Part shown: piece after piece, positions 1-29,440 of the stretch
Numbering within the stretch: position 1 is the stretch's first letter
Layout of the letters: every line of letters starts with the position of its first letter
IMG/VR virus record: IMGVR_UViG_3300020048_000074
Coordinates: 62,001-91,440 of that record
Length of the DNA: 29,440 nt
DNA from: an uncultured virus (IMG/VR IMGVR_UViG_3300020048_000074)
Taxonomy: Duplodnaviria; Heunggongvirae; Uroviricota; Caudoviricetes
Strand: one strand, 5' to 3'
Translations under genes and position numbers: made by a program
Notes under the pieces: generated by a model
Seen by the model: the letters and a program-made list of their open reading frames with translations, nothing else
The model's database searches: none
What the model was told of the DNA's origin: nothing

Positions 1-267
1 GCCTTTTCCAGAATGATACGTGCACCAGTTTCTCCAAGTGGCGATATCGTTTGGAATATTTTTTTTGATCTCTGCTCCGGCGTTGAATGGGTCACGATTC
101 ATAAACGAAACAAGAGCCTCACTTGGAAGCTCTCGGCCATTCTCTCCGCACCACTTTTTAAACTTGTCACCCTCTCCAAGAATGGTTCCATCTTTCAATT
201 TTACCGCGTTCTCAATCAACGCATCAATCTCTTGATCCGTCTTTCCTTCTATTTTATTTTTTTGCAT
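1..267 (-). CDS. Hypothetical protein, partial (runs off the left edge)
   Basis: Not in the ORF track. ATG at 267 follows GGGGTTT; the frame MQKNKIEGKTDQEIDALIENAVKLKDG... stays open to position 1. Confidence 0.7.
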   Translation of the reverse strand, partial: MQKNKIEGKTDQEIDALIENAVKLKDGTILGEGDKFKKWCGENGRELPSEALVSFMNRDPFNAGAEIKKNIPNDIATWRNWCTYHSGKG

Positions 268-323
268 AAACCCCAAGACCGCATCTGAACGTTGCACCGG
301 CTCTACCACTGATATTACTTTTT

Positions 324-1217
324 TCATTTCGATTCTGCCTCCGCAAGAAACGCTTTATATCCTTTAGAAAGCTCCATCCTAAATATAAAATTGTTTCGCG
401 TTTTTTTACTCTTTATATGGCTGATAATAAACGCTTTCGCAAATGCATACGGTATCTCGATATCCACCTTAGCGGTTGCTCGTGTTCTCTCAGCTACATT
501 TCGTATTTGTTTTACATGGATGGTAAGCGAAGTACCATTATATTTCAATTTCATGTCTTCAGCCTTCGATGGCATTACCCACGCTTTCTGAGAATGCACC
601 TGACCTTCAATCAAAGTAGCTGTTTTGTTTTTAAGCATACGCATGACATTATCAGATTTAAGCGAGCCGGTTACTGACCATCCACCCATAAGCTTTGTCG
701 CTGCTAACACGGCACTCGGTTTAAGCAGCGGAAGTTTTTCAGAAACCTTTTCTACTTTCGTATATTCTTTTCCCGTGATATGACTTTTAACTTTCATAGT
801 AACCCGGGGCTTTGCACTTCCTGTCGTATACTGGTCCCTCAGCTTAACCAGAGCAGTTCCTATCAAATGAAGCGCGGCATGCTTCTCTCTCGGTACCCCG
901 GGGCCTTTGTCTATGTGATCGAATACTTCTTTGAATATGTTATGCGCAGTGTCGGGCTTGCTTGTCTTTATTTTTTCAACCAACGAATTGAAACCGGTCA
1001 CTCCATGCTTTTCCAGAATGGTGGAAATCTCCCCGCCCAAATTGGTAGTCATCGCGTGGTCAAAATAATTCTGAGCAGTTACTTCCGTTTTATCAAGCAC
1101 CTGTCTTTCACGATGGACAATGACCCACTTGTGCCCGGTCTTTTTCCATTGCCGCTTGTCTTGGTGAGTCCGTATCTCACCTTCCATGGCAGCTTTATGC
1201 TTCAGAAACAGAATCAT
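324..1217 (-). CDS. Basic hypothetical protein, putative virion cargo with N-terminal tag
   Basis: Start reassigned to MILFLKHKAA (GGAGG RBS at about 1224-1228). N-terminal GEIRTHQDKRQWKKTGHKWV resembles tags in neighbouring proteins. Confidence 0.8.
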   Translation of the reverse strand: MILFLKHKAAMEGEIRTHQDKRQWKKTGHKWVIVHRERQVLDKTEVTAQNYFDHAMTTNLGGEISTILEKHGVTGFNSLVEKIKTSKPDTAHNIFKEVFDHIDKGPGVPREKHAALHLIGTALVKLRDQYTTGSAKPRVTMKVKSHITGKEYTKVEKVSEKLPLLKPSAVLAATKLMGGWSVTGSLKSDNVMRMLKNKTATLIEGQVHSQKAWVMPSKAEDMKLKYNGTSLTIHVKQIRNVAERTRATAKVDIEIPYAFAKAFIISHIKSKKTRNNFIFRMELSKGYKAFLAEAESK

Positions 1218-3045
1218 AGGCGTCCTCCGGCTCCCTACCCATCGGGTAATCAAACGACCGAGCTATGGCTTCGATCCTGTCTTCATCTGAACTGAATTTC
1301 GATTTCAGCATATCAACAAGTTCCATTTTATTCGGTATGACATGCACATGCGTATACCGAGAATTCGTAGGGTGATCGATACTTACCACTTTAAGCGAAG
1401 GTGCAACCAATAGAAACTCTCGCTCATCCGCGTAGGCGGCTATATTATATTTATGTATAAGCTGTTCGGTACCATGATCCTCAGAGCCTTCTATCATGCT
1501 ATCAACGTCAACTCCAATAACTTTCGTCTCAGGTGTAAGATTTTCTTGATCTATAATAAAAATAGCGCCTGCCGAGTATTCTTCACCAACACTCGATGCT
1601 TTGGAAAAAGAAGCCATACCAAGCGGAATCACATCACCCACTTCACAGTTCATCCATTCCGTATTTTTTGATCCACGATACAGCTTATCGTCTTCAAGAA
1701 AATCGTACTCTGTAAAATGCCCATCGACTATAGTTTCTATCAATGAATCCCCTGACCACGTTCCCCATTCTTTTCCGTCTTCCTTCATTTGAAAATAATC
1801 CCGAGCTTTTTTTCTGTTTCCTTTAACCTCACCCCCAACCCAACGGCCAAGCAGGTGAAGCTGAATCCCATCCCATTCATTTCCACTGACGTCTTTCATG
1901 GACGTTGTTTCTTCAATCTCGTCTTGACGTTTAAGCATTATTTCGGTTACCGCTTCAACCGCCTCGTTAAGCGACACGTTATTTACAAATGCATATCCTA
2001 TTATTTCGTCGTCATCAAACGAAACCTCTTCAGAATGACTTGATACTCCGTGACCCTCATAATGTATAGGCCCTTTTTCAAGATGGTCCTCATGCTCATC
2101 AGCCCACTTTTCAACTTCACTTGCGGACGGATAGGTATGCCCACCAAACACTGAACTTTTTATAGCATCCCGGATATAACTAACAGCGGCATACCGGGAA
2201 ACAACTTCGTCCCAGTCAAGATTAAGGCGTATCGCGTCATCAAGCATGTGGTCTACTTGTTTGTCGCCTTCTACGAAAATCCTACGCGCCATGTCTGAAG
2301 TCATGTCTATAAACTCTTGCTTGTTTTTAAACAGCCGGTCTTCCAACCATTTTGAAATCTCAGCATGAGTCCTGTCTAATGCAAGAAACGCATTGAACTT
2401 ATCAATGCCCTCGTCTCCAAACACATCCTTTAACAGGGTATCGGTCGCCTCGTTATAATCTGTTATTTTTTTTAAGTTATTGTTTATCTCTATTTTTGTT
2501 TTCCATTTGTCATGCCTGCCTATCTTATCTGCTTGTTCAATAATCCTGTCAATTTTTTCCTGAGCCATAGGGTCCATTTTATGATGCATATCCGCTATAG
2601 CCTCTTCAGGGGTAACCGCAGGGCTTGATACCGCGATTCCAGTTGTCATCTCGTAGACCCGATAGTCTGGAAGCATTTCGATGTCATGGAGCGACGATCC
2701 CTGCAACTCGTTGCATACGAAAAACTTATGGCCACGCGATTCAAACGAGCTGTGCACATTTTCATCGGGCACCCGTACTGCCATGTTTACTCCACCAGCC
2801 TCCAACCTAACGTTTACATAAGTACCATCCGGCTGATTGTATGCCTCATGATTTTTCGACACCTTATCTTTTTTCTTTTTGTCCTGCTTAGGCTCATCCA
2901 CCTTTTTGTTTTTCTTGGCCATGTACTCATCGTAGTCCACTTTCACATAAAAGGTTTGAGTAAACGTTTTACCTTTTTTGGTTACCTGCTTTTCAACGGG
3001 AACCAAAGTGCTTATATTCTTTTTACCCTTTATAAACAAAAGCAT
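1195..3045 (-). CDS. ADP-ribosyltransferase (R-S-E class, VIP2/Alt-like C-terminal domain)
   Basis: Start MLLFIKG after GAGGT RBS. C-terminal motifs LYRG ... ASFS ... DEREFLL appear in the order of the R-S-ExE catalytic triad. Confidence 0.75.
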   Translation of the reverse strand: MLLFIKGKKNISTLVPVEKQVTKKGKTFTQTFYVKVDYDEYMAKKNKKVDEPKQDKKKKDKVSKNHEAYNQPDGTYVNVRLEAGGVNMAVRVPDENVHSSFESRGHKFFVCNELQGSSLHDIEMLPDYRVYEMTTGIAVSSPAVTPEEAIADMHHKMDPMAQEKIDRIIEQADKIGRHDKWKTKIEINNNLKKITDYNEATDTLLKDVFGDEGIDKFNAFLALDRTHAEISKWLEDRLFKNKQEFIDMTSDMARRIFVEGDKQVDHMLDDAIRLNLDWDEVVSRYAAVSYIRDAIKSSVFGGHTYPSASEVEKWADEHEDHLEKGPIHYEGHGVSSHSEEVSFDDDEIIGYAFVNNVSLNEAVEAVTEIMLKRQDEIEETTSMKDVSGNEWDGIQLHLLGRWVGGEVKGNRKKARDYFQMKEDGKEWGTWSGDSLIETIVDGHFTEYDFLEDDKLYRGSKNTEWMNCEVGDVIPLGMASFSKASSVGEEYSAGAIFIIDQENLTPETKVIGVDVDSMIEGSEDHGTEQLIHKYNIAAYADEREFLLVAPSLKVVSIDHPTNSRYTHVHVIPNKMELVDMLKSKFSSDEDRIEAIARSFDYPMGREPEDAYDSVSEA

Positions 3046-3055
3046 ACGGTGTACC

Positions 3056-3784
3056 TCACTGATTGCAGCTATCGTGCATACCGACAATTTCTTCATCGAG
3101 ATCGCCATTAAGCTGCGGAAGCGTAAGCATACCGTCTTCGATGGTGATCTGGAATATAAAATACAAATGTTCAAGGCATGCGGCACACCTTGACTGCCAG
3201 CTTGGATACAGCCTATCAGCCAACACGTTGGTTACATTCTCAATAACCAGTTTAGCGTGGGGCAGGTGCCACACATTGAACTTTTTCATATACGACTTTG
3301 GTACGCCGCATATCTCGATATCGTTGTTTAACGCTATTTTCAAGTTTATAGATTTCGATTCGTACTCGCGCACCAATACCTGAATGATATCGGGAAGCGC
3401 CCCTATACTTTCCCCATTCGTTTTTTCCAAACGGGCAACGTAATCGGTTATTCCTTTTTTAAATACGCTGAACTTCAACCGTAAAAATGTCTCGTTGATA
3501 AGCCCCTTGTCCGATCCATCAAAGTAAAAGAATCCCGGACTTTCGGCAGACGACATGAATTGAAAAAACCTATGATGCAGCAATGATGGCCATGTGCCTT
3601 CAATCGCTGCATCCGCGTTTTCAAAATCAAAAGTTGTCCCGTCTTTAGACGTTATTTTTTTGGGCTTCAGTTTTAAAAGCTTTGATACCAGTACCACAAC
3701 CACGGCAAGGAAAGCCAAAAAAACCATCAACCATATTACGTCTTGAGCTTTTGCGCTTGACGGAAGCATCAACCAATTATTCAT
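3056..3784 (-). CDS. Membrane-anchored hypothetical protein
   Basis: One N-terminal hydrophobic helix (VIWLMVFLAFLAVVVVLV) followed by a basic patch; the start overlaps the upstream gene. Confidence 0.75.
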   Translation of the reverse strand: MNNWLMLPSSAKAQDVIWLMVFLAFLAVVVVLVSKLLKLKPKKITSKDGTTFDFENADAAIEGTWPSLLHHRFFQFMSSAESPGFFYFDGSDKGLINETFLRLKFSVFKKGITDYVARLEKTNGESIGALPDIIQVLVREYESKSINLKIALNNDIEICGVPKSYMKKFNVWHLPHAKLVIENVTNVLADRLYPSWQSRCAACLEHLYFIFQITIEDGMLTLPQLNGDLDEEIVGMHDSCNQ

Positions 3785-4088
3785 GCCCTTCCTCTTTTCG
3801 CTTCCTTTTTATTTCGGCAGCCAATTGGACTACGATGGACAACGCTATGGCCACCCATAAAAGGATATCCAGAATATTTTCAATTTCTATTTTCCATGCA
3901 CTGGTAGCAACTTGTGTGTACACCACCTCTATAGTATACACTATGTACGCCGATCCAAGTAGAATAGCAATCACGCACTGAAACACATCGGCCAATCTTT
4001 TATGCTTATAGGTTACCCATTTATAAGCACTGAACATCGCGCTTATCATAAAAGTTAAGGCTATAATAAAATACATTATCGGACGCAT
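3777..4088 (-). CDS. Small 3-TM membrane protein (holin-like topology)
   Basis: Start MRPIMYF after GGGGG RBS; three hydrophobic segments and a basic C-terminus (KRKRK). Confidence 0.7.
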   Translation of the reverse strand: MRPIMYFIIALTFMISAMFSAYKWVTYKHKRLADVFQCVIAILLGSAYIVYTIEVVYTQVATSAWKIEIENILDILLWVAIALSIVVQLAAEIKRKRKEEGHE

Positions 4089-4089
4089 A

Positions 4090-4476
4090 CTAAACCCCCA
4101 GCCCATGGTAACCCTTTTCGTTCGGCGCTCGGGGGATACGGTCAAGCTCCCCGGGTATCATGTGAATCTTTGCTGCGGTGATTGACTCTTCAGCCATCGA
4201 CCGAGCCTTTTCAAACGTGTCGCGCTCTCGAAGCTTCATGGAGTATCGGTGCTTCAGGTCCACCCCTTTTTCATCCATAGTTGCAGGATTCTCACTGACA
4301 TAAGGGGCCAACCGGGTACGAAGCGCTTTCAACTCATCGTTGACCCGGCGTATTCCTTCGTCAGTGGCTTCAAGAATTCCTTCCTGCTCCTTTATAATCA
4401 TGAGCGAATATGATTCACTCCGCGCACGCTCCTTATCGAGCTTGGCCATGTCGCCGTCAAGCTGACTGTTTTTCAT
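4090..4476 (-). CDS. Hypothetical coiled-coil protein
   Basis: Start MKNSQLD after GGAGG RBS, overlapping the end of the giant gene; charged, helical composition. Confidence 0.75.
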   Translation of the reverse strand: MKNSQLDGDMAKLDKERARSESYSLMIIKEQEGILEATDEGIRRVNDELKALRTRLAPYVSENPATMDEKGVDLKHRYSMKLRERDTFEKARSMAEESITAAKIHMIPGELDRIPRAPNEKGYHGLGV

Positions 4477-7400
4477 TACGAGCCTCCGCTTCATATTTAT
4501 TGAGCATCCCAAGGAACCCTGTCTCATCCAGTGCGTCAACGTCACGTGGATTGCCCATGATCTCTTGCTCTTTCCGCTTGGTTTCCATGATGTCTTCACC
4601 GCGCATATCAAACGGATTCGTACCGCTCAGTACATACGCATGGGTATCACGATCCTGACCCTTCCTGAACACACGGGCGTTTCGCTGCTGGAAAGCCGCG
4701 TAGCTGTCCGGGATATCCAAATGGAATGTAACCGTGCCACCGTGCTGAAGGTTGTGCCCGGATTCCAGCGACTTGGTTCCAACGATAAAGCGAAGCGGAT
4801 CATCCGGATCGTTGAATCGCTTCTTTAACTTGGCAATGGCTGCATTGGATGATCCTTCACCCTGACCTTGAATCACGCCAACGCATCCCGGCCCGAATTC
4901 CGCTTCAAGGCGTTCCACTGCGGTCTTCACGGCATGGATAACCGGGGACCCGGGCTTCGACAGATGGATAACCGCTTTTTCCCCGGGGTGGATGTTTTTC
5001 ATGATGTCCACCATCTTGTCGAGCTTGGCATTCTGCGTCGAATTGCCATTGGTCACGATCGCGTAGTTTCTGGAATCGCGCTGCGCCGACGCTCCCGGCT
5101 TCTTGGCGTCCCGGTCCATTCTATACTGACTCTCGCTTGCAGCATACCGCTTTCGTTGCTCAGGGGTAAGCGCCAAGCGCTCAGTGCTCACGGTGTTTTC
5201 AATCGGCAACGCGTTTTTCTGAGTGTATACCCATTCAGATATCTCTTTCCGGAAAGCATCGTTGGCAGCATCGGCAAACATTCCCGTTCCCTGATTCAAG
5301 CCATCGTACCGACTGTTGAACTCGCTCATTGAACCAAGCGTATGGTTGGGATCAATGAAGTTGATTTTCCGGTACAACTCGCTTTTCTTATTCTTGATGT
5401 TCGTGCCTGACATGGCGATCTTGAGCGGGATGTTCGAGATGTCCATGAGTGACTTGAACCGCCCAGCCTGTCCGGTGCCCGCTGTCATTTCGTGAATCTC
5501 GTCAACCACGATCATGTCGTAGCCTGCCTCTTTAATCATGGCAGCGTCTTCACGAAGCGCGTCCTGCGATATGATGTGAATGCCGTCTTGGTTATGCCGA
5601 GCCAACCGGTCCGCTCTCGAAGTGGTTTCCGTTGAACTATGAACAAGTTTGGCCATCTCCGGTTCAAGGAACTTATTTGACTGCTTATGGAAGTCACCAC
5701 GGGTCTTGGCCGGGGTTACCACAAGAATCTTTTTCGCTCCCTTGTTGTGCATCGCTTCCATCATGGCCGCGTATGCCATACCGGTTTTACCGATACCTGC
5801 TTCAAAGTCAAGGATGACCGCGCTCTTTTCCATAAAGAAACGCAAACCGGCTTCCTGTGCGGCATCCAACTTTACACCCGGGTTTACACCTGTCGGAAGG
5901 TACCCGTTATTCATCTCATGCCGCTTGATCTTTGCAGTTATCGATTCATCTTTCCGAAGCTGTTCATTACGCGTAAAGAAAGTATCCAACTGATCTTTTC
6001 GTATCTCAAGCACGAGACGCTTGGACCTGCCCTCTTTCAAAGTCTTGATCGAGTACGATCCCTTTGGCAGCCCGGCTTTCTTTGCCTTGTCACGAGCACG
6101 TGTAAGGTCTTTTCCGATATCCACCTGCACCACGTCCCCGGGCGGGTCTTCCAGCGCGTTTATCATAGCCGCTACCACGCGAAGGGAACCAACGGCGGTG
6201 CCAAGCGCCCGCTGCCCGGCAGTAAGCTGCTTCAGGGCATGGCCGTTTGCAGACGCCATGGACAAAATCGCCTCGGCATCATCGGTATCCCGGGCAAGGT
6301 TGCGCAGCTCATCGGCATTCGCAAACCGCCTATCGGATTCCGAGATGGCCTTGGTGACCACTTTTTCGCGTTCCTTGGCCGAATACTCTTCAAGAGCCTT
6401 TCTAACGGTTTCTCCCTTGCCATCGGACTGTAGTTTTATCGTCACGGCACGCACTACCGCTTCCAGCCCGAGGTTTTCTATGGTATCCGTGGAGAAAGTA
6501 GCGCCTGAGCCGTAAATATCGCCTAGCAGCCCGTTTAGAGCTGAAATAGAGCCTTGGTCTACGTGGGTTTGGATAGAATCGGACTGCGCATTGAGCCGAT
6601 CGTACAACTGCATGTTTTTCTGAGTCTCTATTTGCTGCTCTATCTCTGCCAGAATGTCTTCAGGAATGCTTTCGGAGTCACCTGAGTACGTGTCACCCAC
6701 TCGAAGCGTGACATGGGAATCCGCTTGGCCCTTCCCGATCGCTTTCATGGCCTTCTTGAACTCTTTCCGGGCCGTAAGTATCTGGATCGCCTTGTCCTTG
6801 TCCAAAAGCTTGCGCAATTCCGGTTTCATGTTCGGGTCGCCGGGCGCGTAGTCCTTCATGAGCGTATCGAGCGCTGCTTTTTCCAAATCCTTGGTCTGCT
6901 CCACGACTGCCTTTTTAACCAGCTCATTCGTTTTCTCTTCAATCGCCGCATCCGTCTCTTCAGGCGTCTTGTTTTTGACCTTGCCCTCTACCATGGCCTT
7001 GGCCTTGTCCGCGATAGCATCCATCTCGGCAGCGCTTATCTGGGAACGAAGCTCTTCCTGCGTGACACCCAAAATATTCGTTACCTTGTTGGTATACTCT
7101 TCCCGGGCAATTTTCTTGGCAGACACTTCAGCTTTTCGATTTGACACCTGCTCAGCCATCTCTTCTTTGGATAATTCCCGGAGGTCTTCGTTTCGTTTCT
7201 TCTCGACCTTCTTACGCTTCTCTGCGTAATCTTCCCGGGAAAGCACCTTGTCTACCTTCAGGTGATTCAGCTTGCCGCCCGCACCGCCGACCACGACATA
7301 CCCACCGTCCGAGGTTCCCTGCAATAGAACCTTGGCTCCACGGATTGTTACCCAACGCATATTTCGGCCTTTTATATCAGCCGCCGTATAATGCATCTTG

Positions 7401-10400
7401 GCCCCTGTAGCTTTTTCAAGGCTATGGAACCAATAGAATCGAGTCATCATGCCATGATCGCACAGGTACCAATCCCCTATGTCACTTTTCAATAACGTCA
7501 TGTCGGGTATCTTAATGTCTCCAATACTTTTCTGGACACGCGCCCCGAGCGAATTGATGCGGGATTCCATAACTCTCCTTAATGCCAAATCGTCGATGGC
7601 GTTGAGTATAATCTGCTTGTTATCCAATACCCTTTGTATCTGAGCGTCTACATCGGAATCCGATACCGTGGAGTATGCCCGCTTGCCCGCGCCCTTGTAC
7701 GGATCGCGCATAGATTGAATTTCACTTACGGAACCTTCAAACTTCTCGCCCTTTGGTTGACCTTGAGCACGATAGCGCAACGATCCACCGTTGTCTATGC
7801 GCCATGCTTTGTTTCCATCCCAAATGATATTGTCCTCAGCCAAGCCGAGGACATCCCAGTTACCAAGCAACGCATCGGCTACGAAACCGGCCTTGAGACT
7901 TTCGACCGCTTTCTTCCGCGTCTCGCTGTCTAGTTCGCCCATGGGGGTTCCCTCGATATAATCGGCAAGCTGCCCCAGCCCTTTGGGTCCTTCTTTAAGC
8001 TGGACATGGGGAACGGGCACGCCGAGTATTTCGTATATACGATTCGCCGTATACTCATCTTTAAGATGTGCTGAACCTGTTGAATACTTGAGCACCTTCT
8101 TGTCACCGCCCGGCAGTTCAAGCAGCATCGCGCCACCCGTGGTCCCGCCAAGATTTTTCAATACCTTGTGATCCGGAAGCTGCCGAGGGTTTCGTGTCGC
8201 GCCGTTATCCGGATAGGTATAAATCCACCGGCCATTCCTCCATACCTTTTTAATGTACTTCGTGGCCATGGCTTTTTCTATCTCTTCAGTCTTTGCCTCT
8301 TCTTTGGCTGCGACCTTCTTTTCTACTTTGCCCTTTACCGCTTCCTTATCTTTACCGGAAACAAGTTTATCAAAATCCTTTTTCAGGTTGGGCATCCCAT
8401 TGAACGGGTCGCCATCGGAAGGCTCACGGAAATCGTACATATCGTAGCTGTTGGCGTTCTCTCGTGCCTTCTCATCTTTCGGCTCTGCCTTTGGCTTTTC
8501 GGTCATGGCTTTAAACAACTCAGAAAGATATTTTCTGCGTAATGATTTTTCCATAAAGCGACCTTTACCCTCTCCCGATATCAGCTTAGGCGGCGGGCCT
8601 CCACTACTGTCACGGAACGACCACGAATCGGCCATCTCCCGGACCATCTCAAACGACTGCTCGTTTTTGGTGTTCCCTAAAATGACATCGACCGGGACGT
8701 ATCTCCCGGACTTTCCCATGAACCTTGACAACGCCCGCTCTGCCGCGATCTTTCTCGGGCAGTGCATATAGTGGCATTCAAGCGAGTAGTCACTGTTAAG
8801 AAAACGTTGCGCGGTGCCCACTGCCGAACGCGGCGTCTTCATGGTAGCGTCAACCACAACATTTAAACCATAGCTTTGTGCAATGGACATTACTTTCTCA
8901 AGGATGTCTGAAGACTCTTCGTGAACCTGAAAAGCATTCCACCCTTCGTATTCTTTGAGCATGCCCTTGATCTCATCGGCATCGAGCACAACGGTCTTTT
9001 CAGGATCGTACACTTGGCCTTTGAACCATGACTTTCCCGATCCACCACGACCGCCGAGCATTATCAGTACCGGCTTCTCACCCTTCGCGGGCTTTGCAGC
9101 AAGAAACTTTTCCGGGGGTATGACGCTCCGAATAATATCCTCGTGCAACCGAGTCCGATCTTCATCATATACCGCGCCAGCACCTTCCCCAGATATCCTG
9201 TATTTATGAATGGTCTGCTCAATATGCGCCAAACGCGCCTCGGCAGCATCAACTCGATTACGGGTCCCCGGGACTGCCTCTTCTGCCTTGTCAAGAATGG
9301 AATCCTTGGTGATAGCGGGATCATCCATCTTGGCTGCCCAGTCGTCTGCCTTGAACGACGCAGGCTCCACGTATTCTGTGGATGATCCTTCAGGTGCGGA
9401 ACTTACCGGCGTCTTCTTTCCTTCACCTGAAAAGCCGGTAACCTTATTCCATTCCACTTTCCGTATATTATTATTACCTATATCGACTGACGCTCCCTTT
9501 TGGCCCTCAGCCACGACCTTACCTTTTATGGTGTCTCCGTCTTTCCCCTTAAACTCCAAAGTGTCGCCCACTTCGATATTGTGCGTACCATATCCGCTCT
9601 TGCTGCCTCGAACGTCTTCCGGGTCTTTCTTATTTCGCTTCGTGGAATCCGGTGCGGCAGCTCCACGCTTTTTCGGGTCTGGCTCATCGGCTGCCGGTTG
9701 CTTGCCATCGGTATCCGCTACCCACTTGCCGCCCTGCTTCTTTACTTTCCTACCGCCATACACCCGGCGCGTCCCCTCGGGTAACGCTTTGGCCTTTTCC
9801 AAATCATATAAAATATCAGATGCCTTCTTTATCCCTTTAGGTTTAGATGCTTCTAATACTTCGTATACCAATTTTGGTATTGACAAAGTAATAGCGTACC
9901 CTTTTGGATCACGCCTCCTAAGCACGTAGTCTACTTTCATAGTTTCCATTTTTTTATCATACTCAACTTGTTGTTTATTATCCATTTTATTATACTTTGT
10001 TCGGTTAAAAACCACTTGAGGTACTTGTACTTCAGCAAACTCAGAATATTCCCCGCTATCTATTATATCTCGAAGTGACATGAGTTTATTATTATGGTTG
10101 TATTGCTTGCGTAATGCATTTATAACACGCCCACGCACCATTGGGGACAACTTGTTTATTTTTCCCATGTCAACATACACAGAAAGCCCAGTTTTTGTAG
10201 TATTAAAGTTGTCTTCTTTTTTTTGCTCAATCATTAGCTTAACATCATCTTCTTTTTTTATTCGTTCAGCATATAACGTATTTTTGTGTTTAACATATTC
10301 TTGCAAGTCACTAAACCCAGCTTTTTTCATTTCTTTTAAACGGTCTATAAATGCGTCAACCCCGCGCTGACCATACATTTTAACTGTTTTACCCGTATCG

Positions 10401-12118
10401 GTGTCGAGTATACTAAACATACCTTCCTGATCTTTTATTGGTGTTACCTGATATACTTCTTTCGACTTAATTTTTACAGCCTCGGGTTTACCCTTTACAC
10501 CCGCAGCGAACATTCCAGCAACCTCACTAGCATCAGTAAGCGGTTCCAACTTGACAACACGCATTTTGGTTACACCAAGCGCTTTCAGTTTTTTCAACAC
10601 CTCTTCTTTATTACTGTCGTTCAAATCAACCTTGTCGCTTATCACGAGGTCTTCGTAATCCTTCCCCGGAGCGACACCCCAAATGACATACTGGTTACCT
10701 TTTTTTACCGATACACTCTTCGACGGACTTTCGGAAGTTTTCGCTTTTCTGTTTTCCCTAAATGAGTCGCCCTCTGAGCGTAATAACCCATTTAACTTGT
10801 TATACCTTCGAGCATATTCTTGTAATAAAATCCCTTTTGCCTCTTCACCATATTTTTTTTCGTGAAGTGTAATTGCAGCCATAAGCTCTTTGTTGTCGTA
10901 TGGCTGAACAGTATGCTCATTGTTATCAAAAGTTTTCTCTGCAATGTTTTCAGCTACAGTCTTAATTTGTTTTTTGTCTTTTGAAGATATACCGACAACG
11001 GCAGCCTTACCTTTTGGAACATCGCGCCAGTCGCCCTCAGCTACTTTCTTACGCCCCTTAGACACCGTGCCTACTGGCATCTTTTTTGCCTTTTCCAAAT
11101 TCTTGGATTCCATCTCAGCTAAATGGGTATAGTATTCCGGGTCTTCCTGAAGGTGATCGAGCGCGATCTGCTTGGCAACCTCTTTGTCGTCTGTATGCTC
11201 CATCTCAGTATGGATTCCCATGGCAAGTTGTGATGGTCGAATCTTTTTCGTACTCTTGCCTACTTGGTACTTGCCCTTGTGCTTTAAGCTCTCAGCAAGC
11301 TTGGAAGCTTTCTCTATTTTTAATGCTGCCGCTAATTCTCTACGCGGCTGCGCGGTTATTCCATCATATAGGCTTACCACTTGAAGTTTCCCACCTTTTA
11401 AACCAACACCGATGATGACGCCCTGTTGCCAATCGCCACCGGCTTCAAAATACGCCACGCTTGAAGTGAGGCGAATCATATCACAATTTTCTAGGTCCAC
11501 GCCTTTTGGAAAACCTTCAAGCTCTTTTAAATTGTATCTATTCTTGCCTTCCAATAGACCTGAAGCATTAAGAGCAGCTACTAGCGCTTTTCTATCCTTA
11601 TTCTGCTCTGCGGTGTACACTACAGGTTTAGACTTCAGCTTTGAAAACGTAGGGTCAAGCTCAGACGACTTTTTCAGTTTCATACCTACCCGATCCTTCA
11701 ACATTGTTTTGAACGTGGCCATATCGTACACCGACATGCTCTGGAAAAACCCCGGGGAATCGTACTGTCGGCAATACGCGTGCTTTGCTTCCAACGCGTT
11801 ATTATATCCTAACATAACCTTGTCTTCGTCGTAAGCCTTTGTCTTCGGGTCCTGTTGATGAATCACGAACACTTTATCAGAAAACTGGTTTGGTCCGAGG
11901 TAACAATCGACGTGATCTCCATCGGTACCTTCAGTGGCTCGAATATACCCGTAGGCCATGTGCATGAACGTTCTCCATACATGGCCGTCTTCGGACGTAC
12001 CCTGCCGAATGCTGCCGCGCTCGTTCTCAATAGAAACGGGAAGACCCTGATAAGTGGTCTTCCCTTGCAGCTTTCGACTTCGCCAGTCTACCGCGTTCGT
12101 AATTATTCCAAGTTTCAT
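4457..12118 (-). CDS. 2553-aa polyvalent protein: iPyPase domain, DUF5661-like, SH3/KOW-like, zeta-toxin P-loop kinase, PI3K/HipA-like kinase, SWI2/SNF2 helicase
   Basis: SIEN..GS.R..YGYIR.TEG.DGDHVD..YDEDKVMLG (iPyPase); MGIHTEMEHT..IALDHL.EDP.YY; GGRGGSGKS..DADEIK..VHEESS (zeta); EY.AN.IY..LGVPVP..DALLGNWD..RIDNGGSL (kinase fold); GIGKT, DEIH, SGT, GHNLQ, QRNARVFRKGQ (SF2). Confidence 0.9.
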   Translation of the reverse strand: MKLGIITNAVDWRSRKLQGKTTYQGLPVSIENERGSIRQGTSEDGHVWRTFMHMAYGYIRATEGTDGDHVDCYLGPNQFSDKVFVIHQQDPKTKAYDEDKVMLGYNNALEAKHAYCRQYDSPGFFQSMSVYDMATFKTMLKDRVGMKLKKSSELDPTFSKLKSKPVVYTAEQNKDRKALVAALNASGLLEGKNRYNLKELEGFPKGVDLENCDMIRLTSSVAYFEAGGDWQQGVIIGVGLKGGKLQVVSLYDGITAQPRRELAAALKIEKASKLAESLKHKGKYQVGKSTKKIRPSQLAMGIHTEMEHTDDKEVAKQIALDHLQEDPEYYTHLAEMESKNLEKAKKMPVGTVSKGRKKVAEGDWRDVPKGKAAVVGISSKDKKQIKTVAENIAEKTFDNNEHTVQPYDNKELMAAITLHEKKYGEEAKGILLQEYARRYNKLNGLLRSEGDSFRENRKAKTSESPSKSVSVKKGNQYVIWGVAPGKDYEDLVISDKVDLNDSNKEEVLKKLKALGVTKMRVVKLEPLTDASEVAGMFAAGVKGKPEAVKIKSKEVYQVTPIKDQEGMFSILDTDTGKTVKMYGQRGVDAFIDRLKEMKKAGFSDLQEYVKHKNTLYAERIKKEDDVKLMIEQKKEDNFNTTKTGLSVYVDMGKINKLSPMVRGRVINALRKQYNHNNKLMSLRDIIDSGEYSEFAEVQVPQVVFNRTKYNKMDNKQQVEYDKKMETMKVDYVLRRRDPKGYAITLSIPKLVYEVLEASKPKGIKKASDILYDLEKAKALPEGTRRVYGGRKVKKQGGKWVADTDGKQPAADEPDPKKRGAAAPDSTKRNKKDPEDVRGSKSGYGTHNIEVGDTLEFKGKDGDTIKGKVVAEGQKGASVDIGNNNIRKVEWNKVTGFSGEGKKTPVSSAPEGSSTEYVEPASFKADDWAAKMDDPAITKDSILDKAEEAVPGTRNRVDAAEARLAHIEQTIHKYRISGEGAGAVYDEDRTRLHEDIIRSVIPPEKFLAAKPAKGEKPVLIMLGGRGGSGKSWFKGQVYDPEKTVVLDADEIKGMLKEYEGWNAFQVHEESSDILEKVMSIAQSYGLNVVVDATMKTPRSAVGTAQRFLNSDYSLECHYMHCPRKIAAERALSRFMGKSGRYVPVDVILGNTKNEQSFEMVREMADSWSFRDSSGGPPPKLISGEGKGRFMEKSLRRKYLSELFKAMTEKPKAEPKDEKARENANSYDMYDFREPSDGDPFNGMPNLKKDFDKLVSGKDKEAVKGKVEKKVAAKEEAKTEEIEKAMATKYIKKVWRNGRWIYTYPDNGATRNPRQLPDHKVLKNLGGTTGGAMLLELPGGDKKVLKYSTGSAHLKDEYTANRIYEILGVPVPHVQLKEGPKGLGQLADYIEGTPMGELDSETRKKAVESLKAGFVADALLGNWDVLGLAEDNIIWDGNKAWRIDNGGSLRYRAQGQPKGEKFEGSVSEIQSMRDPYKGAGKRAYSTVSDSDVDAQIQRVLDNKQIILNAIDDLALRRVMESRINSLGARVQKSIGDIKIPDMTLLKSDIGDWYLCDHGMMTRFYWFHSLEKATGAKMHYTAADIKGRNMRWVTIRGAKVLLQGTSDGGYVVVGGAGGKLNHLKVDKVLSREDYAEKRKKVEKKRNEDLRELSKEEMAEQVSNRKAEVSAKKIAREEYTNKVTNILGVTQEELRSQISAAEMDAIADKAKAMVEGKVKNKTPEETDAAIEEKTNELVKKAVVEQTKDLEKAALDTLMKDYAPGDPNMKPELRKLLDKDKAIQILTARKEFKKAMKAIGKGQADSHVTLRVGDTYSGDSESIPEDILAEIEQQIETQKNMQLYDRLNAQSDSIQTHVDQGSISALNGLLGDIYGSGATFSTDTIENLGLEAVVRAVTIKLQSDGKGETVRKALEEYSAKEREKVVTKAISESDRRFANADELRNLARDTDDAEAILSMASANGHALKQLTAGQRALGTAVGSLRVVAAMINALEDPPGDVVQVDIGKDLTRARDKAKKAGLPKGSYSIKTLKEGRSKRLVLEIRKDQLDTFFTRNEQLRKDESITAKIKRHEMNNGYLPTGVNPGVKLDAAQEAGLRFFMEKSAVILDFEAGIGKTGMAYAAMMEAMHNKGAKKILVVTPAKTRGDFHKQSNKFLEPEMAKLVHSSTETTSRADRLARHNQDGIHIISQDALREDAAMIKEAGYDMIVVDEIHEMTAGTGQAGRFKSLMDISNIPLKIAMSGTNIKNKKSELYRKINFIDPNHTLGSMSEFNSRYDGLNQGTGMFADAANDAFRKEISEWVYTQKNALPIENTVSTERLALTPEQRKRYAASESQYRMDRDAKKPGASAQRDSRNYAIVTNGNSTQNAKLDKMVDIMKNIHPGEKAVIHLSKPGSPVIHAVKTAVERLEAEFGPGCVGVIQGQGEGSSNAAIAKLKKRFNDPDDPLRFIVGTKSLESGHNLQHGGTVTFHLDIPDSYAAFQQRNARVFRKGQDRDTHAYVLSGTNPFDMRGEDIMETKRKEQEIMGNPRDVDALDETGFLGMLNKYEAEARNEKQSA

Positions 12119-12137
12119 GGCATCCCCTATGCGTGTT

Positions 12138-13025
12138 TCACAACCAGCTTTTTTTGGACTTCACAAGAATGATCGGCCTACTGGCAAACAGCTTGCTGAA
12201 TAAAGTACCGATGGATTTTGCTAAATCTGAAAGCGACATGCAAAACTTTATGTTTTCGCCCGTGGACAGCGGCATCTTGGTATAGAAATCCTTGGCATCG
12301 GGAACTATATCGTAGCCGGTTCCCGCCATGGTTGCCGTGCCTGCGTCCTCTCCCGTGGTCTTTATCATCTCCGCTTTTCCCTTGGTGCAAAATACAATCG
12401 CGTCTTGATGATACATTTTACCAATGGCCATCATGTTCGCTCGGTCGGCATCATGTGCCATTACCATGAAGCTCTCTTCAGGATTCACGTACTTGCCCTT
12501 GCACTGCGTAAAAATATAACCTTCGTCTTTCAACGTAGCGACGAGTTGGTCATGCCTTTTTGCAATCTGGGCATCGGTCATTTTCATGTCCTCTTCATTT
12601 TCCGGATTACGTCCGGCACTCATGAGAGAGAACGTGGTTTTCGTAAGCAGGATATCCAAATCGCGTTTGGTCTGTATGGTCTTCTCGCGCCCCATGCCCT
12701 TTGGCCTTCGAGCGTAATGCTGCATCAAACGCTTAACTTCTTTTTCGGTTACACCCTTCAAGGTGCCCGTATGCGCGGACTGCACCTGCTTCTTTTCGGT
12801 AGACTGCTTCTCGGCTTCAGGCTCGGCCTTCGATTCTTTCTTTCCTATAACAAGTTTATTGGAAGCTTGTTTCTGCCCGGTGCCCTCGGCCTCAGCAGCG
12901 CCCGGCTGCCTGTATTTTTTAGGCTGGGCGTACACGTACTCCCACTCGCCCTTCGATCCCTTATAGCGCCTCAAATACTTGTGAGTCATGGCCTTGAGCA
13001 TTTCACTGGGTTTAAGTAATTTCAT
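12138..13025 (-). CDS. DUF3293-like domain protein with N-terminal tag
   Basis: Start MKLLKPS after GAGGGG. Pattern FSLMSAGRNP..G.Y..PEESF..YHQDAIVF; N-terminal KYLRRYKGSKGEWEYVY. Confidence 0.7.
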   Translation of the reverse strand: MKLLKPSEMLKAMTHKYLRRYKGSKGEWEYVYAQPKKYRQPGAAEAEGTGQKQASNKLVIGKKESKAEPEAEKQSTEKKQVQSAHTGTLKGVTEKEVKRLMQHYARRPKGMGREKTIQTKRDLDILLTKTTFSLMSAGRNPENEEDMKMTDAQIAKRHDQLVATLKDEGYIFTQCKGKYVNPEESFMVMAHDADRANMMAIGKMYHQDAIVFCTKGKAEMIKTTGEDAGTATMAGTGYDIVPDAKDFYTKMPLSTGENIKFCMSLSDLAKSIGTLFSKLFASRPIILVKSKKSWL

Positions 13026-13599
13026 CCGGTCCCCTCTTCCCATCGTAATCTTTATAGTATGCAACTCTTTCGGAGTGCCAACCGATCAACGAGACAAACT
13101 GCCCCGGTACCATTCCATTCTTATAGTCTTCAGGAAATAAATCAAACTGTGCCTTCATCATTACCCGATCCACAAACGAGGCAGATGCCACCCCATACAA
13201 ATTGCAATGGAACGGGACCCAACCAATTTTCTTCCAGAACCATCGCGTATACCAAATGAATAAAAGTACAGGTATGCCCTGTACCTGCTTAGGCTCTAAA
13301 TACTGGTGATACGAACTTAACGCCTCTTCAATTCTTTCAAGCCTATAACTCGGCGCGTAATTCGGTGCCATGCAAAATGACGGGGAAGGAATGGCCGGGT
13401 CCAACGCCGAGGTAACCCGTATTCCGCTTACCAACTTCTTTTTATTATTTTCCCAGATAGCGTGCTCGTACAGGTACCCTTTAAAATAAAGTCCAACGTG
13501 CGTGTATGCTGACCCGGTGAAATAAACGATAGCCTTGTTTAGGATATCCAATATTTTATTGCCGCTCTTTGCGTAGCGCCACACGGGTATCGATAACAT
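13012..13599 (-). CDS. Permuted papain-like (YiiX/NlpC-P60) fold protein; catalytic Cys apparently replaced
   Basis: FTGSAYTHVGLY..LYEH..GIRV at the N-terminus; C-terminal ASASFV..DLFP..VPGQF aligns by eye to the CSELV..TPGDL consensus. Confidence 0.6.
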   Translation of the reverse strand: MLSIPVWRYAKSGNKILDILNKAIVYFTGSAYTHVGLYFKGYLYEHAIWENNKKKLVSGIRVTSALDPAIPSPSFCMAPNYAPSYRLERIEEALSSYHQYLEPKQVQGIPVLLFIWYTRWFWKKIGWVPFHCNLYGVASASFVDRVMMKAQFDLFPEDYKNGMVPGQFVSLIGWHSERVAYYKDYDGKRGPDEIT

Positions 13600-13991
13600 T
13601 ACTTTTTAACCCATATACACAAGGCCATACTAGACTTTCTTAATTTCTTTTTAGCCTTCAGTGACTTGCCACCTGACTCTATGCCACGCAGCCTATCGTA
13701 GTATGCTTTTGACATTCCATGAGACGAATTAAGCGCCTTCGATGCTTGCTGCTTGGTTACGCTTTTCCAGTCTATCTTGCCGCCATTAAAACCCATGGCG
13801 TGGCTTATCTCAGAATAACCCCCGTCTGTTTTTTTCTTAGGCGCTGCGTCACTCTGTTTAGACTCGCTGGTTTCGCTTTCGCTTTCCGCTTTGACTTGAG
13901 TTGGTTGCTTAATTTTAACCCACTTACCTTCAGCCATCTTGGTGTAACCACGTGACACTGTGCCTATAGGCATCTTCCTAGACTTTTCCAT
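13599..13991 (-). CDS. Basic hypothetical protein with N-terminal tag
   Basis: Start MEKSRKMPIGTVSRG after AAGGGG RBS; very Lys-rich. Confidence 0.8.
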   Translation of the reverse strand: MEKSRKMPIGTVSRGYTKMAEGKWVKIKQPTQVKAESESETSESKQSDAAPKKKTDGGYSEISHAMGFNGGKIDWKSVTKQQASKALNSSHGMSKAYYDRLRGIESGGKSLKAKKKLRKSSMALCIWVKK

Positions 13992-13992
13992 T

Positions 13993-14124
13993 TTAATCCC
14001 CTTCGTCGTTTGGGTCAAACCCAAGTATCGCCACAACGTCTTGCGGAGTTGATTCAAGCTCATGATCGTCATCAAGAGATACATCCGTCTTCCACGGAAC
14101 GTTTTCTACTTTTCCGATATACAC
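13993..14124 (-). CDS. 43-aa acidic peptide (MYIGKVENVPWKTDVSLDDDHELESTPQDVVAILGFDPNDEGD)
   Basis: Below the ORF-track cutoff. GTG start 1 nt after the topoisomerase stop; it fills the gap exactly up to the next ATG. Confidence 0.65.
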   Translation of the reverse strand: MYIGKVENVPWKTDVSLDDDHELESTPQDVVAILGFDPNDEGD

Positions 14125-14125
14125 T

Positions 14126-15019
14126 TCAGGCTGCTTCAATTTTGCGCCTCCACTTTTCAAAAATTGCTGGATTGATATACGACGACAGCGCTACCTTGCG
14201 CGTGTTCCCCAGTTTCTCGGCCACCGCGTCGGCAACCTTCAATACTGCCTTCTTGTACTGGGCCATGTTCTCAGGCTGCCCGACTTTCTTCATTGCCAGC
14301 ATCGCAGCATGCGTGGCTACGTGCGTCCTGAAATCCTTGCTCTGGAATCCGGCCCCGTTGCCAAGCGCTTTGGTATACAACAAGAGGCGGTCCCCGGTTA
14401 TTCCAAACACCTTGCCGGTATCCCCCGCAAGCTTCTTTCGCTTAATCATCATCTTTGCCACTTCAGGGGAAGTAATAGGGATAGACAAGTGCACGCCCTT
14501 CTTGCCCACAAAATCCAAACGGACGACCCCGCCCTTTACGAGCACGTGCCGTCCTTCAAGCGTGGTAGCACCAAATGCATCCACGGTCGCATCCGTTTCT
14601 TTTTCGGACCCCGGGCGTATCCCCGTGTCTATGATAAGCGCGAGGCATTCCGCTTCCACTTTGCCCTTGCGCATATTCTTTGCGTTCTCAGCCACAAGAT
14701 CATCGTATGAACGGTTCAATGAGTTGATCCTTGAAAACTTTTCCTTTGCTGAAGACGTTACGTGTTTGGGGTTATACAGGTATTGCGTCCTGCCCTTGCC
14801 ATCCACGCCGGTAACCATGATCCGGGAATTCGGGTCTTTCGCGTATTGGACATTCACCCATGCCGGGGGAACGGTAACCGCTTCCTTCACTCTCTTTGGA
14901 AGGTTGTCACGAGACGCCACCGCGATCCACTTCCCTTCGGCAATCTTTTTAGACTTACCGCTCGGGCTTACTGATCCAACGGGCCGCTTGGCTCCCTTCA
15001 TGAGAATGACGAATCTCAC
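14126..15019 (-). CDS. DNA topoisomerase IB (bacterial/poxviral type)
   Basis: PPAW..V..G.DGKGRTQYLY, GIRPG (R), FGATTL, FVGKKGV (K), SKDFRT (R), LGNT..V..SSYINP (catalytic Tyr). Confidence 0.95.
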   Translation of the reverse strand: MRFVILMKGAKRPVGSVSPSGKSKKIAEGKWIAVASRDNLPKRVKEAVTVPPAWVNVQYAKDPNSRIMVTGVDGKGRTQYLYNPKHVTSSAKEKFSRINSLNRSYDDLVAENAKNMRKGKVEAECLALIIDTGIRPGSEKETDATVDAFGATTLEGRHVLVKGGVVRLDFVGKKGVHLSIPITSPEVAKMMIKRKKLAGDTGKVFGITGDRLLLYTKALGNGAGFQSKDFRTHVATHAAMLAMKKVGQPENMAQYKKAVLKVADAVAEKLGNTRKVALSSYINPAIFEKWRRKIEAA

Positions 15020-15405
15020 TTTGCCGCCCCACGTTTCTTTTTCAGCGCTCTCGGCTCTCGCTTCTTTGGTTCACCAAACTTGGCATTTGCCCATGCGTTC
15101 ACCCGGTCGTACAGACTGAAGCCCACCAAAACATAAAACACGGAAGCCGCGCATACATAAATAAGCACGCGCCAATAAACCTCAAGCTTCCCGGACACTA
15201 AGCCTTTATCGTAAATAAGCGTGGACCAATAGGCAACCCCGATCATTGCAATAAGCGCCACGACATTCTTGGCTGTGTTGTTGTGCAAGATGCAAAGCAT
15301 GCGTCCCACGATGTAAACAAAACCTAACGTCAAGAAAGCAATAAAAGCCCCTCGCAGGGCTACGTCTATAATGAATGGCGCGTAACTTGCAATAAGCTCT
15401 TTCAT
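15016..15405 (-). CDS. 3-TM membrane protein
   Basis: Three hydrophobic helices and a basic C-tail; ATGA overlap with the topoisomerase gene. Confidence 0.75.
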   Translation of the reverse strand: MKELIASYAPFIIDVALRGAFIAFLTLGFVYIVGRMLCILHNNTAKNVVALIAMIGVAYWSTLIYDKGLVSGKLEVYWRVLIYVCAASVFYVLVGFSLYDRVNAWANAKFGEPKKREPRALKKKRGAAK

Positions 15406-15415
15406 TACCAGCCCC

Positions 15416-17023
15416 TTATTCGATCACGATATGAACTCGACGCTCCAAGGCGTCTGTCTTTTCCCGGAATGCTGCCCGGGACTTTTCCATAGGCTCAGCG
15501 TCTACTTGAAAGTCCCCAAACCCATCGCCCTCGGTATCACCGTTGCCGCCGTCAGCAGCAGACTCAGGATCACCACCAGAATCCAGTCCCGCGTCCTCAC
15601 CTTCGCCTCCCATGCCGTCATCCATCCCGCCGCCTTGCTGCTGTTGGGCCTGTTGCTGCTCGGCTGCTTTACCCTGCAAAAATATTTGCACTGCCTGCGG
15701 ATTCAACGGCATCTTGGACCAATCCTCATTGAACGCTGGCAGGTCATCCTCTTTGCGTATCTCGTCAATGGAGCGCCATGCGTTGATCTGCTTGCCTCGA
15801 ACATCCGCTTTCTGGTTCTGATCCTCCACTTCAAGACCGACAAACTTAAAGCGATACTTGTTCGTGACTTTGCGCAACACCTTGTTCACGTGTTGTTCCA
15901 TAAATGAAAGCATGGAAGCAAGCCCGCGTGATTTTGAGTTCTGAATGCGTGTTGTGGTTCCCTGTTCGCCCCATCCACCTGCATTGTCTTCAGAGCGGAT
16001 ACCCATCTCCATGAGGTCTATCGAAAACACCGAGGCTACAATCGAGCTGACAAACGATATTGTCTTATGGTACTCCATATCCTTGTTTGACTGGCCGAGC
16101 GTTTTGAAGTCTATGCCCACGCCATCCTTGCCGGAAGGGAGAATAGGGATCGCCCAGTTGCCACCCGCGCCGCTCATCGCCGCATACCAATAATTCCTGA
16201 TTGAATCGAGCTGCGGCTTGGCTACGTCACCCATAACGGATATGAAGCCTTTCGGCATCTTGTCCTTCACGAGTTGGTCACGTATGTACTGGTATCCAAA
16301 AAGAAGTGTCGTAATTACGTCGATAGCCTGCTCTACCGGGCTGTAACCGTATCCCCGATATTTGATGTCCGACCTTTTGTACTTGTAATCGAATATGATG
16401 TCTTCAGCTTTGAACTCATTGTATATTTTGTCCTCGATGGTCTGCACGTATCGGATGCCCTTGGAAAACGATGATTCATCATCCACCCGGGCAATCGTCG
16501 CTCCGTCCAGTCCCCAGAATGCAACGACCTCACCCCGCCTGTTTCTTTGTATCTCCGTTGCGATCTGATCGATTTCATAAATGTCCCTGACCATCATGGT
16601 AAGGTAATCGGAAAAATCATCCTCACGGTCCGGGTCGAAATTAAATCCGGTCTGCTCAAAGAAAGTGGAAAGCTGCATGACCTCTTCGTCATCCACTTTG
16701 TCCTTCCCATGCTCATGCCGGGTCCGCTGCTCCAATTCAAAAACAAACCCCTTGTCCCCTTCAGTCGTTGCCATCTTGCAAAACGGCAACACGTGGTCCG
16801 TCCGCGTATTGATGATCGCATTTATAATGGGAAGACGTTGTGAGATGTTTCGCAGGGTACGGAAATTAAGCTGAAGCACGCGTTCCCGGATACCCTTAGA
16901 ACCGTGCCATAGCCATGATTGGATTGTTGGATCGACAAGCTGGGTCTGTAATTGCTTTATAGTGGCATCGACGCTTATGAAATTCGGTGCAGCGCCGTGC
17001 TTGGTACTTTTCTTTCGTGCCAT
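15416..17023 (-). CDS. Phage portal protein
   Basis: DQIATEIQRNRRGEVVAFWGLDGATI, GYGYSPVEQA, PKGFI, DMEY, SIDEIRKEDDLP motifs typical of portals (SPO1/Twort-like flavour); AGGAGG RBS. Confidence 0.9.
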   Translation of the reverse strand: MARKKSTKHGAAPNFISVDATIKQLQTQLVDPTIQSWLWHGSKGIRERVLQLNFRTLRNISQRLPIINAIINTRTDHVLPFCKMATTEGDKGFVFELEQRTRHEHGKDKVDDEEVMQLSTFFEQTGFNFDPDREDDFSDYLTMMVRDIYEIDQIATEIQRNRRGEVVAFWGLDGATIARVDDESSFSKGIRYVQTIEDKIYNEFKAEDIIFDYKYKRSDIKYRGYGYSPVEQAIDVITTLLFGYQYIRDQLVKDKMPKGFISVMGDVAKPQLDSIRNYWYAAMSGAGGNWAIPILPSGKDGVGIDFKTLGQSNKDMEYHKTISFVSSIVASVFSIDLMEMGIRSEDNAGGWGEQGTTTRIQNSKSRGLASMLSFMEQHVNKVLRKVTNKYRFKFVGLEVEDQNQKADVRGKQINAWRSIDEIRKEDDLPAFNEDWSKMPLNPQAVQIFLQGKAAEQQQAQQQQGGGMDDGMGGEGEDAGLDSGGDPESAADGGNGDTEGDGFGDFQVDAEPMEKSRAAFREKTDALERRVHIVIE

Positions 17024-17050
17024 ACGGGATCAAGTCCTCCTACTACTTTA

Positions 17051-17079
17051 AGTATAGCATGGAGAATCCTGTCAACCAA
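17051..17079 (-). promoter_or_regulatory. Putative sigma70-type promoter of the portal operon
   Basis: Extended -10 TGcTATACT. TTGACA lies only 13 nt upstream and TTGGTT lies 17 nt upstream, so the -35 assignment is uncertain. Confidence 0.55.
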
Positions 17080-17083
17080 GTGG

Positions 17084-17488
17084 CTATCCCAGAAACAACG
17101 CGGTTAAATTGGCTACGCCTTTGGTGCCAGTGTAGTCAGGATCGCGTAACCCGGTAACCCTAACCAGAAAGTCCCTCTTTGGCATAACTGAAGTAAAAAC
17201 CAAGTTGTCTAAAGGTAATTCAGATAACTTTGGATACCACAGGGAATGTACCTCATAGAGTGCCATGAACCCTTCAGTTTCTGTATACGACTTTACAATC
17301 GGAGCTGTGTACACGTCGGCACTGGACCTTGCTATAGATATAGGTGACATTACGCTCATGCTTCTTAAACCTCTAAGCGTTAAAGATTCAGTAATACTAA
17401 ATGATAAGAGTATGTCACGAACCTCGCTCTTCCAAACACCACTAACGTCCACATGGTAAAACATGTAATTACCAGACAAAATGACCAA
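17084..17488 (-). CDS. Hypothetical protein
   Basis: Open frame filling the gap before the portal promoter; start uncertain (TTG 17488 or ATG 17464). Confidence 0.5.
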   Translation of the reverse strand: MVILSGNYMFYHVDVSGVWKSEVRDILLSFSITESLTLRGLRSMSVMSPISIARSSADVYTAPIVKSYTETEGFMALYEVHSLWYPKLSELPLDNLVFTSVMPKRDFLVRVTGLRDPDYTGTKGVANLTALFLG

Positions 17489-17589
17489 TATGGTTTAAGT
17501 AGTCTCGCATCGTCAATTCAGCTACTACGAGGGCATGATACTGGTTCCCGCTGCTTGCATCCAAATCCACAATCTCTATATGCCCTAGT

Positions 17590-17805
17590 CTACCCCGACA
17601 CATAAAAATACCCGGAATGAGAAGCCCGAATTCCTTCTTTGAACCTATCAAGCCGCGCCCGGGTCGGAACGAACTTCCTTGTCGTCTTCCAGCTATCCGA
17701 TTCCGTAACGATAACCACGGTGTCTTCAAGCACGGCCAGCACTCGGACTTTGCGCACATGCCGGTTATCAGCCTCTTGCCAAAGCTGTCCTACTTTTACT
17801 TCCAT
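17590..17805 (-). CDS. Small beta-rich (SH3-like) protein
   Basis: MEVKVGQLWQEADNR..VRVLAV..RLDRF..SGY; similar to 18162-18398. Confidence 0.7.
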   Translation of the reverse strand: MEVKVGQLWQEADNRHVRKVRVLAVLEDTVVIVTESDSWKTTRKFVPTRARLDRFKEGIRASHSGYFYVSG

Positions 17806-17806
17806 G

Positions 17807-18169
17807 TCAGCACACCGTTTCTTCAGCAACACGAATGGCATTGCCAAGCTGGTAATGCATAACGTTTTCGGTCCGCAAGTCACTTTGGGCATCCCGCATA
17901 ACCGTAGCGCAAATTGCCAACGCCTCTTCCAGTTCAGCAATCCTCTTGCACTTGGCATCGAGTATGTCTACGCCTTTGCAGTTGCCAAGCATCATGAGCG
18001 ATACCCTGTCTTCAAGCTCTTTCACATGCCTGCTCTTCACAAGGTCGCCATACCTTAGCAGCTTGTTTCCCCACTCGATGCTTTCTTCCACGCTCAGGCT
18101 TTTCGCGTTCAGCATCGCGGCAAACAAATCAATCTCGATGTCACGGATACTTACGTCGATATCATCCAT
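17807..18169 (-). CDS. Hypothetical coiled-coil protein
   Basis: Start MDDIDVS after GAGG; contains the KRIAELE motif common in phage accessory proteins. Confidence 0.7.
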   Translation of the reverse strand: MDDIDVSIRDIEIDLFAAMLNAKSLSVEESIEWGNKLLRYGDLVKSRHVKELEDRVSLMMLGNCKGVDILDAKCKRIAELEEALAICATVMRDAQSDLRTENVMHYQLGNAIRVAEETVC

Positions 18170-18398
18170 GGCTGGCCTCTTTCTCTTTTTTCTTTTTGTT
18201 GACGTACTCTTCAGCCATACGCTTATTGGATAGCATATAGCCTCCGCGCTTAACGTCAAAACGCGTTATAGGCAAAAACTTGTACTTACCACTGCCTACC
18301 GTCCGAACTGTAATGACGCCTGCCTCGATCCGCTTCACTTCCACAAAGCTCAAGCCCCGGGCATCGACGCATGAATAGTATTCACCTACTTGTACCAT
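18162..18398 (-). CDS. Small beta-rich (SH3-like) protein
   Basis: MVQVGEYYSCVDARG..VEVKRI..ITRF..GGY; TAATG coupling to the upstream gene. Confidence 0.7.
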   Translation of the reverse strand: MVQVGEYYSCVDARGLSFVEVKRIEAGVITVRTVGSGKYKFLPITRFDVKRGGYMLSNKRMAEEYVNKKKKEKEASHG

Positions 18399-18769
18399 TA
18401 CCTGCCCCCTAACACACGAAGCACGAGGCCGTTGTTCATGGTCTTCCCCGCCCGTGCATTCTCATCCATGGCTTCCACAATTGCCATATCCTTTGACTTT
18501 TTATAAGCCTCCATGTCGCCCGGAAGGAAGCTCTCTGCAATAATGCGAAAGTGCTCCAACGCTATCTCAACATCAGCAGCTTCCGCTATAATTTCGGACA
18601 TGCAGCCATCCTTGGTGAAATACTGCATGATGACGGCGGCCAGCTCTCCGCATTCCTCGGCCAGCTTCATGAGGTGCCATGCCTTGCCGTTTACTGCCAC
18701 GTTGTTTATTCGCAGCTCTGCCCGGTCTATGGCCTCATCTGCCTTGTCTGCTTTGGTTGTTGGCATCAT
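18398..18769 (-). CDS. MazG-like all-alpha NTP pyrophosphohydrolase
   Basis: KLAEECGELAA ... IIAEAADVEI, the two acidic ExxE/ExxD motifs of the superfamily; start reassigned to MMPTTK. Confidence 0.75.
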   Translation of the reverse strand: MMPTTKADKADEAIDRAELRINNVAVNGKAWHLMKLAEECGELAAVIMQYFTKDGCMSEIIAEAADVEIALEHFRIIAESFLPGDMEAYKKSKDMAIVEAMDENARAGKTMNNGLVLRVLGGR

Positions 18770-18770
18770 G

Positions 18771-19001
18771 TCAGTCACCTTCCTTTTCTTCTTTCGACGT
18801 AACGTTAGCGTAGAAAATAAAATCAACACGCGCTTTCTGATAAAACTTTTCAGCCTCTTGAAAGCGCTTCCAATACTCGATCTCGACCACCTGCTTAACG
18901 TAGTCTTTCTGTTCTTCAGGTTTCGGAAGCGTATCGGTAACATGAAAACAACGGTCGTGCCCTATGTAAATATAAACATGGATCATGACTACGCTTGGCA
19001 T
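18771..19001 (-). CDS. Hypothetical protein
   Basis: GGAGGT RBS; tiles with its neighbours. Confidence 0.7.
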   Translation of the reverse strand: MPSVVMIHVYIYIGHDRCFHVTDTLPKPEEQKDYVKQVVEIEYWKRFQEAEKFYQKARVDFIFYANVTSKEEKEGD

Positions 19002-19022
19002 TGATGTACCTCCGCTTATATC

Positions 19023-19316
19023 TTATCGGCCCAACGGCAAATCTGTATCGATTGTTTTCTGCTTTTCACATTCAGTTAAATGTGCCTTTATAAACGAAGG
19101 ATGCCACCTATGGCAGGCAGCATCGCTATTACTCGCGTTTGTTCTCGGCTCGTCGCACACCCCGGCTTTTCGGTATACACACCCGCAAGCTACGGTACAC
19201 ACGCAGGGCGCATCTCCCAATATTTTAAACCGCATGCTCTTTCCTTTCAACCAAACCACCGGTATTTTGCTTAAAGTGGTAGAGGGAGGCGTGCACATGC
19301 AAATTATTTTGCACAT
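19023..19316 (-). CDS. Cys-rich hypothetical protein
   Basis: CVCTVACGC..C..CH; start uncertain (19316 or 19235). Confidence 0.55.
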   Translation of the reverse strand: MCKIICMCTPPSTTLSKIPVVWLKGKSMRFKILGDAPCVCTVACGCVYRKAGVCDEPRTNASNSDAACHRWHPSFIKAHLTECEKQKTIDTDLPLGR

Positions 19317-19362
19317 ATCCCGCCCCCGTGTCTCAACCACATCCTACAAACGTATTGCCAGC

Positions 19363-19578
19363 TCAATCAGGCTTCACCGGCCCCTTCGGATTATAGATTT
19401 CCAATAGCTTCAGCCCTTGAGTCAGCATATCTATTATCTCAGGTATGTAGTGTATATCCGCATGGATACAGTTGCATCCATCGGAACGTAAACCGTAAAT
19501 CGCAAAGCTACGCGGCTCATCCGTATCTATATCCATTTCAAATACACTATGGGTCTTCCCATGCAACGTGATTTTCAT
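19363..19578 (-). CDS. Hypothetical protein
   Basis: GGAGGGG RBS; ATGA overlap with the upstream gene. Confidence 0.7.
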   Translation of the reverse strand: MKITLHGKTHSVFEMDIDTDEPRSFAIYGLRSDGCNCIHADIHYIPEIIDMLTQGLKLLEIYNPKGPVKPD

Positions 19579-20021
19579 GTCCCCCTCCCCTTTGTTTCTT
19601 CCTCTTCGTCAGGTGCACCAGCTAGATGGTCCACTACCATTTCAGCGTCCACTTCCCACACGAACATCGGGGTCCCTTCACCTACCCATGAACCGGCTAC
19701 GTTGAAATCGAAATAGTCCAATGCTTCCTGCTCTCCCATCCCCTGCCCTTCAAGTATCTCAAGACACTTGTTAGCTGAATAAACCACGATGCTCTGCTTG
19801 CTGCACCGCTGGCCTACCCCTATGATTGCAGCATCGAATCCATCGGCGGTCAAAGCACCTATCTCCGTCTCTGGCATCTTCTCTTTTAATTTCCGCAACT
19901 CATAGAGTTCACCCATCACCGTGCATAGTGATCCATCACATACTGCTATCGGCGCATCTTTTGGGTGATAAGGGCAATCAGAATAATAGCATTCTCGTAC
20001 ATTCTCTTTAGGTATGCTCAT
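19575..20021 (-). CDS. Conserved phage hypothetical protein
   Basis: ADGFDAAIIG..VVYS..EALDYFDFNVAGSWVGEGTP is a pattern I recognise from many phage proteins of unknown function; start MSIPKE. Confidence 0.8.
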   Translation of the reverse strand: MSIPKENVRECYYSDCPYHPKDAPIAVCDGSLCTVMGELYELRKLKEKMPETEIGALTADGFDAAIIGVGQRCSKQSIVVYSANKCLEILEGQGMGEQEALDYFDFNVAGSWVGEGTPMFVWEVDAEMVVDHLAGAPDEEEETKGRGT

Positions 20022-20122
20022 TGCCCCTCCCCTTCCGCATAGTTCTCGGTAAGCTGAGATACAACGTCCCACTTCATCCCGTTTCCAGCTTGGGCTATAA
20101 CAAAATACTTTTCTTTTTCCAT
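20018..20122 (-). CDS. 34-aa peptide (MEKEKYFVIAQAGNG...)
   Basis: Fills the gap, with a GGGGGTGG RBS and an ATGA overlap into the next gene. Confidence 0.5.
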   Translation of the reverse strand: MEKEKYFVIAQAGNGMKWDVVSQLTENYAEGEGQ

Positions 20123-20126
20123 TGTG

Positions 20127-20348
20127 CTACCACCCCCACTGGTGTTCGACCGCTTCACACCCTATGTCTTTAAGGAACGTCATCTTGATTGCTTCCGCAT
20201 CTTCTTTTCGAGAAAAACGAATAGCTTCAAGGCTATCACGTGTCCACGTATAATCAGCACATGATGGTGATCCTTTAAAATAATCAGGATAGCCGTCCTT
20301 ACCTTTACCCTCAAGCAGCCATCCACTTTCCACTTTACCGCTTCCCAT
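20127..20348 (-). CDS. Hypothetical protein
   Basis: GGAGG RBS, TAATG coupling; WT.D..EAIRFSRKEDAE pattern. Confidence 0.75.
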   Translation of the reverse strand: MGSGKVESGWLLEGKGKDGYPDYFKGSPSCADYTWTRDSLEAIRFSRKEDAEAIKMTFLKDIGCEAVEHQWGW

Positions 20349-20545
20349 TACACGTCCCTCCCCGTGGCTATCTTGCGAATATGAAATTCATCCACCCGGG
20401 CTTTCTGCCCAAATGAATGCCCCAAAAGCACATCGTACTCCCAGTGATCCCCGACACGAAACGCTTCAGTCACCCTTCCGCGCTTCCACATCATGACGCT
20501 GCTCGACATGACCTCGGCTACCACCGTATCACCTGTTCGTATCAT
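20348..20545 (-). CDS. Small hypothetical protein
   Basis: Start MIRTGDTV after GGAGGT. Confidence 0.7.
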   Translation of the reverse strand: MIRTGDTVVAEVMSSSVMMWKRGRVTEAFRVGDHWEYDVLLGHSFGQKARVDEFHIRKIATGRDV

Positions 20546-20798
20546 CGTTACCTCCACTCTCTCGTTTCTTTTGTGCCGCATCGAATATCGGTGAAGCGTC
20601 CAGCATGTCTTTGCAAAAATCCCCAAACGTGGGGGTGTGCTTTCTGATAAAGCAATACATCTCAGTGTACGACTCAAAATAAGCTGCATGTTGAAGCAGC
20701 TTCGCACGAAGCATCGTCATGGTAGCCTCGTGACTTACCATCTCCCTACGGATTTCGGCCAACGTAGCGTTCACCGATACTTCCTGCGCTTGGTTCAT
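20529..20798 (-). CDS. Hypothetical protein
   Basis: ATGA overlap with the upstream ORF; GAGGG RBS. Confidence 0.65.
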   Translation of the reverse strand: MNQAQEVSVNATLAEIRREMVSHEATMTMLRAKLLQHAAYFESYTEMYCFIRKHTPTFGDFCKDMLDASPIFDAAQKKRESGGNDDTNR

Positions 20799-20980
20799 TC
20801 CGTTACCCTCGCAAATATATAGTTACCGATGTACTCTTCAAGAGTCCATCTTCCCGGATATTCTTTGTCCATATATTTAAACTCAACAACCGCCTCGGCA
20901 TACCACGTGGATATGCTCTCAGGCGTCAACGTTTCTTTCTTGATGTCGGGCACCCATCTCATGCGTTTGGTGTCTAGCAT
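20795..20980 (-). CDS. Hypothetical protein
   Basis: GAGGT RBS; tiles with its neighbours. Confidence 0.65.
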   Translation of the reverse strand: MLDTKRMRWVPDIKKETLTPESISTWYAEAVVEFKYMDKEYPGRWTLEEYIGNYIFARVTE

Positions 20981-21255
20981 GTTTTTACCTCTGGCTCTTT
21001 TACCTTGATCCGAATGATCGATTTATACTCAAGCTCGGACCCATCCTCACTATGGAAATATTTACTGGTAACTTTACCAACGTGAATACTTTTAACAAAA
21101 TAGTAACCACGGCCCGAACGATCTACATCCGATCGCGTCAAATAAAATATCTGCTTTCCCTCGTACTTTTTAGCCTCAACCAAAGTCCGTATGCTTATGC
21201 TGGCCATTTCATCCCACGTAGGCAGTGCCACCCTATACCCCTTTCTCGTAGTCAT
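20974..21255 (-). CDS. Hypothetical protein
   Basis: Start MTTRKG overlapping the end of the upstream gene. Confidence 0.65.
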   Translation of the reverse strand: MTTRKGYRVALPTWDEMASISIRTLVEAKKYEGKQIFYLTRSDVDRSGRGYYFVKSIHVGKVTSKYFHSEDGSELEYKSIIRIKVKEPEVKTC

Positions 21256-21643
21256 GCAACGCTTGCCGCGCTTTGTCACCAAACAAACCATCGTCAGCGT
21301 AGTATCGAAGCCCTTCGATAACCGGCTTCAACTTGCTCTCGTACCATTGCTGCAATACCAGTGCGACCGCCGCCATCCTCTCCGTTTGATTATCCGAATA
21401 CGCCGACTGGATAACCTCAATCTTTGTGGCAACGTCTTGTATGGTTGGTAAAGGCTCCATGGCCACGCACATATTCGGCGGGGTCCACCCAAGCGTAACA
21501 AGTGCTTCACGAACTCCGGCATCCCGCAAGTCCATGATCCGCGATACCGTCTTATTCAAGAATATATCCAGCTCGACGCTCTCGAACTGCTCTATTTTAC
21601 TTTCGGAAAACTGGGTGGTAACCACCAACTTATACTCTTCCAT
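21233..21643 (-). CDS. Hypothetical protein
   Basis: Start MEEYKL after AAAGG/GGG; contains VREAL..LGWTPP. Confidence 0.7.
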   Translation of the reverse strand: MEEYKLVVTTQFSESKIEQFESVELDIFLNKTVSRIMDLRDAGVREALVTLGWTPPNMCVAMEPLPTIQDVATKIEVIQSAYSDNQTERMAAVALVLQQWYESKLKPVIEGLRYYADDGLFGDKARQALHDYEKGV

Positions 21644-21656
21644 AACCCAACCTTTC

Positions 21657-21697
21657 AAAACAAAATGGGGAGCGTACACCGCAGGTGCCGCTCCCCT
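21657..21697 (-). terminator. Putative intrinsic terminator
   Basis: GGGGAGCG-GCACC-tgc-GGTGT-A-CGCTCCCC hairpin followed by ATTTTGTTTT on the minus strand. Confidence 0.55.
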
Positions 21698-21758
21698 ATG
21701 TACTATCACTAGCTCTGGGTTTGTATCCTATAGACCGCTACCAGTATGCGGTCAGGCA

Positions 21759-22103
21759 TCAGGCAAATAGCTTAAAAGCTGCGGTGGGTACCTTTTCGGC
21801 CTCAAGTAGTATTGCTTGGCGATAGCTGTCAAATATAGTAGTTGCCATAGCGCCACACATAAGGCCAGCCAGCATAGCGGGAATCGCCCAGCACGACTGA
21901 AGATACATCAAAGGATTGACTTGTTCCCGATCAGGAAACAGAACCGGAAGGTTCATGGCAACGCCCGCTGCTTGAACCGGCTGGGGAATTCCAAACACCA
22001 CGTTATCGAACAGCGCCCCGGGCGGTCCTGTGGGTTCCATGGCGTATACTGACACGGTGAAAACCATGCACAGGATAACCATGAATGCAAAAAACTTCTT
22101 CAA
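21759..22103 (-). CDS. Exported/membrane protein with signal peptide
   Basis: AAGGAGG RBS, TTG start, MKKFF + hydrophobic core + VYA-M cleavage pattern; a second hydrophobic segment follows. Confidence 0.75.
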   Translation of the reverse strand: MKKFFAFMVILCMVFTVSVYAMEPTGPPGALFDNVVFGIPQPVQAAGVAMNLPVLFPDREQVNPLMYLQSCWAIPAMLAGLMCGAMATTIFDSYRQAILLEAEKVPTAAFKLFA

Positions 22104-22154
22104 GCTTTCCTCCTTGCTTTGGATTTTAAACGGCCACCTTTGGCCGCTTATTGC

Positions 22155-22352
22155 TTACTTCTTTTCCCGGGGCTTCGGCTCGGCACCGAGGCGCTGCACG
22201 TAGCCCATGATCTTCTCGACCGTGGACGCGGCAACTTCGGGGTAGTTGGTTTCACCGATAACGAAGTTTTCGATAACTTCCTCATCGCGTTTGAACGGGC
22301 GTCCGCTGATATCGCAGACATGCTCTTCGATCTTCTTGATCTTGACTCCCAT
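22155..22352 (-). CDS. Small protein, weak resemblance to the Lsr2 dimerisation domain
   Basis: AAGGAG RBS; VCDISG..ENFVIGETNYPEV..TVEKI pattern. Confidence 0.6.
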   Translation of the reverse strand: MGVKIKKIEEHVCDISGRPFKRDEEVIENFVIGETNYPEVAASTVEKIMGYVQRLGAEPKPREKK

Positions 22353-22406
22353 GACTCTCTCCTTGAAAAAACAGATTCCGGTTTTCTTGCCTTACCCGGG
22401 CGGCAA

Positions 22407-22448
22407 TGAACGCGACAGGGCTTGAACCTGCGACCTCGCCTTGTCAAG
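22407..22448 (-). pseudogene. 3' half of a tRNA gene (Val-GAC-like)
   Basis: TT-GAC-AA GGCGA GGTC GCAGG-TTCAAGC-CCTGT CGCGTTC A gives the anticodon loop, T-arm and 3' acceptor strand. There is no adjacent 5' half and no CCA. Confidence 0.7.
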
Positions 22449-22460
22449 TTGAAGCAGTTG

Positions 22461-22910
22461 TTAGACATTCTTAAAACTTTTCATTACACCAGATTCTCTA
22501 CCAAAAATCACAAGTGCGAGAGGCTGTGGTAGACCATGAATACAACCCTTAAACTTAGGTCTTCCCTCAATGAACCAAATTTCACCCTTCATACACCAAT
22601 CATGCCACCATTTGGTATTTGTCCTTGTAGGAATAAGGCATACAGTAACAGCTTTATCCCTCTCATCATATGCTTTTTTAATAAACTTTTTCATATCCTT
22701 GTATGGTGGATTCATCCAACACACACCAGACCAAGATTTGTCTAAACAACTATCTTCCTCTGTATAGCAAAAAAGAACCTTCTTATTTTCTTCTGAAGCA
22801 CAAACATCACAAGTAAAATTAAACTCTTTATTGATAGCATTAAATAAGCTATCAGGTGTTTCAAACTGCTGGTTCTTACTTGCAAACCTGTTTTTATCAA
22901 AATTAGCCAT
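22461..22910 (-). CDS. Phage DNA N6-adenine methyltransferase (phage Dam family)
   Basis: FETP..LF..F..DVCAS..N, WMNPPY, LIPTRTNTKWW, FIEGRPKF; visibly AT-richer than its flanks. Confidence 0.9.
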   Translation of the reverse strand: MANFDKNRFASKNQQFETPDSLFNAINKEFNFTCDVCASEENKKVLFCYTEEDSCLDKSWSGVCWMNPPYKDMKKFIKKAYDERDKAVTVCLIPTRTNTKWWHDWCMKGEIWFIEGRPKFKGCIHGLPQPLALVIFGRESGVMKSFKNV

Positions 22911-22963
22911 CTCTTTCTCCTTTTCGCACGAAGTCCGTAAAACTTGTTTTGTGGTTGGCTATC

Positions 22964-23023
22964 CATCCAACATTTTGTTCACCTGCAATCTACTGATTGT
23001 CAGGTGGAACATGTTGTTGGATG
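22964..23023. repeat. Long imperfect inverted repeat
   Basis: CATCCAACA..TGTTC-ACCTG-CAATC tact GATTG-T-CAGGT-G-GAACA..TGTTGGATG. Confidence 0.8.
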
Positions 23024-23034
23024 ATGGCGCGATC

Positions 23035-23175
23035 TTAGGCGCTAAGTATTTGACGGTCTTCATTCAGGCCGCAATCAGGACAATTACAATTAACTTCTGA
23101 TGCTTCTATTTGATCGTCAGATGCTTCAACCATAAAATAACATTCGCACATATCACACCACACTTCGACCTGCAT
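23035..23175 (-). CDS. 46-aa zinc-ribbon protein
   Basis: AAGGAGG RBS; CDMC ... CPDC. Confidence 0.75.
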   Translation of the reverse strand: MQVEVWCDMCECYFMVEASDDQIEASEVNCNCPDCGLNEDRQILSA

Positions 23176-23298
23176 TTTCTTCCTCCTTGCGGCCTCGCTT
23201 CCGTGTTGTTTTGTCGCTCTAGGCACAACTGCCTATGGTATCGCACCGATCTGGCTCTGCGTTCGCCCAACCGTGTATGCCGGTATGCTACGCCGCTT

Positions 23299-23328
23299 AT
23301 TATATCATACCACCGGTTTGTTGTTCAA
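23299..23328 (-). promoter_or_regulatory. Sigma70-type promoter
   Basis: TTGAAC-18 nt-TATAAT with extended -10 TG. Confidence 0.65.
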
Positions 23329-23493
23329 ACTTTCTTCTTTCTTTTTTGCTTCTAGAGTAGCCTTGCGCTTTGCCAAAGCTTCCTTCTTTTTAGCTGCACG
23401 ATACTGCTTGTCGCGGAGAACCAGCCGGGCTTGGCCGCCTATTCCGAAAGCACCTTTCTTATGTTTCTGGGAACTCTTACTCACCTTACTCAC
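23305..23493 (-). CDS. Small very basic protein
   Basis: GTG start (23493 or 23484) after AAGGAAGG; Lys/Arg-rich. Confidence 0.6.
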   Translation of the reverse strand: MSKVSKSSQKHKKGAFGIGGQARLVLRDKQYRAAKKKEALAKRKATLEAKKKEESLNNKPVV

Positions 23494-23659
23494 CTTCCTT
23501 TATTCTGCGGAATACGATGTCATCCAGCGTATGGACAACCAGAACTTTATCACCGTTGCTTAGAACGAATTGGACCATATAGGTTTCAGGATCAAACGAT
23601 TCTAAAACTTTTGGCTCTTGATCGCCATCGCCTCGAATTGCAATTTGAATAAGCGGCAT
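23486..23659 (-). CDS. 57-aa hypothetical protein (MPLIQIAIRGDGDQEPKV...)
   Basis: Below the ORF cutoff; fills the gap between flanking genes. Confidence 0.6.
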   Translation of the reverse strand: MPLIQIAIRGDGDQEPKVLESFDPETYMVQFVLSNGDKVLVVHTLDDIVFRRIKEGE

Positions 23660-23661
23660 TG

Positions 23662-23943
23662 TCACGGTTTTAAAAGCTCCAATCGTTTCACGGTCACTTT
23701 GTACCCATTCTTTTCAAGCCCTTTAGCCGTTTTATTTATTATCGATATAACGTCTTCGTAGCTCTCTTCTTGGTACAATTCGATGATATGGTTTTTCCGG
23801 GCGTCCACCACGGCAGTCTTGGCTTTCTCGTCTAAAATGAAAAAACCGTCCTTGTACAGCTTCGACAGGATAAGACCTTCAGCAACATCCCGATTGATGC
23901 CTTTCTTTTTCTGCCGAAACAGTTTTATCTTGCTTTCACTCAT
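23662..23943 (-). CDS. Hypothetical protein
   Basis: 93-aa ORF tiled with its neighbours. Confidence 0.7.
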   Translation of the reverse strand: MSESKIKLFRQKKKGINRDVAEGLILSKLYKDGFFILDEKAKTAVVDARKNHIIELYQEESYEDVISIINKTAKGLEKNGYKVTVKRLELLKP

Positions 23944-24277
23944 CGAACGGGCTTCTTGGATGNNNNNNNNNNGATGCTGCGCCGAATATGTTTCCCTCTA
24001 CGGGCGGCATGACCGCAGTTCCGCAGATAACTTCAAGGCGTTCCTTGTTTTCCCCGTCCTCGATAAGAAGCACGTTGCGGAACCTATTCACCGTCTCGAA
24101 ATCATCGAGCCTCTGCCCCATGACTTTCTGGCAGGCTCTCGAAAGCTCTCTCCGGACATCGGTGCTCACGATTATTCCAGTCGCTACCTTTTTCTGGGAA
24201 GCAAGCTCCTGCAACTTTTGGTCGAGATACGAAATCATATCCCCACCATCCCGAATCAAAATCTGACCTACGAACAT
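23940..24277 (-). CDS. Hypothetical protein spanning the N-gap
   Basis: AGGAGGT RBS before MFVGQIL. If the GATG duplicated across the Ns is merged, the frame ends FGAASKKPVR* with an ATGA overlap. Confidence 0.65.
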
Positions 24278-24296
24278 GCTACCTCCTGTAAAGCAT

Positions 24297-24447
24297 AAAA
24301 AAAACCGGAAGCCAAGAGGTGGGGGCATCTCTACATTACTGTAAAGACACCACGGGGCCACCATGTCGCCAGACTGTCTCCCACCCACTTTACAATACAA
24401 GCGTGCAGGGGGTAGCCGCGTTCTGGCACCACCTCTCAACCTCCGGT
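24297..24447 (-). ncRNA. Putative ~150-nt rod-like structured RNA ending in a U-tract
   Basis: 19-bp closing stem with G-U pairs that work only on the minus strand, an inner 10-bp stem, and U8. Confidence 0.6.
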
Positions 24448-24457
24448 AAACTACAAA

Positions 24458-24805
24458 CTAAAAACCGTCTTTCAAATCCACAAACGAAGCTGGCAAAAGA
24501 CTCCAACAAAACCACCCACTATAAGGTTCAGCCGATACCGGCGAATTATCCAAGCTAAAAGGAAGCACCCCGGCATAGTCCGTGGCCATGGCTGATTCAC
24601 CATGGAAGCTGCCATCCTTGTCTATCCAAAATAACATGACCGCAGCACCTACGGGCGGCTGTCCTACATTGTATGACGGGTAGGTTTGCACGCTTTCAGG
24701 TTTGGGTGGTACGAGCACGATGGTAAACAGAATCAAATTAAAACATAACAAAAGGCATATAACACCTATCACAACAGCTATGGACCTAATTCTGTCTTTC
24801 ATCAT
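24458..24805 (-). CDS. Single-pass membrane protein
   Basis: GGAGG RBS; long N-terminal hydrophobic helix followed by a Pro-rich linker. Confidence 0.75.
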   Translation of the reverse strand: MMKDRIRSIAVVIGVICLLLCFNLILFTIVLVPPKPESVQTYPSYNVGQPPVGAAVMLFWIDKDGSFHGESAMATDYAGVLPFSLDNSPVSAEPYSGWFCWSLLPASFVDLKDGF

Positions 24806-24817
24806 GCGTGATCCTCC

Positions 24818-24900
24818 AAAAAAAAGATGGCAGGGATGGGGGTTAGAGATTACTGAACTTGGAGGTTTGCTTTCTATGTAACCCCAAACTCCCTGCCACC
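24818..24900 (-). ncRNA. Putative small RNA/terminator hairpin with anti-Shine-Dalgarno loop
   Basis: GGUGGCAGGGA..GGGGUUA / UAACCCC..UCCCUGCCAUC stem, loop containing AGCAAACCUCCAAG, then U8; AT-rich promoter-like sequence just upstream. Confidence 0.65.
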
Positions 24901-24950
24901 TATATATTATCGATTTAGTGACCGATGTGTATCACCTATTTTTAATTATT

Positions 24951-25211
24951 TTACGATCGTGGACTCCCATCCGGATTGTACATCGGACCAAGCCCCAAAG
25001 CTTCCCGGTCTTCCCGCTCTTCAACCTTCGCCCACTTGTATTGGAACGATCGGTTTCTCAAGCTAAGGATTTCCTCTTCAGTAAAAAGATACGGGGTACG
25101 CGGTCCACCGGGCTGCACGCCTATTCCTAAGCGTATAGCGTAGTGCTTCAACGTATCCTGTTTTATGCCGAGAACTTCAGCCCCGGCTTTCGTAGTATAC
25201 AACTTCGACAT
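24951..25211 (-). CDS. MerR/excisionase-type HTH DNA-binding protein
   Basis: LYTTKAGAEVLGIKQDTLKHY..GIG..YLFTEEEI winged-HTH pattern; AAGGGGG RBS. Confidence 0.75.
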   Translation of the reverse strand: MSKLYTTKAGAEVLGIKQDTLKHYAIRLGIGVQPGGPRTPYLFTEEEILSLRNRSFQYKWAKVEEREDREALGLGPMYNPDGSPRS

Positions 25212-25280
25212 AGTAATCCCCCTTATAAAAACTGTCTATGGAGGGAATCGGACTTTGGCCGATTCCTACCGTAGGCGGTC

Positions 25281-25634
25281 TTACCTTCGCGTGAACGTCA
25301 AGCGCTCTTTCTGCTCATAAGCCATGGCAGCCCACACCTCATGGTACCGGGCATTGCGATCGAACGTAGCGCGTCTCAGTGCCCTGTCTTTGAAATTCGG
25401 GTAGTCAAGCGTTTGCACACTATCCACCAGATACGTTGCCCAGTCGTTTGCCTTTACGCTCATCCTGTACGGGTAATCGCACATCGGCGTTTCGATAACC
25501 TTGTCAGCATGCACGCGATCCATGATCCTTTCAAGGTCTTCCTTGAACCGGGCACGAATCATAAGCTTATCCGTATCTTTTTCTTTCGTCGGTTTAACTG
25601 CGCTGTAAAACCCATCCACTGTAAAAATCCACAT
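25281..25634 (-). CDS. Conserved phage hypothetical protein
   Basis: MWIFT.DGFYSAV..LMIRAR..DL..DYPYR..LDYPNFK pattern; GGAGGT RBS. Confidence 0.8.
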   Translation of the reverse strand: MWIFTVDGFYSAVKPTKEKDTDKLMIRARFKEDLERIMDRVHADKVIETPMCDYPYRMSVKANDWATYLVDSVQTLDYPNFKDRALRRATFDRNARYHEVWAAMAYEQKERLTFTRR

Positions 25635-25656
25635 GGTTACCTCCAATGGTACCTAT

Positions 25657-25905
25657 TCATCGCCCTTCAATAATCCAGTCTATCGCCTCGGCCTTCGCCT
25701 TGGTAATAATTTCTTCAGGATATCCACCGGCATTTGCCACTTCAGCACTCAGAGCTTCGAGGTCCATATCCAATAGCAAATCGACCCCGCTATGCTTTGG
25801 CATGCCTACATTTTTAATCAGCCACCGTCTAAGCTTTCTTCGGCAGTTCGCCAACACTCTATCGGCGTTTGCACGCGCCTCGCTTACAAACAAGTTATTA
25901 GACAT
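25657..25905 (-). CDS. Hypothetical protein
   Basis: Start MSNNLF after GGAGGTTTGT. Confidence 0.7.
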   Translation of the reverse strand: MSNNLFVSEARANADRVLANCRRKLRRWLIKNVGMPKHSGVDLLLDMDLEALSAEVANAGGYPEEIITKAKAEAIDWIIEGR

Positions 25906-25940
25906 ACAAACCTCCAATCGTCTACGGACTTTGGCCAATT

Positions 25941-26441
25941 TCAAAGTTTCATAGCTTTATTCTTAATATTAGACCGCATGTTATTTTGCTGCTCTTTCCT
26001 AGTAGCCCATCTACAATTTTCTTTGTAGTATCCTAAACTATTATCTATTCTATCTATTGATAACCCTTCAGGTTTATCCCCCATGTCTAAATAAAAAGTC
26101 CTAAAGTCTAACCACGCTTTACATACCGTAATCCCACGTCCACCGTAGTATTTATACTTAGGGTTTTTTGAATTGTTACACCTATTCACCATACCTTTCC
26201 AACTATTGTAGGATGAAACTTTACTTAAACTATGCGTAGTATTTCTCTGTGTTACCTTAACGGACACTAAGCATCCACACGATCTAGTCCACCCACTTCG
26301 TAGCTTATTCCCTCTAACTTTAACTATAGCTCCACAATCACATTTACAATTCCACAATGCCTCGCCCCTATTGTCAGAACCAAATCTTTCAATAACGACA
26401 AGACTTCCAAATCTTTTTTCAGTGATATCAATAAACGTCAT
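25941..26441 (-). CDS. Free-standing HNH-type homing endonuclease
   Basis: RFGSL.V..WNCKCDCG..SCGC..W..M..RC..YGGRGITVC..W..SIDRIDN..GY...NCRWAT..EQ.NN; AT-rich relative to its flanks. Confidence 0.85.
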   Translation of the reverse strand: MTFIDITEKRFGSLVVIERFGSDNRGEALWNCKCDCGAIVKVRGNKLRSGWTRSCGCLVSVKVTQRNTTHSLSKVSSYNSWKGMVNRCNNSKNPKYKYYGGRGITVCKAWLDFRTFYLDMGDKPEGLSIDRIDNSLGYYKENCRWATRKEQQNNMRSNIKNKAMKL

Positions 26442-26482
26442 GGTACACCCCCAAATGGAAGTATACCATGGCGTATTGAAAC

Positions 26483-27610
26483 TCACAACATGATTGTCTC
26501 TCCGAACGGGGGGACAAAATTCACGTTCTTTCGAGTGAGCACCCATAGGACCGGGAAGGCTGGTGCCGGTGGGAAGCGGTTACACTCACCATCGGTTTGG
26601 TATATCAAGCACGCCGGGCTTTCACCGGATTGATCCACATGCTCGAACGGGGGTCGGAAATCCGTACCACCGCCGCCGCTCGGATTAAGCTCCACGGCAT
26701 CCCCAGCTTCAAACCGCTCCACGTTGTTCACGTGGTCATCGCAGTATATCACCGTTGAACTTGCACCGTAGTCTTCTACCAAAGCGCGTACCTCAGCACC
26801 GAATGCTTTTAAATCATCCGGGGTTATACTCCCGGAAGTGTCCATAACCAACGTGACGTTTTTCAATTCTTGGCTTCGCAAGGAAGGAAGAATCACGCCC
26901 ATGTGCAGGTACCTCCGGTTTGGAGGGAACCACGCATAGTCGTTACTCGCGTTGGAATCCACGAAACGCCTCAGCAACTCTTTCCAGTTTAGCACTGGTT
27001 CGAGCAGGTCTTTCACAAGCCGGTCAAGACTTGCTGGTAGACTGCCCATGGCTTTCGCCTGCTGAGCTGCTTGGGCAACCGCGATTTTCCAATCCTGCGC
27101 GGACTGGGATACATCGCTTTCGGAAGGACTTGAACCGTCATCCGCAGTAGCGTCTTCCACGCCACCGCATCCACCCGGGTCATCGCCCTTACCATCCCCT
27201 TGGTCGCTGTCAGGCAACCGGGAATAAACCTGTTCAGCACTCATGTCGTGGTACTGAACCGTGTCTATCAGCCCGCCTCTCGGCAAGGCCAATCCGCAAC
27301 CAACTATCAACTCGTTGATAGCATAGTCGCAAGCTTCGTTCCACTTCCTCATCTCCCGGCTATCCCGCCGAGTATGATGCTGGTTGGAACAGTGCATGAC
27401 CTCGTGGCAAATCAGCCCCTTGGTTTCGTCAAGCGAAAGCCCCTCGATAAACTCCGGGTTATACCGGATACGTTTACCATCGGTGCACGCTGTCGGATTC
27501 TTCGTGGCGTCTTCCACAAGCGTAAGCCTCAGCGCTAAAGAGCCAAAAAATGGTTGATCCAAAATTAGCCCGGCACGCGCTTTGCTCATCTTGTCACTGG
27601 CTTTACTCAT
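26483..27610 (-). CDS. DUF2201-like metallopeptidase + VWA domain protein
   Basis: PFFG..TACTDG..HEVMH (HExxH)..WNEACDYAIN; MIDAS DTSGS..GGGGTDFRP..TDG. Confidence 0.9.
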   Translation of the reverse strand: MSKASDKMSKARAGLILDQPFFGSLALRLTLVEDATKNPTACTDGKRIRYNPEFIEGLSLDETKGLICHEVMHCSNQHHTRRDSREMRKWNEACDYAINELIVGCGLALPRGGLIDTVQYHDMSAEQVYSRLPDSDQGDGKGDDPGGCGGVEDATADDGSSPSESDVSQSAQDWKIAVAQAAQQAKAMGSLPASLDRLVKDLLEPVLNWKELLRRFVDSNASNDYAWFPPNRRYLHMGVILPSLRSQELKNVTLVMDTSGSITPDDLKAFGAEVRALVEDYGASSTVIYCDDHVNNVERFEAGDAVELNPSGGGGTDFRPPFEHVDQSGESPACLIYQTDGECNRFPPAPAFPVLWVLTRKNVNFVPPFGETIML

Positions 27611-27676
27611 ACAAACCTCCATGGGAAAATCTGGTTTCCCGCAAGAGGCTCTGTTTCCAAAGCCTCCCACGTGAGA

Positions 27677-28525
27677 TCAGTGCTTACCCAAATAAGCGCT
27701 CATTTTGTTGAGGATCGCTTGCGCATCCCCGGTAGCCTTGGTCCTTACTTTCGGGTCATTCCGAAGTGTTTCAGGCTCCATGGCACAGAGCTTCTTTTGG
27801 GTTTCCTTGCACAACTTATCCAAATCTGGATCGTCGGCAACGTTGAGCTTGGGCAACAGGTTGACCAGTTCAACTACGTTCTCGATAAGGGAGTCGCGGA
27901 AAATCGCGTCCTTATCGGCAAGCTTGTCAGCGAACTTTCCAACCACGTCGTTCAAGCGAACGTACAGGTCTTTGGTTGCTTCAACCACGCGGTCTTTCAC
28001 GCGGGCTTCAAGCTCTTTCTTGATCTTCACCGAATCGCTTGAGCTTACGTCCACGCGAAAATCTTCCGCGCTTGGTACCGGCTCTATATCAGTACCGAAA
28101 CCGAACTTGTGTTCGATCTCTTTCTTCCCCGGATAGTCGGCGGGGTTGAACATCTTACCCAGCTTGACGGCTGAGTCGTTGCGGTACTCGTCGTAGTTTG
28201 CAAGGAAGTCTCGAACTGCTTTTTCATACAGCTCTTTAAGCTCCCGCATTTTCTTCGAGTACGTCAGGAAGTTTTTGCTCGGCAGAATCCGTCCACCGCC
28301 GTCATCCCATGGCAGGGTGTTGACGTAGTGGAAAGTCCTCGCCGCGCTCACCGCTCTGGTTATCTCCTGTATGGCTTCCTTGGCTATCAGGACTTTGTTA
28401 TAGCGGCCAGCGGATTCACTCACCGCGTAATCGCTATTCACCTTTGCAGTAACTCCCTTGTCGAACTTCCGGGCAGTCCATGTCGATATGGAAAGCCGAA
28501 CTATCATCGCGTTGTCTCGTAACAT
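27677..28525 (-). CDS. DUF3150-like protein
   Basis: LSISTWTARKFDK..TLPW..GRILP..G.MFN.ADYP..LLPKLN..DDP.L; typical neighbour of AAA/VWA genes. GGAGGT RBS before MLRDN. Confidence 0.75.
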   Translation of the reverse strand: MLRDNAMIVRLSISTWTARKFDKGVTAKVNSDYAVSESAGRYNKVLIAKEAIQEITRAVSAARTFHYVNTLPWDDGGGRILPSKNFLTYSKKMRELKELYEKAVRDFLANYDEYRNDSAVKLGKMFNPADYPGKKEIEHKFGFGTDIEPVPSAEDFRVDVSSSDSVKIKKELEARVKDRVVEATKDLYVRLNDVVGKFADKLADKDAIFRDSLIENVVELVNLLPKLNVADDPDLDKLCKETQKKLCAMEPETLRNDPKVRTKATGDAQAILNKMSAYLGKH

Positions 28526-28613
28526 AGCAAACCTCCGTGCGGACTTTGGATTGCCGGGCTTGGAACCGGCAGGCCGCATTACTACCGTCTCCCTGTACGG
28601 TAGTCCTCTGCGA

Positions 28614-29440
28614 TTAGATTAGAACGTCAGCATGCTTGCTGGTCCACTCAATGAAGGCTCGTGTCTTCAAGAGCGTATCATCTCGATTGATACAATCGCG
28701 TATCAATAAAACCGAGAACTCAACCGGAAGACGGTTGGCGTATTTCACAACGTTACCCATATTCTGGTCGGATGCTTTTGTGGCCAACGCTCCACAGATA
28801 GCGTAGAGAGTCGCCGGGTCGGTGGGGACCGCCGCTTTGTCCGGTGCCATGAGCACCATGTCAGGATCGGGAAGACTTTGGAAAATCTTCAGGAACCCGA
28901 TGAACTCGGCTGCGTACCCTTCGCCCACAACGCCCTTGGCAAGGTCGTAATCGATCTGGCCATTTGAGGCGTCCATCAGTTGACTGAGGAACGTTATCGA
29001 CCTTGGTGTCGGGAACGCTTTCTCATTCTTCTGAGGATCGAACACATGCAACAGGGCAGGGCGAAACCTCTGGAAGGCAAGGACTTCGGTGCGAACACCG
29101 TTACCCAAACCCCATGTGATCCAGTCATCCAAGTCAACATCGAAGTCGAGGTGGACAAACCTGTTTGCCAACGGGCTTGGCATCCGGGAAGTAACTGCCC
29201 GGTCACCTTCCCGGTTTCCCGCCGCGATAACAACGGCGTCTTTGGGAAGCTCGTACTCACCGATCTTGCGATCCAACACAAGCTGGTAACAAGCGGCCTG
29301 TACAAGAGGTGGTGCGGCATTCAGTTCGTCAAGGAACACGAGATACTTGCCTTTAGTTTTAGGCAGGAATCCGGGCGGTGACCAAACTGCCTCGCCGTTC
29401 TCGATATGCGGGAGACCACGAAGATCAACCGGATCGAGCA
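28614..29440 (-). CDS. MoxR-like AAA+ ATPase, 5'-partial
   Basis: Frame open to the window edge: LDPVDLRGLP..FLDELNAA (Walker B)..AAGNR..PLANRF..PTPRS. Confidence 0.92.
   Translation of the reverse strand, partial: LDPVDLRGLPHIENGEAVWSPPGFLPKTKGKYLVFLDELNAAPPLVQAACYQLVLDRKIGEYELPKDAVVIAAGNREGDRAVTSRMPSPLANRFVHLDFDVDLDDWITWGLGNGVRTEVLAFQRFRPALLHVFDPQKNEKAFPTPRSITFLSQLMDASNGQIDYDLAKGVVGEGYAAEFIGFLKIFQSLPDPDMVLMAPDKAAVPTDPATLYAICGALATKASDQNMGNVVKYANRLPVEFSVLLIRDCINRDDTLLKTRAFIEWTSKHADVLI

Follow-up and report, generated by a model that had tools for sequence, protein, structure and literature searches.

A short lysine motif is shared by capsid-assembly proteins, portal-adjacent enzymes and the module junctions of a 2553-residue protein in an uncultured phage

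The portal gene cluster

The stretch of DNA studied here (the window, 29,440 nucleotides) is part of a 91,440-bp myovirus-like contig from an uncultured phage. It carries a cluster of genes lying between a portal gene and a MuF-like gene, and the head protease, the scaffold and an SPO1-like capsid protein are encoded just beyond the window edge. In what follows the broad motif is h-x-K-[ASG] (a hydrophobic residue, any residue, Lys, then Ala, Ser or Gly) and its stricter form is [LM]-x-K-[AS]. The features of the cluster, in window coordinates, are these:

15416..17023, minus strand: portal protein of 535 aa, whose gene opens the cluster (Pfam Phage_portal, E 1.7e-20; phrog_12, E 7.4e-45)
15479..15490, minus strand: MEKS site in the portal protein, about 20 residues from the C-terminus, then a terminal hydrophobic strand
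15016..15405, minus strand: orf129, predicted membrane protein (hydrophobic sequence)
14126..15019, minus strand: type IB topoisomerase (TopoIB), 297 aa, GTG start overlapping the upstream stop (Pfam Topoisom_I, E 2.4e-19; start-codon context)
14993..15019, minus strand: TopoIB leader of 8 residues, most of them hydrophobic and the last three L-M-K; G follows, with the cut predicted between Lys8 and this G
14912..14992, minus strand: TopoIB copy of tag A, with a basic stretch, P-V-G-S and a G-K-W hairpin (profile i-E 3.1e-17)
13599..13991, minus strand: orf161, 130 aa from the ATG at 13991; begins M-E-K-S, then tag A; C-terminal LRKS and hydrophobic strand
13012..13599, minus strand: orf195, possible permuted papain-like protein (Peptidase_C92 / NlpC-P60-like), with neither leader nor tag
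12138..13025, minus strand: orf308, 295 aa from the ATG at 13025 (weak DUF3293 match)
4457..12118, minus strand: polyvalent ("giant") protein, 2553 aa (Pfam and PHROG matches; homology blocks)
1195..3045, minus strand: orf663, 616 aa from the ATG at 3045, start 11 nt past the upstream stop
1321..1848, minus strand: C-terminal ART-like domain of orf663, residues 400-575 (look-alikes, a lead only)
324..1217, minus strand: orf309, 297 aa from the ATG at 1217, GGAGG upstream
1..95, minus strand: 5' end of a MuF-like minor head gene, 716 aa, containing an intein (weak Pfam Intein_splicing and Phage_Mu_F matches)

Five standalone proteins (TopoIB, the ART-like protein and three unknown ones) begin with a short leader that ends in the motif and is followed by a basic hairpin tag. 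The leader of orf308 has 12 residues and ends M-L-K-A, tag B (K-Y-L-R-R...G-E-W-E-Y-V-Y) comes next, and the C-terminus is a hydrophobic strand ending L-V-K-S; orf663 has a 6-residue leader ending F-I-K, then G and a basic tag of another flavour; orf309 has a hydrophobic leader ending K-H-K, then A and a basic tag like the R-W-K-K-T-G flavour of distant homologues. The TopoIB leader pattern recurs in 4 TopoIB homologues of relatives and, across the 91-kb genome, hydrophobic leaders of this kind occur at true gene starts only in the cargo cluster (TopoIB, orf663, orf309), apart from a doubtful case at window position 27622. The portal site and terminal strand are present in six relatives (L005, L006, L008, L009, L011 and L012); the portal C-termini of L007, L013 and L014 differ, or have K-S alone with no hydrophobic P3.

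Searches of orf195 against Pfam and PDB sequence profiles gave no match; its look-alikes (feature similarity 0.95-0.96, structure TM 0.59-0.67) are leads only, and it is possibly a rival processing enzyme or a cell-wall hydrolase carried as cargo. The ART label that the first-pass annotation gave to orf663 also has look-alikes as its lead (features 0.94-0.95, structure TM about 0.5), and Pfam and PDB sequence profiles returned no match for it. We think that orf129 is probably not cargo, because the membrane and small ORFs of the cluster (n=4) together show no enrichment of the motif (3 sites, 3.3 expected).

The motif in the capsid-assembly proteins

Outside the window, the head module continues as follows:

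contig 56364-62000: remaining head module (PHROG matches, motif sites)
contig 58499-59293: head protease (phrog_1028, E 3.5e-20, and gene order)
contig 57806-58477: scaffold (PHROG match)
contig 56364-57806: major capsid protein (PHROG match)

A prohead protease and a capsid gene sharing the site, which the first-pass annotation had suggested looking for, are thus present just outside the window, together with a scaffold, and the motif stands where cleavage would be expected. The scaffold holds 10 h-x-K-[ASG] motifs (1.2 expected) and the head protease 7 (1.4 expected). In the scaffolds of this phage and 14 relatives there are 8-13 sites for 1.1-1.7 expected, in 15 cases out of 15, a 6- to 10-fold enrichment that none of 500 shuffles matches. 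Leu at P3 and Ser at P1' are enriched around the scaffold lysines (3.6-fold and 4.1-fold), and Lys is the only residue enriched at the open position of h-x-?-[AS] (5.3-fold). In the capsid proteins L-x-K-A (L/F-x-K-A when the protease is included) abuts a conserved L-x-A-G-x-G in all 15; the head protease repeats both this site and the adjoining sequence, and its K173 is unchanged across all 11 proteases aligned. The protease itself is assigned through phrog_1028 and gene order; none of the Pfam peptidase families matches it, even with E values of up to 1 admitted, which counts against the processing scheme proposed below.

We think that the Lys motif is most likely the cutting signal of the head protease in this phage. 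If so, the 2553-residue protein would be a polyprotein processed within the capsid.

Motif counts and composition

Counts were compared with residue shuffles, 1000 per protein set. The giant protein has 28 motifs against 15.4 expected (a count reached in 1 of 1000 shuffles), the standalone cargo candidates (n=6) 18 against 11.4 (36 of 1000), and the assembly proteins (n=5) 30 against 9.2 (0 of 1000). By the same test the non-structural ORFs (n=22, window 17.0-29.4 kb) show no enrichment, with 13 motifs for 12.3 expected, so that the contrast anticipated by the first-pass annotation is borne out; the ORFs of the genome at 1-56.3 kb (n=59) have 77 for 68 expected. The strict form is mildly enriched in the remaining genome (30 against 17.2, 1.7-fold), so the shuffles understate the natural background, and this too weighs against the processing scheme.

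One may ask if the whole pattern is over-read, given how much Lys, Leu and Ala these proteins contain and how often L-x-K-A occurs in helices. The mild background enrichment is in favour of this view, and so is the expectation, from composition, of about 15 of the 28 matches in the giant protein; about half of those matches are indeed chance, and this counts against the processing scheme, as does the fact that three within the helicase (LEKA 1745, VTKA 1921, MEKS 2096) are conserved in none of 4 homologues. Composition, which had been raised from the outset as a counter-explanation, accounts for that half, but the conserved subset exceeds it: the scaffold counts, the motif ahead of every anchored tag copy, the junction sites kept through substitutions, the site upstream of the Zeta module in distant proteins and the unenriched non-structural ORFs all contradict chance, which we regard as very improbable as a general explanation. 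The motif is genuine, and its conserved subset lies far above chance.

Module junctions of the 2553-residue protein

The giant protein begins with InPase, an unknown module, DUF5661, and tag A with unknown modules, and continues with tag A and a Zeta-toxin-like kinase, tag B and a putative kinase-like module, a hairpin element and an SNF2 helicase. Pfam confirms four of the modules, placing InPase at residues 18-141, DUF5661 at 293-339, Zeta at 1010-1149 and the helicase at 2088-2487; the kinase label that the first-pass annotation gave to a further module found no support from Pfam, NCBIfam or PDB profiles. Its junctions are:

11666..11677, minus strand: LKKS (148-151), past InPase
11306..11317, minus strand: IEKA (268-271), ahead of the DUF5661 module
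11003..11098, minus strand: LEKA (341-344) and a tag A copy (345-372; profile i-E 1.3e-18)
9689..9832, minus strand: double junction, IKKA (763-766) and LEKA (773-776) around a 9-residue peptide, then tag A (777-810; profile i-E 7.8e-20)
8507..8554, minus strand: double junction, MEKS (1189-1192) and LFKA (1201-1204), past the Zeta module
8213..8281, minus strand: IEKA (1280-1283) and tag B hairpin (1284-1302; weak Sso7d/Sul7d-like matches)
7409..7537, minus strand: triple junction, VQKS (1528), LLKS (1542) and LEKA (1567), with a 14-residue peptide and a 25-residue hairpin element between them

All the tetrapeptides listed by the first-pass annotation, here and in the portal C-terminus, TopoIB, orf161, orf308, orf663 and orf309, are where it put them, and its association of the motif with module boundaries holds. 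About 12 of the giant protein's motifs are located at junctions, and, of the 11 homology-block edges, 6 have a site no more than 10 residues away (null mean 2.27, P ~0.011; the edges were picked post hoc). Standalone DUF5661 proteins have a homology block beginning at giant residues 257-258; around LEKA 341 blocks end at 342-344 and begin at 336-341; Zeta-module homologues begin at 769-778, and their matches end at 1180-1196, many at their own C-terminus. In 21 Zeta-module proteins drawn from a library of 1.84 billion, a site lies 35-69 residues upstream of the module in 20 (shuffle mean 7.8, maximum 13), and in the sub-family nearest the window there is also one past it, at the position of the double junction. 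Zeta-kinase polyvalent proteins also occur in conjugative elements, which have no prohead protease, according to passages of Iyer et al. (PMC5512222), and the 150 library proteins may include some of that origin; this is a further point against the scheme.

The junction sites that were compared are conserved in homologues, as the first-pass annotation required. The column of LKKS 148 is kept in 4 of 7, with a site a few residues onward in L009, L012 and P0010; IEKA 1280 becomes LQKA, LQKS or LEKA in three homologues; and, numbered by their Lys, this site (1282) and those of the triple junction (1530, 1544 and 1569) are kept in 3/3, 4/4, 4/5 and 4/4 despite changes at P3, P2 and P1'. Modules are clearly exchanged at motif sites: in L011 the helicase part is a separate protein starting at giant residue 1542, in L012 InPase is inserted past LEKA of the triple junction, P0013 lacks two of the modules, and in P0052 the orf308 homologue is fused to the module of giant residues 341-546.

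Such clear exchange could suggest that the junctions are short conserved stretches of DNA that favour shuffling and have no function in the protein. We find this hardly credible: the junction copies of the window have no more than about 14 identical bases in common (families D3 and D13; 74-90% over 20-35 nt), and an amino-acid pattern kept while its residues change points to selection on the peptide.

Leaders and tags

The shared tag reported in the first-pass annotation is real. When 4 copies of tag A are made into a profile, a search of the entire genome returns these 4 and no others, and relatives yield 13; there are 20 unique copies in all. The motif h-x-K-[ASG] stands immediately ahead of 19 of 19 anchored unique copies, always at the same spacing. 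Positions P4-P7 ahead of it vary, being polar or helical in the window's internal copies and hydrophobic at gene starts.

The fixed distance means that the Lys could belong to the tag and not be a site in its own right, and this is a point against processing. Motif and tag would then form one small uncut domain, repeated between modules, in which Lys and the small residue are structural or serve in binding, for example in docking on portal, scaffold or DNA, and the likeness to a protease site would be coincidental, or due to a common ability to bind protease or scaffold with no cut being made. The hydrophobic strand just ahead of the Lys in many homologues could pair with the hairpin, and tag B weakly matches the DNA-binding hairpin of Sso7d/Sul7d (E 0.024 and 0.004, far below curated cut-offs). 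We nevertheless consider such an adaptor unlikely, since the motif precedes at least four seemingly unrelated tag flavours and is also found at junctions that carry no tag, P4-P7 are not conserved, the tag of orf161 is preceded by M-E-K-S alone, and the same motif abounds in scaffolds and stands at the boundary of the capsid propeptide. AF2 models the TopoIB leader and site with low confidence (residues 1-28, pLDDT 30-39), which is weak evidence against the adaptor given the shallow 5-row alignment; the two AF2 models are too weak to place the sites as exposed, a point against processing.

The first-pass annotation regarded the tag as the address. If T4 is a guide, a capsid address is better sought ahead of the cut, in the short leader or the hydrophobic strand; the basic tag lies past the cut site and would be retained by the mature protein.

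Proposed processing of capsid cargo

The statistics and conservation of the motif, the fact that it stands at junctions and its occurrence in assembly proteins are direct observations, and they agree best with a T4-like capsid cargo system cut by a Lys-specific prohead protease of SPO1 type, a reading that we consider probable. The protease would recognise a hydrophobic residue, any residue, Lys and Ala, Ser or Gly, cutting after Lys; it would degrade the scaffold, strip a propeptide of about 31 residues off the capsid protein and trim itself. The genes between portal and MuF would encode capsid cargo, either as the five standalone proteins with their short, often hydrophobic leaders ending in the motif, or as a fusion of cargo units, the 2553-residue protein, each junction of which would retain the motif, often twice around a short peptide. 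The InPase, DUF5661, Zeta-kinase, kinase-like and helicase modules would be released inside the prohead, each beginning with a basic beta-hairpin tag that may keep the mature protein on the packaged DNA or assist it in leaving. That the proteins are cleaved and packaged, that leader and tag act as proposed and that the cargo reaches the host is what we infer. The polyprotein and cargo interpretation of the first-pass annotation is partly supported, and all of its sequence-level checks that were run favour it. The giant protein's own N-terminus shows no leader for loading, which is against the scheme.

Another peptidase could cut the sites, either the papain-like orf195 or a host protease, prior to packaging or following injection, in the way that Iyer et al. 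envisaged for embedded metallopeptidase domains; parts of their 2017 paper make the case that peptidase domains within polyvalent proteins process them (PMC5512222). The language-model and structural resemblance of orf195 to Peptidase_C92 / NlpC-P60 goes in this direction, as a lead only. Against it, Pfam and profile searches detected no peptidase domain in the giant protein, orf195 has no sequence-level family match and its fold is more often that of a cell-wall amidase, and the head protease is implicated by a motif that it has in common with scaffold and capsid protein. We judge this alternative improbable, and retain cutting by the head protease as the best reading.

Comparison with known systems

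We found no confirmation in the searchable literature of the K-S cut that the first-pass annotation gave for the capsid protein of A511. The link that it drew to SPO1-like phages holds in sequence: as in the window phage, the scaffold of Bacillus phage SPO1 has 11 sites for 1.4 expected, its protease has 8 for 1.6, and the capsid/protease site pair is present. The same grammar occurs in each of five complete records of more distant phages (scaffolds with 6-10 sites, 0.9-1.5 expected). Lys is used in every lineage checked, with no instance of cargo motif and capsid site changing together, which counts against the scheme.

Established systems offer precedents in favour of the scheme. Cutting at an own propeptide is described in portions of the work on SPN3US, whose gp245 cleaves at A-x-E, its own C-terminal propeptide included (PMC10052503), and P1 DarB has its capsid address in the first 30 residues, as passages of PMC9024508 indicate. 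In T4, according to excerpts of PMC9026906, CTS peptides have the gp21 site at their end and bring about loading of the IPs and the ART Alt; it is this capsid targeting sequence of the T4 internal proteins that the leaders of the standalone cargo of our phage resemble.

Organisation of the head module

A short motif, h-x-K-[ASG] (h, a hydrophobic residue; the predicted cut falls after the lysine), is present in excess and at conserved positions both in the proteins that assemble the head of this phage and in the candidate cargo proteins encoded beside its portal. Nearly all genes lie on the (-) strand of the single 91,440-bp contig, whose bases 62001-91440 form the window, and PHROG and Pfam scans of the whole contig describe a contractile-tailed phage (terminase, DNA polymerase, sheath, baseplate). 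In transcription order the head module comprises portal, a membrane ORF, TopoIB, orf161, orf195, orf308, the 2553-aa polyvalent protein (hereafter the giant protein), three small or membrane ORFs, orf663, orf309, a MuF-like protein, two small ORFs, protease, scaffold and capsid protein.

Main genes of the head module
Window 15416-17023: portal (Pfam Phage_portal)
Window 14126-15019: TopoIB (Pfam Topoisom_I)
Window 13012-13599: orf195
Contig 59945-62095: MuF-like protein with an apparent intein, outside the window except for its 5' end
Contig 58499-59293: head maturation protease, 264 aa (phrog_1028)
Contig 57806-58477: scaffold, 223 residues
Contig 56364-57806: major capsid protein (phrog_752, E 2.5e-65)

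In tblastn searches the capsid protein shows 27-30% identity to capsid proteins of SPO1-like Bacillus phages (across 94-99% of its length) and of a few Pseudomonas and Bordetella myoviruses; the nearer relatives, among those searched, are uncultured viral contigs only.

The MuF-like protein (716 aa; L004:5945-8095 in locus coordinates; 5' end at window 1-95) has an apparent intein insertion that adjoins a His-Pro-His-Cys / Cys-His-Cys motif, and its family matches are weak (Pfam Intein_splicing E 3.6e-4, TIGR01445 E 1.4e-3, Phage_Mu_F E 0.03). The MuF proteins of several relatives (L015-L017 and others) are about 350 residues shorter and match only up to residue 374. A 113-aa (-) strand ORF (window -14 to 327, contig 61986-62327) overlaps the annotated MuF start by about 110 nt, and the matches of some relatives begin at residue 3-6; either the true start lies further downstream or one of the two overlapping ORFs is not real. 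Two runs of ten Ns (window 23963-23972, contig 23024-23033) are also present, one of which breaks an ORF at window 23936-24439.

The motif in scaffold, capsid protein and head protease

The first-pass annotation proposed that motif sites delimit protease-cut, tag-addressed virion cargo modules, and suggested looking for the prohead protease and capsid genes and for the same site in the capsid leader. Both genes were found just outside the window, the site is in the capsid leader, and this link of the motif to the head protease, beyond the region covered by that annotation, is the strongest new evidence. Within its 223 residues the scaffold counts ten sites. In the capsid protein, L-Q-K-A (residues 29-32) leads into a Gly-rich stretch that recurs almost unchanged in the protease, there behind F-A-K-A (171-174). 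When the window's phage is compared with 14 relatives (portal or capsid identity 49-88%), all 15 scaffolds have 8-13 sites for 1.1-1.7 expected, a count reached in 0/500 shuffles in each case; L-x-K-A precedes the conserved stretch in 15/15 capsid proteins, and K173 of the protease is invariant in the 11 proteases aligned. Around the scaffold lysines, Leu is 3.6-fold over background at P3 and Ser 4.1-fold at P1', and when the third position of h-x-?-[AS] is left free, Lys alone is enriched (5.3-fold).

The same pattern is found in cultured SPO1, with 11 sites in the scaffold gp3.3 (1.4 expected), 8 in the protease gp3.2 (1.6 expected) and a matching pair of site plus following sequence in gp6.1 and gp3.2. 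It extends to a distant phage group (capsid 30-36% identical), sampled as five whole records chosen from 80 loci around distant Zeta-cargo genes: the scaffolds have 6-10 sites against 0.9-1.5 expected in 5/5 complete records, and the capsid/protease pair is again present in 5/5. A site-rich ORF within 6 kb of MuF was seen at 1/37 loci, where the 10-kb flanks stop short of the head genes. Among the lineages examined, none had another residue in both the cargo motif and the capsid site.

A cut at a K-S bond is attributed to the A511 capsid protein Cps, and one at Lys-Ser to HK97 gp5. A search of the open-access literature found no measured cut site for SPO1-like or A511-like capsid proteins and no measured specificity for an SPO1-type protease. 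For T4 and SPN3US, a scaffold cut many times, a propeptide at the N-terminus of the capsid protein and another at the C-terminus of the protease are described (parts of PMC9026906 and PMC10052503). Since these features are usual for head proteases, we read h-x-K-[ASG], cut after Lys, as the predicted protease site of this clade, by analogy with these phages.

The 264-aa protease itself matches no Pfam family at E up to 1, the models of T4 gp21 (S77) and HK97 gp4 (S78) are not matched, and a PDB profile search gave no protease match; its sole family match is phrog_1028, 'head maturation protease' (E 3.5e-20). Invariant His71 and Ser127 columns in 11 sequences would fit a Ser/His type. The structure of PDB entry 9vel contains SPO1 Gp6.1. 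A predicted complex of the protease (residues 1-175, 11-row alignment) with TopoIB residues 1-40 scored 0.01 against a mark of 0.32, which is uninformative either way.

Occurrence of the motif and its statistics

All tetrapeptides named in the first-pass annotation were found at their places, and Pfam bears out several of the domains that it had assigned (InPase, DUF5661 and Zeta_toxin in the giant protein, Topoisom_I in the ORF at window 14126, and the portal), and also finds an SNF2 helicase in the giant protein. The motif observation is confirmed. This annotation suggested checking for enrichment near domain boundaries against shuffles and non-structural ORFs; over whole proteins, the excess is present in the head module and absent at window 17.0-29.4 kb.

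Motif matches observed and expected from residue shuffles
Assembly proteins: 30 observed, 9.2 expected, count reached in 0/1000 shuffles
Standalone cargo candidates: 18 observed, 11.4 expected, 36/1000 shuffles
Giant protein: 28 observed, 15.4 expected, 1/1000 shuffles
22 ORFs of window 17.0-29.4 kb: 13 observed, 12.3 expected, not enriched
Genome 1-56.3 kb: 77 observed, 68 expected, not enriched

With residue shuffles of the 110 ORFs of the genome as background and a flag at 0.01, the ORFs above expectation are the scaffold (10 vs 1.2), the protease (7 vs 1.4), the giant protein (28 vs 15) and MuF (7 vs 2.6); an SbcC-like protein, an HNH endonuclease, a 75-aa ORF of the head module and orf195 also reach the flag, and the rest are near expectation. 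The narrower form [LIM]-E-K-[AS] occurs 8 times in the giant protein for 0.5 expected from residue shuffles. Composition alone accounts for about half of the giant protein's matches, and the strict form [LM]-x-K-[AS] exceeds shuffles 1.7-fold elsewhere in the genome (30 vs 17.2), so that the shuffle null is somewhat too kind; for the conserved subset of sites, an explanation by chance or composition is excluded.

The three predicted membrane proteins within the head and cargo cluster (window 15016-15405, 3777-4145 and 3056-3784), taken together with orf173, show no motif enrichment (3 vs 3.3 expected from residue shuffles). Genes for HNH or other homing-type endonucleases are scattered among the structural and replication modules (contig 53289-53723, 43863-44387, 20505-20969 and 26848-27873); the first has 4 motif matches for 0.9 expected, probably by chance.

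Leaders and tags of the standalone genes

Judging from the context of their start codons, five proteins open with a leader that ends in the motif: TopoIB, orf663, orf309, orf308 and orf161. In the first four the leader is 6-12 residues long and ends in h-x-K-[AGS] or a one-residue variant. The GTG start of TopoIB overlaps the upstream stop, and its 8-residue hydrophobic leader ends in L-M-K, then G; orf663 starts 11 nt past the upstream stop with M-L-L-F-I-K, then G; orf309 starts after GGAGG and its hydrophobic leader ends in K-H-K, then A; orf308 has a 12-residue leader with the end M-L-K-A, and orf161 begins M-E-K-S. The TopoIB leader is kept in the homologues of four relatives, and an AF2 model of TopoIB (mean pLDDT 61) gives low confidence to residues 1-28, which is weak evidence. 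A genome-wide scan for a start codon, a hydrophobic run and K-[ASG] returned 11 matches, three of which are true gene starts (TopoIB, orf663, orf309) and one, at window 27622, a possible start, the rest being internal or in the wrong frame. This possible start (M-E-V-C-M-S-K-A) lies outside the cargo cluster, in a 395-aa protein with an H-E-x-x-H motif (window 26483-27670); it fits the leader pattern weakly and is likely a coincidence.

A basic tag directly follows the motif. Tag A, a basic pair, P-[VI]-G-[TS] and then G-K-W, is carried by TopoIB and orf161 and has two copies in the giant protein; a profile built on all four had no further match in the genome and found 13 copies in relatives, and the unique copies number 20 in total. 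Tag B, K-Y-x-[KR]-[KR]...G-x-W-x-Y-x-Y, is found on orf308 and ahead of the kinase-like module of the giant protein; its resemblance to the Sso7d/Sul7d DNA-binding hairpin is weak (E 0.024 and 0.004, well short of the curated cut-offs). The 40-residue N-terminus of the library protein P0014, which has a leader and tag B, gave no tblastn match among plasmids or phages, probably owing to the low-complexity filter. Further tag flavours on orf663 and orf309 recur in distant homologues. At the C-terminal end, a site followed by a short hydrophobic strand is present in orf161, orf308 and the portal (in 6 of the 9 relatives listed for the latter).

The motif stands at a fixed spacing before tag A in 19/19 anchorable copies, which could mean that it belongs to an adaptor element that is never cut. 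We consider this main rival unlikely, since many unrelated tag flavours follow the motif, the motif is also found at junctions that have no tag, positions P4-P7 vary, and an identical motif is present on scaffold and capsid protein.

A cargo leader and a tag on a TopoIB encoded in the head module suggest, from sequence, a topoisomerase packaged in the virion; poxviruses package a type IB topoisomerase. Residues 400-575 of orf663 resemble ART/ModB-like clusters (Atlas features 0.94-0.95, predicted structure TM ~0.5), the protein has no Pfam, NCBIfam or PDB sequence match, and candidate Arg, Ser-x-Ser and Glu-x-Glu motifs can be read by eye; an ADP-ribosyltransferase resembling T4 ModB, which would then parallel T4 Alt, is only a lead here. 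Finally, orf195 lies in the cargo cluster with neither leader nor tag and may be a papain-like amidase, of permuted Peptidase_C92 / NlpC-P60-like type. One could imagine the sites being cut by a second peptidase, either orf195 or a host enzyme, instead of the head protease whose own sequence carries the site; we rate this as improbable.

Junctions and modules of the giant protein

Homology blocks between the giant protein and its relatives, as delimited by BLAST, cover residues 1-166/173, 257-344, 336-467, 1273/1278-2548, 1542-2547 and 1574-2111. Six of 11 block edges fall at most 10 residues from a site (null 2.27, P 0.011), with the qualification that the edges were picked post hoc and that one is an intein insertion point. 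Sites also occur in close pairs, with 8 gaps of 7-16 residues against 2.7 expected (P 0.002). A search of residues 151-1282 against 1.84 billion representatives gave 6692 matches; those to the Zeta module begin at the LEKA site (769-778) or further inside, and stop at 1180-1196, just ahead of MEKS, often at the match's own C-terminus. The match of the library homologue P0052 covers 341-546 and also begins at a LEKA site.

Junction sites 1282, 1530, 1544 and 1569 are kept in 3/3, 4/4, 4/5 and 4/4 homologues despite residue changes, and three sites within the helicase are kept in 0/4. Moreover, architectures diverge exactly at sites: in one relative (L011) InPase and the helicase part are separate proteins, in another (L012) InPase is inserted after the LEKA preceding the helicase part, and in a library homologue (P0013) InPase is directly joined to DUF5661, with tag B ahead of the Zeta module. 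A site is found 35-69 residues upstream in 20/21 library proteins that share the Zeta-module start (shuffle mean 7.8, maximum 13). The usual layout there is a site, a short hydrophobic strand ending in Lys, a small residue and a tag, that is, an internal copy of the leader of a standalone gene, in which the former Met is sometimes retained; this is expected if polyvalent proteins arise by fusing leader-bearing cargo genes. The alternative that junctions are linkers for recombination at the DNA level is not supported: no more than about 14 bases are identical between junction copies, and we have therefore rejected it as main explanation.

There is no recognisable leader at the N-terminus of the giant protein, and no peptidase family in whole-protein and piecewise Pfam scans. 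The kinase-like module has no Pfam, NCBIfam or PDB-profile match, and the AF2 model of residues 1265-1625, built from a 3-row alignment (mean pLDDT 42.5), is of insufficient quality for a fold search, and 'kinase' remains a putative label. The nearest cultured matches to the Zeta module are in haloarchaeal tailed viruses and cyanophage PSS2.

Two other features of these proteins deserve mention. After the Zeta module and its sites, an acidic stretch (window 8360-8500, residues ~1205-1255) has a conserved aromatic-Asp repeat of Y-D-x-Y-D-F type that recurs in about ten distant homologues and might act as a peptide that regulates or inhibits the Zeta-like kinase. In the giant protein of L012 (L012:17318-22378), about 360 residues (~1140-1498), inserted just after the Walker A G-x-G-K of the helicase, look like an intein; the window's protein is continuous at this point (blocks 1574-2111, 2112-2302).

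Proposed mechanism and implications

At issue is how giant polyvalent proteins are taken into the capsid, and whether they function intact or as individual enzymes. At the level of sequence, the interpretation put forward in the first-pass annotation is well supported. From the precedents of T4, P1 and SPN3US, cargo units would be taken into the prohead by way of their leader or strand; once activated there, the protease would cleave behind the lysines, so that leaders and strands are lost and the fused modules come apart; and the mature units would retain the basic hairpin at their new N-terminus. One may speculate that this hairpin binds DNA or guides exit. As the giant protein has no leader and InPase-portal fusions are known (PMC5512222, in part), InPase may itself dock at the portal.

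More generally, and only tentatively, polyvalent proteins could be capsid-addressed polyproteins built on a common junction grammar (cut site, short hydrophobic strand, cut site, basic hairpin tag). Standalone genes and fused modules would then be interchangeable because every unit would bring a removable address and a retained tag of its own, and the grammar would be read by lysine-specific head proteases of SPO1 type across a very large, mostly uncultured phage group, perhaps including haloarchaeal tailed viruses, the source of the nearest cultured Zeta-module matches. We see this broad reading as a genuine possibility, although not as a probable one.

In any case, the sequence yields a testable rule, a cut after Lys in h-x-K-[ASG], common to scaffold and capsid protein, from which the mature N-terminus of at least seven enzyme units and of five standalone proteins can be predicted to the residue. 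If true, it would improve the annotation of thousands of 'hypothetical' virion cargo proteins, make cargo genes recognisable by their leaders, and provide a principle by which protein delivery with phage capsids could be designed. Among the open-access papers listed in our searches, we found no report linking polyvalent proteins to cleavage by a prohead protease; the sole published processing proposal found is self-processing by embedded metallopeptidases (PMC5512222, in part), which the broad reading, if correct, would replace for this class while supplying a portable rule to load foreign proteins into capsids and release them.

Comparison with known systems

Leaders with a protease site on head cargo are already known from T4, and phiKZ, SPN3US and P1 have related systems. 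As in T4, leaders ending in the (here predicted) protease site are found on candidate cargo, also in relatives, and the same site recurs at the capsid propeptide boundary and repeatedly in the scaffold. Unlike in T4, the protease is of another family (phrog_1028, in an SPO1-like head module), many cargo units are fused in one 2553-residue protein with internal sites, and a conserved basic tag follows the predicted cut; we know of no such tag after the cut in T4 cargo. The capsid targeting sequences of T4 IPI-III and Alt are removed by the prohead protease gp21, the short N-terminal leaders ending in the protease's own site, and this site is shared by cargo, capsid protein and scaffold core; T4 cargo includes an ADP-ribosyltransferase (here orf663, as a lead only), and cargo sets vary among related phages. 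The T4 cut, however, is after Glu in L/I-x-E (for T4, parts of PMC9026906), and the one predicted here is after Lys.

The giant protein resembles the polyvalent proteins of Iyer et al. 2017 in having InPase, a Zeta-like kinase and an SNF2 helicase in one protein whose gene lies among virion genes and which is predicted to accompany the DNA (PMC5512222): InPase, DUF5661, Zeta_toxin and SNF2/Helicase_C are in one ORF between the portal and MuF genes. Polyvalent proteins are also found in conjugative elements, and their processing was proposed to occur via embedded zincin-like MPTase domains, a hub domain that is not universal among them (PMC5512222); unlike in this proposal, no embedded MPTase was detected in the giant protein by Pfam scans. 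The main text of that paper has no occurrence of 'linker', 'SH3', 'Sso7d' or 'packaging signal', and no junction motifs or tags were found in it.

With phiKZ gp175 and SPN3US gp245, the system shares the presence of one motif on capsid protein, portal, the (here predicted) C-terminal propeptide of the protease and internal proteins, which are ejected there and candidates for ejection here; in these phages the propeptides are cut at several sites, but the motif is A-x-E, and the substrates are separate proteins with long propeptides instead of multi-enzyme fusions with a predicted cut at every junction (PMC10052503, in part). P1 offers, in DarB, a 250-kDa anti-defence helicase/methylase loaded into the head by an N-terminal signal in its first 30 residues, and its capsid protein is cut after Glu120; as here, a giant helicase-containing protein is encoded beside portal and protease genes (PMC9024508, in part). 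Unlike in DarB, no methylase domain was detected in the giant protein, whose SNF2 helicase matches phrog_62 (E 3.7e-61); its match to phrog_10089, 'DarB-like', covers the InPase part only.

The head module resembles that of SPO1 (Herelleviridae type), with homologous capsid protein and protease, the same gene order of protease, scaffold and capsid protein, and the h-x-K-[SA] pattern in all three. The window's phage nevertheless belongs to a distant lineage with a 91-kb genome and close relatives that are all uncultured, and in the stretch of SPO1 inspected the protease directly follows the portal, with no cargo cluster between them. As the rule holds in cultured SPO1, the specificity of the protease can be tested at the bench even though the window's phage is uncultured.

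What the first reader, a model, noticed from the sequence alone, without database searches (positions are those of the whole stretch)
1123..15005. Tag A: a ~22-aa 'P[VI]G[TS]VS.G..K.AEG.W' peptide shared by unrelated proteins
Seen in five places: LEKA-KKMPVGTVSKGRKKVAEGDW (giant protein, ~11025-11100), MEKS-RKMPIGTVSRGYTKMAEGKW (13918-13991), LMKG-AKRPVGSVSPSGKSKKIAEGKW (TopoIB, 14927-15005), and the looser LEKA-KALPEGTRRVYGGRKVKKQGGKW (~9720-9802) and HKA-AMEGEIRTHQDKRQWKKTGHKW (1123-1200). Each follows the K-[ASG] site directly and precedes unrelated sequence. Inference: a small beta-hairpin that becomes the new N-terminus after cleavage and serves as a DNA-tethering, packaging or ejection signal.
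Basis: partly seen in the sequence, partly recalled or inferred. Interest (0 to 1): 0.8.

Follow-up and report, generated by a model that had tools for sequence, protein, structure and literature searches.

The report
Cut-site-plus-hairpin tag on phage cargo
An uncultivated phage, like hundreds of related metagenomic phage proteins, starts its head-encoded enzymes and the modules of a giant multi-enzyme protein with the same roughly 30-residue unit, a probable capsid-protease cut site followed by a small basic hairpin, which looks like a reusable label for proteins carried in the capsid, though neither cutting nor loading has been measured.

Summary
All five copies are at the stated places on the minus strand. 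Three are significant by leave-one-out profile (E 3e-4 to 4e-9). The fourth is significant with a broader profile (E 8.6e-7). The fifth is weak in the window (E 0.83), but all 33 homologues of its protein carry a recognisable variant.

The window is the head module of a 91-kb myovirus contig. It encodes portal, TopoIB, small proteins and a 2553-aa polyvalent protein, followed by protease, scaffold and HK97-type capsid protein.

A profile of the tag finds 489 protein clusters among 1.84 billion. The tag sits near N-termini or at module joints of InPase, NUDIX, ART, SAM-lyase, TopoIB, Zeta and helicase proteins. No Pfam, PHROG or PDB-sequence family matches it.

It always follows h-x-K-[AGS]: 16 of 16 copies retrieved by the hairpin alone. 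The same motif marks the capsid protein at about the position of HK97's K103/S104 cut. AlphaFold predicts a confident three-stranded mini-sheet.

Best reading: a portable cassette of protease site plus retained basic handle that marks capsid cargo. Cleavage, packaging and DNA binding are all inferred. Verdict: a new variant of a known kind; interest 0.6.

The parts
11015..11098 (-). Tag A copy in the giant polyvalent protein, aa 341-368 (LEK|A, then P-V-G-T-V-S ... A-E-G-D-W), directly after DUF5661 (aa 293-339)
   Evidence: Leave-one-out E 1.7e-9; 53.5 bits with the outside profile. AlphaFold: helix end, loop and three short strands, pLDDT 88-94.
9710..9802 (-). Looser Tag A copy in the giant protein, aa 773-803 (LEK|AKALPEGTRR...GGKW), with a second I-K-K|A motif 10 residues upstream
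   Evidence: Not recovered by leave-one-out, but 25.2 bits, E 8.6e-7 with the profile of 214 outside copies.
13908..13991 (-). Tag A copy at the very N-terminus of the 130-aa protein p161 (MEK|SRKMPIGTVS...AEGKW). The gene is 13599-13991, with its start at ATG 13991 behind a GGGG Shine-Dalgarno-like box.
   Evidence: Leave-one-out E 3.7e-9. The same start is used in the database copy P0105.
14915..15004 (-). Tag A copy at the N-terminus of TopoIB, aa 6-35, behind the leader M-R-F-V-I (15005-15019). The gene is 14126-15019, with a GTG start overlapping the upstream stop codon.
   Evidence: Leave-one-out E 3.1e-4. AlphaFold: residues 23-26 and 29-33 form a hairpin that is part of the N-domain sheet. 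34 of 109 TopoIB homologues carry the tag.
1116..1205 (-). Diverged Tag A variant at the N-terminus of p309 (leader MILF at 1206-1217, then LKHK|AAMEGEIRTHQDKRQWKKTGHKWVIV). The gene is 324-1217.
   Evidence: Weak in the window (6.1 bits, E 0.83). All 33 homologues keep leader + K-A + hairpin; P0290 scores 31.4 bits and P0266 24.4 bits.
4457..12118 (-). Carrier: 2553-aa polyvalent protein (InPase 18-141, DUF5661 293-339, Zeta_toxin 1010-1149, SNF2 helicase 2088-2487). It holds nine [LIMFV][EQ]K[AS] motifs.
8204..8281 (-). A different tag ('Tag B': IEK|AMATKYIKKVWRNGRWIYTY) behind the same kind of site, giant aa 1280-1305. It is a related cassette, not Tag A.
   Evidence: Profile-profile comparison with Tag A gives only 10 aligned columns at the G-K/R-W turn, probability 16%.
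12927..13001 (-). Tag B at the N-terminus of p308 (MLK|AMTHKYLRRYKGSKGEWEYVY; DUF3293 / SAM-lyase-like cargo). In locus L001 p161 and p308 are one fused protein, joined at ELAK|SMHKYIRKY.
15416..17023 (-). Context: portal gene that opens the block. Its C-terminus has an acidic Gly-rich tail followed by PMEK|S.

Best explanation
Tag A is the conserved half of a portable cassette of about 30-35 residues that a lineage of uncultivated myoviruses places in front of proteins encoded in the head gene block.

The cassette has three parts:
1. A short greasy leader (in stand-alone genes) or a helix end (at joints inside polyproteins).
2. The motif hydrophobic-x-Lys-[Ala/Gly/Ser].
3. A basic mini beta-sheet: P-[IV]-G-T-[VI]-S ... 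K-K-[VI]-A-E-G-K-W-[VI]-x-V.

Proposed mechanism:
- The proteins are built into the procapsid.
- The HK97-type head maturation protease cuts after the Lys, as it probably does in the capsid protein, scaffold, portal tail and itself. This splits the 2553-aa polyvalent protein into single enzymes.
- Each released module keeps the basic hairpin at its new N-terminus. The hairpin serves as a common handle that holds the cargo inside the head, on acidic scaffold or portal segments and later on the packed DNA, until it leaves with the DNA.

Shown: the cassette, its spread, its fixed position behind K-[AGS], its restriction to structural gene modules, its predicted fold, and conservation as strong as that of the enzyme core.

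Inferred: cleavage, encapsidation, the binding partner, and delivery.
For: (1) A real and widespread unit. The profile finds 489 clusters at E<=1e-3 and 98 at E<=1e-10 among 1.84e9 representatives. The best 150 proteins hold 214 copies, 1-4 per protein. The Lys lies within 12 residues of the called N-terminus in 36 copies, at residues 13-40 in 65, and further inside in 112.

(2) Diverse cargo. 43 of these 150 proteins have a Pfam family at E<=1e-5. The families are InPase, DUF5661, S-AdoMet_lyase, ART-PolyVal, NUDIX, Topoisom_I, LPD1, Zeta_toxin, RelA_SpoT, ddrB-ParB, RadC, SNF2, UvrD, PolyA_pol and several DUFs. The 160 residues after the tag fall into 126 unrelated groups out of 202 segments.

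(3) Fixed link to the site. 16 of 16 distinct copies fetched by a hairpin-only pattern have h-x-K-[AGS] in place. In the 150 best proteins 213 of 214 copies do, and P3 is always L/I/F/V/M.

(4) The site looks like the protease site.
- L29, K31 and A32 are invariant in 14 capsid proteins down to 26% identity. The leaders before them vary.
- The capsid protein aligns to the HK97 model with aa 28 at profile position 99. This puts K31|A32 at about HK97's K103/S104 cut (passages of PMC10275583).
- The protease carries the same F-x-K|AL.AG.GV motif.
- [LIMFV][EQ]K[AS] occurs 19 times in 7358 aa of the block from capsid protein to portal, against 6 times in 21928 aa elsewhere in the contig (the motif was chosen after looking).

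(5) Location. In 10 of 10 annotated loci the tagged genes lie in the structural module. In 8 they are next to the portal or between portal and protease/capsid gene. L031 has five tagged genes in a row. In the own contig no hit reaching significance lies outside the head block.

(6) The tag goes with the phage lineage, not with the enzyme. Of 109 TopoIB homologues, 34 carry Tag A, 22 carry another upstream motif ([HQE]PR..G[KRQE][FW]), and the cellular-type ones carry neither.

(7) Fusion and fission occur at the sites. p161 and p308 are one protein in L001, joined at ELAK|S. The stand-alone p308 keeps the upstream PSEMLK|A.

(8) Selection. In 28 tagged TopoIBs, mean pairwise identity is 0.62 in site+tag, 0.59 in the catalytic domain and 0.38 in the leader.

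(9) Fold and charge. pLDDT is 88-94 over helix end, loop and three strands. Net charge of the five copies is +3 to +6.

Precedent: T4 internal proteins share only a capsid targeting sequence, and their lysines contact DNA (passages of PMC3012670).
Against: - No proteomic, N-terminal or biochemical data exist, and no cultured phage carries the tag. tblastn of two tag-bearing queries against 50,697 GenBank phage records gave no tag match.
- AlphaFold places L-E-K-A at the C-terminal end of a confident helix, whereas HK97's site lies in an unstructured part.
- In p161 the cut would remove only M-E-K. K-[AS] may therefore be a structural part of the tag and not a scissile bond.
- The first module of polyvalent proteins (InPase, NUDIX) has no tag in front. 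A tag is thus not needed by every fragment.
- In TopoIB the last strand(s) of the tag belong to the enzyme's own N-terminal sheet. The variola topoisomerase alignment starts at model residue 29. This fits a DNA-contact role in the enzyme as well as an address role.
- All tagged phages share one head type (portal phrog_12, protease phrog_1028, capsid phrog_752). The link to head genes could therefore partly be shared descent.
- The enrichment test used a motif defined after seeing the data.
Confidence: 0.5

Rival explanations
1. The tag is a small nucleic-acid-binding or localisation domain that works in the infected cell, giving each effector affinity for DNA or RNA. It has no role in loading or retention in the capsid. 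The K-[AGS] in front of it is part of the fold and is not cut.
For: - The tag is strongly basic, +3 to +6.
- It is predicted as a folded mini-sheet joined to a helix end that contains K-A.
- In TopoIB its hairpin sits in the N-terminal sheet, at the place of the first strand(s) of pox and human topoisomerase I.
- Several carriers act on DNA: TopoIB, SNF2, UvrD, ddrB-ParB.
- In p161 only three residues precede the supposed cut.
Against: - Many carriers do not act on nucleic acids: InPase, NUDIX, ART, SAM-lyase-like, RelA/SpoT, Zeta kinase. So does p309, a conserved ~300-aa protein of unknown function whose gene lies in the head block.
- The tag is confined to structural gene modules.
- It is replaced by other motifs on the same enzyme in other lineages.
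- The same h-x-K-[AS] motif is invariant at the capsid protein's HK97-equivalent cut position and is enriched in head proteins.
Confidence: 0.17
2. The tag is only the substrate-recognition element (a prime-side docking site) that lets the head protease find and cut the bond in front of it. After the cut it has no further function.
For: - The tag is invariably adjacent to K-[AGS]: 16 of 16 and 213 of 214 copies.
- 85 of 133 internal copies have a second h-x-K-[AGS] within 23 residues upstream, against 19.5% of control windows. This suggests that a short spacer is excised at a specialised processing joint.
- The tag is restricted to phages with one protease family.
Against: - The capsid protein, scaffold, portal tail and protease carry the site without the tag. 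Other joints carry a different tag (Tag B) behind the same site. The protease therefore does not need Tag A.
- About 25 conserved residues with a confident fold is far more than proteases of this kind are known to read (general knowledge, not tested).
Confidence: 0.1
3. The cassette is a functionally neutral joint: a conserved linker that spreads because it offers homology for recombination between cargo genes (module shuffling). It was carried to N-termini when polyproteins split.
For: - Fusion and fission happen exactly at cassettes, as with p161+p308 in L001.
- Arrays of tagged genes and multi-tag proteins occur.
- Downstream sequences are unrelated.
Against: - The DNA of the five copies is only 62% identical per column, with many synonymous changes. 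That is too low for efficient homologous recombination and indicates selection on the peptide.
- The tag is as conserved as the TopoIB catalytic core.
- It is kept at the N-terminus of 34 stand-alone TopoIBs and 33 p309 homologues.
Confidence: 0.08

Closest known systems
Capsid targeting sequence (CTS) of phage T4 internal proteins IPI-III and Alt, removed by prohead protease gp21
   Same: - A short shared N-terminal element is the only common feature of otherwise diverse proteins that are built into the prohead and injected with the DNA.
- It is coupled to a head-protease site.
- The cargo is basic, and its lysines contact DNA.
(Passages of PMC3012670; details of the CTS length and of gp21 are recalled.)
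   Different: - In T4 the shared signal lies before the cut and is discarded. Here the conserved ~25 residues lie after the presumed cut and would stay on the cargo.
- Here the unit also recurs inside giant polyproteins at module joints.
- The protease is of HK97 type with Lys at P1, not Glu.
- Nothing has been tested experimentally here.
Polyvalent proteins of phages and conjugative elements (Iyer, Burroughs, Anand, de Souza, Aravind 2017, PMC5512222)
   Same: - The carriers are typical members: InPase, ART-PolyVal, LPD1, Zeta, SNF2, ddrB-ParB, RadC and NUDIX in one polypeptide.
- They are encoded among head genes and thought to be packaged and processed.
   Different: - That paper proposes processing mainly by zincin-like metallopeptidase domains inside the proteins (passages). 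No such domain was found in the window's giant protein.
- The passages and word searches I made in the paper do not mention a conserved cut-site-plus-hairpin joint. Its FTP supplements were not seen.
HK97 capsid maturation cleavage (gp4 protease, K103/S104 of gp5)
   Same: - Lys at P1 and a small residue at P1'.
- The window phage's capsid protein matches the HK97 capsid model, with K31|A32 at about the equivalent position.
   Different: - HK97 cuts its own delta domain and its protease. Use of the site to partition enzyme cargo, and a conserved hairpin behind it, are not described there.
- Cleavage in this phage is inferred only.
First beta-hairpin of the type IB topoisomerase N-terminal domain
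   Same: - In the TopoIB copy, the K-K-I-A-E-G-K-W-I-A part is predicted as a hairpin within the N-domain sheet.
- Structural alignments to variola topoisomerase start at model residue 29, and several of those to human topoisomerase I at residue 26.
   Different: - Cellular-type TopoIBs have a G-F-x-Y...G hairpin there and neither the leader, the K-[AGS] site nor the P-x-G-T segment.
- The same tag occurs on many proteins without any topoisomerase fold.

Membership tests
Any catalogued protein family (Pfam-A, PHROGs v4, PDB chain sequences) | Significant profile or sequence match of the tag peptide | tested here: not met
   - Five 46-56-aa tag peptides against Pfam at E<=10: 0 families.
- Two tag peptides and all carriers against PHROGs: no family covering the tag.
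- Profile A1 against 177,635 PDB sequences: one hit at E 1.5, a repeat protein.
- HMMER filters drop many matches above about E 0.1.
Polyvalent proteins (Iyer et al. 2017) | Several unrelated effector or enzyme domains in one polypeptide, including signature domains of the class | tested here: met
   The giant protein has InPase, DUF5661, Zeta_toxin and SNF2. Tag-bearing database proteins have ART-PolyVal, LPD1, ddrB-ParB, RadC, NUDIX and others.
Polyvalent proteins (Iyer et al. 2017) | Phage version encoded in the head-morphogenesis neighbourhood | tested here: met
   The window genes lie between the portal and protease, scaffold and capsid protein. 10 of 10 annotated related loci lie in structural modules.
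Polyvalent proteins (Iyer et al. 2017) | Processing by an in-built zincin-like metallopeptidase (MPTase). The paper proposes this as a common theme, not a strict requirement. | tested here: not met
   No MPTase-PolyVal or other peptidase family in the giant protein at E<=0.01.
T4-type capsid targeting sequence | The shared signal lies N-terminal to the protease site and is removed | tested here: not met
   The conserved residues lie C-terminal to K-[AGS]. The leaders in front are short (3-8 aa in the window) and less conserved (identity 0.38 against 0.62). This holds only if K-[AGS] is the cut.
T4-type capsid targeting sequence | The signal is sufficient to load a foreign protein into the prohead | not testable with these tools
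   Needs an encapsidation assay.
HK97-type maturation site | Lys at P1 with a small P1' residue, at the capsid protein position equivalent to HK97 K103/S104 | tested here: met
   TIGR01554 major_cap_HK97: aa 28-203 match profile positions 99-261 of 385. L29, K31 and A32 are invariant in 14 capsid proteins. The HK97 site is taken from PMC10275583. The register is approximate, within 1-2 positions, because no residue-level alignment was printed.
HK97-type maturation site | The bond is actually hydrolysed by the phage protease | not testable with these tools
   No proteomic or biochemical data. The protease is named only by PHROG phrog_1028. It has no Pfam or NCBIfam hit.
Type IB topoisomerase N-terminal domain (TopoIB copy only) | The hairpin is part of the N-domain beta-sheet | tested here: met
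   AlphaFold model with mean pLDDT 90.6: strands 23-26 and 29-33 pair with strands 55-60, 67-72 and 78-82. Variola topoisomerase 2h7f_X aligns from model residue 29: Z 19.7, rmsd 5.1, 262 aligned.

The most novel reading that the evidence does not exclude
Tag A, together with sister tags such as Tag B and the [HQE]PR..G[KR][FW] motif, is a lineage-specific 'cut here and keep this handle' code. It would program three things at once: which proteins enter the procapsid, where the head protease divides giant polyproteins into single enzymes, and how each fragment is held on the DNA or portal and threaded out N-terminus first during infection. If so, the tag is a transferable protein-delivery signal, and unknown ORFs that carry it are injected effectors.
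Probability: 0.2. Interest if true: 0.85.

Novelty: new variant of a known kind. Interest (0 to 1): 0.6.

Why it matters
How tailed phages choose, partition and deliver protein cargo is understood for only a few model systems, such as the T4 CTS, P1 Dar and N4 vRNAP. Polyvalent proteins are known only from sequence analysis.

If this sequence-defined cassette does mark capsid cargo, three things follow:
- Hundreds of unannotated metagenomic ORFs could be read as virion-delivered effectors.
- It would point to where giant polyproteins are cut.
- It would supply a short, testable handle for loading foreign proteins into HK97-type capsids.

If the cassette proves to be only a DNA-binding hairpin or a linker, the finding reduces to a new small domain family in phage polyvalent proteins.

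Tried and rejected
- **Known-family searches for the tag.** Pfam at E<=10, PHROGs, PDB sequences, NCBIfam on p161 and p309, and one ESM Atlas look-up of p161 residues 1-36 (no usable feature hit; short structural neighbours only). Nothing was found.
- **Ribosomal protein L27 lead.** I recalled a likeness of A-K-K-x-P-V-G-T-x-S-x-G-R to the processed N-terminus of L27 and its Prp-cut leader. No L27 family appeared in the Pfam scan of the peptides, and the P1 residue differs (Lys, not Phe; recalled). Dropped.
- **Sso7d/Sac7d lead for Tag B.** A recalled likeness only; not tested.
- **Larger downstream module.** Tested whether the tag is the first hairpin of a larger conserved module, a lead from earlier finding e1-6069992. 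202 downstream segments of 160 aa fall into 126 BLAST groups. The largest group (33 segments) probably reflects second tags lying inside the 160-aa windows, which I did not mask. Not supported for Tag A.
- **Homology of Tag A and Tag B.** hhalign probability 16%, 10 columns. Not shown.
- **Cultured phages.** blastn of 4.9 kb of the window and tblastn of two tag-bearing queries against GenBank phages gave no tag match. One unrelated hit at E 0.2 lay outside the tag.
- **Cellular genomes.** Two exact degenerate patterns of the consensus gave 0 hits in one genome for each of 185,579 species. Diverged copies would be missed.
- **Capsid protein as receptor.** Complex prediction of the mature capsid protein (aa 32-480) with the tag peptide returned no verdict. 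It says nothing either way.
- **Literature.** Searches for polyvalent protein + prohead protease + cleavage (only Iyer 2017), InPase + virion + polyvalent (none), prohead protease cleavage and capsid targeting, the peptide strings themselves (14 unrelated papers), and SU10 capsid cleavage. None describes this unit.
- **Own-scan look-ups.** By place and by sequence they found nothing for this genome.

Full report
**Setting.** The window is bases 62001-91440 of a 91,440-base contig on which all long genes run on the minus strand. In transcription order the relevant block is:
- portal (window 15416-17023; Phage_portal)
- a small membrane protein
- a type IB topoisomerase (14126-15019)
- a 130-aa protein, p161 (13599-13991)
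- p195, then p308 (DUF3293 / SAM-lyase-like)
- a 2553-aa polyvalent protein (4457-12118; InPase, DUF5661, Zeta_toxin, SNF2)
- small membrane proteins
- p663 (weak PHROG 'virion structural protein' hit)
- p309

Just beyond the window lie a 716-aa head protein, a 264-aa head maturation protease (phrog_1028), a scaffold, a 480-aa capsid protein (phrog_752; SU10_MCP; TIGR01554 major_cap_HK97) and a tail sheath. The element is therefore a myovirus head module with a cargo block between portal and protease.

**The observation.**
- A four-copy profile, rebuilt leaving one copy out at a time and run on the six-frame translation of the whole contig, recovers three left-out copies as the best new hit. 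E-values are 3.1e-4 (TopoIB), 1.7e-9 (giant aa 341) and 3.7e-9 (p161). It does not recover the looser copy at giant aa 773.
- A profile built from 214 outside copies gives the aa-773 copy 25.2 bits, E 8.6e-7. The p309 copy ranks next in the contig but is not significant (6.1 bits, E 0.83).
- The p309 copy is nevertheless genuine. All 33 homologues found start with a greasy leader, K-A and a G-E-T-R/H-x-W-x-D-G-x-x-R-K-K-V-G-K-K-W hairpin, and two look canonical (31.4 and 24.4 bits).
- The DNA of the five copies is only 62% identical per column, with many synonymous differences. The peptide is what is conserved.

**Spread.**
- Relatives of the portal and TopoIB in viral contigs carry further copies. 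Two loci matched only through the tag.
- A 19-sequence alignment (A1) searched against 1.84 billion representative proteins found 489 clusters at E<=1e-3 and 98 at E<=1e-10.
- The best 150 proteins hold 214 copies, one to four each.
- The Lys of the preceding site lies within 12 residues of the called start in 36 copies, at residues 13-40 in 65, and deeper in 112.
- 43 of the 150 proteins have a Pfam family at E<=1e-5 (32 of 93; 11 of 57; one of these, LUC7, is below its cut-off). The families are InPase, DUF5661, S-AdoMet_lyase, ART-PolyVal, NUDIX, Topoisom_I, LPD1, Zeta_toxin, RelA_SpoT, ddrB-ParB, RadC, SNF2, UvrD, PolyA_pol, DUF6321, DUF6496, DUF7178 and Kyano_Gp96. This is the repertoire of polyvalent proteins (Iyer et al. 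2017, PMC5512222; abstract in the search listing, passages).
- The sequence after the tag is not shared: 202 downstream segments fall into 126 BLAST groups.
- No Pfam, PHROG, NCBIfam or PDB-sequence family matches the tag.
- A word-based search of the 5.8-billion-protein set returned 52 longer proteins. All came from metagenomic sources and none carried an informative name.
- No copy was found in GenBank phage records.
- None was found by two exact consensus patterns in one genome for each of 185,579 prokaryote species.

**Anatomy.**
- The consensus is [LIFVM]-x-K-[AGS]-[KR]-[KR]-h-P-[IV]-G-T-[VI]-S-x-G-x-K-K-[VI]-A-E-G-K-W-[VI]-P-V. A longer variant reads P-I-G-T-I-R-x-W-x-G-x-x-Y-K-K...G-x-W.
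- K, the second K of K-K, and W are invariant in A1.
- 213 of 214 copies follow K-[AGS] (A 102, G 75, S 36), and P3 is always L/I/F/V/M. That count is biased, because the profile contained those columns. An unbiased set, 16 distinct copies fetched from viral contigs with a DNA pattern of the hairpin alone, has the site in 16 of 16.
- 85 of 133 internal copies have a second h-x-K-[AGS] within 23 residues upstream, mostly 9-15 residues away. The rate in random windows of the same proteins is 19.5%. The window's I-K-K-A-S-D-I-L-Y-D-L-E-K-A is an example.
- Stand-alone genes start with 3-8 residues before the Lys. TopoIB starts M-R-F-V-I-L-M-K|G at a GTG that overlaps the upstream stop. p161 starts M-E-K|S behind a GGGG box. 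p309 starts M-I-L-F-L-K-H-K|A.

**Predicted structure.**
- For giant aa 285-420 (60-row alignment, mean pLDDT 81) AlphaFold gives a helix that ends in L-E-K-A, a loop (K-M-P-V-G-T) and three short strands. pLDDT is 88-94 across the cassette and falls afterwards.
- For TopoIB (70 rows, mean pLDDT 90.6) the first 16 residues are coil (block means 57 and 78). S-K-K-I and G-K-W-I-A form a hairpin within the N-terminal sheet.
- The structural alignment to variola topoisomerase starts at model residue 29, and several of those to human topoisomerase I at residue 26.
- Cellular-type TopoIBs have a G-F-x-Y...G hairpin at that place.

**Is K-[AGS] the protease site?** This is indirect.
- The capsid proteins of 17 related loci have variable leaders. 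These are followed by an invariant L-x-K-A-L-x-A-G-x-G-V-D-A..F-T-G-G-R-A-L.
- L29, K31 and A32 are invariant in 14 capsid proteins down to 26% identity.
- The capsid protein aligns to the HK97 capsid model with aa 28 at profile position 99. K31|A32 therefore falls at about the K103/S104 cut of HK97 (passages of PMC10275583).
- The protease carries the same F-x-K-A-L-x-A-G-x-G-V motif in its C-terminal part.
- The scaffold has R-P-E-K-A and R-L-E-K-A, and the portal ends in P-M-E-K-S.
- [LIMFV][EQ]K[AS] occurs 19 times in 7358 aa of the block from capsid protein to portal, and 6 times in 21928 aa elsewhere. That is 9.4-fold, but the motif was chosen after looking.

**Context elsewhere.** The hairpin pattern matched 21 stretches on 17 viral contigs. 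I annotated 10 loci with PHROGs. The rest were dropped as duplicates of the same contig, near-copies, or very short: L011, L034, L039, L040, L044-L050.
- All 10 tagged genes or gene arrays lie in structural modules of phages with the same head type (portal phrog_12, protease phrog_1028, capsid phrog_752, sheath phrog_279).
- 8 are next to the portal or between portal and protease/capsid gene.
- 2 (L037, L041) lie between phrog_772 and phrog_1004 genes near the sheath.
- L031 has five tagged genes in a row and L032 three.

**The tag follows the phage, not the enzyme.** Of 109 TopoIB homologues, 34 carry leader + Tag A and 22 carry another upstream motif ([HQE]-P-R..G-[KRQE]-[FW]). Six are called with under 25 residues upstream. 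The other 47, including the cellular type, carry neither.
- Within 28 tagged TopoIBs, mean pairwise identity is 0.62 in site+tag, 0.61 in the rest of the N-domain, 0.59 in the catalytic domain and 0.38 in the leader.
- Gene fusion and fission happen at the sites. In L001, p161 and p308 are one 363-aa protein joined at S-E-L-A-K|S-M-H-K-Y. In the window p308 stands alone, keeps P-S-E-M-L-K|A in front of its own tag, and an extra gene (p195) sits between the two.
- That second tag (Tag B: K-[AS], then (H)-K-Y-[IL]-+-K..G-x-W-x-Y-x-Y) recurs in the giant protein (aa 1280) and in L004 and L007. It is not demonstrably homologous to Tag A (hhalign probability 16%).

**Interpretation.** The evidence best fits a portable cassette made of a head-protease site plus a retained basic mini-sheet. 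The cassette marks proteins of the capsid interior and the joints at which polyvalent proteins are divided.
- The closest functional precedent is the T4 capsid targeting sequence (passages of PMC3012670). Here, however, the conserved part would stay on the cargo.
- What the retained hairpin binds is open. Candidates are DNA, the poly-acidic stretches of the scaffold and portal tail seen, or something else.
- Several facts argue for caution: the predicted helix around L-E-K-A, the three-residue leader of p161, the untagged first modules, and the integration of the hairpin into the TopoIB N-domain.
- These facts keep alive the rivals: a host-side nucleic-acid-binding domain, a mere protease docking element, or a neutral joint.

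**Known or new.** I found no description in the searched literature. I also found none in the passages and word searches of Iyer et al. 2017. The FTP supplements of that paper were not available to me and could contain it.

Earlier notes of this scan describe look-alike 'cut-site-plus-hairpin' cassettes in other genomes. They agree with this reading, but they are unchecked AI notes and not independent evidence.

I rate the finding a new variant of a known kind (cleavable address signals on phage head cargo; polyvalent proteins), with interest 0.6.

Noticed in passing
L013:14500-15294 (protease) and L013:12365-13807 (capsid protein); own contig 58499-59293 and 56364-57806, outside the window: The C-terminal part of the head protease repeats the segment that follows the presumed cut in the capsid protein (K|AL.AG.GVDA..FTGGRAL..ESL). 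This holds in all related loci examined. It could be how the protease is built into the procapsid, or a self-cleavage site.
   Followed up: partly
L013:15946-18096 (716-aa head protein just downstream of the window): The protein seems to be interrupted by an intein-like insert: Pfam Intein_splicing E 3.6e-4 (below the cut-off), with a Cys-started segment ending ...V-K-N before Cys. L008's SNF2 helicase likewise holds a LAGLIDADG_3 domain.
   Followed up: no
window 13012-13599 (-): p195, a 195-aa protein with no family match, sits between p161 and p308. Those two are fused into one protein in the closest relative L001, so p195 looks like a gene inserted at a cassette joint.
   Followed up: partly
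P0185-P0231, TopoIB homologues: 22 of 109 TopoIB homologues carry a different conserved motif upstream of the enzyme ([HQE]-P-R, 2-12 residues, G-[KRQE]-[FW]; for example D-H-P-R-D-E-D-G-K-F or D-P-N-E-P-R-D-A-E-G-K-W-T). It may be the equivalent tag of other phage lineages, and it shares the G-K-W/F turn with Tag A.
   Followed up: partly
window 8204-8281, 12927-13001; L001:3845-3958; L004:14393-14506, 15494-15607; L007:16363-16476, 18971-19084: A second tag class ('Tag B': K-[AS], then (H)KY[IL]+K..G.W.Y.Y) sits behind the same kind of site, interchangeably with Tag A.
   Followed up: partly
window 2900-3042 (-), N-terminus of p663: p663 probably starts at M-L-L-F-I-K-G|K-K-N-I-S... followed by K-K-G-K-T-F-T-Q-T-F-Y-V. 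BLAST alignments to relatives begin there. This would be another leader + K-G + basic hairpin of a third kind.
   Followed up: no
window 15416-15560 (-), portal C-terminus; scaffold in L013:13807-14478: The portal ends in a long Gln/Gly/Asp/Glu-rich tail followed by P-M-E-K|S. The scaffold has a run of about 30 Glu/Asp/Gly residues after R-P-E-K|A. These acidic stretches are candidate counter-parts for the basic tags.
   Followed up: no
L035:2050-2802 (+): A tagged 251-aa protein next to the portal matches a PHROG annotated as RNA polymerase sigma factor (phrog_351, E 9e-10). L043 has a similar untagged neighbour. This may be a transcription factor carried in the virion.
   Followed up: no
window 26483-29438 (-): By eye, a protein with an H-E-x-x-H motif and a von Willebrand-like C-terminal half lies next to a MoxR-like ATPase fragment at the window's right end. 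It was not scanned against any library.
   Followed up: no
window 23963-23972: A run of ten N (contig 85963-85972) interrupts an ORF (seen as XXX in the translation). A second run lies at contig 23024-23033.
   Followed up: no

Follow-up and report, generated by a model that had tools for sequence, protein, structure and literature searches.

Only a few phage-encoded small RNAs regulate genes of the phage itself. The closest described system is the c4 antisense RNA of phages P1 and P7, a phage-encoded structured RNA whose loops block translation of a phage mRNA by pairing at its ribosome-binding region; a section of PMC12197685 presents it as an example of a phage small RNA that blocks a phage ribosome-binding site (RBS), and a table in PMC2864571 gives the family, Rfam RF01695, and its taxa. 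The element described here resembles c4, and also the P4 CI and N15 CB RNAs, in being a predicted phage small RNA whose loop complements the RBS of phage mRNAs. A full-text literature search for a phage small RNA with an anti-Shine-Dalgarno (anti-SD) seed found none acting on a set of phage genes.

Three other systems share part of this logic. RsaE/RoxS-type small RNAs of Firmicutes repress the translation of several mRNAs, whose G-rich SD base-pairs with unpaired C-rich motifs in the hairpin loops of these RNAs; they are host-encoded and carry several short C-rich motifs, and they lack an extended SD "address" common to a contiguous gene block. T4 RegA shuts off a set of early phage mRNAs post-transcriptionally by occupying their RBSs, but it is a protein, whereas the repressor proposed here is an RNA. 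The lambda PR'-tR' leader ("6S RNA") precedes the lysis genes, and the likeness lies in the order of a gene for a small DNA-binding regulator, a promoter, a short terminated leader RNA and then a membrane or cell-wall lysis gene. The lambda regulator is the Q protein rather than an 86-aa MerR-like helix-turn-helix (HTH) protein, nothing in the present element points to antitermination, and we know of no anti-SD seed or matching RBS class for the lambda leader.

The DNA analysed here (the window, 29,440 nt) is the final 29.4 kb of a 91,440-bp IMG/VR record, G000, which has a GC content of 47% and is about 95% complete. All genes of the window lie on the minus strand. Their transcription order begins with an AAA ATPase gene (AAA_5 / phrog_1297), a Twister-P5 ribozyme, a DUF3150-like gene, a DUF2201_N and VWA-like gene and an HNH endonuclease gene, and continues with two small genes, the gene of the 86-aa weakly MerR/HTH_17-like protein, the hairpin element and the gene of a 115-aa protein; numerous small genes, a Dam methylase gene and a portal gene follow further downstream. 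The AAA gene is truncated by the contig end, so the end of the record is not the true genome end. A blastn comparison with INPHARED phages gave no match, and a tRNA/tmRNA scan found none. Sequencing runs containing the phage DNA come from aquatic or freshwater sites, and no run recorded as RNA was found to contain the stretch. Side observations include a second HNH gene (G000 20505-20969), a single 2553-aa open reading frame (window 4457-12118, minus strand) and a gene resembling type IB topoisomerase, an enzyme unusual in phage (window 14126-14920, minus strand; Topoisom_I E 1.7e-19, plus Top1B_N_bact). The features central to the locus are as follows.

25941-26441, minus strand: free-standing HNH endonuclease (phrog_374, E 8e-63), inserted between the VWA-like and 82-aa genes
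24951-25211, minus strand: 86-aa probable MerR/excisionase-type HTH protein (weak MerR_1/HTH_17 matches)
24901-24950, minus strand: promoter-like element GATACACAT..GGTC..ATCGATAATATATA (repeated copy; consensus scan)
24818-24900, minus strand: putative small RNA body, a long hairpin with a U8 tail (folding; eight homologues with the same architecture; arm-swap control)
24859-24871, minus strand: seed AGCAAACCUCCAA in the loop, with the core CAAACCUCC at 24861-24869 invariant in 8/8 members
24458-24817, minus strand: SD (GGAGG, 24813-24817) and gene of a 115-aa protein with an N-terminal membrane helix, a possible cis target

In its logic the element is closest to c4 of P1 and P7, and like c4 it has a loop complementary to phage RBSs, with the seed predicted to pair with five RBSs in G000 and with eight, three and three in relatives. 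It is nevertheless not a member of the c4 family: the RF01695 model gave no match to it even at E ≤ 10. Its single seed is centred on the SD, whereas c4 has two specific loops, and its predicted targets are many and lie in genes upstream of the RNA, whereas c4 has one downstream target gene. The c4 RNA is cut out of the leader of its own operon, unlike the present element, which apparently has its own promoter. The c4 RNA comes from Proteobacteria.

The hairpin RNA and its relatives

The initial annotation had described a hairpin with an anti-RBS loop, and the long hairpin, the U8 tail and the open loop AGCAAACCUCCAA are all present as claimed. The minus strand reads GGUGGCAGGGAG...CAUCCCUGCCAUC from 24900 to 24826 and folds into an 11-bp outer stem, a 7-bp inner stem and an open interior, followed by U8 (24825-24818), GGAGG (24817-24813) and an AUG at 24805. 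The 83-nt element has a minimum free energy of -34.1 kcal/mol; for the 145-nt intergenic RNA the value is -42.3 kcal/mol (z = -3.8), and none of 200 shuffled sequences was as stable. No Rfam family matched 24806-24950 at E ≤ 1 in a search of the whole window, nor did any match the element at E ≤ 10 in a search of 24700-29440 with lax filters.

Relatives were traced via homologues of the 86-aa HTH protein, which mark the loci of this family, in three IMG/VR contigs (G001-G003) and in metagenome fragments. Duplicates were removed (L005, L009 and L010 equal L002; L006 equals L003; L007 equals L004), and L014 and L015, weak matches of 19 residues that lack the element, were set aside, giving eight distinct members: the window, the three contigs and four metagenome fragments. 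Folding of all eight gave a long hairpin, an outer stem closing it and a U-rich tail after it. The hairpin interiors, 40-90 nt long, could not be aligned with one another, and the sole invariant internal block is CAAACCTCC (core CAAACCUCC, alignment columns C32-C40). On the coding strand of the stretch retrieved for each member, ACCTCC occurs exactly once, and always within (G/A)(G/A)CAAACCTCC(AA/TT). By calculation the seed is mostly single-stranded, with a mean P(unpaired) of 0.55-0.76 across members and an opening cost of 1.9-4.4 kcal/mol.

A MAFFT alignment of the eight RNAs left the outer stems out of register, and covariation was checked by arm swapping. Although the outer-stem sequences diverge, their pairing is kept in all members: the best partner of each 5' arm is its own 3' arm in 8/8 rows and 8/8 columns of the comparison, with energies of -24.2 kcal/mol for own arms versus -12.4 ± 3.3 kcal/mol for swapped arms. 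The position of the element relative to its neighbours varies, since in L003 and L013 it lies one gene further away from the HTH gene, and in L003 it is intact though the next ~217 nt hold no gene. Clear homology between the spacer that follows it in L003 and the spacer after the M23 peptidase gene of L012 was not found.

The element could be a plain intrinsic terminator of the early/HTH unit, with a loop conserved for some other reason, such as a protein-binding site, and a resemblance to the RBS complement that carries no regulatory meaning. Its GC-rich stem and U tract fit this reading, as does the lack of any other terminator between the HTH stop codon and the hairpin in the window, and covariation of the arms is expected in any conserved terminator. 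Yet the interior is far longer than the 3-8 nt of an ordinary terminator loop, a consensus terminator scan did not list the element, and in L004, L011 and L012 the HTH gene already ends with a separate terminator ahead of it. An invariant 9-mer amid an unalignable interior needs selection; only one of the 21 CCTCC occurrences on the G000 coding strand is unpaired inside such a hairpin; and the 4-nt extension of the loop matches the top RBS extension in all four phages considered below, which is unlikely by chance. We therefore judge a plain terminator highly improbable. Another candidate, a loop that is merely the complement of the RBS of an opposite-strand gene, was rejected, as no open reading frame there is conserved (7/8 members have none or one of ≤17 codons).

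An exact-motif scan of IMG/VR with GGCAAACCTCCTTAA gave 30 stretches, of which only two were genuine, both relatives already known; several of the remaining stretches are the complement of ordinary RBS-ATG sites. With GGCAAACCTCCAAG the same type of scan gave at least 116 stretches, of which 80 were retrieved; 71 of the 80 lacked an enclosing fold with a U-rich tail, and among the four best of the other nine, which were inspected, nothing resembled the element. It was also absent from 13/13 more distant VWA-phage loci and from 78/78 further distant ones (the other two of 80 being G001 and G002), and none of these 13 and 78 loci holds more than one GGAGGTTTG. All members form one narrow clade, so the co-occurrence of the RNA with the RBS class described below effectively counts as a single evolutionary event, and with the seed invariant in all members, covariation between seed and target is not visible. 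Taken together, folding and comparison of the members define what is predicted to be a conserved structured RNA with an exposed anti-SD seed, previously undescribed, in a small group of uncultured phages.

Ribosome-binding sites matching the seed

Three leaders complementary to the loop had been proposed for the window, and all three are found where they had been placed. The DUF3150 leader forms 11 Watson-Crick pairs with the seed, and the pairings with the VWA-like and 82-aa leaders comprise 11-13 pairs, one G-U included.

28526-28536, minus strand: target 1, RBS GGAGGUUUGCU of the DUF3150-like gene (ATG 28525), rank 3 genome-wide, -12.0 kcal/mol net
27611-27621, minus strand: target 2, RBS UGGAGGUUUGU of the DUF2201_N/VWA-like gene (ATG 27610), rank 8, -11.2 kcal/mol net
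25906-25917, minus strand: target 3, RBS UUGGAGGUUUGU of the 82-aa gene (ATG 25905), rank 4, -11.6 kcal/mol net

The complement of the seed core CAAACCUCC is GGAGGUUUG, which ranks first among extended RBSs in each of the four phages for which sufficient sequence was available. In the window, GGAGGTTTG occurs on the minus strand at 25907-25915, 27612-27620 and 28528-28536, each copy 1-2 nt ahead of an ATG, and on the plus strand at 24861-24869 as the complement of the loop; these four matches compare with 0.24 expected, and 0/100 shuffles reach four. The coding strands of G000, G001, G002 and G003 carry five, eight, three and three copies, all 19 of which are RBSs located 1-6 nt ahead of a start codon, and a reversed-pattern control on the same strands gave none. 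After GGAGG, TTTG is the top or tied-top 4-mer in each of the four phages; pooled, it follows 19 of 113 GGAGG RBSs versus 3.2 expected from per-position frequencies, and the next 4-mer follows five.

The GGAGGUUUG RBSs occur only upstream of the RNA gene, where they precede the AAA ATPase, DUF3150, VWA-like and small genes. In G000, GGAGGTTTG marks 5/12 upstream RBSs versus 0/33 downstream (p = 6.5e-4), a count that takes in the block 837-2868 at the other contig end, which we infer to lie upstream; in G003 the figures are 3/13 versus 0/24 (p = 0.037). The initial annotation had proposed that pairing extends beyond the generic SD into a UUUG spacer, and had allowed that GGAGGTTTG might simply be common in the RBSs of this genome. 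The first claim is borne out by an extension that matches an RBS class confined to the upstream early block. The second is half true, since this extended RBS does rank first, yet it does so within that block alone.

The 9-mer is retained in orthologues of the AAA (3/3), VWA (3/4) and DUF3150 (2/4) genes, while its flanks and the spacing to the ATG have diverged. The RBS of the VWA-like gene is conserved in the G001 and G002 orthologues, and the VWA and DUF3150 RBSs of G003 each have one mismatch to the 9-mer. The called start of the G002 DUF3150 orthologue lacks such an RBS, and this start may be mis-called. For the 82-aa gene, the 9-mer is present in G000 only and the RBS is not conserved in relatives.

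Pairing strength was estimated from duplex energies plus the cost of opening both partners; these were used in place of RNAcofold of the small RNA with the leaders, which is uninformative because its nested model cannot put an intermolecular helix in a closed loop. Net energies were -8.8 to -12.0 kcal/mol for the GGAGGTTTG class and -3.5 to -7.0 kcal/mol for other GGAGG RBSs. Any CCUCC loop scores well against strong SDs, and this ranking is partly circular. Among all coding-strand positions of G000, the five sites rank 2, 3, 4, 8 and 12; the first rank goes to an internal site (53,569) whose pairing partner is the 3' part of the loop.

The block that carries these RBSs also contains ribozyme matches and three families of repeated structured intergenic motifs.

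28554-28612, minus strand: Twister-P5 self-cleaving ribozyme (Rfam RF02684, 53.3 bits, gathering 37.6, E 1.3e-8)
L033 (G001) 9529-9590, minus strand: second Twister-P5, before the orthologous gene (39.9 bits)
G000 2878-2940 (L154; outside the window), minus strand: Hammerhead type III-like match (39.4 bits, below gathering 48.5; E 2.4e-6)
G000 genes starting 2618, 2182 and 1325: type a leaders, with CCACCUAC, a covarying hairpin and GGGGGGAYACUUCCCC right before the SD; also in G001
G000 genes starting 89610 (window 27610) and 267: type b leaders, UGAUCUCACGUGGGRGGCUUUGGAAACAGAG...
G000 genes starting 1730, 87211 (window 25211), 87905 (window 25905) and 90525 (window 28525): type c leaders, CCUAYGGUAGG...CCAAAGUCCG

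The Twister-P5 ribozyme sits in the AAA-DUF3150 intergenic region, 17 nt upstream of the GGAGGUUUG RBS of target 1. After cleavage, the DUF3150 mRNA would begin with a short 5'-OH leader that includes the tagged RBS. The hammerhead-like match, which has one extra U in the CUGAUGA core, is situated just upstream of another GGAGGUUUG RBS. None of the three leader families matched Rfam; they could be unrecognised ribozymes or translational switches, and in type a the CUUCC could pair with the SD instead of the G run. Paralogous repeats occur among the early-block leaders, as at the genes starting at G000 2618 and 1325, and part of the RBS sharing in this block is therefore due to common descent.

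These repeats bear on a reading in which the regulatory RNA is real but acts on host mRNAs or binds a protein, the early-block RBSs not being its targets and GGAGGUUUG being a local RBS habit spread by duplicated intergenic cassettes. Both the repeated structured leaders and the ribozyme-RBS cassettes of the block speak for it. Against it stand the retention of the 9-mer in orthologues with diverged flanks, its fixed position relative to the SD rather than to the start codon (ATG spacing 1-6 nt), and a pair of homologous leaders (G000 89610 and 267) that differ exactly in the extension, TTTG versus TAAC. We consider this reading distinctly unlikely.

The upstream element, the downstream gene and pairing in cis

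The 45-50 nt before the hairpin, a phage-specific promoter-like element, recur once per phage, directly ahead of the RBS of a protein gene, in 3/3 phages examined (G000, G001 and L012; column identity 76-77%), and the likeness of the two copies stops where the hairpin or the SD starts.

G000 ~22,530-22,600, minus strand: second element copy, 76% column identity, preceding the UvsX-like recombinase/SbcCD gene block
L033 (G001) ~2600-2680 and ~1640-1720, minus strand: two element copies (upstream-sequence comparison)
L012 ~1770-1825 and ~2772-2827, plus strand: two element copies (upstream-sequence comparison)

This repetition ahead of a protein gene, together with the separate HTH terminator that precedes the element in L004, L011 and L012, makes a dedicated promoter for the RNA probable. 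Within the element, a -10-like GATAAT/TAATAT is located at 24904-24911, and a sigma-70 consensus scan gave GTGATA-18-GATAAT (9/12).

The GTGA-N10-TCAC dyad noted previously is present at 24918-24935, inside the repeated element, but on its own it is at chance level (one occurrence versus 0.32 expected; 29/100 shuffles have at least one). In the second G000 copy the dyad arms change from T..A to C..G with symmetry retained, a hint from two copies only. The adjacent gene had been called an HTH gene, and it gives weak matches to MerR_1, in 4/4 aligned homologues (best E 2.3e-4), and to HTH_17 (E 0.026), all of them below the Pfam cut-offs. A PDB sequence search with the HTH profile gave nothing useful; a profile search of genome contigs with the HTH-protein alignment found no prophage relatives and thus gave no clue to the host.

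On the other side of the hairpin, the gene of the 115-aa protein begins directly after the U tail, and the cis match UUGGAGG that had been reported directly after the U tract is present. No family was found for this membrane protein, and as a probe of IMG/VR it detected no relatives. It is unrelated to the peptidoglycan hydrolases at the same position in relatives, where the element is followed directly by a gene for a hydrolase with an N-terminal transmembrane (TM) anchor, of the Peptidase_M23 type in L004, L011 and L012 and of the SLT type in L002.

L004 3455-4150, L011 1930-2604, L012 1926-2609 and L002 3407-4042, all plus strand: post-element peptidoglycan hydrolases (domain matches)

This arrangement adds weight to the alternative offered in the initial annotation, a cis switch on the downstream membrane protein, in which the RNA would be a cis leader or attenuator of the next gene, a role compatible with one in trans. 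The terminator would stop most transcripts; in those that read through, CCUCC would mask the SD, or the loop and the 3' arm would compete for pairing with the G-rich 5' arm, and a dangerous cell-wall enzyme would be kept off until the right time. The gene order fits, with a TM or hydrolase protein encoded next in the window and the four relatives above, and with an SD ~0-25 nt past the U tail in 7/8 members, which leaves no space for another promoter. The seed can pair with the downstream SD (-6.5 to -15.3 kcal/mol), and in 3/7 the variable 3' flank also matches the SD (AA/UU in the window and L008; UU/GA in L004). In 8/8 nascent-RNA folds, the partner of CCUCC is the G run of the 5' arm.

The details of the seed agree less well with such a role. 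In pairing with the seed, the real 5' arm shows no advantage over shuffled G-rich arms (fraction of shuffles at least as good 0.03-0.97). Pairing with the downstream SD uses CCUCC(AA) only; for the CAAA half of the seed, which is invariant, no member offers a partner in cis. The element of L003 stands intact with no gene behind it, those of L003 and L013 have moved one gene further from the HTH gene, and a cis leader leaves the block-specific GGAGGUUUG RBS class unexplained. On the evidence of the unpaired CAAA and of L003, cis pairing does not explain the seed as predicted here. A cis leader as the principal role, the main rival to a function in trans, is possible though doubtful; the RNA may possibly gate the downstream gene in cis as well.

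Proposed function and significance

We propose that the element is a trans-acting anti-SD small RNA that represses translation of the early gene block, an explanation to which we give a roughly even chance. A phage small RNA of ~85-110 nt would be transcribed from its own promoter and end at its own hairpin and U tract, with the hairpin interior presenting CAAACCUCC single-stranded. The seed would then form 9-13 bp with GGAGGUUUG(C/U), the RBS found at many genes in the upstream block (AAA ATPase, DUF3150, VWA-like and several small genes), some of them with self-cleaving ribozymes in front. Such pairing would cover the SD and exclude the 30S subunit, and translation of the block would fall as the RNA builds up. 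We infer all four of these steps, the discrete RNA, its pairing in vivo, the repressive effect and its timing, from the conservation and complementarity described above.

A more elaborate version, rather doubtful in our estimation, treats GGAGGUUUG as an address code that tags the ribozyme-processed block; an RNA from a middle-class promoter would shut this block and at the same time restrain the hydrolase gene in cis, and one RNA would serve as a dual trans and cis timer of infection. The original interpretation of the locus is supported in part, namely for a conserved RNA with an anti-SD seed and a matching RBS class confined to one block; the control by the HTH protein proposed there gained no support, and the dyad alone has not risen above chance.

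A shared extended RBS that addresses a whole gene block would, if the proposal is true, be a compact means of timing early shut-off. The target block holds twister and hammerhead-like ribozymes just upstream of tagged RBSs, and the role of phage-associated ribozymes is described as still unsettled in a part of PMC6765202. The more elaborate version, if true, would for the first time place the twister and hammerhead ribozymes beside such phage genes, long unexplained, in a regulatory context.
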